Part shown: one piece after another, positions 1-64,000 of the stretch
Position numbering within the stretch: position 1 is the stretch's first letter
Layout: each line of letters starts with the position of its first letter
DNA from: a virus
Taxonomy: Duplodnaviria; Caudoviricetes
Reading direction: 5' to 3' (one strand)
IMG/VR virus record: IMGVR_UViG_2837734161_000001
Location: 17,800 to 81,799 of that record
DNA: 64,000 bases
The notes under the pieces: model-generated
What the model was told of the DNA's origin: nothing
The model's database searches: none
What the model saw: only the letters and a program-made list of their open reading frames with translations
Made by a program: the position numbers and the translations under genes

Positions 1-154
1 GTCGGTTAATAGATGAAGGAAAATGATGACAAAACAGGAGTGTCTGCTCAGCGAACATGAATGATTCATAAACCGTAAAGATTTGGATGCAGATTGTAAC
101 AACCGGAAGAAAAAGATGAACTGGTGGAACCTGTAGCAAAGATATGATGGCATA

Positions 155-190
155 GAAAAAGCCCATCCTCAGGGTACAGAAGATGAGCTT
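155..190 (-). terminator. Intrinsic terminator downstream of left pilin
   Basis: Minus strand GCTCATCTTC-N8-GAGGATGGGC followed by TTTTT; near-identical copy at 63687-63720. Confidence 0.8.
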
Positions 191-206
191 ATTAACAACA
201 ATTTTA

Positions 207-512
207 TTACTGCTTCTGGCAGAGAATGTCGATTGTTGCCCCACTTTCAGTAGCAGTAATAGTAACTGTCTGTCCTGCTGTAGGCTGCTTTGCATCATCT
301 GTAGATTTAAGGTTTTCAGGCATTTTTACAACTGACTGCCATCCATTCTTCTGCTGTGTTAAAGTAACTGTCTTTGATGTACCTTCTTCATCTGTTAACT
401 GAGCAGTTACAACTTCTGCATATGCTGCACGGATATTTGCCATATCTGTAGCTTCTCTAGCCTTCTCTAACTGGTTTGTGAAAATCGGAATAGAAATTGC
501 TACCAATACGGC
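207..512 (-). pseudogene. Type IV pilin lacking its N-terminus (prepilin leader and GFTLxE motif)
   Basis: Reads AVLVAISIPIFTNQLEKAREATDMANIRAAYAE (pilin alpha-1 helix). Upstream of 512 similarity stops and an in-frame TAG occurs at 528-530. Confidence 0.85.
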
Positions 513-585
513 CGATGGTGTGTTGCTCTAACTGAAAACTGTGTGCGGTAATGACTGTGCGCGGCTTAACCAAAAAGTGTGTGAA

Positions 586-644
586 ACACCTTTGCGCAAA
601 AAGGAATAACCTGTTGGCAAAAGTGCATTTTCGCGAAAAAGTTT
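586..644. repeat. Two C(A/C)TTTnCGYnAAA boxes near left prophage end
   Basis: acacctttgcgcaaaaagg (586) and gtgcattttcgcgaaaaag (623); related boxes at 63609 and 63641. Confidence 0.5.
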
Positions 645-675
645 AATCGTTGCCCATCACCCATGCATGTGCGGC

Positions 676-1914
676 TTAATAAGAAGAATCAGATATCAAA
701 TAAACATTGTCTTTGTCCATGCATATTTCAGAAGTATGATCATAGATTCGTATCATGGTGTTTAAACCATTTGTAAAGATACTGGTTTTCGGATCACTCA
801 TTTTTGCAAAGGTATGTATTGTTTTGTTTTCGATTCCTCTGGCATCCTTTTTTATCTTATGCCCACTATCCTGCAGAAATTCATCAACCGGTCCATCTTT
901 AACTAACGGAATGCTGCCGATAAATTTTCCAACTGAATTGCTGGCATTGCCGACATTCTTCAGGAAGTTAGTCTCTACAGATTTCTTTGTCATTCTTTCC
1001 AGATGTTCAGATCCCTTTGCATATAACTCTCTATACTGATATGCATATTTACCAAGTTCTCTTTTTCTTTCTGTTAGGTTCTCCTCGCTGAAGTTACCAC
1101 TGAGCATAACCTCAAGTGTTGATGCAAGAGAATATGCGTATAAGGACAGGCGATAGTATTTGAATTCCTTTATAAAATCATTCAGTTTCTGACTTACCAT
1201 AGCCTGCCCGACAATGAGCTGTTTTTCATTCAAAAGCTTCTTTACCTTCTCAGAATAAAAGTTCATGTTCTTCAAGGCCTTGTTTTGAATATCGATGGTT
1301 TCCTTATGATTGCTGTTGCGGAATTGAGGGTTATTCCAATTTGTTTTATAACGCTCAATCATATTCATTAATGTTTCAACATCTGCTTTAATCTCAGAGT
1401 GTTTTTCTACATTCAAAAAATCAAGAATTTCTTTCGTGGTTTCTGAAATATCATCCAGCTTCTTGTCTATGGCAATTAAAGCTCAAGCCATCATAAGTGT
1501 AGCCGGATTAATCGGAGCAACAGTGGTCACTTTAGCAGTAAGAGGATCAGCGGCTGCCAGCTTGGCCATCTTTGATTTGCCTTCAGCTGTTTTCAATGCT
1601 CCCCACGCATTACCATCTTTAGCAATTTTCAGAACATCTCCTTCAGCAGCATTTGCAATCCGATAAAGGCCATCAGCATTTACTGTGGATGTCTGGGATA
1701 TTGTTCTGACACTTGGCAAAATAGATGTGATGCCCGCACCTAAAGAATCAAGTTCTGCAATCGGCACTTTTACAGTTCGATCAGACGGTAAATGTTCCTG
1801 CGCATCCTGCAGCAATTCATAGGTGATGTCTGAAACATTATTTATTCCGCTATTAGCCAAATCGCGTGATGAATTTGGTTTATCTATTTCATTACTCATT
1901 ACATACCACCCCAC
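676..1914 (-). pseudogene. ~412-codon hypothetical accessory gene with one in-frame TGA
   Basis: ORFs 1483-1914 and 676-1416 share a frame; reads LMMA*ALIAIDKKLDDI across TGA at 1483-1485. Confidence 0.75.
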
Positions 1915-2036
1915 TCATATGAATCGAGATACTTATTATCGAAGCAAAACAGTTCTTAGATCATTCTAGCATTCGATTAAATATATAGATATAGCTATTA
2001 TCATCTGTTCCCCAGGGAACAGGTCAATAGGACAAC

Positions 2037-2073
2037 AAAAAGACCTGCACCATTTTACTGATGCAGGTTTCTT
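2037..2073 (-). terminator. Terminator after recombinase genes
   Basis: ACCTGCA...TGCAGGT hairpin followed by T-run on minus strand. Confidence 0.6.
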
Positions 2074-3454
2074 ATAAGCAGATGTTTTTCAGCTCTCCAT
2101 CCAGAAACTTGATGGTGAATGTTTTCGGATCCTTTACGATGACCTCTTTCAGGACCATTCTGGTCAACTCTGGAATCTCAAATTCCAATTCTCCCTGTTC
2201 CGTTAGCTCTTTCATTTGATGGCCACGGATTCGGTCAAGTGCATTGTCGCTGGCTTCCAGCTTATCCCATCTGCTCATGTTCTTTTCTCTATGCTGAACG
2301 ATGTCATTCCATGCAATTGTAAACGCGTGCCTCAGATCTGATTCCTTCACGTTCCCCATCGAGCATGTCTTCCCACTTTGCTTTTCAGCACTGACGCATT
2401 TCCAGAACGGTTCTTTGATTCCCTTGTAATCCTTCCTTGCAAACCGTCCGCCACAATCACCGCAGAACACCTTTGCAAAGAAGCCAGTCTTGGTCAGTGA
2501 GCTGATTTCCTTAAGGCCATAGCTCTTTCTAAAGTTGTACCGCCGTTCCAGCTCATACTGCGCCGCCTCCCATTCTTCTTCAGTAACAATGGCTTTGTGT
2601 GCCTGCTTGATGTAGTACTGGTCCAATGCTCCATCATTCTCGACTCGCATCTTGGTGAGGAAGTCCTTCGTGTAATACTTCTGCATCAGGAGATCTCCCT
2701 TGTATTTCTCATTCTGCAGCATTCGTTTGATTGTGATCGATGTCCAGCAGGCTTTTCCCGTCACACCTGGAATCTCTTCATCATTCAAGTGGCGGGCAAT
2801 CTCGGCCAAGTTCCACCCTTCTAGAAATTCTCGGTAGATCCGTTTCACTACCGCTGCCTGCTCTTCATTGATGATGAGGTTTCCATCCTTATCCTTGTCG
2901 TACCCCATGAAGTGATTTGTGTTAATCTGCGGAATACCCTGTTTGAATCTTGACCGGATGCCCCATGCTGTATTCTCACTGATGTTCCGGCTCTCTTCCT
3001 GAGCAAGGCTGGAAAGAATCGTAAAGAGCAGTTCTCCGGAAGCAGCCATTGTGTCTATGTTCTCCTTCTCGAAAAAAATCGGAATGCCACGGTCTCTCAG
3101 TTCTCTGGAGAAGCGAAGGCAATCCGCTGTATTTCGAGCAAACCGGCTGATGGATTTTGTGATGACCCGATCCACCTTTCCATCTCGGCAGGCTTTGATC
3201 ATTGCATTGAACCCAGCACGCTTTCTGGTTCCAGTGCCTGAGATACCTTCGTCCGCAAAGATGCCAGCCATCTCCCAGTCAGGATTTCGATTGATGAGCT
3301 CCGTATAGTATTCCACCTGGTTCTTAAAGGAACCGACCTGCTCCTCATGCTCAGTAGAAACTCTGCAGTAAGCCGCCACCCGGATTTTCTTCTTCTCCGT
3401 AGCTTTACTTTTTTGTATCTGGCTTGCTGGAATAACCGTAATATTCTTTGCCAT
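2072..3454 (-). CDS. Large serine recombinase (integrase)
   Basis: YCRVST catalytic motif, KSISRFARN, recombinase domain, CGDCG zinc ribbon; likely start MAKNITV at 3454. Confidence 0.95.
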   Translation of the reverse strand: MAKNITVIPASQIQKSKATEKKKIRVAAYCRVSTEHEEQVGSFKNQVEYYTELINRNPDWEMAGIFADEGISGTGTRKRAGFNAMIKACRDGKVDRVITKSISRFARNTADCLRFSRELRDRGIPIFFEKENIDTMAASGELLFTILSSLAQEESRNISENTAWGIRSRFKQGIPQINTNHFMGYDKDKDGNLIINEEQAAVVKRIYREFLEGWNLAEIARHLNDEEIPGVTGKACWTSITIKRMLQNEKYKGDLLMQKYYTKDFLTKMRVENDGALDQYYIKQAHKAIVTEEEWEAAQYELERRYNFRKSYGLKEISSLTKTGFFAKVFCGDCGGRFARKDYKGIKEPFWKCVSAEKQSGKTCSMGNVKESDLRHAFTIAWNDIVQHREKNMSRWDKLEASDNALDRIRGHQMKELTEQGELEFEIPELTRMVLKEVIVKDPKTFTIKFLDGELKNICL

Positions 3455-4922
3455 TGATGATCTCCTTTCCGATGTAAACGATCTGTGGATCATGTCTTAA
3501 GGACTGCAGCTTATCGTCCGGCACCCGGATGCCTTTGCAGGCGGTTTTTCCGTTCCGACTGAAGTTGTCGCAAATCCACCAGACTCTCCCATTGTTGGCG
3601 ATGATTCTTCTCAGCCTGCTGCCGCAGTATTTGCAGAAGATCCGGTCTTTGTATGGATAATTCTCTATGGTCAGTGCAGGCGCATTGCTATGATGCCGTT
3701 TCTTGGTATGGTGTTTCTTCCATTCATTTTCCGACTCATGATCGAATCCTACTACTCTGCCTCGGTCGATCTTGGCAGCAACATAAGTATTCTCATCAAT
3801 CTCTCCCCAGGTCCGAACCTCTTCATCAGGAACCGAGATGCTTGGGCAGAACTTATTCGTGAATCGCAGCTTTCCTTGGCAGGCCCATTTGTATTTGCCG
3901 CCCATGTAAACCCGCTGCAGGGGATAACCGCACTTAGCACAGAAGAGCTTGTGCCGGTAAGGGTAGTTTTCATTATTGAGATCTGTCTGCTTTTCTTTGT
4001 CTGGCTTCTTTCTCTTCCGGACATTGAGAGCCTTCTGAGCATCTGCCCACAACTCATTGGTAACTATCGGCAGATGATTTTCCTTGTAGTAAATCTTATC
4101 CAGCTGGCCGGTGTTGAGGCGCTCCTTCCGATGCTCGTCAACGTAATGCTTCTGCTGAACAAAGTCACCTTTGTATTCCTCATTTGAAAGAATCCGCTGA
4201 ACTGTTCTCCGGTAGAAGATGGCTCCGTTTTGTGTCTTCACGCCTTCCTTATTTAAATAGTTTGTGATCTGGCCGACTGTGAATCCATCTGCAGCCATCT
4301 CGAAAATCTCCATCACCCATTTGGCATTTGCATCCGGCACAATCTCTCCAGCATCGTTCCGGCAGTAACCGAATACCCTGCTCAATTGAGCTGTCGGTAT
4401 CCTTTTCTCTTTCTTCCGGCGGATGGTCATTTGCGTACTGACTCTGTTGGCTTCACTTTCAGCCTGACCAAAGGCCGCGTAGAGCGTCATCAGAAGCTCT
4501 CCTCCTTCACCCAGCGTATTGATGCGCTGCAGTTCGAAGTAAACACCGATGCCATGATCCTTTAATTCTCTGGTAGCCTTGAGAACCGTACCAGTATTCC
4601 GTGCAAACCTGGTGATGGATTTCGTGATGAGAAGTTCAAACTTTCTTTTCCGACTGTCTGCCATCATCTTCTGGAATCCTGGCCGGTTTTCCTTAAAGCC
4701 GGAGATTCCAAAGTCGTAATAGATCTTGGTCAGTTCATAGCGCGGATCCTTTCCAACCACATCCTTGTAATGATCAATCTGGTTTTCCAGTGAATCCTCC
4801 TGTCCTTCGCTCTTGGTAGAAACCCTGCAATACACAGCGGCCTTGATCTTTGTGCCTTCCGGCTTCTGAAACTTTGGAATGACAATGACATCAGCCTGAT
4901 CAGAGGATCGTAAAGTCGTCAT
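3405..4922 (-). CDS. Large serine recombinase with two zinc-ribbon repeats
   Basis: YCRVST, KSITRFARN; two NYPY..CxxCG..W.C repeats. Confidence 0.93.
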   Translation of the reverse strand: MTTLRSSDQADVIVIPKFQKPEGTKIKAAVYCRVSTKSEGQEDSLENQIDHYKDVVGKDPRYELTKIYYDFGISGFKENRPGFQKMMADSRKRKFELLITKSITRFARNTGTVLKATRELKDHGIGVYFELQRINTLGEGGELLMTLYAAFGQAESEANRVSTQMTIRRKKEKRIPTAQLSRVFGYCRNDAGEIVPDANAKWVMEIFEMAADGFTVGQITNYLNKEGVKTQNGAIFYRRTVQRILSNEEYKGDFVQQKHYVDEHRKERLNTGQLDKIYYKENHLPIVTNELWADAQKALNVRKRKKPDKEKQTDLNNENYPYRHKLFCAKCGYPLQRVYMGGKYKWACQGKLRFTNKFCPSISVPDEEVRTWGEIDENTYVAAKIDRGRVVGFDHESENEWKKHHTKKRHHSNAPALTIENYPYKDRIFCKYCGSRLRRIIANNGRVWWICDNFSRNGKTACKGIRVPDDKLQSLRHDPQIVYIGKEIINGKEYYGYSSKPDTKK

Positions 4923-5706
4923 GATCTTTGTCCTCCTTTACCTTCTTGGCTCTAGCTTTCTTTCGTTTCTCGATAGCTTTCTGTTTCTGCTCTTCGGTCC
5001 GGTAAGCCGCATCCCCATCCAGCCTTTCCAGAAGGATGTTTCTGGTCTTCTGATACTTCCGGCCATTTAAGCCCAGCGAGATCATCCAGATCCGGAAGAA
5101 ATATTTCTCGTTCTCAGATTCCTTAGCAGATGGTTTTGCCCAGCGCTGTTTCTCGGAAGTACGAACAATTGCTGACAGAAGATCTTCCATTGCTTGCTGC
5201 TCGTCCTTTGACACATCCTCCGGGCACCCGGTGAACACCACTTTGTCATCGTAGAAACGGATGCCTTTCATTCTTGTTTCTGCGCTGCAGTAAAGCAGCG
5301 ACTCTCTGAATTCTTGTAAGGATTGAGGATTGCGATCCTGCATCTCCTTAAGAAATGAATCATTAATATGGAAGGCTCTGTTCTTACCGATTGCCTTACT
5401 GATGATGTCCTGTCTGGCATGAACCATATTGAGAAGATTCATTCTTGCCGTGACTGTTTCTGTTTCAAACGGAACGCTGATACCGGATTCTTCTTCATCA
5501 TCTGCAAACCCGCTCTTCCTCAGCTTATCCAGAAGACTGTTTCCATCATCCGGATCGGTTTCAATATTGGCATTTCTGAGCACTGTATATGGCCCTACGA
5601 TGTACTGGAAGGTTGGCGCTCCCATGTACTTCGGCCTTTGTCCTGTTTCCTTCTGCAGGAAGGAAATCAGTGCGTTTCTGTCTGTGGTTCTTGTTGTAAT
5701 CTGCAT
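4900..5706 (-). CDS. Phage 'virulence-related' family protein, paralog of 30128-30940
   Basis: PKYMGAPTFQY N-terminus and ENEKYFFRIWMISLGLNG..Y..TR.ILLE.L.G.AAY C-terminus. Confidence 0.7.
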   Translation of the reverse strand: MQITTRTTDRNALISFLQKETGQRPKYMGAPTFQYIVGPYTVLRNANIETDPDDGNSLLDKLRKSGFADDEEESGISVPFETETVTARMNLLNMVHARQDIISKAIGKNRAFHINDSFLKEMQDRNPQSLQEFRESLLYCSAETRMKGIRFYDDKVVFTGCPEDVSKDEQQAMEDLLSAIVRTSEKQRWAKPSAKESENEKYFFRIWMISLGLNGRKYQKTRNILLERLDGDAAYRTEEQKQKAIEKRKKARAKKVKEDKDHDDFTIL

Positions 5707-5730
5707 GCTTTCCTCCTTCCCTTTTCGGTA

Positions 5731-5765
5731 GTCTATCTATCACTCCAAACGGCTACTATATCAAC
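5731..5765 (-). promoter_or_regulatory. Degenerate copy of repeated class A promoter
   Basis: TTGATAT-N11-GGAGTGATAGAT upstream of ORF 4900-5706. Confidence 0.6.
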
Positions 5766-6210
5766 GATTTTCCGCGTATTTACGGGCTTTTTGATGCCCG
5801 TAGTAGTCCAGGACATAGTGCTCATGACAGCAGTATTTGCGGTTCTTATTTCCATATGAGGTGAAGGTCTTTCCGCAATATGCACAGACTTTTGTATAGA
5901 CCGCTTCGGGATTCTGTTTCATCAGATCACGGTTTGCTTTCCAATATGCGCGTCTGCAGGCATCTGAGCAGAAGCGTCTCGGTCTGCCTTTCTTTGGCTG
6001 TTCCATCATCCGGCCGCAATAAGCGCACGCTTCTTTTTTCTCGATCTGATCAGGGAGATCCTTGTTTTCACGAACAGGGTTTATGTCCTTACACTGTGCT
6101 CTGATAGTGGCTATCGTTTCCCCTGTATATTCCACGAGCTTTCGCATGCTCATACCGTTTTGTCTGAGGGATCTAATTTCTACTGATTTTTCTTCATTCA
6201 TGGTCATCAC
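5761..6210 (-). CDS. HTH plus Cys-rich zinc-finger protein (possible regulator or recombination accessory)
   Basis: N-terminal HTH-like segment; CAYCG..GRPRRFCSDACR and CAYCG..RKYCCHEHY. Confidence 0.7.
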   Translation of the reverse strand: MMTMNEEKSVEIRSLRQNGMSMRKLVEYTGETIATIRAQCKDINPVRENKDLPDQIEKKEACAYCGRMMEQPKKGRPRRFCSDACRRAYWKANRDLMKQNPEAVYTKVCAYCGKTFTSYGNKNRKYCCHEHYVLDYYGHQKARKYAENR

Positions 6211-6223
6211 TCCTTCTGACTGA

Positions 6224-6252
6224 TAACCGACACAAAGACCCTGTTTTTGTAC
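6224..6252 (-). promoter_or_regulatory. Class B promoter motif TACAAAA-N11-GTGTCGGTTA
   Basis: Same motif and spacing at 41001, 41123 and 41212; directly upstream of the RBS of 5761-6210. Confidence 0.75.
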
Positions 6253-6402
6253 AAAGGTTGTTAATTTTCTTAACTTGAATTCTGTTCGTGAAAGCCGGAA
6301 TTGATTTTGTTTTTCCGTCCAACCAGGAGTTGTTTGACTATAGCTGCTTTTCGATTTAATTACTTACTGCCGTATAGGAATTAGAAGGAGTGTTAAAACA
6401 CA

Positions 6403-6669
6403 ATGACAAATGAAGGAAGAATCAAAAACATGTCAGATGAGGAGCTGGCACATTTCCTGAGTGGGATTACCGGAGAGATTGGTTACGATCTGAATGGAGC
6501 GGATGATTTCCATGATTTTGTGAACCATCAAATCTGCGATGATCAGGATATCTGCCCACTTGATGGAAAAGAATGCCAGCTGAACCATGGCATTGACGAT
6601 TCCTGTCCATATGATCCATGGCAGAGAATCCAGTATTGGTTACATATGCCTGCAAAAGAGAACAACTAA
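6403..6669 (+). CDS. Small acidic Cys-containing hypothetical protein (moron)
   Basis: AAGGAG RBS, upstream TTGACT, downstream hairpin; MTNEGRIKNMSDEELAHFL. Confidence 0.7.
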   Translation: MTNEGRIKNMSDEELAHFLSGITGEIGYDLNGADDFHDFVNHQICDDQDICPLDGKECQLNHGIDDSCPYDPWQRIQYWLHMPAKENN

Positions 6670-6723
6670 AAAATGGGTGCCGTCCTGCTTGTCCAACAGG
6701 AAGACACCCTTTCAAGTTCGTTT

Positions 6724-6996
6724 TTACAATTGTGATAAAAGATCCTTGTAGATTTCTCTCATATTTCCTTCATATGGAGGTTTCCAATCCGGATTATGCT
6801 TTTTAAGATAGCTCTCGCAATCTTCTACATATGATATTGCCTTATCCAGATCAGCAATTGTCCATTCTCCATCCTTGATTCTGTTGCGCACGTCATCCGG
6901 TCCTTGCCTCAGCAATGAGGACATAGCTCCTACATCCATTGGATCGTAGTTCATGGAATCAAATTTCAAATTTTCATAACGGTTATATTTAGGCAT
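6724..6996 (-). CDS. Small hypothetical protein (moron)
   Basis: 90-aa ORF with AAGGA RBS following 7014-7457. Confidence 0.65.
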   Translation of the reverse strand: MPKYNRYENLKFDSMNYDPMDVGAMSSLLRQGPDDVRNRIKDGEWTIADLDKAISYVEDCESYLKKHNPDWKPPYEGNMREIYKDLLSQL

Positions 6997-7013
6997 GTTT
7001 TGTTATCCTTGTT

Positions 7014-7457
7014 TTATGGCTTTGTAGGACCAATCGTCATATCGCTTTCATCTGTCACAAATGAATAAATTGGAATTCCGTATCCACCATCTTCGTCAAA
7101 AGCACTCATCAGTTTTTCAAGAAAAAAACCTATCCAATCCTTTGATGGTTCTTCAGCGCCGTCAACTTGTGGAGTCATCCAAATTCCACTAGCAATTTGC
7201 TGTGTTCTTGTGTTTAATGCAATTCCAATTGCCATGTCATAAAAATCAAATGTTCCTTCAAAAGCATGAACATCTGGATTATTAACATCGATCTGTGATT
7301 CTAATTCAGGTGGGATAATCGCATCAGTGATCATCATTCTACCCTTAATTGGGCCTTCCTCTTTTTCGAAGTTCTTGATTCTATCCTGTATGATATCCAT
7401 GTGCTCCACTTCAGAAAACAACTTAGGATCCTTTAGCATATATCCTCCTATTGGCAC
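7014..7457 (-). CDS. Acidic hypothetical protein (moron)
   Basis: Low-GC ORF; AGGAGG before MLKDPK. Confidence 0.7.
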   Translation of the reverse strand: MPIGGYMLKDPKLFSEVEHMDIIQDRIKNFEKEEGPIKGRMMITDAIIPPELESQIDVNNPDVHAFEGTFDFYDMAIGIALNTRTQQIASGIWMTPQVDGAEEPSKDWIGFFLEKLMSAFDEDGGYGIPIYSFVTDESDMTIGPTKP

Positions 7458-7541
7458 CTAATTAATGCCATCTCAATTTTAATGATATTAAAATTGCTAT
7501 CGCTACTGTTATTATCTTATATTATGTATAGAGGGTAAAGC

Positions 7542-7706
7542 ATGAATAAGAAAGAAAAACTTTCTAAGCATAGTGGCTTTGAAGCACCTGCTATTGGAGA
7601 AGTCGTGGAAATTCCAGAGGGCTATAAAAGGATTACCGATAAGGATGGAATCTCCCACATAGTAAAAATTGATGATGAGACTGTTGAATACAGAAAAGAA
7701 AAATAG
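7542..7706 (+). CDS. 54-aa hypothetical protein (not in ORF track)
   Basis: GAGGG RBS; MNKKEKLSKHSGFEAPAIGEVVEIPEGYKRITDKDGISHIVKIDDETVEYRKEK. Confidence 0.5.
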   Translation: MNKKEKLSKHSGFEAPAIGEVVEIPEGYKRITDKDGISHIVKIDDETVEYRKEK

Positions 7707-7748
7707 CGGCCAGACAAGAGAACTAAATCTCCCATCTGACCGCTTTCC

Positions 7749-8612
7749 TTATGCCTTTCTCAGATTCTTAACACTGATTGCTGCAGTGACTGTGCCATTC
7801 ACGCCAATGACAGCACGCTGGCCATTCAGCTCCATCACGGTATAGGTGCTGTACCAGAGTTTGAATCTCTGGCCAGTCCAAGTAACCGGATTGATGACCT
7901 TCACTCTATCTCCAACCTTAATGCCGGAAGAAACTGGTGCTGGAGCAGGTGCTGGCTTTGCTGCAGGTGCAGCTGGTTTCGTTCCAGCCTTATAGCCATT
8001 GAAACCACCATTCCGTATCGTGGTCGGATAATCGATATAGCATTCATCCATATCCACATTTCCGTTGATACCATTCACTCCTCCAGAACTGGAGTACTGC
8101 CAGATGCCAAGGTTAGCTGTGGCCCAGGTGCACTTGCTGCCATAGCGGGCAACCCACCAGGTGAACGGCTTCAGAGCATCTCTGTTCAGTCTGTCATGGA
8201 ATCCAGACAGATCGGATGCATAAACACCGGCAAAGCATCCGGCCTGCTCCATCACTCGACAAAAGCCAATGCAGGCTTCAGTGTTGCCATTCTTATTCGT
8301 TGCATTCGGCGCCTCGAAGTCAATATAGACTGGCATATCAAACTGCTTTCCGGACAGGAAGGTGAGAAACCTTCTGGCATCCGCTTCTCCATCTGCTCTG
8401 GATTTGCAGCCAGGGCCGACAAAATAATAGGCACCCACATGGATGCCTGCATTCCTTGCTCCTGCATAGTTGGCTTCAAACTGAGGATCCTTATAGAATC
8501 CTTTATCAGATCCACCTGCTTTGATGATGGCAAACTTAATACCAGCAGCTTTCACTGCTGGCCAGTTAATCGTTCCCTGCCACCTAGAGACATCAATTCC
8601 CTTCATGCTCAT
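7749..8612 (-). CDS. Endolysin, GH25 muramidase with Pro/Ala linker and C-terminal binding domain
   Basis: GIDVSRWQG, DFE, WQYSSSG..VDMD; GGAGG RBS before MSMKG. Confidence 0.93.
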   Translation of the reverse strand: MSMKGIDVSRWQGTINWPAVKAAGIKFAIIKAGGSDKGFYKDPQFEANYAGARNAGIHVGAYYFVGPGCKSRADGEADARRFLTFLSGKQFDMPVYIDFEAPNATNKNGNTEACIGFCRVMEQAGCFAGVYASDLSGFHDRLNRDALKPFTWWVARYGSKCTWATANLGIWQYSSSGGVNGINGNVDMDECYIDYPTTIRNGGFNGYKAGTKPAAPAAKPAPAPAPVSSGIKVGDRVKVINPVTWTGQRFKLWYSTYTVMELNGQRAVIGVNGTVTAAISVKNLRKA

Positions 8613-8892
8613 TTTCGTTATCCTCCTTGCTTGCTTTACCAAGCTGCTTAACAGCCTGATTAACGCCTGTTGCCGCAAAGCCACTAACAATACCAACTGC
8701 GATTGCATTCACAACATCACTGACTGGAAAGTCCGGCATCACATACAACCCGACTACACCGAGTACTGCTCCGACCGTTCCGCAAATCACCGGAATCCAC
8801 TCATCATTGACGAAGTTCGATGCCTTGCAGGCTGTGCCTACCAGATAGGCAATGACCGTGATCGCTGCTACACTTGCAATTCCAAAATCCAT
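8593..8892 (-). CDS. Holin
   Basis: Three hydrophobic segments, GIVSGFAATGVNQ, directly upstream of lysin. Confidence 0.85.
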   Translation of the reverse strand: MDFGIASVAAITVIAYLVGTACKASNFVNDEWIPVICGTVGAVLGVVGLYVMPDFPVSDVVNAIAVGIVSGFAATGVNQAVKQLGKASKEDNENEHEGN

Positions 8893-8894
8893 AG

Positions 8895-9218
8895 TTATTC
8901 TCCCTTCTTCTCTTCTGCCTCATATGGCAGTTCCAGACATTTCTCATACAATCTCGTCCCTGTACCGTTCCCGCCTAACTGCTTATATGGCGTGTACAGA
9001 TATTCGAGATTATTCCGATCCTCCAATGTGCAGTAACCGCGGGCAATAAAAAAGCTGCAGGCCGAATACAATCGATCATGCAGCAGAGCCACGATTCCTT
9101 CACGAAGAATCTCATATTCACTTTTCTTTGCCTTCACCTGTTTGATCAGCCATCCGATGATGGCAATGATCACAGCGAAGAGTTCCTCCACCCAGTAGCG
9201 GACAATAAACTCAACCAT
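8895..9218 (-). CDS. Membrane protein of lysis module (holin-like)
   Basis: N-terminal TM; LLHDRL, Y..LGGNG motif. Confidence 0.7.
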   Translation of the reverse strand: MVEFIVRYWVEELFAVIIAIIGWLIKQVKAKKSEYEILREGIVALLHDRLYSACSFFIARGYCTLEDRNNLEYLYTPYKQLGGNGTGTRLYEKCLELPYEAEEKKGE

Positions 9219-9232
9219 TGGAAACCACCTCC

Positions 9233-10771
9233 TTAAGCGACATGCTTTGTGATGTCATATACTTCATTGACTGCCGTAAATTTACCGGAGGATTCATCCA
9301 CCCGATAAAACGAAACACACTCTCCTTCACTGATTGAAAAGACAGTTCCAAAGAATGAGAACGTTCCAGATTTATTGCCCTGCATTTTCTCCATGCGGAG
9401 CATTGCATCTCCGTTTTCAAACAGATACAGTTCCCAGATTTGATTCGCAGAACCATCCCGGTAATAGGAGTATCCTTCCCACCGGAACTTATAACAATCA
9501 ATATCCAGATCCGTAATGTGGTAGTTGCCATGCGAAAACAGATGAGCTTTCGCATCCTGCCGATTGATCCGGATCTCTTCATTTGACGATCCCGTTACTC
9601 CAATCCATGAATTCGTACTCACATATAATGAGCTGTACGTTTTTCCAGCATATGGCCACTGAAACAGTTCATTGCTATAGGTGTAGGTAGAATCATCTAC
9701 ATCGTTCTTCAGGCAATAGGACAATCCATTTTTATCCTTCGTCAATTCAATGAGTGTAAGATTTTTAATCGGACTATCTGCACTGACATCATGCCTGGAA
9801 GGATCGTATTTCTCATAGACGATCTCAAAAGCAGTTCCGTAATAATTCTTTCGATAGACAGAAACATATCCTCCCACTCCTGGGTTCCTGAAGTTCTGTC
9901 CATTTATCTGATAAGTGCCACTGCTATTCGTACCGAGGCTGGTAATCCGAATATAGAAATCTCCATTTCCAAGGAAATACACATCCCAGATTCCTCGATT
10001 GGCTTCACTCTGGCTATAAGGCATATAGCCATTCCACGTGACTCGAATTAAGGATCCTACATCATCCATCGGCATTTCATATAGGCTGATGATCTGATAA
10101 CCATTGTCTCTGCCATTTACATACAAGGTGATATTCCCCGCCTTAAAACAGCAGTTGCCATCCACAGAGCAGGATTGAAATACATCTCTGCTTTTCTTTA
10201 AAGTTGAAAGCGTATCTGCAAATCCAATAATCGAGTATTTCTTAAGACTGATATTACAGGTTCCCTGATCAGAATACGTGCTGGTGATGATCTGCCTGCC
10301 AAGGTTGGTCTGATCAAATAAATCCAGCGTATTGGAAACCGGCAGCCTGCACTGAATGGATCCACCATTGTGATGCAGATAGCCGTTCTTCTTGACTCGA
10401 ATCTTAAAGGTATCACCGGCATGAATCTTTGTGGTGTCCAGTGTCAGCTTGAGCAGCAGCCGATTGACGAACTGTACGCTTGTTACTGCATCACATTCAA
10501 TATCATCCAATGTGATATCCGGAGACAGGATCGTATCGGAAAACAGCCAGACCGTATTCACATCATGCGGCATAGTCGCTGTCACTGTTTCATTCTCGTC
10601 CGTTATAAAAACATAGTTCTTCCCGCCAGCGCCAACTGTTCCATCTGTTGGGATGCTGAGGATTGCAGAGGCCATTTCTGAAACCTTGTACTTTGCATCC
10701 GTCCCCAGCTTATCCCGGATGGCATCAGCGATCATTTGAATATTGGCTTCTGTATATAATTTCTTCATCAA
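9233..10771 (-). CDS. Putative tail fibre / receptor-binding protein with tandem duplicated domain
   Basis: IADAIRDKLG..KVSEMASAI N-terminus; two W.GY..Y...IW..Y...NGD repeats. Confidence 0.65.
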   Translation of the reverse strand: MMKKLYTEANIQMIADAIRDKLGTDAKYKVSEMASAILSIPTDGTVGAGGKNYVFITDENETVTATMPHDVNTVWLFSDTILSPDITLDDIECDAVTSVQFVNRLLLKLTLDTTKIHAGDTFKIRVKKNGYLHHNGGSIQCRLPVSNTLDLFDQTNLGRQIITSTYSDQGTCNISLKKYSIIGFADTLSTLKKSRDVFQSCSVDGNCCFKAGNITLYVNGRDNGYQIISLYEMPMDDVGSLIRVTWNGYMPYSQSEANRGIWDVYFLGNGDFYIRITSLGTNSSGTYQINGQNFRNPGVGGYVSVYRKNYYGTAFEIVYEKYDPSRHDVSADSPIKNLTLIELTKDKNGLSYCLKNDVDDSTYTYSNELFQWPYAGKTYSSLYVSTNSWIGVTGSSNEEIRINRQDAKAHLFSHGNYHITDLDIDCYKFRWEGYSYYRDGSANQIWELYLFENGDAMLRMEKMQGNKSGTFSFFGTVFSISEGECVSFYRVDESSGKFTAVNEVYDITKHVA

Positions 10772-11613
10772 TACTCTCCTACATCGCCATCATTGAAATT
10801 CCTCATGACTTCTGCAATCTGCTGATCAATCTGTTCCTTTGTGTACGTATCCTCCACACGATTCTGAATGCCATCCACTTCACCCTTAGTATAGGTGTCC
10901 TCGATCCTCTGCTGCATGGCAGTCACTTCATCCTTGGTATAGAACGGAGATTCATAATCATCAGTCTTGCCACTGATCTGCACATGGACCACGTTGCTAT
11001 CTCTGGAGCAGTATTGTCCTTCATCTGGAAAGCCAATGCAGAAGCATTCATAGTTTCCATTGACCAATGGTGGATCCACAGTAGTCACCAGATCATAGGT
11101 AATATGATCCGTGGAGAATGCTCCATCCTGCATAATGATCCGATAACACCTATACTTGGAATTCTCTGCCGGTGTAATCGTAAAAGTGAGCAAACCATTC
11201 TTATTCTTTACCACGCTTAATGACGGAGCTTCCATCTTTCCACTTTCCGGATTGACCGGTGCTAGGATTCTGGAAATATCGCGAAAGGCAAGTTTGTAAA
11301 AGGCAATGGCTCCAACATCCGGGAATGCCTTCACACCTAATCGTTCGAGACGGTTCCCGGCAATTCTCTGACCAGGAGCGTTCCAAGTCAGCTCATCATA
11401 ATCGGTATAGGACCATGCCTCTTTATCCTTATCATATACACCGATAGCATGGCTGCTCTTGTCCTCCTCCGTCATGTTGTCTGGTCGCACATAATACTGA
11501 ACAATCTCGCCATCCCGCGCTTCATGGATGATGGAAAGCTGCGTGACAATCTTCGGTTCCGGATTCTTATCGTAGGCTGTCAAGTCAATTGTCTTTGCAA
11601 AACTCAAAGCCAT
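10768..11613 (-). CDS. Minor tail protein
   Basis: Tail module position; three YTKxE(V/Q) repeats at C-terminus; likely start MALSF. Confidence 0.65.
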   Translation of the reverse strand: MALSFAKTIDLTAYDKNPEPKIVTQLSIIHEARDGEIVQYYVRPDNMTEEDKSSHAIGVYDKDKEAWSYTDYDELTWNAPGQRIAGNRLERLGVKAFPDVGAIAFYKLAFRDISRILAPVNPESGKMEAPSLSVVKNKNGLLTFTITPAENSKYRCYRIIMQDGAFSTDHITYDLVTTVDPPLVNGNYECFCIGFPDEGQYCSRDSNVVHVQISGKTDDYESPFYTKDEVTAMQQRIEDTYTKGEVDGIQNRVEDTYTKEQIDQQIAEVMRNFNDGDVGEY

Positions 11614-11626
11614 AAAGACCTCCTTC

Positions 11627-13225
11627 CTAGACGGTGATTTCCAGACTGCCGGAATAATCAATGACAGTTTCAGAAGTCTTGAATGGCCGATCCATCTTTA
11701 CACTCATCGTAATCACGGCTCCATTAGCCGGAGCTTCTTTGAAATGGATATAGCCATCCTGCACTTTGCCAAGGAAAGGAACGGCATTAGGATCGGCGCT
11801 AAATTCAACAGTGCTTGTATTCACAGTTGTCTCCAATTTCCAATACCTGCCCTTCGCTTTAAAATCGACTAACAGGTCTTTCTTATTCTCCTTCACCTCA
11901 CTGAACACCTGAGTATAAGTTTCTCCATCGGAAGAAACGCTCAGCGTATAAGTCGCATTGGTAAAGGATGCCGGAAGATGAAACTTATTCAGCTCGTATT
12001 CTGCGCCAAGATCAAAGATTACCGGGCTGTTCTTATAGATCTGAGAAACAAACTCGGAGTCCCTTGCATGATAATAATTTCCATTTGTATTACCAAAGTC
12101 TTCTGCCTGATTTGCTGGCCATCGATAAAGTGGTCTGGTAAACAAGCCTACGCCATAATGATTACTGTTCCGGTTTCCACCAGATGCTTTTGCTTTGGCG
12201 AATGGAGTCAGCTCCTGCAGCATTTCATGGTTATTGTCATTGATAACCGTATAATCAACGCCTCTTGTCAGCGTCTTTCCATCCACGGTAATGGAGTCTG
12301 AATCCTTAACAAAGTAACTGAATGGGCATAAGAAATCCTTTGTACTTCCATCCCCTGTTCCAACTGGATAGTTCGTTACATCGTAATTTGGAATCAGCTC
12401 AGCATTTGGAAGTTCTGCATAGCAAATACCTCCAATCATGATGGTATTGAAATACACAGGGTAATCGAGAAGTGTAGCCGGTGCTCTGAAATCGAACTTG
12501 GCCGTTCTCTTTCCATCCTTCACTTCATTGCTGGCTGCTGCATGGCCATAGCCATAACAAGAAGCACTGACAAGATATGGATAATAGCTGGTGCCAATGT
12601 AAGAGTATTGCTGCTGCATCTCTCCATCACCAATGGCGGCATTACTGTTTGTGCAAAGCTCTAAAAACAGCGTACCAAGACCGCCCCATTTATACCTTTT
12701 CTCTTCACCCTCATCATCTTTCGCCTGTTTGATATACATCTGCGTATGCCTGATTGGCACAGGCTGCCAAGGACTATTAGCTCCCAATGTCATGGTGATT
12801 CGTGCTGTCACGATCACCCTGGTCAAATCATCTTTTTCGATGGTCATAGGGTTGCCTTCAGCATCCTTAATCAGAGCATGCGTTACCATCGTGGATCCAA
12901 TCAGAATACCAAGCTCTGTGATGGTTCCAACATGAGCAGTATCCGGCGGAATTTCACCAACCAGCGTATGGATCGCAGCCTGCTTTTCTTCATCCTTGGT
13001 TACCGTCTTTGTGCAGCTGATATCCCACAGCTTTGTAAATACATCGGTATCCGTCTTTGCTGGCGTCCCTGTTCCAGAACCTAAACGAACACCAGAAAAA
13101 TCAAAGTTCTGATTCAGGATGCTATTCAGGACCACATTGCCAAAGTGATATTCTTTCACCCGTCCTAATTGTTCCACCCTGACGGTATATTCATTTTTGA
13201 AATTGATCTTACATCTGCTTTTCAT
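11627..13225 (-). CDS. Baseplate/tail protein
   Basis: LGSGTGTP..TD N-terminus, GTGDGSTKDF and discoidin-like beta region. Confidence 0.7.
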   Translation of the reverse strand: MKSRCKINFKNEYTVRVEQLGRVKEYHFGNVVLNSILNQNFDFSGVRLGSGTGTPAKTDTDVFTKLWDISCTKTVTKDEEKQAAIHTLVGEIPPDTAHVGTITELGILIGSTMVTHALIKDAEGNPMTIEKDDLTRVIVTARITMTLGANSPWQPVPIRHTQMYIKQAKDDEGEEKRYKWGGLGTLFLELCTNSNAAIGDGEMQQQYSYIGTSYYPYLVSASCYGYGHAAASNEVKDGKRTAKFDFRAPATLLDYPVYFNTIMIGGICYAELPNAELIPNYDVTNYPVGTGDGSTKDFLCPFSYFVKDSDSITVDGKTLTRGVDYTVINDNNHEMLQELTPFAKAKASGGNRNSNHYGVGLFTRPLYRWPANQAEDFGNTNGNYYHARDSEFVSQIYKNSPVIFDLGAEYELNKFHLPASFTNATYTLSVSSDGETYTQVFSEVKENKKDLLVDFKAKGRYWKLETTVNTSTVEFSADPNAVPFLGKVQDGYIHFKEAPANGAVITMSVKMDRPFKTSETVIDYSGSLEITV

Positions 13226-13234
13226 GAGTTCTCC

Positions 13235-16051
13235 TTAAATTGGTGCATCTCCGGTATAGGAAGTCGTAATCGTGCAATTGACCATCGCATTAAACTGTCC
13301 GACATCATCCACACCGATGTTCTTTCTGCCTACCTGTTTGGTCACAAGAGAAAAGGCAGCGGAAGCCTGGAATGTTCCAGAATCCTCTGCTGTCTTCGGA
13401 TAGTTATTCACCTGTCTGACTTTCTCTGTTGTTGAGGCGTTAGCAATAAATGCCGCCTCCTCGTCAACTTCGATATTAATGACGATGATCGGCCGTTCCA
13501 CGGTCCAGTTGAAATCCTGGTCCGAAAGAAGAATCCGATGGACGTTGTTATCGTTGGAAAGATAAAAACGGCAGTCAGAGCCAAGAATCGTGACTGCAAG
13601 TTTCGCTTCCTCTGCTCTTGTCGCAGCAATCTCGTCTTTCGTTGTGATCACAAGGTCTGTTCCATCCAGCTTCAAGGAATACTTGGAACGGGCCAGTTCT
13701 TTTCCATTCAGTACAACCTTTACTTCGTCCGAAAAATTCTTGTCAACATTCCGTACTGGATATGGATAGCGGATATGAAATTCTTTCTCTGGTGCGGTTG
13801 GATCATCAAACTGAACCGCATAGCCATCAAAGTTAATGATATCTCCATTACGGAAGAAACTGAATCCAAGTTCTGCGTCACCATTAAATCCCGCATTTTC
13901 CGGATAAACAGACTGACCAACATAGGTCCGGCCTGTGATCATCCAGACATTGTGCTTTTCATTGGAAAGTTCAAAGCTCAGACGGTAATCGTTCAGCCGA
14001 TGCACATTGGCTTCTCTCCAAGACTCGTTGTTAGCGATTCTGATTGGATTGGACCAGACCTTCTTTCCTGTTTCTGTATTCAGCGTATATTGCCGATACC
14101 AGACGGTCTGATCATTCTTTACATAAACAACCACAAGTCCCTGGTCCTGTTCCGGATACATTTCAGAACTATAGCCTTTGCAAGCATGGACGGAATTTAC
14201 TCCTTCTTCCATCACAAAGCGGGTAAATTCATCGGTGCCATGCTGGGCATACAGAGTATGTTTGGAGGTGTCCGAAATCCAGAAGATCCATGGCTCATCA
14301 TCAGTTTCGATAGTAAACTTCTCGGCTCCAGTCCTTAACACCCAGGTGCCATCAAACTCGATAGCTGCATCCAGTGCTTCTCCCGGTGTATAGACACCTT
14401 CCCACTTTATTGGTGCAGTGCCATCGTCCTGGTATTCTCTGCGGCTGACAAGCAGCTTTCCATCTTCAATTCCGGCGCACCAGATCTGATCCGGTCCATT
14501 GGATTCCAGAAGCTGACGCATCGTGATATCCCGGATGTCCATTCCGATTTCATCCACAGCCTCTGCAAAGTTCCCGGCATTGATCGTATAGAAAATGCTT
14601 CTGGTCGGAACATGGATCGTCCCGACAGTGCATTGTGCAGTGATCGTTGCCGTGTGTGTTCCAACCACGCGATGCAAATAAGAATGAGGAATACCTATCG
14701 TTCCATCCCCTGCTGGCAAATCATAGATCAATGGCGAGTACAGTTCTTCCACACCAAGATCATAAATGCGAATAATCAGCCGGGTAGATTTCTCCGCCCG
14801 GTAGTGCATCAGAAAGTGACCTTCCACATCTGCTTCTTCTTTGATGTAGTAGGTTATCAAACCGGCGATTCGTTCTGTCTGGCCAATCAGAACTTCACTG
14901 GTGTTGTAGTCATAAAGCAGGTTATTGATGGAATCCGTGATGGAATTCACCTGCTCCATCAAGCCGGAGATATTTTTGTCTGACTTACTGTTTGCCGTTT
15001 CCAGCGCTGGATTCTTTCCCACGCCTTCCATTTCGTATTTCTGGTTGTAGGTAAAGACATACTTGGTCATACAGAAGAGTTTGTCATCATCTGCATACCC
15101 ACCTGTGAAATGGAAAACGTCCATCAGATCATAGGCGGGATTTCCAATCATCGAAGCTGTGAACGGGACGTACTGAACGCTGCTCAGTGCATTCAGGATA
15201 TTTCTCCGGATCATTTCCAAGCTATGACCACTGTCACCAGATTGGAGAAGCGGATTCATGCCAAGGTTATAAGTCAGGCCATCATCCACCGCTGCGGCAT
15301 AGTATCTGGTCATCTGATCTGCAATATCCACACAGGAAAGACCGGTATATCTGGTGATATAATCGCCAAACTTGCAGCCGGTGAATCGATGCTTGGCATC
15401 AATCTGATCGACTGCCGTTGTGCCATAACTCCGGAATACAATCTTTCCTTCCCGATCTGCAAATACATTACAGGCAAGCGACTGCGCCAGCCACGAAATC
15501 AGATCTCTCCAGGTATCGATCTCGTTATCCGGATATAGTGTGAAGGTCACATCACCATTAGCGAAAGATTCGAATTCTTCCGGTGTGGTTGCCAGTTCCA
15601 AGCCGCAGGACCGGCAGGCAAGAGAAGCAATCCGGTATGCTTTGCCAGATAACTTGGAAACAGAGAATGACTTATCGAGCTTGGACATATTGTCATAGGC
15701 CGTAATCTCGACTCCACTTTCTCCCCAGTTGGCTTCTGAGATTGTAAAGATTCCCAGCGGAATATCCTCATATTCTCTAGTTGCAAGCCTCATACCAAAG
15801 GAAGGCCGAATCTCTGCATCCTTCAGAGCATATCGTTCTGATTCCAAGCCAAGGAAGGTTGCTTTGAGTTCTGCCGTATAGACCTGTCCTATCTGAACCT
15901 GTGTCGTATCGGAACACTGATTCGTAATGGAAAAGGATCCAGTGAGGATATTCTTATCGGCAAATTCTGTCTTCCCGATAGAGCCGCGCATCCGATAGCT
16001 CTGCACGTCTTTTTTCATCGCTTCTTTATACGCATCGCTTACCGAATACAT
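13235..16051 (-). CDS. Large tail tip (Tal/hub-like) protein
   Basis: 938 aa after distal tail gene; MYSVSDAYKEAM, IPLGIFTI, ITAYDNM. Confidence 0.75.
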   Translation of the reverse strand: MYSVSDAYKEAMKKDVQSYRMRGSIGKTEFADKNILTGSFSITNQCSDTTQVQIGQVYTAELKATFLGLESERYALKDAEIRPSFGMRLATREYEDIPLGIFTISEANWGESGVEITAYDNMSKLDKSFSVSKLSGKAYRIASLACRSCGLELATTPEEFESFANGDVTFTLYPDNEIDTWRDLISWLAQSLACNVFADREGKIVFRSYGTTAVDQIDAKHRFTGCKFGDYITRYTGLSCVDIADQMTRYYAAAVDDGLTYNLGMNPLLQSGDSGHSLEMIRRNILNALSSVQYVPFTASMIGNPAYDLMDVFHFTGGYADDDKLFCMTKYVFTYNQKYEMEGVGKNPALETANSKSDKNISGLMEQVNSITDSINNLLYDYNTSEVLIGQTERIAGLITYYIKEEADVEGHFLMHYRAEKSTRLIIRIYDLGVEELYSPLIYDLPAGDGTIGIPHSYLHRVVGTHTATITAQCTVGTIHVPTRSIFYTINAGNFAEAVDEIGMDIRDITMRQLLESNGPDQIWCAGIEDGKLLVSRREYQDDGTAPIKWEGVYTPGEALDAAIEFDGTWVLRTGAEKFTIETDDEPWIFWISDTSKHTLYAQHGTDEFTRFVMEEGVNSVHACKGYSSEMYPEQDQGLVVVYVKNDQTVWYRQYTLNTETGKKVWSNPIRIANNESWREANVHRLNDYRLSFELSNEKHNVWMITGRTYVGQSVYPENAGFNGDAELGFSFFRNGDIINFDGYAVQFDDPTAPEKEFHIRYPYPVRNVDKNFSDEVKVVLNGKELARSKYSLKLDGTDLVITTKDEIAATRAEEAKLAVTILGSDCRFYLSNDNNVHRILLSDQDFNWTVERPIIVINIEVDEEAAFIANASTTEKVRQVNNYPKTAEDSGTFQASAAFSLVTKQVGRKNIGVDDVGQFNAMVNCTITTSYTGDAPI

Positions 16052-16071
16052 GGCATCCTCCCTTCCATCAA

Positions 16072-16440
16072 TCAGAATTCATTCAGATCAAACGACACAA
16101 CATACAGACCATTGGTCCTTTTCGTCCTTTCCGAGTTCTTCTCCGGACCAGACTTAAAATTCCGGATTCGCATCGTCCGGGTTTTATAGTCCTGCGTTTT
16201 CAGATCATAGAGTTTTACCTGGATGCTGTCGTGATCCCGGAATTCTGCAAACTTCGCAGCCCATTTACTTGAGCAATTGAAAGAAGCAGAGACACTCAGC
16301 TTGTCATATCGAATGACAACGGTCTGATCCGTCCCTGCTTCTGTCTGATTTGTATTTTCAACGACTTCATAACTCTCGTGCCATGATTCTGGAGTGAAGA
16401 GCTTTGTATCATCAAAGTAAATCGGATAGTCACTTAACAC
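16072..16440 (-). CDS. Distal tail protein-like
   Basis: Follows tape measure; ends VSFDLNEF. Confidence 0.65.
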   Translation of the reverse strand: MLSDYPIYFDDTKLFTPESWHESYEVVENTNQTEAGTDQTVVIRYDKLSVSASFNCSSKWAAKFAEFRDHDSIQVKLYDLKTQDYKTRTMRIRNFKSGPEKNSERTKRTNGLYVVSFDLNEF

Positions 16441-16446
16441 GATCCA

Positions 16447-19320
16447 TCACCTTCCTCCAGAGCGATAGGCTGCACGCTGGTTGGCCCGAACAACGATCTC
16501 ATCAATCCGTTCCTGGCCAATGTAGACCGGGATGACTGTCGTGCCGCCACCAACTCCAGCAAGTGCAGTCTGTACAATATCGACAAGTTTATCGGTTCCA
16601 ACAACGGCTTCCTGCCCTGCTTCTCCTCCGCCAAGGAGTCTGCCATTAGCAGCTCCGAAGATGGTCGGACTATTGAGAAGATAGGCATCGTCCATGGCCT
16701 TCTTATACCAGTCAATCGACAGATGCGGAACCGAAGGCGGATCAATGGACAGCTTTCCACTGATACTGAAGTGCGGCAACTTGATATGTGGCAGCTGAAG
16801 CTTACAGTTGGAAAAGAAACTGCTGATCCGGTCCAGCGCACCTTTGACGATGCTCTTTGCCCCATCCATGACAGACGAGAACTTGCCTTTGATTCCATCC
16901 AGAATATTCCCGGCAGTGTTCTTCGCCGCATTCAGTCCATTTGAGATTGTATCCTTTACCGCATTGATAGCCCCGGTCACGATATTCTTAATCGCGTTCC
17001 AAACTGTGCTCATCACATTCTGGATACTGGAAAGCACACTGCTGATCTTGGAACTGATGGCATTCCAGACTGTGGAAATCACAGAACTGATGGTGTTCCA
17101 TACCGAGCTGGTCACACTGCTGACAGCATTCCAAGCTGTAGAAACAGCTGACTGAATGACGCCAAGTACGGAGGAGAATACTCCGCTGATGGTATTCCAG
17201 ATCGTACTGAAGAAGCTGCTGATTGCAGACCATACACTGTTCATCACACTGCTGATGGAAGTCCAGGCATTCGAAATAAAGCCGCCGACCGCCGACAATG
17301 CAGAGCTGACTGTGCTCTTGATGCCTTCCCATGCCTTCGTCAGAATCGGACCGAAGTTCTCCCAGATAAAAGACCAAGGAAGAATCAGGATCTGTGCAGC
17401 TCCCTGCAGAATGGATCCCAGCAACATGATTCCGGTCTGAACCACATTTGTGATCGTATTCCAGACATTTGAGATAGCTTCACCCATCGAGGAGAAGAAA
17501 TCACCGATCTGACTGAAGAATCCCTTCACTGCTTCTACTGCATCGGAAACAATGGATTTGATCCCATCCCAGAGTCCGATCCAGAAATTCCGGAAGGATT
17601 CACTCGTATTCCATAGATAAACAAAACCGGCCACCAGAGCCGCGATGGCTGCGATGACCAGTACAATAGGATTTGCAGAAAGCACTCCCCATAGTCCGGA
17701 GACTGCTCCTTTGACTGTACTGATAACAGATGGAATCTTAGCAAATGCTGGTGCCAGTTTCATCAAAGCACCGACACCCGTTGCCATCTTGCCTATCACA
17801 ATCAAGATTGGGCCGATAGCCGCCGCAATTCCAAGAAGAATCAGAGTCAGCTTCTGTGCTGCCGGATTCATGTTCATGATGGCATTCATGCAGTCAATCA
17901 CTGCTTGCATCACTTTCGTAAATGCAGGAGCGACCAACTGACCAACCGTAACCGTCAGAACATCGAAGGTGGATTTTAACTGCTCAATCGTACCACCCGT
18001 ACCAGACATCAAGGCATTTGCCATGTCATCCGCAGAACCGGATACATCATCCAGTGCATCACGGAGTCCCTTGATATCGGATGGAGAAGTCTGAATTAAT
18101 GTCAGCCATTTGGCCATCTGGTTCTTACCGAAGATATTACTTGCGGCTTCCAGTTTCTCCTGATCAGACAATCCAGAAAAAGCACTATTCAGATTCTGGA
18201 GCACGGTCGGCATGTCTTTCAATGTTCCGTTGTCATTGAAGATGGCATAGGTCTGTCCTGTGGAAAGTCCTAATGCATCCATCGCTTCAGCGCCAGACTT
18301 TGCTGGAGAAGCCAGTCTTGCCAGGCCTGTCTTCAGAGCATCTGCACCCTCGGAACCGGAAATACCTGCATTACCAAATACATCCGTGATGGCAGCAAGA
18401 TCCTTCATGCTCCATCCGACAGTTTTACAGATCGGACCAGCAACCGACATAGCATCGAAAAGCTGTGTTGTATCGGTATTGGCCTGCGCCTGTGCTTTGG
18501 CAAGAACATCTGCGTAGTTGGCAGCTTCATCCGAATTGGCACCGAACATCTTCAATGCATTACCAAGACCGGCTGTAACCGTAGAAAGATCCGTTCCGGT
18601 GCCAGCAGCCAAACTCATGGCAGGTGTCAGCATATCCGTTGCCTGCTTTGCAGTAAAACCCTGACGTGCGAAGTTCAAAAGTGCATCCGCGGCATCCTGC
18701 ATACCATAGACGGAATTCTTGGCAGATGTTCCCATCTGTTCCCAGAGTTTCTGGAAGTCAGCAGCGCTGTTGGCAGTGGTTCCCATGGTCTGTTTTACCA
18801 GGTTGAACTGCTTATCCACATCACCATAAGCATTCACGGCTGCAGTCGCACCAGCCACAATCGGAACCGTCACTCCGGCAGTCATCTTTGTTCCCGCACT
18901 GGAGATCTTATCTCCTACCTGCTGAACCTTATCGCCTGCGGCTGCGATCTGTTGTGCAGAGACAGAACCGAAGTTCTCATATTCTTTTGTGAGTCCTTTC
19001 AGCTTTTGTTCTGTCGCTTCGATTTCTCTTTGAAGAGCTTCGTACTGTTCTGTTCCAACCTTCTCGGAACCCATCTGTTTCTGGGCTTCTTTTAAGGTAT
19101 CCAGTTTCTTCTTGGTTGCATCAATCTCAGTGCCAAGATACTTATACTTCTGAGACAGCAGATCCTTATTACCGGGATCCTCCTTCAGAAGTTTATTAAC
19201 ATCCTTCAGCTGAGACTGTGTTGTCCGGACCTGGGCATCAACTTTCTTTAAGGCATCAGTGAGCTTCGTGGTATCGCCATCCAGCTCAATCGTTATGCCC
19301 TTGATTCTGGAGCCTGCCAT
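16447..19320 (-). CDS. Tail tape measure protein
   Basis: RIKGITIELDGDTT start, TP901-type core, 11-residue Trp-spaced repeats. Confidence 0.95.
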   Translation of the reverse strand: MAGSRIKGITIELDGDTTKLTDALKKVDAQVRTTQSQLKDVNKLLKEDPGNKDLLSQKYKYLGTEIDATKKKLDTLKEAQKQMGSEKVGTEQYEALQREIEATEQKLKGLTKEYENFGSVSAQQIAAAGDKVQQVGDKISSAGTKMTAGVTVPIVAGATAAVNAYGDVDKQFNLVKQTMGTTANSAADFQKLWEQMGTSAKNSVYGMQDAADALLNFARQGFTAKQATDMLTPAMSLAAGTGTDLSTVTAGLGNALKMFGANSDEAANYADVLAKAQAQANTDTTQLFDAMSVAGPICKTVGWSMKDLAAITDVFGNAGISGSEGADALKTGLARLASPAKSGAEAMDALGLSTGQTYAIFNDNGTLKDMPTVLQNLNSAFSGLSDQEKLEAASNIFGKNQMAKWLTLIQTSPSDIKGLRDALDDVSGSADDMANALMSGTGGTIEQLKSTFDVLTVTVGQLVAPAFTKVMQAVIDCMNAIMNMNPAAQKLTLILLGIAAAIGPILIVIGKMATGVGALMKLAPAFAKIPSVISTVKGAVSGLWGVLSANPIVLVIAAIAALVAGFVYLWNTSESFRNFWIGLWDGIKSIVSDAVEAVKGFFSQIGDFFSSMGEAISNVWNTITNVVQTGIMLLGSILQGAAQILILPWSFIWENFGPILTKAWEGIKSTVSSALSAVGGFISNAWTSISSVMNSVWSAISSFFSTIWNTISGVFSSVLGVIQSAVSTAWNAVSSVTSSVWNTISSVISTVWNAISSKISSVLSSIQNVMSTVWNAIKNIVTGAINAVKDTISNGLNAAKNTAGNILDGIKGKFSSVMDGAKSIVKGALDRISSFFSNCKLQLPHIKLPHFSISGKLSIDPPSVPHLSIDWYKKAMDDAYLLNSPTIFGAANGRLLGGGEAGQEAVVGTDKLVDIVQTALAGVGGGTTVIPVYIGQERIDEIVVRANQRAAYRSGGR

Positions 19321-19346
19321 ATCTGCTCACCTCCTTAAAAATGTGC

Positions 19347-19383
19347 AAAAGAAAACACCGACAGATTTCTCTGCCGATGCTTC
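19347..19383 (-). terminator. Intrinsic terminator between structured RNA and tape measure gene
   Basis: GCATCGGCAG-N6-CTGTCGGTGT followed by TTTCTTTT. Confidence 0.7.
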
Positions 19384-19404
19384 ATCATCTAATATGTTGT
19401 AAAA

Positions 19405-19495
19405 GGGTACCGGCCCGGTGATGCTTTCCCGGGTATCCTTTTGCCCTGCTTCTTCAACAGGTGTGTGATCGCATCATTTTTCACTTCCGGCACCC
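19405..19495 (-). ncRNA. Putative 91-nt structured RNA: four-way junction with kissing loops
   Basis: P1 GGGUGCCGG/CCGGUACCC; hairpins GUGA/UCAC, CCUGUU/AGCAGG, CCCGG/CCGGG; loops UGAUGC and GCAUCA are complementary; TATACT at 19502-19507 upstream. Confidence 0.7.
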
Positions 19496-19528
19496 AATTA
19501 AAGTATATCCTTGATTCGCAGAATTGAA

Positions 19529-19728
19529 TCAGAAGCTATCAAAATCAGACTGCGTTGCTACTTCGCTGTATTCTTCATCACAAAGGTCATTGCCCGACTC
19601 AATGATTAAATCCAAAATCTGACCCTCCTCCATCTGATCCAGTTCAGACAGAGAAAGGCCGATTTGTTTTGCCCGCAAAATATAAACCGCAGTGTTTATT
19701 TCCCGGTCGGTCGGGCGACTGTTTTTTT
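19529..19728 (-). CDS. Tail assembly chaperone GT extension (-1 frameshift)
   Basis: A8 run at 19722-19729; -1 frame reads NSRPTDREINTAVYILRAKQIGLSL...ATQSDFDSF*. Confidence 0.8.
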
Positions 19729-20067
19729 TGGTACAGAGGTTGTTGCTCTGGAGCCAAGATAAAGCGTCACAAAATCCTGCATATGAAGGAACAGCTCGGC
19801 ACCGTCAAACTGATCGCACCATTCCAGAAAGGAATCAAAGCTCAGCTTTGTCATATCCTTTCCTTCGGCCTGCATATTCATGATATAGGCCAACTTATCG
19901 CCAACGCTTGTATCTGCTTTCCCGTCATCTACCTTTTCCATATTGTTAAGCATCACCATCAGATCCTGATGGAATACCTGCCGGAAACGATAGGCGGTTG
20001 TACCAGTAGCCAGAAAGTGAAATACCTTATTTCCTTCCTGGGTATCCAGCTGAATCTCTTTATACAT
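19696..20067 (-). CDS. Tail assembly chaperone (gpG-like)
   Basis: Between major tail and tape measure; ends in slippery CCA AAA AAA ACA. Confidence 0.85.
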   Translation of the reverse strand: MYKEIQLDTQEGNKVFHFLATGTTAYRFRQVFHQDLMVMLNNMEKVDDGKADTSVGDKLAYIMNMQAEGKDMTKLSFDSFLEWCDQFDGAELFLHMQDFVTLYLGSRATTSVPKKTVARPTGK

Positions 20068-20070
20068 GAT

Positions 20071-20721
20071 TTACTTTGCTCCTTTCGCTGCACTCGGTGT
20101 AGTTCCGGATGTTTGCTTACCGGAATCACTGGTCTCTGCAGCCTTTCCTGTAGAGACATAGACCTCCTTGTACCAGTTCTGATACGTTTCATCACTGGTA
20201 TTGGATGTGGAACGTGCCTTGATAATATTCTTATCAAGAGCTGCATTCTTGATACTGGTCGCGTTGATGGTCAGTGTTTCTGTCTGAACCTCAATGCTGT
20301 CTTCCTTGGTCTTGGACTCTACATTCGGTCTACTTGCCGTGCAGTTATACATGACGTGGCGGATCTGATTGATGTCTCCATCAAACTCAAACAGCAATGC
20401 GAAATGCACTGGCTGCGCGTCACTGTCTTCTATTAACACGCCATTGGAATCGAGAATTTCTCCCAGAACATTCTGTCTGAAATCCTCCGGAACCATGGCA
20501 GATTCAAAGTCTCCGTTATAGCCGGAGTTGGAATTCGTGGCATAGTACTGGATTCCATCAGCCCAGAAGATCGTCTGATCTCCCTGTGCTTCCAAGGACA
20601 GATTTACTGCACCCGGCCATGGAACCGGAACGGCATAGGTAGCTGTTCCATCATCATTGATGGTTGCAATCGCATAATGAACATTCTTAAGGTTGTATTT
20701 AACCTTGTTCTTCTTACTCAT
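20071..20721 (-). CDS. Major tail protein (phi13 family)
   Basis: [39 protein letters not shown]. Confidence 0.92.
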
Positions 20722-21064
20722 GTGCCTTAGCACCTCCTTCATCATCTGGTGCCGATGGCACCTCAAATTCGTAAATCACTTCATACAGGTTTTCGGATTC
20801 AATCCAGGTCTCATCCTTTTCATAGAAAATCCCGGCCTGTTTCAGAAGCTTCTGCAGCTTCTTCTCAAGAGCCGGGTCTTTTTCATCCGTATAAAGTTCG
20901 ATATTCACAACATCTATATCAAAGTAGGTTTCTCCATCTGCCGCGAAGTTATCGCTCTCCGGAGTCAGATAACAGATAAACGGCGGATCAGGGCCTTCCC
21001 CTTCCGCAAAGTGATCATAGGCAAAGGGAATGCCAAGCTTCTTCAAAATCTGAATCACTTCATC
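20714..21064 (-). CDS. Tail completion/terminator protein
   Basis: [24 protein letters not shown]. Confidence 0.75.
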
Positions 21065-21440
21065 CATCCTGTGCCTCCTTCTTGATATCCCGTTCCAGCT
21101 TCTCAGATACTTTCTGCTCCACTGGACGGATATGCGGGATTGCCCGCACTCTGCCGCCGCCTCGTTTGGCATGACCATTCTCCAGAAGATGCGTCAGCTG
21201 ATATCTTCCGGCATGGACCACGATATCCATTTCCGAAGAGGTCTCTTTCAGCTTCTTCTGTTTCCAGCTCTTGGCATACCGGCCGGTCAGCTTCGGTGAC
21301 GTTGCCTTCAGATCCTTTACTGCTTCTATTGCCGCATCCTTCACGGATTTCTTTACCTTCTCAGATAAGGATTCTTTATAATCATCCAGCGTTTCACTGA
21401 CCACCTTGGAAAGCTGATCCGGTTTGATACGAACACTCAT
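21060..21440 (-). CDS. HK97 gp10-like protein
   Basis: SPKLTGRYAKSW, LTHLLENGHAKRGGGRV. Confidence 0.85.
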   Translation of the reverse strand: MSVRIKPDQLSKVVSETLDDYKESLSEKVKKSVKDAAIEAVKDLKATSPKLTGRYAKSWKQKKLKETSSEMDIVVHAGRYQLTHLLENGHAKRGGGRVRAIPHIRPVEQKVSEKLERDIKKEAQDG

Positions 21441-21444
21441 CCAA

Positions 21445-21777
21445 TCACCTCCGCACAAGCGTTGCATGGAATTTCAGGCTTCGCTTATGGAATCCCATAT
21501 CATCCACATGGTCGATGTTATAAATGCGGTCATTCAGAATGATTCGATACCCTTTACTGGTGACTGCTGCAGTCTCAGAAGAATAGCGGACCGTGAAATC
21601 CATCTTGTCCTCTTCCAAAGTCTGACCTGCATCATTCTCTTCGTTTCCGGTCTGATCCGATGCCGTTGCCCAGCAGGTAAAGACATCCTCCCAGATGGAT
21701 TTATGATTTCCGATATCATCAATGACCGTGCTGTTCCGCTGAAATGTAATCCGAACATTCAATCCTGCAATATCCAT
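21445..21777 (-). CDS. Head closure protein
   Basis: LNVRITFQ, DDIGNH, FTVRY, YNI. Confidence 0.85.
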   Translation of the reverse strand: MDIAGLNVRITFQRNSTVIDDIGNHKSIWEDVFTCWATASDQTGNEENDAGQTLEEDKMDFTVRYSSETAAVTSKGYRIILNDRIYNIDHVDDMGFHKRSLKFHATLVRR

Positions 21778-22043
21778 CAGAACTTTGCCTCCCTTACTCC
21801 AAACAAAAGAGAACGCAGGGTAAGCATCAGATCCGTATGATCCGCTTCTTCCCTGTGTTCATAGAGGTAAGCCACTGCGTACATTTCAGCGGTCTTCACC
21901 ACGGAATTCGTATCGTCAATCTTATCCTTCCGGCTGACATCCCGGACGAGGGAAACCGCCGTTTTCATCAGACTGTTGATCAGATCATCTTCATCCGATG
22001 TGTCTACCCGAAGATACTGTTTCACCTCATCCAGTTTCAGCAT
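21777..22043 (-). CDS. Head-tail connector (gp6-like)
   Basis: LDEVKQYLRVD..EDDLI, YLYEHRE. Confidence 0.9.
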   Translation of the reverse strand: MLKLDEVKQYLRVDTSDEDDLINSLMKTAVSLVRDVSRKDKIDDTNSVVKTAEMYAVAYLYEHREEADHTDLMLTLRSLLFGVREAKF

Positions 22044-22054
22044 CAGGACTCACC

Positions 22055-23257
22055 TCACTTTGCGTTGGCAGTGCCGCCAGCCTTCAGGATCTGGACAGCT
22101 TCCGGCAGAACCAGAACGCCATCTACTCTCTCCTTGGCAACATAGCCAATCATGCCGTTACCTGCGAAGAGCTCACGAAGCTGCTGGAAAGAACGGGTGC
22201 CACGATCACCGATGTTGTAGTAGGAGAAATCACCGAAGGCCATCACCGGCTTGCCTGCTTCCAGAGTCGGTGCATAGGCAGAAGTTCTGACAGTATATCC
22301 ACAAAGTCTGTCCGGCTCACCAGCCTGATAGGATGGCTGCCACAGGTAGGCTCCGTTGTTATCCTTCAGCTTTCTCAGCTCTGCCAGTGTCTGATCATTC
22401 ATGATGAAGCTTGCCTTCTTACGATACGGTCTCTTCAATGCATAGATCAGATCAAGAACATCATCACTGGTAAGCTTGGTTCCAGTCAGCGTCTTTCCAA
22501 TCTGGCCGCCCTTTGTTGCATCAAAGAGTCCGGTCGGCTTACCCTTGCCATCACCATTGAGAAACGCATCCTCTTCGGCATTGGCCAGTGCCTTACCGAA
22601 CTGGGTAGTGATGTAGTTCTCCAGACCGAAGGCATTATCGTAAAGCAGCTCCTCTGTGATCTTGATTGCCACATGAAGCTTGTGAGCATCCAGAATGATC
22701 TGACCGAAGGTTGCATCAGAGAACTGAAGCGCTCCTCCCTCTTCAATCCATGCAGCCGCAGGCTTTGTTGCCGCGATATTGATCTTGTGTTCGCCAGAGG
22801 TCTTGATCGTGGTTCCAAGGGAACGCATGATATTCTCTTCTGTCAGAACATCAATCAGTCTTCTGTCCCATTCAGCCGGAACGAGATAACCGCCATCGGT
22901 ATCAACGCCATCCTGCAGAACATCGGATACCTGTCTGAATCCGGATCTCATAGCAGCCAGTGCAGCCTTACGGTATGCATCGGATGCTCTTCCGGTCTTC
23001 TGCTCCTCCGGATCCCCGATACCAGGTCTTGCCGTAATCGGTGCACTCACCGGCTTAGCCAGTTCATCATCAATTGCCTTCTGGCGGTTCAGACGATCAA
23101 TCTCCTTCGTGTAATCGGTGATGTCTGCCTCCATACGGTCATAGGCTTCGCTGTCCTCTTCAGACAGAAGTCCGTTTTCATTTCTGTGGGAATCCAGAAA
23201 CTTCTTAGCTGCATCCCACGCCTGTGCTCTCTTTGTAATCAACTCCTGAATCGTCAT
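22055..23257 (-). CDS. Major capsid protein (HK97 fold)
   Basis: DGGYLVP, AAWIEEG, FLNGDG.GKPTG, GDFSYY; likely start MTIQEL. Confidence 0.95.
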   Translation of the reverse strand: MTIQELITKRAQAWDAAKKFLDSHRNENGLLSEEDSEAYDRMEADITDYTKEIDRLNRQKAIDDELAKPVSAPITARPGIGDPEEQKTGRASDAYRKAALAAMRSGFRQVSDVLQDGVDTDGGYLVPAEWDRRLIDVLTEENIMRSLGTTIKTSGEHKINIAATKPAAAWIEEGGALQFSDATFGQIILDAHKLHVAIKITEELLYDNAFGLENYITTQFGKALANAEEDAFLNGDGKGKPTGLFDATKGGQIGKTLTGTKLTSDDVLDLIYALKRPYRKKASFIMNDQTLAELRKLKDNNGAYLWQPSYQAGEPDRLCGYTVRTSAYAPTLEAGKPVMAFGDFSYYNIGDRGTRSFQQLRELFAGNGMIGYVAKERVDGVLVLPEAVQILKAGGTANAK

Positions 23258-23275
23258 TTTCTTATCCTCCTTCAA

Positions 23276-24106
23276 TTACATGAGTTTTTTAATGAGGTCG
23301 AGACGCGCCATGCAGTCATCAACCTTATAGCCCTTCGGAGCTGTTGGCTCTTCTGGCTTTTTATCTTTCATCCGGTAGTGATTCACTACCTTGTTGGTAA
23401 CGGCCTGTTCGGCCAGACGCTCGCTCCACAGCATTGGCATTCGTTCGTCCTTTGCGGGATCAGCGCCCGTGCCGCCCTCTGTGGCGGCCTGTTGGCCTTT
23501 CTGCGCCGGTTCCGGCTGGTTGCCGTAAAGCTGGTCGCGCTCGATAATCGAATCTACAAAGTGCAGATTCAGAGCCATCCTTGCATCCATCCAGGTCTCA
23601 TTCTCCATAAGGCTTGCCAGCTTATTTCTGGAAAGACCTGTCTTAATGGCATAAGCATTGATGATGGAATCTTTCACGGAATCCAGCATCTCGATAGCCT
23701 TCTGCATATCGTTATGGTCACCGGATGCGATGGTTGCCGGGTTATGAATCATGATCATCGACACCGGACTTGCCTCCACGACATCACCAGCCATCGCAAT
23801 GACGGATGCAGCAGAAGCTGCGAGGCCATCAATCTTGACCGTAACCTTTCCCTTGTAGTCCCGGAGCATGTTGTAAATGCTCGCTGCCGCAAAGCAGTCA
23901 CCACCCGGACTATTGATCCAGAGGGTAATGTCGCCAGATCCACTATTCAGCTCGTCTTTAAAAAGAGCCGGTGTGACATCATCGTCAAACCAGCTCTCAC
24001 TTGCAATCGTTCCATCCAAGAACAATGTGCGCTCTGTATTCTCACCTGCATCCGGATTATCCGGATCAGGCGCTTTATTCTTCACCCATCTCCAAAATTT
24101 ATCCAC
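23276..24106 (-). CDS. ClpP-type prohead protease
   Basis: INSPGGD, GLAASAAS, MIHNP, ETWM. Confidence 0.93.
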   Translation of the reverse strand: MDKFWRWVKNKAPDPDNPDAGENTERTLFLDGTIASESWFDDDVTPALFKDELNSGSGDITLWINSPGGDCFAAASIYNMLRDYKGKVTVKIDGLAASAASVIAMAGDVVEASPVSMIMIHNPATIASGDHNDMQKAIEMLDSVKDSIINAYAIKTGLSRNKLASLMENETWMDARMALNLHFVDSIIERDQLYGNQPEPAQKGQQAATEGGTGADPAKDERMPMLWSERLAEQAVTNKVVNHYRMKDKKPEEPTAPKGYKVDDCMARLDLIKKLM

Positions 24107-25412
24107 GAGAATTTTTCCCCTTTCCAGCCTGATTGGCTTTCTTATTACTTATCTGTTTCTCAGATTCATCTCCGGTAGCAGTCTGATGGTAAGCGGCTCC
24201 TACTTCAGAAAGTTTCTGCATGGTTCCGTTTACCATATGGACGTTGCCACCTTCTTCATCAGACAGAAGATCCATATTCTCAAGCTCCCGGACATCGTTC
24301 ACCGACATGAATCCGTTATTGATGCCAGTTGCATATCCCTGCATCCGGCTTTCGTAATTTCCTCTCAGCAAACCATCCGCATTCATCTTAAAGAAATATT
24401 TCTTCTTTTCTTCTGGTGAAAGCAATGCTTTATTCAGTCCTGTTTCAATCCGGATCATCCATGGCTGCAGGGTATACATAACGAATTCCAGGCCCTGTTC
24501 CTCAATGTTGGAAAAGGTCGCATGCTCCAGATCTCCAATCATATGCGGCGGGATTCTGAAAATACGGGCTATCTCGTCAACCTGAAACTTTCTGGTCTCA
24601 AGGAACTGACTGTCCTGCGGATTGATGGAAATCGGCTCATACTTCATTCCTTCTTCCAGAACAGCTACCTTGCCAGCGTTACGGCTTCCACCGAAGGTAT
24701 TATTCCAGCTCTCCCTTAGCTTCTCAGGATCCTTGACCGTTCCCGGATGTTCCAAAACACCAGAAGGCGCTGCACCATTGGAGAAGAACTTGCTTGCATA
24801 CTCATCACAGGCAAGGCTGGTTCCCAGTGCGTTCTTAGCCATGGCAATCGGACTGTAGCCGATCAAGCCATCAAATCCCAGCCCTGGTATATGCAGCACA
24901 TCGTACGGAGTCAGATTGATCGTTTCGTTCTTCATCGTTCCGGCTTCATCACTCTGATGCGTGTACTGGTAATAAAGTCTGCCTTTTTCATCCCGATCCA
25001 CAACCATCCGGTTAGGCATCAAAGGATACAGGCCCAGCACTTCCCCTCTTCCATTTCGTAAAATCTGGCAGAAGAAGTTTCCCCACAGGAGCAAATGCGT
25101 CATGGCTGTCTCCCGGAAGATAAAACTTGTCATCTCCGGATTCGGCTCATCATGAAGGAGAAAGTACAGCGGATGATCCACAGCTTTCTCTTTTCCACCC
25201 GTATCTTTATACCGGTACAGATGAAGCGGCAGACCGGCGATGGCTTCTGAGAGAACACGAACACAGGCATAAACCGCTGTGATCTGCATGGCAGAATGCT
25301 CGTTCACGACTTTCCCGGAGCTGGAGAATCCCATATAAAACTGATAGGAATCACCGGCCAGACTGTTCTTCGGTGATGCTCTTTTATGCTTGATATTAAA
25401 TGGTCCCTTCAT
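24099..25412 (-). CDS. Portal protein (HK97 family)
   Basis: AVYACVRVLSE, PNPEMT, GLIGYSPI, IARIFRIPP. Confidence 0.95.
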   Translation of the reverse strand: MKGPFNIKHKRASPKNSLAGDSYQFYMGFSSSGKVVNEHSAMQITAVYACVRVLSEAIAGLPLHLYRYKDTGGKEKAVDHPLYFLLHDEPNPEMTSFIFRETAMTHLLLWGNFFCQILRNGRGEVLGLYPLMPNRMVVDRDEKGRLYYQYTHQSDEAGTMKNETINLTPYDVLHIPGLGFDGLIGYSPIAMAKNALGTSLACDEYASKFFSNGAAPSGVLEHPGTVKDPEKLRESWNNTFGGSRNAGKVAVLEEGMKYEPISINPQDSQFLETRKFQVDEIARIFRIPPHMIGDLEHATFSNIEEQGLEFVMYTLQPWMIRIETGLNKALLSPEEKKKYFFKMNADGLLRGNYESRMQGYATGINNGFMSVNDVRELENMDLLSDEEGGNVHMVNGTMQKLSEVGAAYHQTATGDESEKQISNKKANQAGKGKNSRG

Positions 25413-25440
25413 TTATCTCTCCTGTGTGCTGACAGCACAC

Positions 25441-27057
25441 TCATATAAAAAGCAGGCCTCGGCTGTCATAAACGCTTTCGGTCTGCTCGTGTCGGATGCA
25501 GCGGTCCAGTGCCATAATGGCTGCAACCACTCCATCAATCTTGTCTTTCGATTTTGCTTTGGTTGGCTTAATATTGCCAGCCGGATCCTTTTCGATCACG
25601 ACATTCCCACACATCCATTTCATGATTGGATTGCTGCCATGGATCATATTGCCTTTCATTAACTGCTCATAGAATTCCCGGCTTGGCGGAGACATATCTT
25701 TATATCCCTGCCCGAATGGAACCACAGTAAGTCCAAGTTCTGTCAGACGTTCCACCAGCATATTGGAACCCCATCTATCGAATGCGATCTCCAGAATGTG
25801 GTACTTATGGCTTAGTTCTTCTATCGTATTCTGAATGTACTGATAGTCGATGACGTTTCCCGGTGTGGCTTTCATGTATCCCTGTGCCACCCAGTTATCA
25901 TACGGAATGCCGGACCGCTGAACCCGGAGAGGAATCGTATCCTCCGGCACCCAGAAGAACGGCAGCATGATATATTTTTCATCCTCTGTTCTTGGTGGAA
26001 ACATCAGAACAAAGGCTGTGATATCGCCGGAACTGGAAAGATCGAGACCGCCATAGCACTCACGTCCTTCCAAGGCCCTCATATCAATCGGCTGGTTTCC
26101 CATATCGTAAATGTGATCGGGAATCCACTGAACCGTGCTGCCACACCAGATACAAAGCCGCAGAGTTTTAAAGATGGATTCTTCTGCCGGATTGCCCTTG
26201 GCTTCGAGATACGCTTCCCGCATTCTTTCCATTGGAACCGTATATCCAAGCGAAGGATTCACCTTTTTCCAGTTCTCTTCATCCTCCCAATCTGCATCAA
26301 TCGGCAGGCTATAAACTACCGGATAGAAACTTTGATCCTTTACCTTTCCTGCAATCAGATCTAAGGCTCTGGTATGCAGTTCAAAGCAGATACTGTTCCG
26401 GTCTGTTCCGGCTGTGGTAATCGCCAGGTGCAAAGGCTGACGTCTTGCATCACCAGACCCTTTTGTCAGGACGTCCCAGAGCTTCCGATTCGGCTGGGTA
26501 TGGAGCTCATCAAAGACGAGTCCACTAATGGAGTAGCCATGCTTCCCACCAACATCGGCAGAGACAACCTGGTAATACCCGGCATTGGAATAATTCACCA
26601 CTCGCTTTGTGGCCGTCATAATCTTGGACCGGCGGTTCAGGGCCGGTGTCATTTCCACCATCCGCTTGGCAACATCAAATACGATGGAAGCCTGCTGACG
26701 GTCAGATGCAGCAGAGAACACTTCTGCACTTGGCTCGTTATCCGCATACAGAAGGTAAAGTGCAATCGCCGCAGCGAGCTCTGACTTTCCCTGTTTCTTT
26801 GGAATCTCGATATAGGCTGTCCGGAATTGCCGGTAGCCATCTTCCTTTACAATACCAAAGATATCCCGAACGATCTGCTCCTGCCATGGAAGTAACCAGA
26901 ATGGTTTTCCTTCCCATTCACCTTTTGTATGTGGGAGCATCTCGATAAACTTTACGGCCCGGTCTGCTTTCTTCTGATCGTAGTGAGAAGTCGGTAGCAT
27001 GAATTTGCATGGCTTATAGTTTTCAAGCTTTGGATAATCTGCTGGTCGCTTCATCAT
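25441..27057 (-). CDS. terL: Terminase large subunit
   Basis: PKKQGKS Walker A, FDELH, GGLDLS, KIDGVVA. Confidence 0.95.
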   Translation of the reverse strand: MMKRPADYPKLENYKPCKFMLPTSHYDQKKADRAVKFIEMLPHTKGEWEGKPFWLLPWQEQIVRDIFGIVKEDGYRQFRTAYIEIPKKQGKSELAAAIALYLLYADNEPSAEVFSAASDRQQASIVFDVAKRMVEMTPALNRRSKIMTATKRVVNYSNAGYYQVVSADVGGKHGYSISGLVFDELHTQPNRKLWDVLTKGSGDARRQPLHLAITTAGTDRNSICFELHTRALDLIAGKVKDQSFYPVVYSLPIDADWEDEENWKKVNPSLGYTVPMERMREAYLEAKGNPAEESIFKTLRLCIWCGSTVQWIPDHIYDMGNQPIDMRALEGRECYGGLDLSSSGDITAFVLMFPPRTEDEKYIMLPFFWVPEDTIPLRVQRSGIPYDNWVAQGYMKATPGNVIDYQYIQNTIEELSHKYHILEIAFDRWGSNMLVERLTELGLTVVPFGQGYKDMSPPSREFYEQLMKGNMIHGSNPIMKWMCGNVVIEKDPAGNIKPTKAKSKDKIDGVVAAIMALDRCIRHEQTESVYDSRGLLFI

Positions 27058-27527
27058 TCGTCACCTCCCAGCAGCTCATCCATCTCATCCTTCGTGCCTT
27101 TGCTTGCATCATCCGCAATGATCCGGGAACGGGAAGCAGGCGTTAAACCGAACTGCTCGGCAAAGCGTTCCATCTGCTTCATATATTGCTGCGCGATAGA
27201 AACCTGCGGCACCTGCATCCAATAGCCGGATGGTGTCCGGACTAAGGAACCATGCTCGGTGATAAACTCCTCATTCTCCTTCCATCTGGCATAAGCCTGA
27301 CAATATCCGGCAAAGGCCGCCATATCAACTTCGGTAAGAATTCCCATCTGCTCCATCTTGGAAGCGAGCCTGTGCCATTCTTTCTTCGCTTCTTTTTCCA
27401 GCCACTTCGGACAGGATGGTGCTTTCTTAGCTGGCTTTGGCTCTCTTTCATTTAACGCACGCTTTCCCGGATTTCCTTCCAGCTCTTTTAAAGCTGTCGG
27501 CTTTGGTTTTCTTCCTCTTGTTGCCAT
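27054..27527 (-). CDS. terS: Terminase small subunit (P27 family)
   Basis: GRKPKPTALKELEGNPGKR, FGLTPASR. Confidence 0.93.
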   Translation of the reverse strand: MATRGRKPKPTALKELEGNPGKRALNEREPKPAKKAPSCPKWLEKEAKKEWHRLASKMEQMGILTEVDMAAFAGYCQAYARWKENEEFITEHGSLVRTPSGYWMQVPQVSIAQQYMKQMERFAEQFGLTPASRSRIIADDASKGTKDEMDELLGGDE

Positions 27528-27658
27528 AAGATCGCACCTCCTTTCCTGATTTTTTACAAAATAAAAAGACCTTTAAACGGGTCCCTGCGATGTTTCCTGT
27601 GACGAGAGACACTGCCTATCGGCAGCATGTTCTGTCCCTCTCAATTTTTCACATTACT

Positions 27659-27699
27659 ATAATAGCTGGTTTATCCAGGTAATGTGTCCAGCGTTTTAC
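27659..27699 (-). promoter_or_regulatory. Class C (putative late) promoter upstream of terS
   Basis: 28/38 ungapped identity to 34446-34483. Confidence 0.65.
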
Positions 27700-27700
27700 C

Positions 27701-27928
27701 TCACCCGAATTTCTTCAGCAGGGCCGCGTAAGCAAGCTGGCTTACTTCATCCTCTGGCTCAATGTCCCAGCCTCTGTCGTAGTTCAGTGTCCACTCGCCG
27801 TTGATCTTCAGCGTCATCTTGATGATCCGGCTTCCTTCGATTCCGTAGGCCTCGCTCTTTTCATCCAGCGCCTTCACCCAATATTTCACTGTCGTTCCTT
27901 CAATGAGTAATGTTCCTTCGTTCCACAT
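27701..27928 (-). CDS. Small conserved hypothetical protein
   Basis: GGAG RBS; MWNEG..YGIEGSRIIK..NYDRGWD. Confidence 0.75.
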   Translation of the reverse strand: MWNEGTLLIEGTTVKYWVKALDEKSEAYGIEGSRIIKMTLKINGEWTLNYDRGWDIEPEDEVSQLAYAALLKKFG

Positions 27929-27962
27929 GGTATGTTCTCCTTTGCTATGTTTTCCTTTGGCA

Positions 27963-27998
27963 TGTACATATATCACTCTACCGGCCTTTGATAGCAAG
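27963..27998 (-). promoter_or_regulatory. Class A promoter repeat
   Basis: CTTGCTAT-N11-AGAGTGATATATGTAC. Confidence 0.8.
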
Positions 27999-28025
27999 TT
28001 GATTCTCATCTATTTTTTGCTTTAT

Positions 28026-28355
28026 TTAGGCTCTTTTGATTTCTGCAAACCAGTCGGTTGTCGGATGCTGTTCGCCGGTTGATTTCTCGATAACCATCCA
28101 GTCTTCATCGATGCTGCAGAGGTGCTTTCCGACCTTGATGAAGCGGATGTCTTCGTAGCCAGGCTTGTTGCAGCGGATGACCTTGGCGTTTCTAGCCTCG
28201 CCATCGTAGCTCTTGCCATCCCAGCCGTTGAAGGTAAACCGTACCGTTTCCTTGGTCTTGGTGAAGAAGCACTCGTAATCTGCTTTGCTTAATGCAGTGT
28301 TGTAATCCTCAAATGTGAATGTGTTTCTAAGTTCTGTTGCCTTTGTCATGTTCAT
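28026..28355 (-). CDS. Small hypothetical protein
   Basis: AGGAGG RBS; FNGWDGKSYDGE. Confidence 0.75.
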   Translation of the reverse strand: MNMTKATELRNTFTFEDYNTALSKADYECFFTKTKETVRFTFNGWDGKSYDGEARNAKVIRCNKPGYEDIRFIKVGKHLCSIDEDWMVIEKSTGEQHPTTDWFAEIKRA

Positions 28356-28395
28356 GTCCTCCTGAAGCCTTCGCTTCGTTCCTTTTCCTTTGGCA

Positions 28396-28431
28396 TGTAC
28401 ATATATCACTCTGAAGGCAGATGATAGCAAG
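28396..28431 (-). promoter_or_regulatory. Class A promoter repeat
   Basis: CTTGCTAT-N11-AGAGTGATATATGTAC. Confidence 0.8.
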
Positions 28432-28481
28432 TTAATAACGCATGTTTTTTGCTTTATTTAAGCCTTTTTCTCACATTCTGA

Positions 28482-28961
28482 TCAGTTGATTTCAAAGGCG
28501 ATTCCATCCTTCTTTTCCGGCTCTCTGGATCCAAAGCGACGGTCGTTTTCTCTTGTGATTGTGTAGAGGCCGGTCATCTTGCAGCCAAGATTGGTCAGCC
28601 CGTAAATGCCATCCATTAATGCAGTGCTCTGATCGGTAACTACAATCTTCTGAACCTTAGCAGCTCTCAGTGTCTTTACAAAATCTGCCATCTGATCATC
28701 CCATGGAAGATCATCTACTTCGTATTCATCGGAACCGTTCTGGAGAGAGCGATCATATTGCACCAAGGCAGCATTCTCACCTGGTGTAAAAGGATATGGG
28801 AATTCCTTCTTCTCCCTCTCATCAAAGGCCCGGACGCCATCCCAATCGTCTGCTTTGATCATCGCATCCCGTTCTTCTTTCCTCTTTGCAGCCGCCTCGT
28901 TGTAGGCAATCGCTGTCTTTCTCATTTCTTCAAAGTATGTATTCTTTTCCATGGTCTGCAT
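28482..28961 (-). CDS. Conserved hypothetical phage protein
   Basis: MQTMEKNTYFEEM..VVTDQSTALMD. Confidence 0.75.
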   Translation of the reverse strand: MQTMEKNTYFEEMRKTAIAYNEAAAKRKEERDAMIKADDWDGVRAFDEREKKEFPYPFTPGENAALVQYDRSLQNGSDEYEVDDLPWDDQMADFVKTLRAAKVQKIVVTDQSTALMDGIYGLTNLGCKMTGLYTITRENDRRFGSREPEKKDGIAFEIN

Positions 28962-28963
28962 CT

Positions 28964-29284
28964 TCACTTTCTTGTAATCTCTGTCCAGCCATTTCTCATC
29001 AGGTAATCCGCGATAATTCCAAGTGTTGATCCAACAATGCCCTCCTTCATGAAGTCCAGAAGCTCGGTGCATTCTGGTAGAAAGGTGTAAGCAATGTCGC
29101 AGCCTTTTAAGAATTCCATCTGGAAGATTCCGTTCTCATCGTTGTAGATCCGGATGCATTTTCCGAAGCTTCCGCCTTCATAGATTCTTCCAAGGATCAG
29201 CTCCTTGACGTTCCATGTCCAGCTCTCGCCTTCTCTTCTGATTGCGTGAATCTCGATGCCTTTTGTTGTCTTGAATGTTTTCAT
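28964..29284 (-). CDS. Small hypothetical protein
   Basis: AGGAG RBS before MKTFKTTKG. Confidence 0.7.
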   Translation of the reverse strand: MKTFKTTKGIEIHAIRREGESWTWNVKELILGRIYEGGSFGKCIRIYNDENGIFQMEFLKGCDIAYTFLPECTELLDFMKEGIVGSTLGIIADYLMRNGWTEITRK

Positions 29285-29331
29285 GTCCGTTTTCTCCTGA
29301 GGTCCTTGCCTCTTTGCCTTTCCTTTTGGCA

Positions 29332-29367
29332 TGTATATACATCACTCTGTGTGAGCATGATAGCAAG
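29332..29367 (-). promoter_or_regulatory. Class A promoter repeat
   Basis: CTTGCTAT-N11-AGAGTGATGTATATAC. Confidence 0.8.
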
Positions 29368-29741
29368 TCAATTCTTCGCATATTTATGCACTTTTTTGAT
29401 GTTTTAGTGCATCTTTTCTTCCGGTTACACTAAAGGCCTCAGCAAAAAAAGTGGCACTCGATTTTCCCGCATGGATAAAGGTGGAACGAGAGCACCTGGT
29501 AATTTCAAGGATTGGATTCCTTTTCTTTTGCGTTAGGATAATTCCCGGTAATCAGGAGGCCATCATGGAAGATAATCAGCAGAGCAACAAGAATGCATCA
29601 AATCAGACATTCAGCTGGGAGAACAAGGAAAGCAGCGAAAGCCGCACAGAACCTCTCAGCTTTGATGAACTCCGGGAGGTTATGGCGGAAATCCGCTACT
29701 AAGGCAGTAGCCTTACCTTCAGCGCCAGATCGGCGCTTTTT

Positions 29742-29915
29742 TCATTCTCCGGTAAAGATGAAATGGATGTAGTCCTTTCGGTGTTCTTCAATGAACATCA
29801 CAAGATCGAAGTATTCCAATTCGTAGGCGATTCTCTGAACCGTAGGAACATCCAGCATGTTCGTTCTTCCCGTATCCCGGATGGCTAAGATCTCCTGTTT
29901 AATTTCTTCCGTCAT
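29742..29915 (-). CDS. DUF5049-like small protein (not in ORF track)
   Basis: MTEEIKQEILAIRDTGRTNMLDVPTVQRIA...YIHFIFTGE. Confidence 0.75.
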   Translation of the reverse strand: MTEEIKQEILAIRDTGRTNMLDVPTVQRIAYELEYFDLVMFIEEHRKDYIHFIFTGE

Positions 29916-30147
29916 GGTCAGCCTCCAATCTTTCGATCACGTCTCCGCCATCCAGCACTGCGCTAAGTCCTGAACCGTTATCCCATCGGATCATTACCGA
30001 TCCCATGTCATCGACTCCAATGACCGTACCCTCGGTTCCAACAGGAGGCGCCTGAACATCATCCATCTGGATCAGCCGTACCCGGCAGCCTGCCGGATAA
30101 GAAGCTCGAATCCGTTCCACCTGTGCTTTACTCGGCATCCGCATCAT
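29899..30147 (-). CDS. DUF4314-like protein
   Basis: YPAGCRVRLIQMDD..PPVGTEGTV.GVDD.G..WDNGSGL. Confidence 0.8.
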   Translation of the reverse strand: MMRMPSKAQVERIRASYPAGCRVRLIQMDDVQAPPVGTEGTVIGVDDMGSVMIRWDNGSGLSAVLDGGDVIERLEADHDGRN

Positions 30148-30940
30148 CGCTTGCCTCCTGTTCTGCCTCTTTGGCTTCTTTCCGCTTCTCTGCCCATTTA
30201 GCCGCATGGGCCTTGGCCTTTTCTTCGGTTGGGAATGCTGCAGATCCAGTCAGGTTTTCGAGAAGAATCTTTCTCGTGAGCTTGTACTCCGCTCCCTTCA
30301 TCCCAAGCCTGAGCAGGAAATTCCGGAAGCTATACTTCTCGCTGGTGATCTCCTTTTCCTCTTTGCTTACCCGCGTTGCATTCTTAGCAAACTCGGTGAC
30401 CAGCGTTACAAAGTCCACGAAGGCTTTATGATGATCGCTGTCGATGGATGGGAATCCGTCAAAGGTGATCTGGCCGTTTTCTCTTTTTAAGGTGATGGTA
30501 TCCGACTGAAATGCGTGCTTTAAGAGCTCCTGCTTGGTTTCAATGATCGTCTGGAGTCTATCGTAAGCCTCATCCGTCAGATCGTCTGGCAGGGAAAGGG
30601 ATAACTCCATCGGTTCCTCCTCGTCTTCTGACTCCGGCTCAGGTTCCGCTTCTTCCTGTGGTTCTTCATCCGTAAGAACCGTGAAGCTGTTCTCTTCCGG
30701 ATCATCCGTTTTCGTGAATCCATGGTCTGCAAGGTAGGAAAGCATCGCTTCGGCTTCCTCCTCGCTGACGCTTTCGTCCATGTCCATGGTTCCGTCTCTC
30801 TGGATCTCAGCCTTTCCTTCCAGTACAAACCGGCATCCCGGCATTTTGTACTCTGGCTTCATCTGGAAGAATTCACCTGCGGTCTGCGCCAGTGCCTTTC
30901 TCTGTGACTTGTCGATGTTGAATGTGTAGCTTGCTTTCAT
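30128..30940 (-). CDS. Phage 'virulence-related' family protein
   Basis: SEKYSFRNFLLRLGMKGAEYKLTRKILLENLTGSAAF. Confidence 0.75.
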   Translation of the reverse strand: MKASYTFNIDKSQRKALAQTAGEFFQMKPEYKMPGCRFVLEGKAEIQRDGTMDMDESVSEEEAEAMLSYLADHGFTKTDDPEENSFTVLTDEEPQEEAEPEPESEDEEEPMELSLSLPDDLTDEAYDRLQTIIETKQELLKHAFQSDTITLKRENGQITFDGFPSIDSDHHKAFVDFVTLVTEFAKNATRVSKEEKEITSEKYSFRNFLLRLGMKGAEYKLTRKILLENLTGSAAFPTEEKAKAHAAKWAEKRKEAKEAEQEASDDADAE

Positions 30941-30967
30941 GCGTTGTTCCTCCTTTTCTTTCGGTAC

Positions 30968-31001
30968 TGTATAGATCACTCTGAAGGGCACATATAGCAA
31001 G
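30968..31001 (-). promoter_or_regulatory. Class A promoter repeat
   Basis: CTTGCTAT-N11-AGAGTGATCTATAC. Confidence 0.75.
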
Positions 31002-31033
31002 CAAGTTTTCGCATAAATAAAAGGTTTTTTGCA

Positions 31034-31189
31034 TTATTTTTTCGGATGCTTTTCTCGCCATTTCCGGAGATATTCTTCCTGCTCGCGGTCCTCTAATTCT
31101 TTGTCTTCATCCGAGAAGCAGCACACCAGAAGCAAGTTAAAAAGCGAGATCACAACTGTCACGGATGCCAATACACAAATCAGAATCAT
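31034..31189 (-). CDS. 51-aa membrane protein (not in ORF track)
   Basis: MILICVLASVTVVISLFNLLLVCC then charged tail; overlaps MTase stop. Confidence 0.55.
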   Translation of the reverse strand: MILICVLASVTVVISLFNLLLVCCFSDEDKELEDREQEEYLRKWREKHPKK

Positions 31190-32442
31190 TGTTCGTCACC
31201 CTCCATATCTGCGATGGCCTCTTCATAGGTCAGCTTCTGACCATTCCGAAGAACATAGACGCCATCTGTCTTGTTCTCTTTTAATTCCAGGAATCGTTTC
31301 ACCTCGACATCTACAAACTTCGGATCAAGCTCGATGCCTCTGCAGATCCGATCGGTCTGCTCACAAGCCATCATGGTAGAACCGGAACCGAGGAATGGAT
31401 CCAGAACGATGCCATTGGTCATACTGGAATTACGGATCGGATAAGCCATGAGCTGCACCGGCTTCATGGTCGGATGGTCCTTCGAGGATTTCGGGCGGTC
31501 ATACTCCCAGATCGTTGTCTGCTTGCGGTCGGAATACCACTCGTGCTTTCCGTCCTTCTTCCAGCCAAACAGACAAGGCTCATGCTGCCACTGATATGGC
31601 GAGCGACCGAGGACCAGAGAATTCTTCTTCCAGATGCAGCAGCCGGAAAGATAGAATCCAGCATCCTGAAATGCTTTACGGAAGTTAAGGCCCTGCGTGT
31701 CCGCATGGAACACATAGATGGATCCATCATCCGCTAAGAATTCGTGCATACATTTGTAAGCAGAAAGAAGGAACTGATAGAAGGCATCATCGGACATGTT
31801 GTCATTCATGATCTTTCCAGCGGTTTCTTCTACGTTCACGTTATAAGGCGGATCAGTCAGAACCAGATTTGCTTTCTCATCACCCATGAGCGTGTGATAG
31901 GTTTCTTCCTTCGTGGAATCCCCACAGAGGATCTTGTGTCGTCCTAAGAACCAGAGATCACCTGGCTTTGTAACGGTCGGCTTCTTCAATTCCGCTTCCA
32001 CATCGAAGTCATCCTCTTCGATATCCTTATCGGCCACCTTGTTAAAGAGCTGCTCCATTTCCGGAGGCTCAAATCCGGTCACCATCACATCCAATTCACT
32101 ATTCTGGATATCCTGCAGAAGTTCAGCGAGCATCTTCTCATCCCATGCACCCGTGATCTTATTGAGTGCAATGTTCAAAGCCTTTTCTCTGGTCTTATCC
32201 ACATCCACGACAGCACATGGCACTTCGGTATAGCCGAGCTCCTTGGCAACAGTCAGTCGCTGGTGGCCGCCGATAACTGTCATGTCCGCATTCACCACCA
32301 AAGGATCCGCAAAGCCAAACTCCTGAATGGAATTCTTAATCTTCTCATATTCTTTATCGCCCGGCTTCAGTTTCCTTCTCGGATTATATTCAGCTGGTTT
32401 TAGATCCTTCACTGGGATCACTTTTAATTCTGCTGTTTTCAT
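31186..32442 (-). CDS. ParB-domain N6/N4 DNA methyltransferase
   Basis: PAEYNPR/IGGHQR ParB-like N-terminus; TDPPYN, HPTMKP, LDPFLGSGST. Confidence 0.93.
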   Translation of the reverse strand: MKTAELKVIPVKDLKPAEYNPRRKLKPGDKEYEKIKNSIQEFGFADPLVVNADMTVIGGHQRLTVAKELGYTEVPCAVVDVDKTREKALNIALNKITGAWDEKMLAELLQDIQNSELDVMVTGFEPPEMEQLFNKVADKDIEEDDFDVEAELKKPTVTKPGDLWFLGRHKILCGDSTKEETYHTLMGDEKANLVLTDPPYNVNVEETAGKIMNDNMSDDAFYQFLLSAYKCMHEFLADDGSIYVFHADTQGLNFRKAFQDAGFYLSGCCIWKKNSLVLGRSPYQWQHEPCLFGWKKDGKHEWYSDRKQTTIWEYDRPKSSKDHPTMKPVQLMAYPIRNSSMTNGIVLDPFLGSGSTMMACEQTDRICRGIELDPKFVDVEVKRFLELKENKTDGVYVLRNGQKLTYEEAIADMEGDEQ

Positions 32443-32620
32443 TCAGCTTCTCCTCCTTCAATTTCTGGCGTCTTCTTCGCTTGTCATATGCCCACCGGCA
32501 CCGGTCTGAGCAGAAGACGCGTGGTCTGCCCTTGCCGCTGTAGCTGACTGGCCTGCCACATTCCAGGCAGAACAGTTTCGCGCAGGAGCTGATAAAATCA
32601 TTCATTTCTTCTTCGTTCAT
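32390..32620 (-). CDS. Small zinc-finger protein
   Basis: CLECG..GRPRVFCSDRCR; same motif as 5761-6210. Confidence 0.7.
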   Translation of the reverse strand: MNEEEMNDFISSCAKLFCLECGRPVSYSGKGRPRVFCSDRCRWAYDKRRRRQKLKEEKLNENSRIKSDPSEGSKTS

Positions 32621-32791
32621 AACCTGTCCTCGAAATTCCTGAGCCAGTCTCTAACCTATCCATCATTTGTCCACGAAATGTTTCTGTTTGCAGTCCAGAA
32701 GAAATGAACATGAAAAAGCCATGAATCACCCGAATTTATAGGCTTTTCACGGCACGTAATACATATGTATCTTTTGTTATATAGCTATATA

Positions 32792-32885
32792 GACCCCGGC
32801 CCTGCGATTTCGCAGCTTTGCACGCAAGAGGGGGCGCCGGTCCCGGAGCTGAGCCTTGTAGAGATTCACACCCGCCCCGGGTCAC
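32792..32885. other. Probable cos/packaging region
   Basis: GC-rich GGGGCGGG...ACCGGCGCCCCCT...GCGAAAT tract downstream of HNH, the typical position in HNH/P27-terminase cos phages (inference). Confidence 0.55.
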
Positions 32886-32887
32886 CA

Positions 32888-33610
32888 TCAACTACCGGAA
32901 GGTGTCAATACATCTATCTTCTTCTGCAGTTCCGCAATCAGATCATCGACATACTTTTTTGTAGCCACATCCATGTCATCAACAGGATCAGTTCCAACGA
33001 TCAGTTTGCCTGCGAGCCATTCATTACCAGACCAGTCAAGAGTACGAGCATTAGATCTTTTGGATGTGTGGGAAGACATGTCATATGTCCCATTGCCAAC
33101 AATCTCAGCATACTTGTCTTCCGTATCCTCAGTGTTATATCTTCCAGATACGTGCTGATATAGTCCTTGAGCAATGGTACTATATCCTTCAGCATGAGAT
33201 GATTCACCATGTGATACGGATAGGCACCCTTCAGCATGGGAATTTTCGCCTTCTGCCAATGTTTTTCTTCCCTCTGCATGTGAGTTTTTACCTCGTGTAA
33301 CAGTCTCAGATCCTTCAGCATGAGAACGTGAAGCACCTGCTGAAGATGCAGCATTTTCAACAGTTGAAAGATAAGCAGTGCCTGATTTGATTGCAGGTTT
33401 GTAAGCAATATATCCATCTGCATTTTCATCATTAACAGACCAGTCCGGTTTCACTCCTCCACCAGAGGATTTTCCAAGGTTCCCATTGATTTCTTCCAGC
33501 AGCTTTTCAATTCTGCTCTGCGGTTCTTCTGTTCCAATTACTTCACCAGAACCGTTTATCGTTGCATTCATCTCTTTCAGTTGTTTCTCAATCCTACTTT
33601 CATCCGGCAT
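32888..33610 (-). CDS. Protein with YadA-head-like SHAEG repeats (trimeric adhesin/fibre-like)
   Basis: Four SHAEG motifs at 14-aa period; C-terminal DVATKKYVD and coiled coil. Confidence 0.75.
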   Translation of the reverse strand: MPDESRIEKQLKEMNATINGSGEVIGTEEPQSRIEKLLEEINGNLGKSSGGGVKPDWSVNDENADGYIAYKPAIKSGTAYLSTVENAASSAGASRSHAEGSETVTRGKNSHAEGRKTLAEGENSHAEGCLSVSHGESSHAEGYSTIAQGLYQHVSGRYNTEDTEDKYAEIVGNGTYDMSSHTSKRSNARTLDWSGNEWLAGKLIVGTDPVDDMDVATKKYVDDLIAELQKKIDVLTPSGS

Positions 33611-33612
33611 AA

Positions 33613-33981
33613 TTACTCCTTTCGGTATTTGTAAACAGGATGACTGTCGTAGTTTCCTGTCTTCTTATCATGGCAAGGCTTGCATAATGCCTGCCAGTTA
33701 TTCTCATCCCAGAACAGCTTTGGATCACCACAATGAGGAACAATATGATCCACAACCGTTGCCTTGGTATACTTTCCCTGTTTCAAACATTCTTCACAAA
33801 AAGGATGAGCCGCCAGAAACATTCTGCTTGCCCTTCTCCATCTGGAATTGTATCCGCGCTTCGATGCGGTTCTTACTTCTTCCGGATGCAATGCCTTATG
33901 CTGATCACAATACTTCTGGCCAACTGGCACAAGATTCGGGCAGCCGGGATGGCGGCATGGATACATTGGTTTATGTGGCAT
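33613..33981 (-). CDS. Terminase-associated HNH endonuclease
   Basis: CRHPGCP, VVDHIVPH, NWQALCKPCHDKKT. Confidence 0.92.
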   Translation of the reverse strand: MPHKPMYPCRHPGCPNLVPVGQKYCDQHKALHPEEVRTASKRGYNSRWRRASRMFLAAHPFCEECLKQGKYTKATVVDHIVPHCGDPKLFWDENNWQALCKPCHDKKTGNYDSHPVYKYRKE

Positions 33982-34366
33982 CTGGGAGCACTTCTCCTAA
34001 CTGCATCCATACTGCGCTATCAATCTCCAACCGCTTGCTTTTGTCTGCAACGCTGCCAACACGAGAACGGAAAGCTTTCTTATCCAGTGTGGTAATCTGT
34101 TCAGCAAGAATCGTCGATGGCGCAAAGTAATCATGATAGCCACTGTCCTTTTCCATTTCCTTCTGGCTGAAAAACACATGACTTGGAAGCCAAGGCTTCT
34201 TCATCTTTGACGTCATCGGCAGAACCGTGATGGTATTGGCATGCTCGTTGGAGATATCATTGCTGATAACAAGCACTGGTCTTGTACCTTCCTGCACACT
34301 GGTTGCCGGATGCTCGCCGAGACAAGCAAACCAAATTTCCATCCGACGTGGATTATGTTCTTTCAT
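33971..34366 (-). CDS. PemK/MazF-family protein
   Basis: QEGTRPVLVISND..N, VLPMTS, AEQITTLDK. Confidence 0.88.
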   Translation of the reverse strand: MKEHNPRRMEIWFACLGEHPATSVQEGTRPVLVISNDISNEHANTITVLPMTSKMKKPWLPSHVFFSQKEMEKDSGYHDYFAPSTILAEQITTLDKKAFRSRVGSVADKSKRLEIDSAVWMQLGEVLPDAT

Positions 34367-34442
34367 TTCTTCTCACTCCCTTCAAAGCAAAAGAAAACCG
34401 AAAGAGAATCACTTTCCCTTCCGGCCACTTTTCTACGATATC

Positions 34443-34483
34443 AATATAGCAGGGTAAACAAGGCAATGCGTCTAGCGGATTAC
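34443..34483 (-). promoter_or_regulatory. Class C (putative late) promoter upstream of pemK-HNH
   Basis: GTAATCCGCTAGACGCATTGCCTTGTTTACCCTGCTAT, homologous to 27662-27699. Confidence 0.65.
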
Positions 34484-34491
34484 TCATTGGC

Positions 34492-35241
34492 TTAATCCAG
34501 TTTATTTCCTTTTCTTCCATTGCACTTCGAGCAAAGAACCCGAAGATTAGAAGGAACTGTTTTTCCGCCTTTTGAAACTGGAATGATATGGTCGATCTGA
34601 AGGCCAACCCCATCTGGCATATACTTTCCACAAATCTGACAAGTGTAATTATCTCGTCGCATTATGTACTGACGCAATTGCGGAGTCATTAGTTTTCTCT
34701 GCTCAGCTTCATTGTATCTGCGAAGACTTGTTTCAAATCCTATTCCAGCAAGCAACCTTCTTCGATCAGCTAGTTGATCAAAGCTATAAGCTCTCCTATC
34801 GGTACTGGTATAAACATTATAAGATGACCGCATATAATTTCTTTGACGATATCTTGTCTGGCGTCGCTTCATTTCAAAACGATACGCATGGTCATCATCT
34901 AAGGCTTCCTTATATTGCCTGCGCCTTCGATCCTTTAATTTTGATTCTTCAATCTCTTCTTTGCACTCAGCCTTCCATTTATTAATTTCCTTTTCGTGCC
35001 TGCAAATAGCTTTCCAGTTCACCGTATTGCACAGATACTTATCAATATAATCTGACATATCTGGATTTCTTTTTCCTGACACATCAAACGGAACGTAATA
35101 ATATGGATACTTAAATGGCGACGCAAGAATCTTCTGAATCTCACGAATGATAATAACGATCAGAATGACCAAAATTACGGTTAAAATCAATATCAAGGCC
35201 GATCTATAAAAGTCATTGTATAAAAAATCTGAACCATTCAT
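34492..35241 (-). CDS. Membrane-anchored HNH nuclease (moron)
   Basis: N-terminal TM; RDNYTCQICG, IDHIIPVSKGG, NLRVLCSKCN; low GC. Confidence 0.85.
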   Translation of the reverse strand: MNGSDFLYNDFYRSALILILTVILVILIVIIIREIQKILASPFKYPYYYVPFDVSGKRNPDMSDYIDKYLCNTVNWKAICRHEKEINKWKAECKEEIEESKLKDRRRRQYKEALDDDHAYRFEMKRRQTRYRQRNYMRSSYNVYTSTDRRAYSFDQLADRRRLLAGIGFETSLRRYNEAEQRKLMTPQLRQYIMRRDNYTCQICGKYMPDGVGLQIDHIIPVSKGGKTVPSNLRVLCSKCNGRKGNKLD

Positions 35242-35282
35242 AGGTATATCTTAATCCGAAAAATTTACATTCAAAGTTTTTG

Positions 35283-35465
35283 TTAATCCCATCGATTGTT
35301 ATTCCACGAATCACTGTTGTGTCTTTTATTGTTTCTAACTCCTATGACAACTTTTTCAATAATCAAAACAATCGTAAGAATCACTACAACAACCGATATC
35401 CCCATCACGACCCGAATATCCGAAATTGCATCTAAAAAAGTTCTCTGACATGACGTTTGCTCCAT
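35283..35465 (-). CDS. Small membrane protein (moron)
   Basis: Single hydrophobic segment; TGATATAAT promoter just upstream. Confidence 0.55.
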   Translation of the reverse strand: MEQTSCQRTFLDAISDIRVVMGISVVVVILTIVLIIEKVVIGVRNNKRHNSDSWNNNRWD

Positions 35466-35508
35466 CTTTCGAACATAACATTATATCAGGGAACCAAATC
35501 AGTAAAGC

Positions 35509-35979
35509 TCAGTCTTTTCCAAACAGCAATGTCTGCAGATGTGTCAGCGCTCTGTTTTTCCGATTGTAGGCAGAGGAACGCTCAATGCTGTACCGGTCGC
35601 AGATCTCATAAACCGCTCCATACGTTCCCATCTCACTTCCATAGAATATTTTCAGAACATCCCGTTCTTCTTCTGACAGTTGATTCCACGCCGGCATGAA
35701 CCAATCCATATATTCCACAGCCTGCCGATACCGTTCTTTCAGAACATTGATCTCATCTATGCCTTTCAGAATCCGTTCTTCATTGGCATTGGGATTATGG
35801 ACGTGCGGCATACCATCAAACCGAGGAGAACCAACGGAGGTCATCTTCCTGTGTTCCTCCCGAATCTTTTCATCCGTGTTATTGATGATGAATTGCATGC
35901 TGGTGAAATCCTTGATTGCTGAAACGGTCGCTGCACGCTTATCCAGATATTTGTAAATGATAGAACTCATAATCTTCAC
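35509..35979 (-). CDS. DUF1492/RinA-like late transcriptional regulator
   Basis: C-terminal LSEEERDVLKIFY...HTH; position after helicase. Confidence 0.7.
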   Translation of the reverse strand: MKIMSSIIYKYLDKRAATVSAIKDFTSMQFIINNTDEKIREEHRKMTSVGSPRFDGMPHVHNPNANEERILKGIDEINVLKERYRQAVEYMDWFMPAWNQLSEEERDVLKIFYGSEMGTYGAVYEICDRYSIERSSAYNRKNRALTHLQTLLFGKD

Positions 35980-36030
35980 CTCCGCTGAGTTTCTTCTATG
36001 TCCGCTTTGGCTTTGATTGTCATATTGTTG

Positions 36031-37407
36031 TCATTTGATCCGTGCTTTCACGGCATTAATTAAGCTCTGCTGCGTTGTATTCTTATTCTTCAGAGCTTCA
36101 ATCACATCCTCATCCACAGTATCCTTGCAGACGATATGATGAATCGTCACCACTTCCCTTTGTCCCTGCCGGTGCAGTCGGCCATTGGTCTGGAGATAAA
36201 GTTCCAAGGACCAGATCATCGAATACCACACAAGGATATGACCACCATCCTGCAAATTGAGTCCATGTCCGGCAGAAGCTGGTGAGATCAGACCTGCTTG
36301 AATCTTTCCGGCATTCCAGTCAGCGAAGTCTTCTGCTGTTTTGAGATCCCGTACTTCATATCCTTCATCTTTCAGATGCTTCCTAATCCGGTCATGATCG
36401 TGCCGGAACCAGTATGATATCAAGACTGGCTGGCCATTGGCCTGTTCCATAAGATCAACCAGCATATCGAGTTTTCTGCTGTGGATTTCTTTGACGGCAC
36501 CATCGTCAGAATACAAAGCTCCGTCTGCCATCTGCAGGAGCTTGTTAGAAAGCACTGCTGCATTGGCGGCGGACACTTCTTCGCCATCTATATCCGTAAC
36601 CAGATCGTGCTTCATCTTGTCATAGACTTTCCGTTCTGCCGGACTCATTTCCACTTCATGATTTACGATCACTGCATCCGGCATCTTGAGATAATCCTTG
36701 GCTCGCATGGAAACCGTAATGTCACTGATTTTCTCGTAGATCTTCTCTTCGGCTCCTGGTCGGATTTCGTAGTTATAGACAACTCCGGTATAAGGATTGA
36801 AACCAGCTGGCTTAAAGTAGGCCTCCCGGTATCTTCCGATGAATCTTCCAAGACGCTCGCCGCGATCAATCGCATTGACTTCGGCCCAGAGATCCATCAG
36901 ACCATTGCTGGCAGGTGTTCCGGTCAGACCTACGATCCGTTTTACATACGGACGGATCTTCCGAAGTGCCTTAAAGCGCTGGCTCTTATAGTTCTTGAAA
37001 GACGACAGTTCATCAATCACCACCATATCGAACGGCCAGTCCATTTTCCGTTCTTCCAACCAATCAACTAAGCCTTTCAGATTCTCTCGGTTAATGACGT
37101 AGATATCTGCATCTTTCCAAAATGCCTGTATTCTTTTCTGCTTGGATCCAACCATCACCGACATCCGAAGGTCGGATACCTCTTCCCACTTTTTCACTTC
37201 ATTAGGCCAGGTAACCTTCGCTACCCGGAGTGGTGCAACCACCAGAACCTTCTGCACAGAGAATTCATCAAACATCAAATCCTTGATGGCCATGAGAGAA
37301 ATGATCGTCTTTCCAAGGCCCATATCCAGAAACAACAGTGCTTCCTTATGGTCCTTGATAAACTGGATGGCATATTCCTGATAGAAATATGGTTTAAAGT
37401 GCATCAT
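36031..37407 (-). CDS. SNF2-family helicase
   Basis: DMGLGKT, DELS, LTGTP, GHGLNLQ, RLHRQGQ. Confidence 0.93.
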   Translation of the reverse strand: MMHFKPYFYQEYAIQFIKDHKEALLFLDMGLGKTIISLMAIKDLMFDEFSVQKVLVVAPLRVAKVTWPNEVKKWEEVSDLRMSVMVGSKQKRIQAFWKDADIYVINRENLKGLVDWLEERKMDWPFDMVVIDELSSFKNYKSQRFKALRKIRPYVKRIVGLTGTPASNGLMDLWAEVNAIDRGERLGRFIGRYREAYFKPAGFNPYTGVVYNYEIRPGAEEKIYEKISDITVSMRAKDYLKMPDAVIVNHEVEMSPAERKVYDKMKHDLVTDIDGEEVSAANAAVLSNKLLQMADGALYSDDGAVKEIHSRKLDMLVDLMEQANGQPVLISYWFRHDHDRIRKHLKDEGYEVRDLKTAEDFADWNAGKIQAGLISPASAGHGLNLQDGGHILVWYSMIWSLELYLQTNGRLHRQGQREVVTIHHIVCKDTVDEDVIEALKNKNTTQQSLINAVKARIK

Positions 37408-37747
37408 TCCCGCCGCACTCCCATTTCCAAGGATCATCGTGAATGGCATCACTGATCTCATCCATAGCTTCTTCGATTTCTGACAGGTCAATCTTCTTTT
37501 TCTCCAGCTCATGACTGATCTGCTTTAAGGCAGACTCGATGGATTTCACCATCTCTTTATGATCAACCTTCAGTTCTTTGACTTCATCGTCATAGGCATC
37601 CAGATCATCCTGTGTCTCCTGAAATTTATCTGCCAGCAGTTCTGAGAAATCAGATCCCATATACTCTTCCACCAACCGGAAGAGATCCTGTTCGTTAAAG
37701 AAAAGATGGTTCTGATTGTCTTTTGTTACCAGAATGCGCCCCATCAT
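37394..37747 (-). CDS. Acidic hypothetical protein
   Basis: Overlap-coupled ORF between VRR-NUC and helicase. Confidence 0.65.
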   Translation of the reverse strand: MMGRILVTKDNQNHLFFNEQDLFRLVEEYMGSDFSELLADKFQETQDDLDAYDDEVKELKVDHKEMVKSIESALKQISHELEKKKIDLSEIEEAMDEISDAIHDDPWKWECGGNDAL

Positions 37748-38028
37748 TTCTCTCCCCTCACTGCTGCGAGGATTACCGGGATCTGATCCGGATCATCCAG
37801 AACATACACTTTGAATCCCAGCACCCGGAGTCTTGCATGTCTCCGAAGCTGAATCCTTCTCGGATGTTCGCCGGTCGCTTTCACTTCCACAAAGCACATT
37901 CTTCCTTCTGGCATCAGAACAATACGATCCGGCATTCCATTGGTTCCTGGTGAGACAAACTTCGGACAGATACCGCCAGTATCCTTTACGGCATCCACTA
38001 ATTTCTTCTCAATCTCTGCTTCTCGCAT
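37744..38028 (-). CDS. VRR-NUC nuclease
   Basis: KFVSPG..GMPDRIVL..FVEVKA. Confidence 0.9.
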   Translation of the reverse strand: MREAEIEKKLVDAVKDTGGICPKFVSPGTNGMPDRIVLMPEGRMCFVEVKATGEHPRRIQLRRHARLRVLGFKVYVLDDPDQIPVILAAVRGEK

Positions 38029-38243
38029 GCTTCGTACTCTTTCCACGTTTTTTCAAACAGGTCGATGGCCTCAGTGCAGGCCTGCTTCCGATCCAGGTAT
38101 GATTTGATCAGATCATGCCATCCTTTGAACTTGCAGCATCTGTTTATCGGAAATATTTCATCATTCCATACATCGCGGGCAAGGTCCCCTTCTGGAGAAT
38201 TCTGGTCCGCATATTTTCTTTTCATCCAGTTTTTATAGGTCAT
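37998..38243 (-). CDS. YozE-like SAM-domain protein
   Basis: SPEGDLARDV..D..FP, FEKTWKEY. Confidence 0.7.
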   Translation of the reverse strand: MTYKNWMKRKYADQNSPEGDLARDVWNDEIFPINRCCKFKGWHDLIKSYLDRKQACTEAIDLFEKTWKEYEACEKQRLRRN

Positions 38244-38270
38244 TGTTTTTCCCTCAATAATTGTGTTGGT

Positions 38271-38378
38271 GTCAGGACTGTCACCTCTCCAGTAAAACCC
38301 CTTTATAGGTTTTTTTGTCCTATTTTCCCCTATAGGGTACTTTTACTAAAGAGATGTCAGAGGCGTCACTAATGACAA
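38271..38378. other. Candidate replication origin (imperfect inverted repeat after primase)
   Basis: AGTAAAACCCTTTATAGG ... CCTATAGGGTACTTTTACT flanked by GTCA/TGAC motifs. Confidence 0.4.
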
Positions 38379-38384
38379 GTGGTA

Positions 38385-40619
38385 TTACATAAATTCTGAT
38401 TTCAACTGTACTCCAACAATGAAACGGGCTGACTTCGTCCGCTTCTTTCTGAATCCAGCTTTCTCTAATGCTGAATAGAAGTCGGCACTGTTTCTGGTGT
38501 ACTCACCCACATGCTGACAGTAATTTCTGTACTCGTCATAGAACTGTCCGGATGGTGCCATGTAGCTTGGATCCACTTCACAGCAGTCTGATAAGAACTG
38601 TCCCAGCCAGTCATTGGATTGACGGTACTCATCGATTGCATCCTGCACGACCTTTGGCAGTTTCCATTTGAAGTTGTCTGCGATTGCCTTCTGCGCTCCC
38701 TCAATGATCCAGGTCATGATGGCCGGTCCTGCATGCTCATACAGGTAGTCGGAGTAGTTCTTGATATCGCTCTTTCCGGTAATATGAGCGTTAAACGGGA
38801 TTACGATCAGCCTTCTCCAGATGCCATCGTCATTGGCACCCACTCTTGGCAGGTGGTTGGTATAAAGGACCAGCGTATGAGTCGGTATGAAATCGAACGG
38901 CTTTTCATACTTCTTCTCGGCCTGAATCGGATCAGTAGAACAAAGCTGTTTCACCATAGAGGTGTTCAGCCGCATCCCTTCTTCTGTTTCCGAAGCAATG
39001 ATGAGACGCTTGCCTTTCAGTTCTGCCATCTCTGGCTTCGCATTCCGCTTATTACCGACTGTCAGTACTTCTGCAGAGATCTTTCCACTGTAGGTTCCAA
39101 GCACTCTGGCTATCGTGTTCCAGAAGGTCGATTTACCATTTGCACCACTTCCGGCGCTAATGATGAGACTTTCCTGGTAGACTTTTCCGACTGCGGCCAT
39201 ACCGACTACCAGCTGAACGTAATCAATCAGCTCCTGATCGTTCTGGAAGAAAAGCTGCAGAGAGTCGTTCCAGATATCTACACCCTTATCTCCAGGAAAA
39301 CACTCGGTAATCTTGGTGATGAGATCCTCTGCTCGGTGTTCCCTAAGGCCCGCGACACCTTTCTCCAAGTCCACGGTTCCTTCTGGCGTATTCAGAAGAT
39401 TTGGATTCTGATCCAGCACATTAATGTCCCGATTCAGGAGTGCTTTCGATACAGAAAGCGCAGAACTGATATACTTCATGTCTCTCCGCTTCATGACAAA
39501 GGCATAGTAGTTATTGGCCTGCACGAACTGCATAAAGAGCTTCACCTGGTTCTTGTCATCCTGATCAATTCCCTTTTCTGCTGTCTTGCCGCCCTTCTTA
39601 ATCAGATTGATATCGGCCCCCGCCTTCTCAAGTGCCTCCAAGGCAGCCGACCTTTGATCAATTGCATCATGCAGCTGCAAATCCAGAAACTCGACTGTGG
39701 CCGCCACGGCTAACTGCTTATCCTCCACCCAGACTCTTCCATCAAACCGGAGAAAGTCAGTAGCATTGGTATAGATCAGTTCATTGCCATATTCACGAGT
39801 TAATACCTTGGCCTGTCCAATATCGGAATAGTCATCTGGCTTCAGAGAGTTTTCCGGATTATATTTGTCCGGCGGAATATAGCCAGGCTGCTTGGACACC
39901 TTGCCTGCAAACTTCTTCGCGCTGTGCCAGATCGTCTGAAGCTCGTCTTCTTCCAAAGGCGGATCACACTTGGCAGCTTCTTCCCGGAACACCTCCATGG
40001 CCTTTTCCGTATCGCCATAGCGGATCAGCACCCTTCCTGCGAAACGGCTGAGTGTGGAATTCCGGCTCCCTTCATGGATTATCCGTTCTGCACTATGCAG
40101 AGACAGGAAGTGATCAATTGTCATACTGCCTTCATGCCAGATTGGATCCTGACTTTCACTTCCATAGATGAAGCGTCCGGCATCCAGCGCATTGGGATCA
40201 AAGAACGAATATTCGTTCTGGATCTTCTCCTTTAATGCTTTATAGGCATCCGGATCATAAATTGTCTGGATTGGAAAGTAGACATGGAACTTCGGCCTTG
40301 CGGCTCTGCCATTCTTTTCCTTCATATGATGACGGGAAAACGTAATTGCATAGGCTACGTCCTCCAGTTCATCCGCCAGCATCTCCGGGCTGATCCAGTC
40401 TTCTGGATTATCCGATTCATCATTGTCACAATCCATGACTGCACATTCCGAAGCGATGAAGTTCTTACTATTCCTGTAATTGCCTTTATACTCTGCACAG
40501 ACATGATCGAACCGGACCGCGTCCTTCAAATCCTCTGCATTCTCTGTCTCCACCCGGTATGGATAGAGACAGTTCTTTTCGTTTCCGGTTACCGTTGATA
40601 CATAGAGAACTACTTTCAT
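38385..40619 (-). CDS. P4-family primase/helicase (PriCT + D5/SF3)
   Basis: MDCDN, EGSRNSTL, GSGANGKST, TNHLP, GIWRR. Confidence 0.93.
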   Translation of the reverse strand: MKVVLYVSTVTGNEKNCLYPYRVETENAEDLKDAVRFDHVCAEYKGNYRNSKNFIASECAVMDCDNDESDNPEDWISPEMLADELEDVAYAITFSRHHMKEKNGRAARPKFHVYFPIQTIYDPDAYKALKEKIQNEYSFFDPNALDAGRFIYGSESQDPIWHEGSMTIDHFLSLHSAERIIHEGSRNSTLSRFAGRVLIRYGDTEKAMEVFREEAAKCDPPLEEDELQTIWHSAKKFAGKVSKQPGYIPPDKYNPENSLKPDDYSDIGQAKVLTREYGNELIYTNATDFLRFDGRVWVEDKQLAVAATVEFLDLQLHDAIDQRSAALEALEKAGADINLIKKGGKTAEKGIDQDDKNQVKLFMQFVQANNYYAFVMKRRDMKYISSALSVSKALLNRDINVLDQNPNLLNTPEGTVDLEKGVAGLREHRAEDLITKITECFPGDKGVDIWNDSLQLFFQNDQELIDYVQLVVGMAAVGKVYQESLIISAGSGANGKSTFWNTIARVLGTYSGKISAEVLTVGNKRNAKPEMAELKGKRLIIASETEEGMRLNTSMVKQLCSTDPIQAEKKYEKPFDFIPTHTLVLYTNHLPRVGANDDGIWRRLIVIPFNAHITGKSDIKNYSDYLYEHAGPAIMTWIIEGAQKAIADNFKWKLPKVVQDAIDEYRQSNDWLGQFLSDCCEVDPSYMAPSGQFYDEYRNYCQHVGEYTRNSADFYSALEKAGFRKKRTKSARFIVGVQLKSEFM

Positions 40620-40951
40620 TACTCGTTCACCTCCGCAGCGCCATCGCAGAGTGTCTTCGATGCAAAGAGCAGTGCGGAAGTCAGATTCATGATTCCATCA
40701 TCGCCACTGACTGCAATCTCGACTCCTTTATTCATTCCGTGCTTATCCTTCAGCGGACGAATAAAGAGATCGGAATTATGGCTGTCACGGATGCAGACAA
40801 AGGCTCTGCCACCCTTATGGCGCTCACCGCCTTTGAATCCTGTGGTTCCGGCTGTCACAACCATGGAAGAACAATCTCCCTTTACCCTTCTTTCATAAAC
40901 ATTGAAGGCTCTCTGGTTTACCATGACCTGTTTCTTTTTGATTTCGTACAT
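40619..40951 (-). CDS. Hypothetical protein
   Basis: AGGAG RBS; AGTTGFKGG. Confidence 0.7.
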   Translation of the reverse strand: MYEIKKKQVMVNQRAFNVYERRVKGDCSSMVVTAGTTGFKGGERHKGGRAFVCIRDSHNSDLFIRPLKDKHGMNKGVEIAVSGDDGIMNLTSALLFASKTLCDGAAEVNE

Positions 40952-41000
40952 TCGTATCTCCTTTCCTGGAGCAGGCTTATCTCTCCTGCCCTCTGCCTTG

Positions 41001-41240
41001 TAACCGACACGAAGCCGCCTGTTTTGTATCTTCCTTATGAATAATTTTTAAGAAATGTTCTGGAGCACGCTTTCCTTATCTAAAGAGGAATCGAGCCTCC
41101 GAAAATTTTTTTTGATGGCTGGATACAAAATCAGCCCCTTTGTGTCGGATATCAGTTGCCGGGAGATGAGCAGACATAAAAAAGCCGCTGACAGGAAAAT
41201 TTCCTACCAGCGTACAAAAACAGCTCTCTTGTGTCGGTTA
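41001..41240. promoter_or_regulatory. Divergent control region with three class B promoter motifs
   Basis: TACAAAA-N11-GTGTCGG(T/A)TA at 41001-41028 (-), 41124-41151 (+), 41213-41240 (+). Confidence 0.75.
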
Positions 41241-41345
41241 AGAGGTGACAGAAAGGAAAGCCAATATGAATGAGCCAAGAGCAGATCCCATGACAACGAG
41301 CCTTTATGGCAGACAAGCATCAGACAAATATGGAGGTAATCAAAC

Positions 41346-41732
41346 ATGGATAAGAAAAATGAAATCTTAGCGGAGGCGCTGGATTCTATGTCCACGATCT
41401 TCGCTGAAGCGGCTAAGAAGCTCAAAGCAGTATCCGATTCGGAAGATAAGCCGAAGGCCAAAGAAAAGAAGGCCGCGGCTCCGGTGAAGAAGGAAGAGCC
41501 GATAACGTCAGCTCCCGTAAAAGCGGAAGAACCAAAGAAGGAAGCTGCTGAGCCAAAGCCGAAGGAATACACATTAGAAGAGGTCCGGGCAAAGCTTACG
41601 GAAGTAAAGCAGAAAGGCTTCGGTCCTCAGATCAAAGCAATCATCAATGCACATGGAGCGACCAACTTAACAAAGCTGGATCCTTCCGAGTATGCAGCCG
41701 TGGTCGCGGAAACGGAGGCTCTGCATGCCTGA
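41346..41732 (+). CDS. Conserved phage protein preceding DUF2800
   Basis: TLEEVRAKL...GATNLTKLDPSEY. Confidence 0.75.
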   Translation: MDKKNEILAEALDSMSTIFAEAAKKLKAVSDSEDKPKAKEKKAAAPVKKEEPITSAPVKAEEPKKEAAEPKPKEYTLEEVRAKLTEVKQKGFGPQIKAIINAHGATNLTKLDPSEYAAVVAETEALHA

Positions 41733-42852
41733 TGTACATGCTTATCTCTCCGCTTCCTCTTCTGCCCGCTGGACCAGGTGTCCGCCATCCGCAAAACTCT
41801 GTGCAAAAGCCGGTGACCTTTCCAGTCCGTATGCTAGACAGGGAACCGATGCTCACAGCTTATGTGAGTACCTTCTCTTGAAGGCGCTGCATCGGCAGGC
41901 ACGGGATCCAACCGAGGATCTGGAATTCTACGATCAGGAAATGCAGAACTGCGCCGAAGGATACAGAGACTTTGTGATGGAACAGATCGAAGAAGTGAAA
42001 GAACACTGCTCTGATCCTTATATCGGTGTTGAGCAGCGGCTGGATTTCTCCCGCTGGGTTCCAGAAGGATTTGGAACAGGTGACTGTGTCATCGTAGCAG
42101 ATGGAATCCTGCACATCGTGGATTTCAAGTACGGAGTCGGGATCCTGGTACCGGCAGAACACAACAGCCAGCTGAGCTGCTATGCCTTGGGAGCTTACGA
42201 TGCACTCGGTGATCTCTACGACATCGAGAAGGTCAAGCTTTCCATCTACCAGCCAAGACGGGAGCACATTGACACCTGGGAAACCAGTCTCTCTGATCTT
42301 CTGGATTGGGCAGACAACGTCCTCTCCCCTGCAGCGAAACTTGCCATAAAGGGTGAAGGAGAATTCCAGGCAGGTGATCATTGTCAGTTCTGTGCCGTTA
42401 AGGCTACGTGCCGGGCCAGAGCAGAATTCAACATGAAGCTTGCGGAGCACGAATTCAAACAGCCGGATCTTCTGGATGACGATGAGGTTGCGGAGATTCT
42501 GGGCCAGGCAGACAGCCTGATCTCGTGGGCTGGCGATGTGAAGGATTACGCATTAAGTCAGGCACTGGCTGGCAAGCACTACCCTGGCTTCAAAGTGGTC
42601 GAAGGCAGATCCACACGGAAGTACACCAATGATGAGAAGGTCGCGGAAACCGTGGAAGAAGCTGGCTTTGATCCATATGACAAGAAGCTCAAAGGCATCA
42701 CAGCGATGACCTCAGAGCTTGGAAAGAAACGATTCAACGAACTATTAGGCGGTCTTATCTACAAGCCGCCGGGCAAACCGGTATTAGTCCGTGACAGCGA
42801 CAAGCGTCCGGAATTCCATACCGAGGTTAATGATTTTAAGGAGGACGAATAA
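41725..42852 (+). CDS. DUF2800 (Cas4-like PD-(D/E)XK) nuclease
   Basis: HAYLSASS..RW..CPPS, GFGTGD, DFKYG, HCQFC. Confidence 0.88.
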   Translation: MPDVHAYLSASSSARWTRCPPSAKLCAKAGDLSSPYARQGTDAHSLCEYLLLKALHRQARDPTEDLEFYDQEMQNCAEGYRDFVMEQIEEVKEHCSDPYIGVEQRLDFSRWVPEGFGTGDCVIVADGILHIVDFKYGVGILVPAEHNSQLSCYALGAYDALGDLYDIEKVKLSIYQPRREHIDTWETSLSDLLDWADNVLSPAAKLAIKGEGEFQAGDHCQFCAVKATCRARAEFNMKLAEHEFKQPDLLDDDEVAEILGQADSLISWAGDVKDYALSQALAGKHYPGFKVVEGRSTRKYTNDEKVAETVEEAGFDPYDKKLKGITAMTSELGKKRFNELLGGLIYKPPGKPVLVRDSDKRPEFHTEVNDFKEDE

Positions 42853-42855
42853 GTC

Positions 42856-43422
42856 ATGAACACACCGACAAAAGTTATCACTGGAAAAAACACTCGCTTC
42901 AGCTATCTCAATGTCAATGAGCCGAAGGCTATCAATGGCGGAACACCGAAGTTCTCCGTCAGTCTGATCATTCCGAAGTCTGACAAGGTAACAATTGCCA
43001 AGATCAACAAGGCAATCAAGGCCGCCTATGAGGAAGGTCAGAACAAGCTGCGTGGAAACGGCAAGTCTGCTCCGTCCCTGGATGTGATCAAAAAGCCGTT
43101 GAGAGATGGCGACAAGGAAAGAGCGGACGATGAAGCCTACAAGGATGCTTACTTCATCAATGCAAACTCCACCACCAAGCCGGGTGTCGTGGATGCAAAC
43201 AACAATATCATCATGGATACTTCCGAGCTCTACTCCGGCATCTATGGCCGTGCTTCCATCAACTTCTACGCCTTCAATACCAATGGTAACAAGGGTATCG
43301 CCTGCGGTCTGAATGCCCTGCAGAAGCTGAGAGATGGAGAACCTCTGGGCGGTCACATCAATGCCGAGACCGAATTCGCCGGTCTTGACGATGATGACAG
43401 TGACGATGACTTCCTCGATTAA
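42856..43422 (+). CDS. DUF2815 single-stranded DNA-binding protein
   Basis: PLRDGD, YSGIY, GIACGLN, acidic tail. Confidence 0.88.
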   Translation: MNTPTKVITGKNTRFSYLNVNEPKAINGGTPKFSVSLIIPKSDKVTIAKINKAIKAAYEEGQNKLRGNGKSAPSLDVIKKPLRDGDKERADDEAYKDAYFINANSTTKPGVVDANNNIIMDTSELYSGIYGRASINFYAFNTNGNKGIACGLNALQKLRDGEPLGGHINAETEFAGLDDDDSDDDFLD

Positions 43423-43436
43423 GGGAGGTGGTCACT

Positions 43437-43604
43437 ATGTTTTGGAACTTCATTGATGCTGCGATGAAAGCTCTGATCTGTGGCTGTATCGGCGGATGTT
43501 GTCTGATGGTAGTTGGCTACGGCTGGTACATTCTCATCCGTTCCGTATGGCGGCTGATCAAGAAACTGATCAAATACATCAGAAGCGGAAACTTTATGAA
43601 ATGA
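43437..43604 (+). CDS. 55-aa membrane protein (not in ORF track)
   Basis: GGAGGT RBS; hydrophobic segment and basic tail. Confidence 0.55.
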   Translation: MFWNFIDAAMKALICGCIGGCCLMVVGYGWYILIRSVWRLIKKLIKYIRSGNFMK

Positions 43605-43645
43605 ACGGTAAGGGTGGCAGGTGATCCTGCTGCCCTTCTTTCTTT

Positions 43646-45640
43646 ATGGAGGTATTTATGAAATCACTCTCTATAGACATCGAGACATACTGTGAGGCCA
43701 ATCTTGCCAAGACTGGTGTGTACCGGTATGCAGAAGACAACTCGTTCCAGATTCTGCTCTTCGGTGTATCTGTGGATGAGAATCCGGTTAAAACTTATGA
43801 TGTGGCATGTGGTGAGAAGATCCCGGATGAACTGCTGGAAGCACTGGTATCCAAAGACGTGATCAAGTATGCATTCAACGCATCCTTTGAGCGCATCTGC
43901 TTATCCGTCTATCTGAGAAAGCACTATCCTGTTTTGTTTGAATCCTATGGAGATCCGAAGGACTCGATTCATGGATATCTGGATCCGGTCAGCTGGAGAT
44001 GCGATATGGTGCTGGCAGCATACAACGGCCTCCCTCTCTCTCTTGCCGGAGTCGGATCAGTCCTTGGCTTTGAAAAGCAGAAGCTCTCCGAAGGAAAAGA
44101 CCTGGTCCGCTACTTCTCTACTCCCTGCAAGCCAACCAAGACGAATGGCATGCGGACCAGAAACCTTCCAACGGATGATCCAGCCAAATGGGAGCAATTC
44201 AAAAAATACAATATCCGGGATGTTGAGGTGCAGCTTCAGATCCACGAGCGTCTGAAGAAATATCCAGTTCCGGACTCTGTGTGGAATGAATATTTTATTG
44301 ATCAGAAGATCAATGACCGTGGCGTGCAGATCGATCAGACACTTGTGAAAGAGGCAATTGAGATGGATGCACTGACCAAGGAATCTCTGACCGCTCGGAT
44401 GAAGGAACTGACTGGCCTTGAGAATCCTAACTCCGTCCAGCAGTTAAAAGACTGGCTGTGTGCTAACAGCATACAAACCGACTCTCTTGGAAAGAAGGAC
44501 GTAAAGGCACTGATTGGCACCACGTCCGGTACCGTCAAAGAAGTGCTAAAGCTTCGGCTTCAGCTTGCCAAGAGCAGCGTGAAGAAATACGAAGCCATGC
44601 GCACTTCCATGTGTCCGGATGGCCGCTGCCGTGGTCTCTTTCAATTCTATGGAGCCAACCGCACTGGCCGCTGGGCCGGGAGATTGATCCAGTTACAGAA
44701 CCTTTATCGAAACAGTATGCCGGATCTCGACATTGCCAGAAACATCGTGAAATCTGGAGACTACGACTGGCTCTCTCTTATTTATGATGATGTTCCGGAT
44801 GTTCTGGCTCAGCTGATCCGAACCGCACTGGTTCCAAAGTCCGGATACAAATTTGTCGTATCCGATTTCAGCAGCATCGAGGCCCGCGTTCTTGCCTACC
44901 TGGCTGGCGAGACATGGAAAACAGATGCCTTTGCCAGAGGTGAAGATATCTACTGCTCCACTGCAAGCCGAATGTTTGGCGTTCCGGTTGTAAAGCACGG
45001 AATCAACGACGAGCTCCGCCAGAAAGGTAAGATCGCAGAATTAGCCTGTGGCTACGGAGGCTCAGTCGGTGCGCTGACCGCAATGGGAGCCTTGGAGATG
45101 GGCCTTAAGGAAGAAGAACTGCAGCCGATTGTAAACTCGTGGCGCGAGTCCAACAGCGGCATCGTGCAGTACTGGTGGGACACCGATAAGGCAGTCAAAG
45201 ACGCCATCCGCCATCACCTTCCTACTCATGTCGGCAATGTGGAATTCTTCTGGTCCCACAATATGCTGTTCATCCATCTTCCTTCCGGAAGACGGCTCTC
45301 CTACGTAAAGCCAAGGATTGAAGCAAACAAATTCGGTGGCGAGTCCATCACCTACATGGGTTTGAATGGTCAGAAGAAATGGACAAGGATTGAAAGCTAT
45401 GGCCCGAAGATCGTAGAAAATGTGGTGCAGGCGATTGCCCGCGATATCCTGTGCAACAGCATGAAGAACTTGAAAGATTTTTATATTGTCGGGCATGTGC
45501 ACGATGAGCTGATCATCGAAGTGCCAGAAGATATGAAGATGCAGCCGATCTGCGACACCATGGGCCGTGCTCCAGATTGGATGCCAGACATCCAACTCCG
45601 CGCAGATGGCTACGAGTGTTCATACTATATGAAAGACTGA
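43646..45640 (+). CDS. Family A DNA polymerase
   Basis: DIETY exonuclease, RTGRWAGR, SDFSSIEARVLA, HVHDELI. Confidence 0.93.
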   Translation: MEVFMKSLSIDIETYCEANLAKTGVYRYAEDNSFQILLFGVSVDENPVKTYDVACGEKIPDELLEALVSKDVIKYAFNASFERICLSVYLRKHYPVLFESYGDPKDSIHGYLDPVSWRCDMVLAAYNGLPLSLAGVGSVLGFEKQKLSEGKDLVRYFSTPCKPTKTNGMRTRNLPTDDPAKWEQFKKYNIRDVEVQLQIHERLKKYPVPDSVWNEYFIDQKINDRGVQIDQTLVKEAIEMDALTKESLTARMKELTGLENPNSVQQLKDWLCANSIQTDSLGKKDVKALIGTTSGTVKEVLKLRLQLAKSSVKKYEAMRTSMCPDGRCRGLFQFYGANRTGRWAGRLIQLQNLYRNSMPDLDIARNIVKSGDYDWLSLIYDDVPDVLAQLIRTALVPKSGYKFVVSDFSSIEARVLAYLAGETWKTDAFARGEDIYCSTASRMFGVPVVKHGINDELRQKGKIAELACGYGGSVGALTAMGALEMGLKEEELQPIVNSWRESNSGIVQYWWDTDKAVKDAIRHHLPTHVGNVEFFWSHNMLFIHLPSGRRLSYVKPRIEANKFGGESITYMGLNGQKKWTRIESYGPKIVENVVQAIARDILCNSMKNLKDFYIVGHVHDELIIEVPEDMKMQPICDTMGRAPDWMPDIQLRADGYECSYYMKD

Positions 45641-45685
45641 AAACAGCAGTGGGTGATGAGCCTGCTGCCGTTTTCACATAAGCCA

Positions 45686-45707
45686 ATATATATATATATA
45701 TATATAT
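45686..45707. repeat. (AT)11 microsatellite
   Basis: Direct read; lies between convergent pol and gmrSD stops. Confidence 0.9.
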
Positions 45708-45712
45708 TTCAC

Positions 45713-47557
45713 TTACCATTTGTACATATCAAGAAGAATCTTAACTAACATGTCCGTCCGATCTTTAATCTTATCAACAGTCCATTTGTCTTCGTTTACA
45801 ACAGACTGATTCAGGAATAAACCATTTCTGTAACCAATATATTTTGTTTTGTCTTTTGACTTCCTATCCCTTTTTTGCTCAAATGGCATATTAGACAGAT
45901 TCTGGTTATATCCTGTGATAGTCAGATTTCCAAGTGTATGGACATAGTCGAGCAAATACTGCTTTGCCAATTCTTTATCTCCATCGGCAATCATATCTAC
46001 CCATGCCTGCGGAATATTATCTCCTTCCGGGAAGATATGTTCTATTGTCCATACATACTTATTGCTATTATCTCTTGACCACAAGTCAGAATATATTTCT
46101 TTTGTTTGATGCTGCGCTTCAATGCTGCATAGCAGAAATCTTGTTGCTTCCGGATTTTCATCATAAATGGAGCCACGCAACTTACTTTCAAACAAGTCAT
46201 CAGGCGCAGATACAGACTTCAGCTTATTCTGTATTATGTTCACAACTTCTTTGCCCTGAGAAGACTTGCTGTCTGCAATCGTATCAATGAAAAGCTGTGT
46301 CAATTTACGGGTGTTCGGCACATCTGTTACATTACGTCTTACAAAGAAAGTAATTAAAACGTGAATAATCTCATTGATATTATCATCAGATAATCCCATC
46401 TCTTTCTGATTGGAAATTATATACAGCAACAAAATATATGATGGAGCTCCGGAAATCCTTTCAAGGTCCTGAAGGGCTGGACTATATAGCTTTGTTTCAT
46501 CAGCATTATTTGTAATAAGTGAGTATACCTTGGATTTATCCAATAGGTCATTTAACAGCCTTTTATAGTCACTTTTTATCATCTTCTCATAAATATCAAG
46601 AAGCGTTGTCCTAGTAGCCAGGTATCCTAAATAATATTTTTTATCAGAGCTCTCGTATGGCTTGTTCAATTCTTCTCTGAATGCATTGTAATATTGGCGG
46701 AAAAACCTTTCTTCAACAGCATAATCATCCTGCCCTACATTATTCAGAATCTGTTTCCAAATTTCATAGCTATTGTCTGCATCATCTTCATTGGCCGCCT
46801 GAGAAATCAATGTGTTTTTAATCAGATCAAGTGCCGAAAGCGGTACACCACGATGATTTAAGGATTCAAAGAGCATGTATGCATCCTGATTAGTATCGAC
46901 TTCAATTTTCACTAGGACTGCATGTTCAAATCTCCGAACGATACCGAAAAGGATACCTACTTCACTCGCACTAGGCTTTTCTTCCTTAATTTCATTTACT
47001 TCTTCATCAATGAGCTTTCCAAAATGACGGTATGCTTTTGCAATTTTTCTCAATCCAAAATAGTTAGGCTTAGCAACCTGGGCGCTTATTATTTGTTTAT
47101 TGGAAAGCAGATAGGAGAAATCCTCCTCGTTTGAATTCTGTTTTTGCAGGATAAGCCTTTGTAAATATTCTGTTGTCTTTTTACCATCCGAAGAATACAT
47201 CTGCTTCTTAATGGCCAATTCACTTTTCAGATTTACAAGATCAGTAAGCTCATCAAAGTCCATCTGGTCCTTAAGATGATAAAGTTTTTCATAAAGTGCA
47301 GTTAGCAAAAGAATAATTGTAGTAAACCGTTGCTGACCATCTATAAGTTCGAGTTCATTTGGTTTTGAGCCATCATCCACACATATGTATGAGCCAAGGA
47401 AATAACCAAGATCATTATCTGTAACATCATTGAAGATAGCGTCCCATTCTCCTGTTCCCCAGGTGTATTCCCTTTGGTACTTTGGAATTCTAAAAACCGT
47501 TGAATCATTAATGGAAAATATCTCCGCAACTGTTGGATGCGCTACAGTCTTAATCAT
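45713..47557 (-). CDS. GmrSD-like (DUF262 + DUF1524) type IV restriction protein
   Basis: YQREYTW, IDGQQR, FESLNHRG, EHIFP, LGNLTI. Confidence 0.88.
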   Translation of the reverse strand: MIKTVAHPTVAEIFSINDSTVFRIPKYQREYTWGTGEWDAIFNDVTDNDLGYFLGSYICVDDGSKPNELELIDGQQRFTTIILLLTALYEKLYHLKDQMDFDELTDLVNLKSELAIKKQMYSSDGKKTTEYLQRLILQKQNSNEEDFSYLLSNKQIISAQVAKPNYFGLRKIAKAYRHFGKLIDEEVNEIKEEKPSASEVGILFGIVRRFEHAVLVKIEVDTNQDAYMLFESLNHRGVPLSALDLIKNTLISQAANEDDADNSYEIWKQILNNVGQDDYAVEERFFRQYYNAFREELNKPYESSDKKYYLGYLATRTTLLDIYEKMIKSDYKRLLNDLLDKSKVYSLITNNADETKLYSPALQDLERISGAPSYILLLYIISNQKEMGLSDDNINEIIHVLITFFVRRNVTDVPNTRKLTQLFIDTIADSKSSQGKEVVNIIQNKLKSVSAPDDLFESKLRGSIYDENPEATRFLLCSIEAQHQTKEIYSDLWSRDNSNKYVWTIEHIFPEGDNIPQAWVDMIADGDKELAKQYLLDYVHTLGNLTITGYNQNLSNMPFEQKRDRKSKDKTKYIGYRNGLFLNQSVVNEDKWTVDKIKDRTDMLVKILLDMYKW

Positions 47558-48097
47558 TTGGTATTTCCTCCTTTCTCAGTATCTACCATCTTTTGATACA
47601 TCTTCATCAACTCGGCAACGCAGTCTGCTTCTGAGGTATCTTTAACAGAAAAGCCGTATGCATTCATAACTGCACGATCGTTATTTTGATGTGCCTTTAC
47701 TAATTCAGGATACAAGTACATCTGTTTTCCGTACATATCAGCCAGTGTTTTATCAGGATAAAGTTTTCTAGCATCAAGAATTCCCTTAGCTGTTTTTGAA
47801 ATTAATTCAGTCATCTCTTGTGTTTGTGGTGGCATCGGAAAATTATAGTAAACAGATGGAGCATATCTATAATCAGCCTTCAATCTACCGCAAACAGTTC
47901 TCATCCATGCATTATGAACATTTGATGATAAAATACCAAATTCATAAAGTGTTGCATGATCCACAAGAACAACCGCATCACTTGAAATAATATTTGGAGA
48001 CATAAACCCCATTGGGATATATCTTCTTTCACCAGAAGAATGCCTTGGAATCAAAATATAGTCTGTTGTTGGATGCCGATTTTGCGTAAAAAGCCAA
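47554..48097 (-). pseudogene. 3' part (target-recognition region) of MmeI-like type IIL R-M gene
   Basis: IPRHSSGERRYIPMGF, HNAWMRTVCGRLKADYRY; joins in frame to 56011-58319. Confidence 0.9.
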
Positions 48098-48289
48098 GGT
48101 GTATCAGCAATGTCATTAAGTTAGGGCTTGATGATTGAAACGCTTTGTATTTTGTAAGAATACAAGGCGTTTTTTTTGATGGCCAAAAGGGGCCGTATTT
48201 TTTTGGATGATTTTCTAAAAAACACTTGACAGCCAAAAATCAGCCTTTTTTACACAATCCGAAGGAAATTGTAGGAGGAAAAATTCACT

Positions 48290-49594
48290 ATGATTTCCAT
48301 TGATTCTGTTAAGTGCGTAGATGACATTTTAGCCAAGGCCATTGATATGGTCGAGCAAAATATAAGCTGCTATTGTACGCAGCCAGGTGTTGACTTCACT
48401 CGGATACGTGCACTGCCCGCTGGTATTCTGATTCGCTTCCTTATCCAGAAACAGGCCAAGGCATTAAACCAGGAACTCTCTGATTTCTTTGTTTCCAAAG
48501 TCCCGCCGTCTGCTTCAGCTTTCTGCCAGCAGCGTTCAAAGCTCGATCCCGAAGCTCTTGAAAGAGTAATGCACTTAATGACTGAAAACATTCCTGGAAC
48601 CAGATTCTTCAAAGGCTATCGTGTATTCGCTTGTGATGGATCAGATGTACGTATCCCTTATAACCCTGATGATCCAGAGACATTTCTGAAGAATGATGAG
48701 AACAGCCAGGGCTATAATCAGCTTCATCTCAATGCTCTGTATGACGTTCTGAATCGCGTATATACAGACGCTATGATAGATACGAAACAGAAGTCTCATG
48801 AGAAAGGCGCTCTGCTTGATATGCTTAAAGCCCATGATCTGCCAGCCAAAACGATTATTACTGCTGACCGCGGCTACGAAAGCTATGAGCTGCTTGCCTA
48901 TATGCTTGAAAACAGCATTCACTTCGCCATTCGTATAAAGGATATATTCAGCAGCGGGATCTTATCTGCCATTGATCTGCCAGATGAAGAATTCGATCGA
49001 GATATCACTCGTATATTGACAAGAAGCCAGACGAAAGAGATCAAGCAAAACAAGCAGAAATACGTATTCCTGCCATCAAACGTAAATTTCAGTTATCTGG
49101 ATTTTGATCATCCGTTCTACAATATGACTTTCCGTGTCATCCGTTTCAAAATCACGGATGGTACTTATGAGTGCCTGGTTACGAATCTGCCCAAAGATGA
49201 ATTTTCCATCACTGAGCTTAAGGAACTTTACCATATGCGCTGGGAGATTGAAGGTGCATTCCGCCACTTGAAATACGATACAAACATGGTTTACTTCAAT
49301 TCAGTCAAGCAGAAAAACGCAAGACAGGAAATCTATGCCGCTCTCATCATGTACAACTACACCCAGCTTCTGATCAATGCTGTGCCGGTAGAAAAGGATG
49401 GCAGAAAATGGACGTATCAGATTGCTTTTAAACCTGCCGTTACGAATGCGCGATTATTCCTGAAGAAGCTTATTACGACAAAAGCATTCATAGACAGAAT
49501 AAAAAACTTCCTGAGTCCCGTACGACCAGGAAGAAAGTTCAAGCGCAATATAAAGTCACAACCAGCAAGACTGTCACTCTATAGAGCTGCCTAA
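48290..49594 (+). CDS. IS4-family DDE transposase
   Basis: SAFCQQR, ACDGS, ADRGY, YHMRWEIEGAFRHLK (YREK). Confidence 0.93.
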   Translation: MISIDSVKCVDDILAKAIDMVEQNISCYCTQPGVDFTRIRALPAGILIRFLIQKQAKALNQELSDFFVSKVPPSASAFCQQRSKLDPEALERVMHLMTENIPGTRFFKGYRVFACDGSDVRIPYNPDDPETFLKNDENSQGYNQLHLNALYDVLNRVYTDAMIDTKQKSHEKGALLDMLKAHDLPAKTIITADRGYESYELLAYMLENSIHFAIRIKDIFSSGILSAIDLPDEEFDRDITRILTRSQTKEIKQNKQKYVFLPSNVNFSYLDFDHPFYNMTFRVIRFKITDGTYECLVTNLPKDEFSITELKELYHMRWEIEGAFRHLKYDTNMVYFNSVKQKNARQEIYAALIMYNYTQLLINAVPVEKDGRKWTYQIAFKPAVTNARLFLKKLITTKAFIDRIKNFLSPVRPGRKFKRNIKSQPARLSLYRAA

Positions 49595-49969
49595 GCAACT
49601 TCATTATACGAGGTCAGCCTTTGGATTCAATGATAAAGTGACAGATTGCTCAAAAGATGTTTTCGTCATGCCTTCTTTTTGAGAACCTCTGGATTGTCCT
49701 CTAAGAGCTGATCAAAAAAGAAGCTGAGTCCTGAAGAATAACATTATTATTCTTCATCCAGCTTCTTAACTTAACGGGTCAAATGCAAACGGCGGTACGT
49801 TGGACCCAGTGAACCGGAAATTTTGGACCCGGTCTTCCGGATCTATCGGTACCGCCTTTTTTTTGTGGCGAAGAAGCGTAAACTTCGAAGCGTCTCTTTT
49901 CTGACTAAGATGAAGCTGTACGGAAAGCAACGTGCAGCTTTTTCGTACGTCAAAGGAGGTGCTTTAAGC

Positions 49970-51556
49970 ATGGAAAAGTCAAAGTACATTGACATCGCAC
50001 GGTATCTATCTTCGGGATCATTCTCACAGCGGGATATTGCGGGAATGACCCACACATCAAAAAACAAGGTATCCATCATCAAGGAGGTGATGGAAAAGAA
50101 CAAATGGATACCGGAAGATCTTGATCAGTTTGATTCGAGTCAGCTTGATAAGATCTTCAGAAGAAGTGACATTCCTCAATCGGATGGACCAAAGCAGGTT
50201 CTCTATGTTGAGCCAGACTATGACCAGCTTTGTAAGGAGCTTCTCAAGCCTGGTGTCACTAAGAAACTCTTGTTTGATGAATATGCAGAGTCATGTGAAA
50301 GAGCCAATCTGCCCCATTTGCAGAAAACCCAGTTCCAGCTTCATCTTGAAGAACATTTGACCAAGAAATCTTATTCTGAGGTAATCAGGCATGAGCCTGG
50401 AAGAGAAATCGAAGTTGACTGGACCGGAGATCCAGCATACTGGAAAGATCCGTACACGGGAGAAATTCAGAAAGCGTGGCTGTTCGCTGCAATTCTGCCA
50501 TTCAGCGGCTATGCATACGCTGAAGTCTTCCCGGATATGAAGCTGCCAAACTGGATTAAAGCAAATGTGCATATGCTGGAATACTTTCATGGCAGTCCGC
50601 ATGTCATCATCTGTGACAACCTCAAGACTGGTGTTATCAGGCATCCAAAGAACGGTGATGTTATCTATCAGGCTGATTATGAAGCGTTTGCCAACTATTA
50701 CGGCATCATTCTTGAAGCTGCCAAGGTGCGGGCGCCACGATATAAAGCGCATGTAGAGAATGTCGTTGGCAAGTTTGAATCCGCCATCCTTGGTCGGCTG
50801 CGCAACATCCAGTGCTTCTCAATTGAGGAATACAACAAGTATGTTCGTAAGGAACTGGATGAATTCAATGCAAAGCCGTTTCAGAAGAAGGAAGGCAGCA
50901 GACTCAGCCTGTACACCGACTACGAAAAGGATCGGCTCTCTCCATTACCATCAATTCAATACGAATATTTCACCAGGAAAAAAGCAAAGATATATCCAAA
51001 TATCTGTTTCCAATACAACAAGAATTTTTACTCTGTTCCGTATCAGCACATTGGTGAAGAAGTTTGGCTCAGGATCTTCAGTGACCGTATTGAATGCTGG
51101 ACTATGAAAGGTGATTTTATCTGCACGCACAAGATTAAGGCTGGTATTGGCAAGTATGACATCTGGGACGAACACCGCCCGCCAAACAGTGCAAGCTTCG
51201 GCAAGTGGAACAGTAACAGATTCCTGAAATGGGCAAAGGAGATCGGTCCATACACTTATGAAGTCGTTGACCGCTTCTTCAGAAACGGCGGTGCAGAGCA
51301 GCGTTATTACAATACCGTACTTTCAATACTAAAACTGACAGACACATATCCTCGGCCAAGAGTAGAACATGCCTGTCAGATAGCACTGGACCATTACAAA
51401 AGACCAGTCTACAAGAATATTAAAGCGATTCTTTATGCCGGACAAGATATGGCTGTAATACAGCCTGATACAGGTGAAGTTGAATCAGATGGCACCCAGG
51501 AAAAGTCATTTGTCAGAGGAGCAGAGTATTATGCCAAGAAGAACAAGAAGAAATGA
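49970..51556 (+). CDS. istA: IS21 transposase IstA
   Basis: EVDWTG, CDNLKTGV, PRYKAHVEN, YSVPY; AGGAGG RBS. Confidence 0.93.
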   Translation: MEKSKYIDIARYLSSGSFSQRDIAGMTHTSKNKVSIIKEVMEKNKWIPEDLDQFDSSQLDKIFRRSDIPQSDGPKQVLYVEPDYDQLCKELLKPGVTKKLLFDEYAESCERANLPHLQKTQFQLHLEEHLTKKSYSEVIRHEPGREIEVDWTGDPAYWKDPYTGEIQKAWLFAAILPFSGYAYAEVFPDMKLPNWIKANVHMLEYFHGSPHVIICDNLKTGVIRHPKNGDVIYQADYEAFANYYGIILEAAKVRAPRYKAHVENVVGKFESAILGRLRNIQCFSIEEYNKYVRKELDEFNAKPFQKKEGSRLSLYTDYEKDRLSPLPSIQYEYFTRKKAKIYPNICFQYNKNFYSVPYQHIGEEVWLRIFSDRIECWTMKGDFICTHKIKAGIGKYDIWDEHRPPNSASFGKWNSNRFLKWAKEIGPYTYEVVDRFFRNGGAEQRYYNTVLSILKLTDTYPRPRVEHACQIALDHYKRPVYKNIKAILYAGQDMAVIQPDTGEVESDGTQEKSFVRGAEYYAKKNKKK

Positions 51557-51895
51557 AATCACGCCGAAAACCGTCAGTAAAGAAATAAGGCAGCTTGGCA
51601 TGAAAGAAATGGCTGATCTCTTTGACGCAATGGCAGAAAGCGGTGAACTGGCTGATCAATCGGCACTGCAGGTAGTTGACCAGCTCATCAGTTGTCAGCT
51701 GATTGGGAACGGCAATCGCACAGCAGACCGTTATAAGAAAGCAGCTAAACTGTTTTTCCCATCTGCAGATTTTAACAACCTTCTCTATCTGCCTCAGAGA
51801 CATTTGAATATTCCTCTGATCGATCAGCTGAAAACGTGTGAATTCATAGACAGTGAGCTGAACATCATGATTCAATCGGCAACAGGAGGCGGAAA
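51531..51895 (+). pseudogene. istB: istB 5' part, broken in Walker A
   Basis: Ends QSATGGG; continues at 55367 as KTFLACAYG. Confidence 0.9.
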
Positions 51896-52044
51896 TTATG
51901 CAAAGCAATTGATAATGTAAAGTAAATGCCGCAATCATCGGTGCTGATGCGGATAACTGCGGCAATTACTTTACATTATTTTCGTTTCCTTCTTTACCGG
52001 GCATACTTCTTCTATGGGAGTACCCATAGAAAGGAGTTCTCAAA

Positions 52045-53289
52045 ATGGAGAACAGATTGACAATTGAACAGTGCATATTTCAAATACTTGAGATCATGCG
52101 GCAGCGTAATTTCAGCAACGGAACTATCAACATCTATACTCATCATTACAATCAATTTAAGAAGTATTGCAGCAAACATAACTTCATTTATTTCAGTGAT
52201 CAGATCAGCTTGGAATTTTTAGCTGAGCACTATGGAATCTTTCTTCAATCGCTTGAAGTAAGTTCGTCCTATAACAGTTCAAAGCTTTGCCATCTGCGTG
52301 CGCAAAAAATGCTAAGTGTATACAGCTCCAGCCAGGTATTTGTTACGAGGTTTTCAAGATATCATTCCGAAATCACCGATGACTATTGGAAACCAATTTA
52401 TCAAGGATTCCTACAGGAACAGATAGACCATGGCATTCGAAAATCTACCATAAGGCACCGGGAACTAACAATTCGACTCATTATTGAATACTTTTGCGCG
52501 CACAGCATTCATGACTGCAATTTAATCACTCAGGAAATTGTTGAGAAGATCCTTGCATTATTTATTGATGAAGCACCAAAGTCTGTGACAGCGCGTTGTG
52601 GAGAAATGAGTTTTTTCTTTCGTTACTGTTTCAGCAACGGATATTCATCTGAGGATAAAAGCAGGTTCGTAAGGAAAGTCGCCGCACCTCATAGAGCAAA
52701 TCTGCCTATCAGCTGGAAGCTGGAAGATGTCAAAAAAATACTCGGCTCTGTTGACCGAGATAGTCCTGTTGGAAAAAGAGACTATGCAATTCTGATGCTT
52801 GCCTGCAAATACGGGCTGCGATCGGTAGATATCCGGAATCTGGAATTAGAGAATATCAATTGGGAAGCCAAAGAGATCATCATAAAACAACAAAAGACAA
52901 GCAATACCATTCATCTTCCGCTGTTGACTGACATTGGCTGGGCTCTTATTGATTATATTCGGCATAGCAGACCAGTCACAACAGATAATGCAGTTTTTAT
53001 TACTGCCAACGCCCCGTATAAGCGTTTGTCAGAATCCTCCGGGCTGAACACGATTTTCAGGAAATATCTGGCCCTATCTGGTGTTCCAATTCCGCGGGAA
53101 GGCTTCTGCGGAATGCATACTTTGCGGCATACTCTTGGCAGAGTTCTGCTTGAAAAGCAGGTTCCGCTGCCGCAGATCAGTCAGATTCTCGGACATACGA
53201 GTGTGAAATCCACCAGCATATACTTACAGATTGATATGAACGGTTTAAAAGCATGCATGATCAATCCGAACGAGGTGTCTGAATCATGA
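52045..53289 (+). CDS. ritA: Tyrosine recombinase RitA
   Basis: KRDYA..YGLR, HTLRH, LGH..TSIY. Confidence 0.9.
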   Translation: MENRLTIEQCIFQILEIMRQRNFSNGTINIYTHHYNQFKKYCSKHNFIYFSDQISLEFLAEHYGIFLQSLEVSSSYNSSKLCHLRAQKMLSVYSSSQVFVTRFSRYHSEITDDYWKPIYQGFLQEQIDHGIRKSTIRHRELTIRLIIEYFCAHSIHDCNLITQEIVEKILALFIDEAPKSVTARCGEMSFFFRYCFSNGYSSEDKSRFVRKVAAPHRANLPISWKLEDVKKILGSVDRDSPVGKRDYAILMLACKYGLRSVDIRNLELENINWEAKEIIIKQQKTSNTIHLPLLTDIGWALIDYIRHSRPVTTDNAVFITANAPYKRLSESSGLNTIFRKYLALSGVPIPREGFCGMHTLRHTLGRVLLEKQVPLPQISQILGHTSVKSTSIYLQIDMNGLKACMINPNEVSES

Positions 53290-54239
53290 AGTTCGAATAC
53301 AAAAGTGTCTTCGGCCCTTTCATGGAAGACTTGATTCAGGAAAAGCGAAAACTCGGCTACAAATACGAGACTGCAGAGCGCAGATATCATGAAATGGATG
53401 GATTCTTTTTCAGAGCTGGCATAAAGGATCCGGCTTTAACGAAAGAAGTTGTAAACCTTTATGTCACAAAAAGGCCAAATGAAACAAAGCAAACACGCAA
53501 TAATCGGGTCGGTGCCATTCGGGAATTAGCCAGTTATATGTCCAGAACAGGAAACGAAGCATATATTTGTCCGCCTCTGCCTGCAGGAAGCTACGCCAGA
53601 GAATATGTCCCGCACATTTTTACTGACCAAGAGCTTGCGTCTATATTTCAAGCTGCGGATAAAGAAGGGATCGAAAATGAGTGCAATCAGCGGTATGCCG
53701 TTATTTTCCGAGTTCTCTACAGCACAGGTATGCGTGTAAACGAATTGATGCATTTAAAATTCAAAGACATTAATTTTGAAGACGGCACCTTCTTTATCAG
53801 GCAGGCCAAGAACAATAAAGATCGGATGATACCTGTTCACCGGGTAACTTTAGATTATCTGCAGAATTATCAGAGAAAATATCGTTCAGGCATTTCAGAG
53901 GAAGAATATATCTTCACTAATAATAAAGGAAAAAGTCTTAGCGATGCGTCTGTATACCACCATTTCCGAAGATGCCTATGGAAAGCAGGAATACACCATG
54001 GCGGCAGAAGTAAAGGTCCAAGAATTCATGATTTTCGTCACACTTACTGTGTTCATTGTCTCCGCAACTGGGTCAAAGAAGGACAGGATATCAATGCGTT
54101 AATGCCATATCTTTGTGCTTACATGGGGCATTCAGATACACGGTGCACGGAATATTATCTGCGCCTGACAGCAGAACTGTATCCGGAGATAGTTGCAAAG
54201 TGTGAAAGATACTTTGAAGGCACCAAAAATGAAGAATAA
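53286..54239 (+). CDS. ritB: Tyrosine recombinase RitB
   Basis: TGMR, PRIHDFRHT, YMGH..TEYY. Confidence 0.9.
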   Translation: MKFEYKSVFGPFMEDLIQEKRKLGYKYETAERRYHEMDGFFFRAGIKDPALTKEVVNLYVTKRPNETKQTRNNRVGAIRELASYMSRTGNEAYICPPLPAGSYAREYVPHIFTDQELASIFQAADKEGIENECNQRYAVIFRVLYSTGMRVNELMHLKFKDINFEDGTFFIRQAKNNKDRMIPVHRVTLDYLQNYQRKYRSGISEEEYIFTNNKGKSLSDASVYHHFRRCLWKAGIHHGGRSKGPRIHDFRHTYCVHCLRNWVKEGQDINALMPYLCAYMGHSDTRCTEYYLRLTAELYPEIVAKCERYFEGTKNEE

Positions 54240-55254
54240 AGACTTTGATTACTACGTCACCAGTTTCTTTACAAAGTATCTGACGGGAGAAAGGAATCTA
54301 AGCACTAATACGATCAGTTCCTACAGGGATACCTTCAAGCTGCTGTTGATTTTCTTTCGAGATGAGATGAATCTTCCGCCAGAAAAAGTAACTCTGTCCG
54401 AACTGACAAGGAACAATATTCTGCATTTTCTTGACTGGCTGGAAGCAAGCAGAGGAATCAAGAAATCATCACGGAACATCAGATTATCAGCAATTCATTC
54501 CTTTATCAGATATGTGCAGGTAGAAGATATTGATCATTTTGAAGAATATCAGAAAATCCTTGCCATCAAGAATAAGAAGAGTACGTCAAGGGTTATCCCG
54601 TATCTAACAGTAGAAGAGGTAAAGGCAATTCTCGCTGCGCCTGATACAGAGACTGCAAGAGGTCGCAGAGATAAAGTTTTATTGACCGTAATGTATGACA
54701 CTGGTGCAAGGGTTAGCGAGATCTGCAGTTTGAAAGTTGATGATATCCGCTTGAATAGTCCGGAAACTGTCAGAATAACAGGCAAAGGGAATAAGACTCG
54801 CTTTGTGCCTATCATGGGAAATACAGCCGGAATTCTCCGGAAGTATATCGAAGAAAACAATCTGAATACTCTGAAATATTCAACAAAGGAATACCTCTTC
54901 TCAAATAATCAGAGTCATCAGCTTACTCGTGCAGGAGTAGCATATATTCTGAAAAAGTATGCAGCAATGGCAGAAGATAAATCCGGAGTTGCCTTCAGCA
55001 TTCAGACACATCCTCATATTCTCCGGCATTCCAAGGCAGTTCACATGCTTGAAGCTGGTGTTCCATTGATATATATTCGTGATTTTCTTGGACACGCCAG
55101 TGTAACAACTACTGAGATATATGCAAGAGTTTCCCAGCAAAGCAAAAGAAAAGCTCTAGAAAACGCATATGAGGAAATCACACCTGAAGACACAAATGAT
55201 TGGAATGATGATGCCGATTTAATGCGATGGCTTCAAAATCTCACAAAGAAATAA
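54229..55254 (+). CDS. ritC: Tyrosine recombinase RitC
   Basis: TGARVSE, GKGNK, HILRHSKA, LGH..TTEIY. Confidence 0.9.
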   Translation: MKNKDFDYYVTSFFTKYLTGERNLSTNTISSYRDTFKLLLIFFRDEMNLPPEKVTLSELTRNNILHFLDWLEASRGIKKSSRNIRLSAIHSFIRYVQVEDIDHFEEYQKILAIKNKKSTSRVIPYLTVEEVKAILAAPDTETARGRRDKVLLTVMYDTGARVSEICSLKVDDIRLNSPETVRITGKGNKTRFVPIMGNTAGILRKYIEENNLNTLKYSTKEYLFSNNQSHQLTRAGVAYILKKYAAMAEDKSGVAFSIQTHPHILRHSKAVHMLEAGVPLIYIRDFLGHASVTTTEIYARVSQQSKRKALENAYEEITPEDTNDWNDDADLMRWLQNLTKK

Positions 55255-55366
55255 TGTAAAGTAATTGCCGCAGTTATCCGCATCAGCACCGATGATTGCG
55301 GCATTTACTTTACATTATCAATTGCTTTGCATAATTTCCATAATGTAAAGCTTTACATTATGGAAA

Positions 55367-55820
55367 GACGTTCCTTGCCTGTGCTTATGGCAACGAAGCA
55401 TGTGAGCATGGGTATACAGTCAGATACTTCATCATGCCTGACCTTATGAGCACCTACCACAATCAGGAAAGCAAAGGTAAAGGAGAGAAATTCCTCAGGA
55501 AGCTGGTTAATACGAACCTGGTGATCATTGACGACTTTATGCTTACCAGGATAACCAGTGAAGATGCGGATTTCCTGTACCGACTGATCTCATCGAAACC
55601 CAGATCCAGTATTCATCGTTCTTTCCTGATCTGCTCACAGCTAATGCCTGAAGAAATGTATAACCGGCTTTCACAGGCAGGAGGCGCAATCGCAGATACG
55701 ATCATGAACCGTCTGACTGCCAAGGCATACACAATAACACTCGAAGGTGACAGCATGAGAAATATCGATATAGCTGCCGCCCTTGCACAGCAGCAAGCTT
55801 CACGAAGTAATACACAGTAA
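55367..55820 (+). pseudogene. istB: istB 3' part
   Basis: Walker B LVIIDDF, ADTIMNRL, GDSMR. Confidence 0.9.
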
Positions 55821-56010
55821 TCAAATGATCCCCTGTCCAATACCGACAAGGGATCACCCTTTTATGGCGGTACCATGACAACCGGTTCAGTGAGTCCATC
55901 AATTTCCGCACTGCCGGTACCATCTCATGCCGGATCTATGCGTCCAAAGTCCCGGCGTCTGCAGGTCAAAATCTCAATATCACTTTCATGAGCTTATCTT
56001 AATGACATTG

Positions 56011-58319
56011 GGTGTATCAGCTGTCTTTTGAATTCTATCAACTGGGCTAGCCTTACGATATTCACGAATATAGTCCAATCTTGCAGTCAACTCTGGAATA
56101 TTTGCATAATCTGATATTTTCTTTCCAACAAACCAGAAACAGAACCGCGAATAAGTTACATCGTTCAAAAACTCTCTGCTACCAATGAATGGATGAATTA
56201 CGTCTTCTAATATAGGATATTTTTCTATAAATTCCTGCCGTTCTTCTGTAGAAAGCATCAATCTACCATTATCAGCTGGAGGGCTTCCCTGTACAACCTT
56301 TGCTAAGCCTTTGTTAATCGATTTACTACGATTTTTAATAAAAACATCTGGCCCATCATTTAGGTATCCGTTGATATGCTTAACTTTCCGGCATTCATTA
56401 TCAACAAACAGGAGTTTTTCTTTCCGATCTTTTCTAGAAAAACCAATTATTACACACATCACGGCTGCTTGTTCTTTGGCTTCACTCGTCCACTTAAACG
56501 TTTGGTATGCAAAGTTGATTTTTATCCCGCCTGTTAACAATGGCTCCCAAAGCAGATTAACAGATTCTCCCTGACAGATAGAATTAGAAGATACAAATGC
56601 AACCTCTGTATCAGATCCATCAATAAAATCTGCGGCCTTTTTAAACCACCCGGCAACATAGTCAAGCTTTCCCCAACTCTTCGAAGGTGCAAACACGTTC
56701 TGAAGATCGGCTGCTTGTTGTTTTGAACGCATTGCCTGACCAACAAAAGGTGGATTTCCCATAATATATGAGACTTTGCCATTTGCTACGGTCTGTCTCC
56801 AATCAAGTCTTAATGCATTCCCTTCTGTAATATTCACATATGTTTTCAACGGCAAGAAATCTTGATTGAAGCCATAAAGAATATTCTTTGTTTCATCAAG
56901 CATCTGGCTTTCTGCAATCCATAAAGCTGTCTTTGCAACTGTTGCCGCAAAATCATTTATTTCGATGCCATAGAACTGCTGGATAGATACCTGAATCGGA
57001 TTATCAAATTCATCAGAAACCATAGCCATCTGCCCATGCGCCAATTCTCTAATCACCTGGTTTTCTAAACGGCGGAGGCTCAAATAAGATTCTGTAAGGA
57101 AATTTCCACTTCCACAGGCTGGATCCAAGAATGTCAGTGAAGATAGCTTTTTCTGGAAAGTCTTTAACTTAGCCTTCTTGCTTCTCGGAACAGAAATATT
57201 TTTAATTTCTTCAAATTCAGATTTAAGGTCATCAAGAAATAGTGGATCAATCACCTTATGAATATTCTCTATTGAAGTGTAATGCATACCCCCGGAGCGC
57301 CTGGTTTCCGGATTTAAAGTACTTTCAAAAACAGCTCCAAAGATAGTCGGACTAATATCTCGCCAGTTAAAATCTTCAGATGCATGGACTAAGATCAGAT
57401 TTCTGATCTCATCGTTAAACTGTGGCACCTCAATTGATTCATCAGAAAAAAGTCCACCATTCACATATGGGAATGCCTTTAGATCATCCTCCAGGTAATC
57501 ATCTCTATCTTCTTCCTTCTGATCTAGTACATGGAACAAATCTAGCAGCGCCCGTCTACTATCCCTTACAGAGAATTGTTCCATATAATCATGAAACTGT
57601 TCCCGTTCAAAGATACCCGCATCCTCAGCATAAAACAGGAATACGAGACGCACACATAATGCATTCAGACTGCGGAGTTTATGTTCTCGCTTTGCTTTAT
57701 CCTCAGCACTTTCGTCCTTTGGAGTGGTTTCTGGAATTCCATATTGCTTAAGAAAGGCATCATAGATTTTGCCTACAATGTCACCCGCTTTGATGGATAC
57801 CTCCATCTCATGAGAAAGCTGCTTAACATCCTTTTTCACAAGAAAATCGAGCAACGGATATTTATTCTGCAGATCAATGACAGAAATCTTCTGTGGAGTA
57901 GGCACAATTTCATTCATGTCATAAATCCAGAGCTCTTTAAAATTGCATGTAATAATCCAGCGGGCTTTTTCCTCATACGGAAGGTTATCGTTATATCTTT
58001 TCCCTTGCTCATATGGCGTAAGCCTTTCTCCACCTGACTGTGATTCTTTTTCATCAAGTGGATGCGTGTCACCTTTCTGCTCGATCAGAACCTTAACAGA
58101 TGGAATATATCCATCTATTCGGCGAGAATGTACTTTTCCATCCCCTTCTGGAAGTTTAACGGATTTTTCAAAATCAATGTAGTCAGTAACCTTATCTACA
58201 CCAAGAACATCGTGAAGAAGTTCCAACCAGAATTTATGGCTGTCCTTCATCTCATCTCCGCCATTTTTCCATTTATTTACAAATTGTCTAGCGGCTTCCC
58301 GCTGCTCTGCATCCGTCAT
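56011..58319 (-). pseudogene. 5' part of MmeI-like type IIL/IIG restriction-modification enzyme
   Basis: RIDGY..IEQK nuclease, GMHYTS, DPACGSGNFL, GNPPF; restored gene is 950 aa. Confidence 0.92.
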
Positions 58320-58551
58320 CCATAGTCTCCTTATTTTTCATGGAATTTGAATCTGGCACCGACTCCATGATCTGATTTATATTGCAATCCAGGGCTTCGC
58401 ATATCCTTAATAAGACATCTGTAGTAATATTTTCACCCTTACCAAGTTTCGCCATTGAGGCTGTGCTAATTCCGCTTTTTTCACGAAGCTGTCTCTTATT
58501 CATGCCCTTATCAATTAGTATTTTCCACAAAGGATTATAACTAATACGCAT
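58288..58551 (-). CDS. Cro/C1-type HTH regulator (possible R-M controller)
   Basis: ISYNPLWKILIDKGM..LAKLGKGEN-like HTH, ICEALDC. Confidence 0.85.
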   Translation of the reverse strand: MRISYNPLWKILIDKGMNKRQLREKSGISTASMAKLGKGENITTDVLLRICEALDCNINQIMESVPDSNSMKNKETMDDGCRAAGSR

Positions 58552-58566
58552 ATGTCACCTTTTTAA

Positions 58567-60276
58567 TTATGATTCTTCATTAGTATTATTGTTACGGTTA
58601 TTTTTCTTTTTTGCCCATGACCATCCGAACAACTCCCCTCCGTCTTGATGAAGTTCAATGACCTTAGTCTTTTGAATGATTTCTCCTGTAATCTGAGAGT
58701 AAGCATCCTTCTTATCAAAAGCGATAAATATTTGCTTAGGACTCTTTGCATACAGTTCCATAATTTCATCAATAGGAAGGTCTTCTACGTTCTTAAAAAT
58801 CAAAGAATCATGTGTAATAAACGGCAAATCTGTTATATGCAACATGGCCAAATCAAGCATAATCATTCCACGATAGTTAGCTCCAGTACCAGTATCCTCA
58901 GGAATATGGTAATAGTAGTCAGGCTTACCGGTTCTCGTGCTTGAAAATGAAATCGTTGGAGCATAATTCTCGCCATTGTATATATATTCATTAACGCTAT
59001 ACAGTTCTTGGTTCAGCTGTTCTTCAATCTTCTTAAGTTGCGCCTCTCTAGCTTCCTGAAGAGCTGTCAAAGCTTCCTTTGTTTCATCACGTACAATGTT
59101 CCATTTTTTACGTTCTGAATTAGCCCTTTCCAGCTCATCAATTTTCTTAGTTAGCTCGGCATGCTGTTGAAGAAACTTCTGGGATATATTCACCGGCACA
59201 CCCGTTGCCCGAAGTTCTTCTTCCGCAACCTTGATATCATTCTCCAAGGCTGAAATCATATCTTCGATGTTTTGTATATCTTCCTTCATCTCTGATGCCA
59301 GTATCTTCTGCATCTTTTGATGAAACTCATCAACCTGTAAGATTTTCCACTGATTTACGTTCGGGAAGAATTCCATCAAATCTTCTATGTCGTTCTCATC
59401 AAGGACATTTTCTCCACTCAGATTTTCACGAATAGCGTCCTGCTGAGTCCGAAGCATTGTTCTTTTTCGGCGCATAGTCTTCAGCCGGGCTTTTATTTCT
59501 GCCGCCTTGTCGATCTGTTCATTTTGCTGAGATGATAAGTCTGCATCTTCTTTATTTTGAAGATTCTGCAATTCAGTTTTCAGTTTATCTATTTCTTCCT
59601 CATTTTCCTTAATACCACGTTTTCCTGATGGTACATTTCCTGTTAGATGGTAATCTGAAGCAGCTTTATGTGCGTCTTTTTCCTTTTTCTTTTCGGTGTA
59701 AACAGCCTCATAATCCTCTATGAACTTGTAAACATGAAATAATTTCTCTAATGATTTAACTGCTGCGCTTCCACTTGTCTCATAATCATAAGAAAGTGGT
59801 CTAACTTCATTTGTATTACCACGAAGATAAATTCTTTGATAACGACCAACCACCTCCCGAAACGAATCTCCACTATTTTCCAAATGGTATTGTTCGTAAA
59901 GATGCTGTGTATATTCATCTAATGATATAGGATCCTTTATCGGCATATAATTTGAATCACAAACCAGTATCTCGTCTGGTCTTAAAGTGTTACGGCTGTA
60001 ATACTCCTCAATGCCATCGAACTTCATCGTAAATTTGATTGTATGATTTCCGACATGTTTTGGATCGTTAGCATTGCTAACTTTAGGATCCACATATGCA
60101 TTTCCGCCAAAACAAAAATCTATAATAAGGAGCAATGTAGACTTACCAATAGAATTATCAGCATGGTTTCCACCTACTATAGTATTTAAGCCATCGTGAA
60201 ATGTAATTGGACCTCGTGGCACCATATGGCCGTCAACCTTCATCTGAAATTTATCGCATTCAATTCTGTATAACAT
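58567..60276 (-). CDS. DUF2326 SMC-like ABC ATPase (Lamassu LmuB-like)
   Basis: NSIGKST Walker A, long coiled coil, DTGTG, FITHDS. Confidence 0.82.
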   Translation of the reverse strand: MLYRIECDKFQMKVDGHMVPRGPITFHDGLNTIVGGNHADNSIGKSTLLLIIDFCFGGNAYVDPKVSNANDPKHVGNHTIKFTMKFDGIEEYYSRNTLRPDEILVCDSNYMPIKDPISLDEYTQHLYEQYHLENSGDSFREVVGRYQRIYLRGNTNEVRPLSYDYETSGSAAVKSLEKLFHVYKFIEDYEAVYTEKKKEKDAHKAASDYHLTGNVPSGKRGIKENEEEIDKLKTELQNLQNKEDADLSSQQNEQIDKAAEIKARLKTMRRKRTMLRTQQDAIRENLSGENVLDENDIEDLMEFFPNVNQWKILQVDEFHQKMQKILASEMKEDIQNIEDMISALENDIKVAEEELRATGVPVNISQKFLQQHAELTKKIDELERANSERKKWNIVRDETKEALTALQEAREAQLKKIEEQLNQELYSVNEYIYNGENYAPTISFSSTRTGKPDYYYHIPEDTGTGANYRGMIMLDLAMLHITDLPFITHDSLIFKNVEDLPIDEIMELYAKSPKQIFIAFDKKDAYSQITGEIIQKTKVIELHQDGGELFGWSWAKKKNNRNNNTNEES

Positions 60277-60493
60277 AAATCAGCTGCCTCCGCACATCGT
60301 CATAATCAATTGCATCCAAGACGAAAAGGCAATCTAGTATTTCCAAAAATTCATCTGTGTCTCGAATGTCTTTTTTTACAGCACCATATAATTCTTTAAC
60401 TCCCATCGGCCTTTTCTTTAATTGCTTTAATATGACCGGTAGCTTGGATAATGTGCTTTCCTGATATGAAAATAATTTACTTGGTAGGAGCAT
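60260..60493 (-). CDS. ABC-three-component middle component (LmuC-like)
   Basis: 77 aa, LPSKLFSY..S, LDCLFVLDAI; overlaps both neighbours. Confidence 0.78.
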   Translation of the reverse strand: MLLPSKLFSYQESTLSKLPVILKQLKKRPMGVKELYGAVKKDIRDTDEFLEILDCLFVLDAIDYDDVRRQLIYVIQN

Positions 60494-61610
60494 CGAAAAC
60501 CTCGCAATCCTTTATAAAATAAGAAATAACTATCGCGCAGCAATATTCGTCTCCGTTAGTCACTTGCTTAAGCCATGTAACCATTGAGTTGTAAATAGTC
60601 AATTGATCCATCCCTTGATCTCGAAATTTAAAATACATGAAACGGACCTGCGTGCAGAATCGTTCATAATGAAATTTTCGCGTTGCCTCAAGCTCTTTAA
60701 ACTTTTCATTTAATGGCGTGAAATATAAATCCACATGTGCCTTTGCACGATTTAAGAGCATTACATTTTGAGAATCAATCTTTTCTTTTAATGCCACTGG
60801 CGTGTAATTTAAGTCAACATCTTTTGCTTGAGTTAAATTCGGAATGGCATCTAAAACCGCACAAATCTCGTCCTCAATTTTTTCATCAGCGAGAGATTCT
60901 TGCAATTTAGCATTTTGCAGAATCTCTTTTTTTAATTCTTTCATCTGCAGAATTTGATCTGCTGACCTTTGAAGTAGATATTTTCGTGAACAGGTCGGGC
61001 ACAAGGCAATCAAGTTATGCTGCTTATTTTTTGAAAGTGATGGATCTATAACAAGAACCTCATAATTTTCAATTGAATTGCCATCTGAATGAATGAACAA
61101 ACTATTAGGACAGCCTTTAACCGGGCAATGACCATTCTCTTCAGCAACAAGTGTTGCACCATATTTTTCTTTGAGATCCGCTTCTTTTGTAACGGATTCA
61201 GCAGTAGGGTTTTTTGCTCTGCGTCCCTTTCCTGCTCGCTCAACTAATGCTTTGTAATAGTTAGAGATCTTAACAGGATAATTATCTTTATTTATTCCTG
61301 GGCATTCCTTTTCAAATACCTGGCAAAGATATTCTTGAGTATCTTCATTATCTGTCTCAATGAAGTTTTCAAAATTTGCGAAATCAGGTGACTTCAGAAT
61401 GATTTTTGCAGGCTTTGTTATGTTGCTATCTCCATAGTAGTAACTCTTATAAGTCCGAGGGAGGAGCTCATTCGAATCATTATCATCCTCTTCTAAATAC
61501 ACGGATGAAAGAAGCCTCTTAGCGAAGCTCTCAGGTTTCTCTTTCGTTTTTTGATAGTAAGGAGCCAATTTGCTTACAAACTCCGCAAATTCTGTTTTTA
61601 AGTCCGACAC
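60477..61610 (-). CDS. ABC-three-component effector (LmuA-like) with HNH-like Zn region and C-terminal domain
   Basis: CP..GC and NLIALCPTC; ends ISYFIKDCEVF; likely GTG start at 61610 after GGAGG. Confidence 0.75.
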   Translation of the reverse strand: MSDLKTEFAEFVSKLAPYYQKTKEKPESFAKRLLSSVYLEEDDNDSNELLPRTYKSYYYGDSNITKPAKIILKSPDFANFENFIETDNEDTQEYLCQVFEKECPGINKDNYPVKISNYYKALVERAGKGRRAKNPTAESVTKEADLKEKYGATLVAEENGHCPVKGCPNSLFIHSDGNSIENYEVLVIDPSLSKNKQHNLIALCPTCSRKYLLQRSADQILQMKELKKEILQNAKLQESLADEKIEDEICAVLDAIPNLTQAKDVDLNYTPVALKEKIDSQNVMLLNRAKAHVDLYFTPLNEKFKELEATRKFHYERFCTQVRFMYFKFRDQGMDQLTIYNSMVTWLKQVTNGDEYCCAIVISYFIKDCEVFDAPTK

Positions 61611-61628
61611 CCAGTGTCCCTCCCACTT

Positions 61629-61658
61629 AAACTTGTACAACCTTGTACTAACTTGTCC
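61629..61658. promoter_or_regulatory. Three tandem 10-bp repeats (putative operator) in divergent region
   Basis: AAACTTGTAC AACCTTGTAC TAACTTGTCC; TATACT at 61689-61694. Confidence 0.55.
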
Positions 61659-62083
61659 TGTCACGAATCATGAAAGTTCAGCATTTCTTATACTGAAATC
61701 ATGAGATGAGGGGCAGGCAAGCAGCCCAATGTAAGGGCTATCAATACTTAGATCAATAATACCAGCTAACAATACTGGTCGCAATCTAAAGATATGCGTT
61801 TGCAAACTTATTGTTAGCAAACAAAAATCTCGTCTCATTGTCCCGGACATCGACTTTAAACCGTCTCATCTGAACTGCGACTCCCCGAGTGTACATAAAC
61901 GGGTGTTCATAGCCGATAGCAAAGGTGACAACTGAATATGACATAGGTCAAAAGCCAGTGAACGGCAAGACCACTAACTACCCGAAATGGAGCATTGTTC
62001 CAAGTCGGACAGGATTAGTGCGCCCTGCCGTTCTTTCTGTCTTGGCATCTCCATTTCGGTCCATCGAAGTGGAGGCGTCAATC

Positions 62084-62788
62084 ATGGCAAAACAGAGACA
62101 AATTAATTTTTATGAGGACGATCATCAGACAATTAGAACAACTGTAACCATCATCGAAGAAGCTGATGGAACCACATGTTTCATCTGTGCAGATGGATAC
62201 ACAATGTATCCAATGGAGCTTGATGGCATTGAGCCAAATATGTATAAGTCTTATGGCTTCGATCCTGCTCTTATCAGACCTTGGAAGGTAGGTTGCAAGA
62301 CGAGAATGGCTTATCTTGTGCCGGTCAGAGACATTGAATACAACGCACTCATCGCGGATGAAAAAGCTGAACAGAAACGTGAAGAGCGCAAATCAAAATG
62401 CCTGGTTGCCGGAAAAAATGGATATCCAATTATCTGCAGAGAGACCAGCTGCTGGAAAGCGTACGAGGAAGGTCGCTGCACTTGCTATGGCAATCTTAAT
62501 AACGTCACTGCAGACGACGTATATCTCGAAGATATGATGACAGATACAAACTGGGAACCCTCAACGGACGATACAACATCCGGAACGGCAATGGCACATG
62601 TGATGGAAGATGAGTTTAAAGAGTACCTTGCTCATCACCAGAAGAAGCTCCGCACGATCTACGAAGATAATATTTGTGGCCTGGATGCAGCCAAGATCGC
62701 CGCAAAGCATGGTTACAACATCAATACCACATATCGTTATTTGAAGAAAATCAAAAAGCTGGCAGACGAATTTTTCAATCAGGATTAA
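62084..62788 (+). CDS. Sigma-factor-like regulator with C-terminal HTH
   Basis: GGAGG RBS; C-terminal AAKIAAKHGYNINTTYRYLKKIK resembles sigma region 4. Confidence 0.6.
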   Translation: MAKQRQINFYEDDHQTIRTTVTIIEEADGTTCFICADGYTMYPMELDGIEPNMYKSYGFDPALIRPWKVGCKTRMAYLVPVRDIEYNALIADEKAEQKREERKSKCLVAGKNGYPIICRETSCWKAYEEGRCTCYGNLNNVTADDVYLEDMMTDTNWEPSTDDTTSGTAMAHVMEDEFKEYLAHHQKKLRTIYEDNICGLDAAKIAAKHGYNINTTYRYLKKIKKLADEFFNQD

Positions 62789-62797
62789 TTGAATCGG

Positions 62798-62837
62798 AGC
62801 AGCAGATAGGTTTCACCGCCTATCTGCTGCTCTTTTA
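62798..62837 (+). terminator. Intrinsic terminator
   Basis: GAGCAGCAGATAGG/CCTATCTGCTGCTC stem followed by TTTT. Confidence 0.85.
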
Positions 62838-62843
62838 TTAGTT

Positions 62844-63452
62844 TCATAAATACTGAACACTGATAATGCATTCTTTTAATGTTGGGAAAACCACTTCTGC
62901 TTCTTCGCCACGTGAAATATTTAGCGCAGAAAGATCAATTCCATATTTGTCTCCGGTATTGCAAACCACCTGTGTCATCGGTCCGTAAAGCTTGCCGTTA
63001 AAATAACTATTATCCTTATTTTTACTCCAGGAAACCCATACTCCATCACACTCTGGATTTACAACGCTTTCCTTATCAGATGATCCTTCTCCATGTCCAA
63101 GGTACCGATATAGCGTTCCTTTATACAGAGCTCCGGTCGTAAATTCCTTTATTGGAAACGGCGCATAATCCTTATCAATGATAAGGAATGCATACAATAC
63201 ATCAAAGAAGTTTTGGAAAGCAGATGACAATGCTGCCTCTTTTCTTTCTCCAACATAAGTGCATCCAGCCCAACAATCCAATGCTGATTCAATATTATCC
63301 AGACAATTGTTTCCATCATCAATTCTTATATATCTTTTCTCTGAAAACATACTTGTTATAAAGTGAATCTGGTCAGATGTAAGTTTGATCCGGTCAATAT
63401 TATCTTCAGCAACTTCGGACCAATTTCTTATTTGATTAATCTTCATATGCAA
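62844..63452 (-). CDS. Putative ADP-ribosyltransferase-fold protein
   Basis: LYRY, VSWS and EAEVV in the R-S-E order of ART folds. Confidence 0.5.
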   Translation of the reverse strand: MHMKINQIRNWSEVAEDNIDRIKLTSDQIHFITSMFSEKRYIRIDDGNNCLDNIESALDCWAGCTYVGERKEAALSSAFQNFFDVLYAFLIIDKDYAPFPIKEFTTGALYKGTLYRYLGHGEGSSDKESVVNPECDGVWVSWSKNKDNSYFNGKLYGPMTQVVCNTGDKYGIDLSALNISRGEEAEVVFPTLKECIISVQYL

Positions 63453-63608
63453 TGATCACCTTCAGATAATTTGAGTATAACTGTTGGATTAAGGACCGGC
63501 AACAATCTTTCCCTACTGCTTTTTGCCATTCGTTTGTCTCTTTTTGCCATAATATTCTGTTCAAATCCGGCACATTTTTTCGGGTGCAAAGTGACTCAGT
63601 GGAATAAT

Positions 63609-63662
63609 GTGCATTTCCGTGAAAAGGTTATTTGCTGAATGTACATTTACGCCAAATGATCA
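63609..63662. repeat. Two CATTTnCGYnAAA boxes near right prophage end
   Basis: gtgcatttccgtgaaaagg (63609) and gtacatttacgccaaatga (63641). Confidence 0.5.
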
Positions 63663-63686
63663 GGGTACAGGAATAAATAGCAAAAA

Positions 63687-63720
63687 GAAAAAGCCCATCC
63701 TCCTGTTAAGGAAGATGAGC
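63687..63720 (-). terminator. Intrinsic terminator downstream of right pilin
   Basis: GAAAAAGCCCATCCTC and GAAGATGAGC identical to 155-170 and 179-188; only the 8-nt loop differs. Confidence 0.8.
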
Positions 63721-63733
63721 CTTAGTATAAAAC

Positions 63734-64000
63734 TTACTTTTCAGTTACTGTTAACTTGCCGGCGCTATCAACAGTTACAGTAGCACTTGTCTTTGTCCCT
63801 GTTGGACTAAGAACAGTTGCTATATCCTGCCCGGCGATCTTTGTTTCTGCGTTTGTTCCTGTCCATCCTGCTTTCTTCTGAGTAAGAGTAATCTCTTCAG
63901 ATGCAGACTTCTTTGTAGAATCATATGTTGCTTTACCAGTACTATCTTCTGTTAGCACTGCTGTTGAACACTCAGCATATGCTGCTCTGATATTAGCCAT
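63734..64000 (-). CDS. Type IV pilin, C-terminal part (5' end outside window)
   Basis: MANIRAAYAE and TLTQKKAGW shared with left pilin; variable region divergent. Confidence 0.85.
   Translation of the reverse strand: MANIRAAYAECSTAVLTEDSTGKATYDSTKKSASEEITLTQKKAGWTGTNAETKIAGQDIATVLSPTGTKTSATVTVDSAGKLTVTEK

Follow-up and report, generated by a model that had tools for sequence, protein, structure and literature searches.

The window, the whole 64,000-nucleotide stretch of DNA that was analysed, holds a prophage with a pilin C-terminus at either end, and raises the question of whether a temperate phage can exchange part of its host's type IV pilin by integrating within the gene. A sequence-only reading had offered two models: in model A the phage crosses over in the conserved pilin N-terminus and brings its own variable domain, giving the lysogen a hybrid pilin; in model B the phage lies within a host array of silent, headless pilin cassettes.

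Headless pilin tails inside and beyond the window

The left pilin copy (L1) does begin abruptly at AVLVAISIP (512), with non-pilin sequence and stop codons upstream; its open reading frame (minus strand, window 207-512) is AVLVAISIPIFTNQLEKAREATDMANIRAAYAE.... A second, divergent pilin C-terminus (R1) is present on the same strand at the right end (63734-64000), and the terminators that follow the two tails have the same stem arms, as had been noticed (154-188 and 63686-63720, 86% identity over 35 nt). The L1 terminator is also 83% identical to the pilA terminator over 60 nt. Only the final 11 helix residues are kept in L1 and R1, the upstream frames being closed or non-pilin, and a Pfam N_methyl search gave no match in the window pilin copies (207-512 and 63734-64069). 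Both are gene fragments, not pilin genes. The element between them is a real prophage of 63.5 kb, carried by a gut bacterium. The features of the window are:

154-188, minus strand: terminator of L1, an inverted repeat followed by a T run
207-512, minus strand: headless pilin tail L1, beginning AVLVAISIPIF, with its stop codon at 207-209; aligns with 11 other tails
513-675: I-2, the non-coding prophage left end, with the rare palindromes TTTGCGCAAAA (591) and TTTTCGCGAAAA (628)
676-1416 and 1483-1914, minus strand: two open reading frames between the left junction and the recombinases
2072-3493 and 3405-4922, minus strand: pair of large serine recombinases
4900-45640, minus strand: prophage body
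7749-8708, minus strand: endolysin
16447-19320, minus strand: tape measure
22055-23275, minus strand: capsid
24099-25412, minus strand: portal
25441-27057, minus strand: TerL
36031-37512, minus strand: helicase
38385-40619, minus strand: D5-like primase
43646-45640, minus strand: PolA
45713-61664: variable cargo, including GmrSD, a DDE transposase, a Mu-like transposase, an MmeI-family enzyme and a DUF2326 plus ABC-3C CTD11 protein
52045-55254: three tyrosine recombinases, within the variable cargo
62084-62788, plus strand, and 62844-63452, minus strand: right-end genes (stretch 62084-63452)
63453-63685: non-coding zone from the last phage gene to the R1 terminator, divergent at 63530-63667, with visible motif-like repeats
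63686-63720, minus strand: terminator of R1
63734-64000, minus strand: headless pilin tail R1, truncated by the window end, with its head junction at window 64069 (C3:226552)

By domain content, both recombinases are large serine recombinases of the phage integrase type: Resolvase, Recombinase and Zn_ribbon_recom were found at E values of 7e-36, 2e-24 and 2e-8 in 2072-3493, and of 4e-29, 3e-22 and 2e-15 in 3405-4922. The two open reading frames beside them (676-1416 and 1483-1914) had no match in Pfam or PHROG.

The pilin homology of R1 stops at C3:226552, window 64069, where a second junction had been forecast. The DNA past 64000 did not supply the prepilin leader sought there: R1 is headless too, and 213 nt of non-coding DNA (I-1) and then a terminator intervene before the complete pilA. 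This gene lies behind pilB-pilT-pilC and matches Pfam PF07963 (N_methyl; E 2.2e-8, 33.8 bits, cut-off 21.2). Two further headless tails (L2 and L3, junctions at C3:160480 and 159876) were found left of the window, so the prophage, although tails do adjoin both of its ends, is not merely bracketed by two tails as had been proposed. At the locus a single complete pilin is accompanied by four headless tails, and all five lie on the minus strand; a scan of the whole source genome (an assembly of 7 contigs at 89% completeness) kept two complete pilins of the pilA family and four headless tails, and also listed two unrelated regular-expression matches. Read from the prepilin head, the locus is arranged as follows:

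C3:226829-227287 (about window 64346-64804; L014:2548-3006), minus strand: complete pilA (MNNSRKKKGFTLAELLIVVAIIAVLVAISIPIF...), outside the window
C3:227221 to 226553, 669 bp: unit 1, the pilA tail, terminator and I-1
window 64069 to 513: unit 2, R1, terminator, the 63.5 kb prophage with its two large serine recombinases, and I-2
unit 3: tail L1, its terminator, a remnant of 2 kb that includes a GTPase-like gene, and I-2'
unit 4, 604 bp: tail L2, terminator and I-1'
tail L3: last in the array

All headless tails begin at the same codon, and homologous terminators follow R1, L1 and L2; none was found after L3. The four headless copies have neither promoter nor 5' coding end, promoter-like matches numbering 7 against 4.1 +/- 2.1 expected from shuffles. 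Beside every tail lies a conserved head-of-tail sequence of about 100 nt, copies of which are 68-82% identical (96 nt compared). Rfam contained no family for the I regions, where matches were far below gathering scores.

Prophage ends and the recombinase clade

The left end was mapped, to about 3 nt, by comparison with G061, an IMG/VR phage contig with a recombinase 99% identical to that of the window prophage. G061 retains the two open reading frames next to the recombinases and is homologous to the prophage body up to about window 45675; the variable cargo is missing and different cargo stands in its place. Against window 5806-381 it is 97.9% identical overall and near-identical through I-2, and dense mismatches start exactly after CACCATCGGC (window 513/512), the tail of G061 being a different one. 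Because an identity of about 98% collapses there, 513/512, the left edge already suspected, is a true phage-host junction, and the alignment shows I-2 to be phage DNA. The crossover core dinucleotide is possibly GC. An imperfect repeat, CTTTTTCGCGAAAATGCAC / CCTTTTCACGGAAATGCAC, was rejected as a pair of prophage end marks, I-2 being phage DNA to 513; the two ends have no long identical repeat in common, and a search of the right end for an inverted left-arm copy returned just chance matches of 10-13 nt. Window 513-639 of I-2 is 76% identical to I-2' (C3:160481-160607), a spacer that borders a different tail, adjacent to a remnant of 2.5 kb.

The right end recurs in contigs of four other studies (X1, X2, X4 and X7), which differ at 30-33 positions over 1919 nt aligned to L014 and are 98-99.9% identical over window 62084-63452. 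Most SNPs of a cluster at L014 1732-1869 (window 63530-63667) are common to all four runs, and at L014 1731/1732 (window 63529/63530) identity to the other phage copies, about 99.9% before that point in X2, drops to about 84%. X2, X4 and X7 have the same right end, the same SNPs in the zone and a 240 nt replacement of the variable part of R1 (mutual identity of the replacements being judged from equal length alone), together with three different left partners. The tail beside the phage in X2, X4 and X7 is therefore unlike R1, even though the phage cores are near-identical; from these alignments, and from the G145 comparison below, the phage-adjacent tail looks mobile. In X2 (contig 8, 31.6 kb) the head-of-tail is joined directly to the pilA leader and the contig continues into pilC (176 differences from the source genome in 1550 nt), skipping the 669 bp unit; the prophage left end adjoins a displaced tail. 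In X4 (contig 12) the phage-adjacent tail is joined to I-1, as in the source genome. In both X2 and X4 a pilA-like tail head adjoins the I-2 end, 30 letters of which match window 513-542 exactly, and in X1 the I-1 end (49 nt, 0 differences) is joined to yet another head. In these contigs, as assembled, the same phage right end and its tail meet either a prepilin head or I-1, and the joint falls precisely at the codon of the R1 junction; mis-joining at conserved heads is possible in the Logan contigs and in the MAG-like assembly.

The search of IMG/VR gave no relative of the last phage gene (62844-63452), no metagenome or viral contig matched 40 nt taken from the conserved right end, and the right-end core (window 61700-63530) matched the source genome alone among 400 family genomes. 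Recombinase searches gave no close homologue in 115 other genomes of the genus (best 53%) and distant matches only among GenBank phages. Exact I-2 patterns matched G061 alone in IMG/VR and nothing in JGI metagenomes, and searches of GenBank phages, IMG/VR and JGI metagenomes gave neither a virion genome nor an excised circle in which I-2 meets a tail. Two matches among the GenBank phages are scaffolds from faeces that carry pilB/pilC and ABC transporter genes and look like bacterial DNA.

A survey of the recombinase kept 80 loci of 425 relatives, 15 of them at 58% identity or above, 12 of which have at least 1.9 kb of downstream DNA. A same-strand pilin junction lies 232-1793 nt downstream in 11 of these 12 (10 headless, 1 headed), and within 3 kb in 4 of the 65 loci at 56% identity or below. 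The same recombinase pair adjoins headless tails in other phage contigs. The clade is thus regularly followed by a pilin junction, which supports the view that it targets the conserved N-terminal coding region of pilins, where model A had placed the crossover. The association, as judged from titled records, is taxonomically broad: homologues at 58% identity or above include those of Lachnospiraceae, Oribacterium, Blautia, Eubacterium, Oscillospiraceae and Ruminococcaceae. In a second phage lineage, five loci (L128, L215, L216, L218 and L219) present one phage end with five different tails, and a sixth (L127) has that end next to a different N-terminal coding sequence, which is also hydrophobic and pilin-like. 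In G145, pilA, an inverted tail and the displaced tail all have the head type AVLTAIAIPVF, and the tail at the phage right end has the foreign head type GVLVAISIPIF; as in the source genome, what precedes this tail is an I-type spacer rather than a head. The right-end gene of the presumed G145 prophage is homologous to window gene 62084-62788 and is likewise followed by a headless tail. G143:C2 and G148 have a complete pilin directly at the element end opposite the recombinase pair. Inverted tails, with heads near-identical to the expressed gene, occur in G034 (three of its five tails), L032, L125, L128, G143 and G148.

Probable serial insertion and its rivals

The locus is probably a stack formed by serial recombinase-mediated insertion at one pilin codon, in which each unit adds a tail and pushes older ones downstream. 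The insertion codon would be the boundary ...LIVVAII / (A/G)VLVAISIPIF of the major type IV pilin gene, and each unit would be made up of a tail, itself about 100 nt of conserved head-of-tail coding sequence followed by a variable domain, then a terminator, cargo in some cases, and a non-coding I region. The phage would carry its own tail next to attP, and insertion at the expressed pilin would join the head to the phage tail, leaving the old tail headless. Both products would retain the same right arm, so that the head/tail and I/tail sites would be regenerated, further units could insert at the head and older ones would shift downstream, L3 then being the oldest tail of the array. In the source genome a later 669 bp unit may have occupied the expression site, which would leave R1, the phage's tail, silent. 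Since related phages insert at the same pilin codon, these phages probably swap the exposed part of the host pilus protein, the likely effect being an altered receptor or antigen.

Both earlier models survive in part. Model A gains from X2, where the tail beside the phage continues, apparently in frame, from a prepilin head that lies behind pilC, but fails in the source genome: R1 adjoins a non-coding spacer rather than a leader, and the joint there does not encode the hybrid pilin whose expression in the lysogen had been predicted. The co-oriented headless array of model B exists, but it looks insertion-built rather than a pre-existing host feature, because the I-2 type of spacer is a phage end and its copy I-2' lies beside the remnant. 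Serial insertion has difficulties of its own. The usual reaction of large serine integrases is restricted to attP with attB and requires both arms, and the left arms here are dissimilar (leader, I-1, I-2 and, in G034, arbitrary sequence); a phage-adjacent tail on an I-type spacer, as in the source genome and G145, requires a second event. A wider reading, which we regard as possible but doubtful, would make phage, decayed phage and 0.6 kb cargo-less units interchangeable cassettes of one serine-recombinase 'integron'-like system with pilin C-terminal domains as the cassettes. The head/tail site and all I/tail sites would then remain recombinogenic, and the resident recombinase pair would shuffle, delete and re-insert tails, and invert them where orientation permits; host pili would be phase-variable, with the phage in control of its likely receptor.

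The identity drop at 63530 could instead be the true phage-host boundary, in which case R1 would be host DNA. The array would then consist of host-owned silent headless cassettes, pilS-like and with their own spacers; the phage would bring no tail, its recombinase would use a cassette boundary as attB, and the right boundary would lie at about 63530, with R1 and its terminator belonging to the host. The fall from about 99.9% to about 84% at 63529/63530 is near the host-level divergence of pilC in X2, R1 is unlike the tail of X2, X4 and X7, all four terminators of the source genome are of one type and the host tail of G061 is of another, and the tails of G034 are directly consecutive with no phage between. 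However, the zone SNPs and the 240 nt replacement recur beside different left partners, which are an alignable head in X2, I-1 in X4 and a stretch of 358 other letters in X7, and X1 has the same SNPs in the zone although its host-like pieces are about 98% identical to the source genome. The phage-adjacent tail of G145 has a head type foreign to its host, and I-2, which G061 shows to be phage DNA, has the same kind of motif repeats as the zone. A host-owned array seems rather unlikely.

That the tails are donors for RecA-dependent gene conversion into pilA, with homologous recombination making the variants, is improbable. The conserved head-of-tail at every tail and the conserved terminator after R1, L1 and L2 would suit such exchange, as would the replacement of R1 in near-identical phages, with its borders within conserved flanks; but the junctions all fall at one codon beside unrelated left flanks (leader, I-1, I-2, terminators, gene ends), joints that would not arise by homologous exchange, and the recombinase clade is tied to the site. 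Joints confined to one codon favour a site-specific step. It is very improbable that L1 is what an isolated deletion left behind, or that repeated pilin heads produced the arrangement as an artefact of assembly: the assembly is fragmented and incomplete and the heads are repeated, but they are too divergent for assembly collapse, the joint of I-1 with the phage-adjacent tail is found independently in X4 and that of I-2 with a tail in G061, X2 and X4, and the same architecture is present in many other genomes.

Comparison with known systems

A search of the main text of open-access articles did not find this arrangement described. Type IV pili serve in adhesion and motility, and phages commonly use them as receptors. 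Replacement of the exposed pilin domain on integration, if temperate phages of gut and rumen Firmicutes do bring it about, would be a form of lysogenic conversion in which a host surface protein is rewritten in frame; it would revert on excision and leave a genomic record of earlier tails. It would account for arrays of headless pilin fragments that annotation pipelines call pseudogenes, and the recombinases would form a further family of large serine enzymes, one whose target site is compact and protein-coding and which could be of interest as a source of tools.

TP901-1 uses a large serine integrase. The precedent cited in the sequence-only reading is borne out in print: TP901-1 inserts in lactococcal comGC (PMC7693887), and the gene there is truncated, not replaced; PMC8637289 also covers prophage insertions in comGC. 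The likeness to TP901-1 and to the pneumococcal comGC/comYC prophages lies in an attachment site inside a gene of the type IV pilin family in a Gram-positive host. Whereas those prophages truncate or inactivate the pilin gene, here the crossover would fall within the conserved N-terminal helix, always at the same codon; a replacement tail adjoins the phage end, displaced tails form an array and there are two recombinases.

As at Neisseria pilE/pilS, one expressed pilin is accompanied by nearby promoterless copies without a 5' end, and the variable domain is the exposed one. Variation in Neisseria occurs by RecA-dependent gene conversion, but the copies described here start at the same nucleotide, have unrelated left flanks and are associated with a clade of serine recombinases. 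In shufflons of the R64 type (Rci), too, alternative C-terminal segments join a constant N-terminus at a short site with a conserved arm in the constant coding part, and Table 1 of PMC9881135 includes 'Pilin' among enriched predicted inversion targets. In contrast to a shufflon, the source genome has all its tails in one orientation, which leaves inversion nothing to act on; the enzymes beside the tails belong to the large serine recombinases rather than to the Rci-type tyrosine recombinases, and a whole phage is one unit.

SCCmec elements are stacked in tandem at the end of rlmH by the paired large serine recombinases CcrA and CcrB, and in both SCCmec and integron arrays insertion regenerates the target, which leads to tandem stacking beside a conserved gene. 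By analogy, the pilin array would share with them a regenerated target, a recombinase pair and small cargo-less units alongside large ones; it differs in that the target is within a coding sequence and each unit brings a new C-terminal domain. The likeness to integrons is limited to how the array would grow, the tail-adjacent recombinases being serine recombinases and IntI a tyrosine integrase. Phage 21 and e14, which integrate at icd of E. coli, carry a substitute 3' end that keeps the gene intact with an altered C-terminus; they rely on tyrosine integrases, the end that they substitute is almost synonymous, and displaced ends do not stack up. The pilin-associated elements would resemble them in bearing a substitute 3' end of the target, and differ from them in their serine recombinases and their stacked displaced tails.

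The prophage and its left junction

The prophage is genuine, encoding endolysin, tape measure, capsid, portal, TerL, helicase, primase and PolA besides a pair of recombinases, with 16 kb of defence and transposon cargo beyond these core genes. The sequence-only reading had described a headless left pilin (a C-terminus lacking its prepilin head), a second, divergent pilin C-terminus at the right edge and terminators with shared stem arms, all of which are present; the reading frame upstream of 512 is closed and non-pilin. Two further headless tails lie to the left on the same contig (C3), of which the window covers positions 162484-226483.

Features of the prophage, its edges and the tails to its left (window coordinates unless marked C3)
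C3:159876, left of the window: junction of headless tail L3
C3:160480, left of the window: junction of headless tail L2
154-188, minus: terminator of L1
207-512, minus: headless pilin tail L1, frame encoding AVLVAISIPIFTNQLEKAREATDMANIRAAYAE...
2072-3493 and 3405-4922, minus: pair of large serine recombinases
45713-47557, 55986-58319 and 58567-61664: GmrSD, MmeI-family restriction-methylase, and DUF2326 + ABC-3C CTD11 protein (defence-type cargo, right side of the phage)
63686-63720, minus: terminator of R1, stem arms same as in the L1 terminator
63734-64000 (part within the window), minus: headless pilin tail R1, divergent from L1

At the same place the IMG/VR phage contig G061 has other cargo, with a putative methylase/helicase pair and a DUF262-type protein among it. 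Window 48290-55254 of the prophage cargo has what look like separate, nested mobile elements: a DDE transposase, a Mu-like transposase (with rve and a Mu C-terminal domain) and three tyrosine recombinase genes in a row (52045-53289, 53286-54239 and 54193-55254).

The recombinase of G061 is 99% identical to that of the window, and the contig aligns with window 5806-381 at 97.9%. Base by base, identity is near-complete through the non-coding spacer I-2 (window 513-675) and is lost precisely behind CACCATCGGC (window 513/512), past which the tail of G061 differs from L1. Judged from this alignment, 513/512 is a phage-host junction and I-2 is phage DNA, so the related spacer I-2' marks where another, decayed element ends.

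Perfect palindromes (TTTGCGCAAAA and TTTTCGCGAAAA) occur at window 591-601 and 628-639 and at C3:160596-160607. The strict motif has 20 overlapping matches in the 2.46 Mb genome, five of them (three sites) inside I-2 and I-2', which together make up 308 nt. Less strict copies with GGTGT after them are found in the spacer I-1, at 63560-63640 in the non-coding zone before the R1 terminator, and six times over between the recombinase and the tail of the viral locus L032. The palindromes may serve to bind a protein next to the crossover.

The pilin array and the right junction

Read on the contig past the window end, R1 starts abruptly at GVLVAISIPIF (C3:226552 = window 64069), exactly where a second junction had been predicted (near 64069). 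The prepilin leader looked for past 64000 is absent at R1: a non-coding stretch of 213 nt (I-1) precedes its start, then a terminator, and only beyond these is there a complete pilA (Pfam N_methyl match, E 2.2e-8) directly behind pilB, pilT and pilC. A genome-wide scan kept two complete pilins of the pilA family and four headless tails, all four on the pilA strand. The spacers are of two types: I-1 (pilA to R1) is 85% identical to I-1' (L2 to L3) over 347 nt, and I-2 (prophage to L1) shares 76% identity over 228 nt with I-2', which lies between L2 and a 2 kb segment containing a GTPase-like gene. The L3 frame (C3:159367-159879) is open over 169 codons and enters the start of a GGDEF/EAL gene (159562); a search behind L3 gave no conserved-type terminator. 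In non-coding DNA of the 2.5 kb remnant, between L1 and the GTPase-like gene, there is a match to skipping-rope RNA (Rfam RF02924; 51.2 bits vs a gathering score of 36.7; E 3.9e-10; L006:1324-1407 = C3:162307-162390, some 95-175 nt beyond the left end of the window).

The 4.7 kb surrounding the right junction (L014) are present in part in 20 runs of 13 studies, from animal gut, manure and bioreactor metagenomes. Logan contigs from four of these studies (X1, X2, X4 and X7) were compared with L014; such contigs, like the draft genome, may contain false joins at conserved heads, though identity between the heads in this genome is only 68-82%. The phage right end (L014 1-1919 = window 61799-63717) is present in all four, with 30-33 differences. 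The pilin tail at this end varies between phage copies, a possibility raised earlier: X2, X4 and X7 have 240 other letters in place of the R1 variable part, and their head-of-tail then aligns with L014 once more, as far as 2270/2271 (window 64068/64069). From that point the 31.6 kb X2 contig jumps straight to the pilA head junction (L014 2940) and runs through the leader into pilC, omitting exactly 669 bp (pilA tail, terminator and I-1); X7 has 358 other letters, then pilC; X4 continues into I-1 like this genome. X1 joins the end of I-1 (49 nt, 0 differences) to yet another head, and one codon is common to all breakpoints in these contigs. As assembled, X2 has a complete head|tail gene beside the phage, in keeping with the proposal that integration yields a hybrid pilin at the phage end; that proposal does not describe this genome, where R1 is joined to I-1. 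In X2 and X4, 30 letters identical to window 513-542 come after a tail head resembling that of pilA in this genome, so the phage left end abuts a displaced pilA-like tail.

The recombinase clade, the origin of R1 and a proposed mechanism

The recombinase clade is tied to the pilin junction site. From 425 recombinase relatives, 80 genome loci were kept, 15 of them at 58% identity or more, and 12 of these 15 have at least 1.9 kb of downstream DNA. A same-strand pilin junction follows the recombinase gene by 232-1793 nt in 11 of the 12 (10 headless, one with a prepilin head); in the twelfth, L127, the phage end adjoins N-terminal coding sequence of a different hydrophobic, pilin-like kind. There (L127:9931-10030) the phage end shared with L128 and L215 is followed by sequence encoding GILAAFGFVAVVQAHRNLR, with no major-pilin tail; the partner is possibly a minor pilin or other pilin-like protein, thus a secondary target. 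Among the 65 loci at 56% identity or less, four have a junction within 3 kb, and another four have pilins at other places in the locus. A regex scan of the 74 viral loci found by searching with the recombinase gave pilin junctions in two (L031 and L032), the two closest viral relatives having downstream DNA. A second phage lineage combines one conserved end with five different tails (L128, L215, L216, L218 and L219). At L131/L211 (G144:C7:188000-204000) a recombinase homologue of 63% identity lies between complete pilin genes, and the pilin 353 nt downstream of it is complete, not headless.

On sequence comparison, R1 appears moderately likely to be phage-borne. The same right end, zone SNPs and a replacement alike in length occur with three left partners (X2, X7 and X4), and the X1 zone has the shared SNPs even though the host-like pieces of X1 are ~98% identical to this genome. 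In the genome G145, host pilA, inverted tail and displaced tail all have the head type AVLTAIAIPVF, the phage right-end tail has GVLVAISIPIF, and the right-end gene is a homologue of that at window 62084-62788; G143:C2 and G148 each have a complete pilin immediately at the far end of the element. That R1 is host DNA would fit both its difference from the X-type tail and the fall in identity to other phage copies at window 63530; a phage-borne R1 would require a later exchange of tail modules, bounded by the conserved flanks at head and terminator. Also against a phage-borne R1, searches of IMG/VR, JGI metagenomes and GenBank phages gave no attP form.

In the proposed model, the recombinase pair would insert at head|tail to give head|new tail ... 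I|old tail; products would resemble substrates, since they have the same pilin sequence as right arm, and units could then stack at the head. This would account for the order found: pilA tail (669 bp unit), R1 and prophage, L1 and remnant, L2 (604 bp unit), and L3, the oldest tail. The small units may be moved by the resident phage's enzymes or by another enzyme.

Inverted tails with heads nearly identical to the expressed gene (G034, L032, L125, L128, G143 and G148) suggest that inversion switching also takes place at the pilin insertion site in relatives. A triple of complete pilin (plus), inverted headless tail and second complete pilin (plus), followed by cargo, recurs in L209 (G143:C2:184603-185753) and L226 (G148:C1:250-1900); the first 33-36 nt of the inverted tail are nearly identical to those of the first pilin, and the triple looks like a two-tail inversion switch beside the insertion site.

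Comparison with known systems

Further systems with which the array was compared are pilE/pilS, Rci, Ccr, integrons and icd. Searches of open full text found neither tail-bearing serine-recombinase phages nor stacked headless pilin tails in Firmicutes. 'Pilin' is listed among enriched predicted inversion targets in Table 1 of one study (PMC9881135). Phage insertion in comGC/comYC is published, the gene being disrupted in those cases (PMC7693887, PMC8637289).
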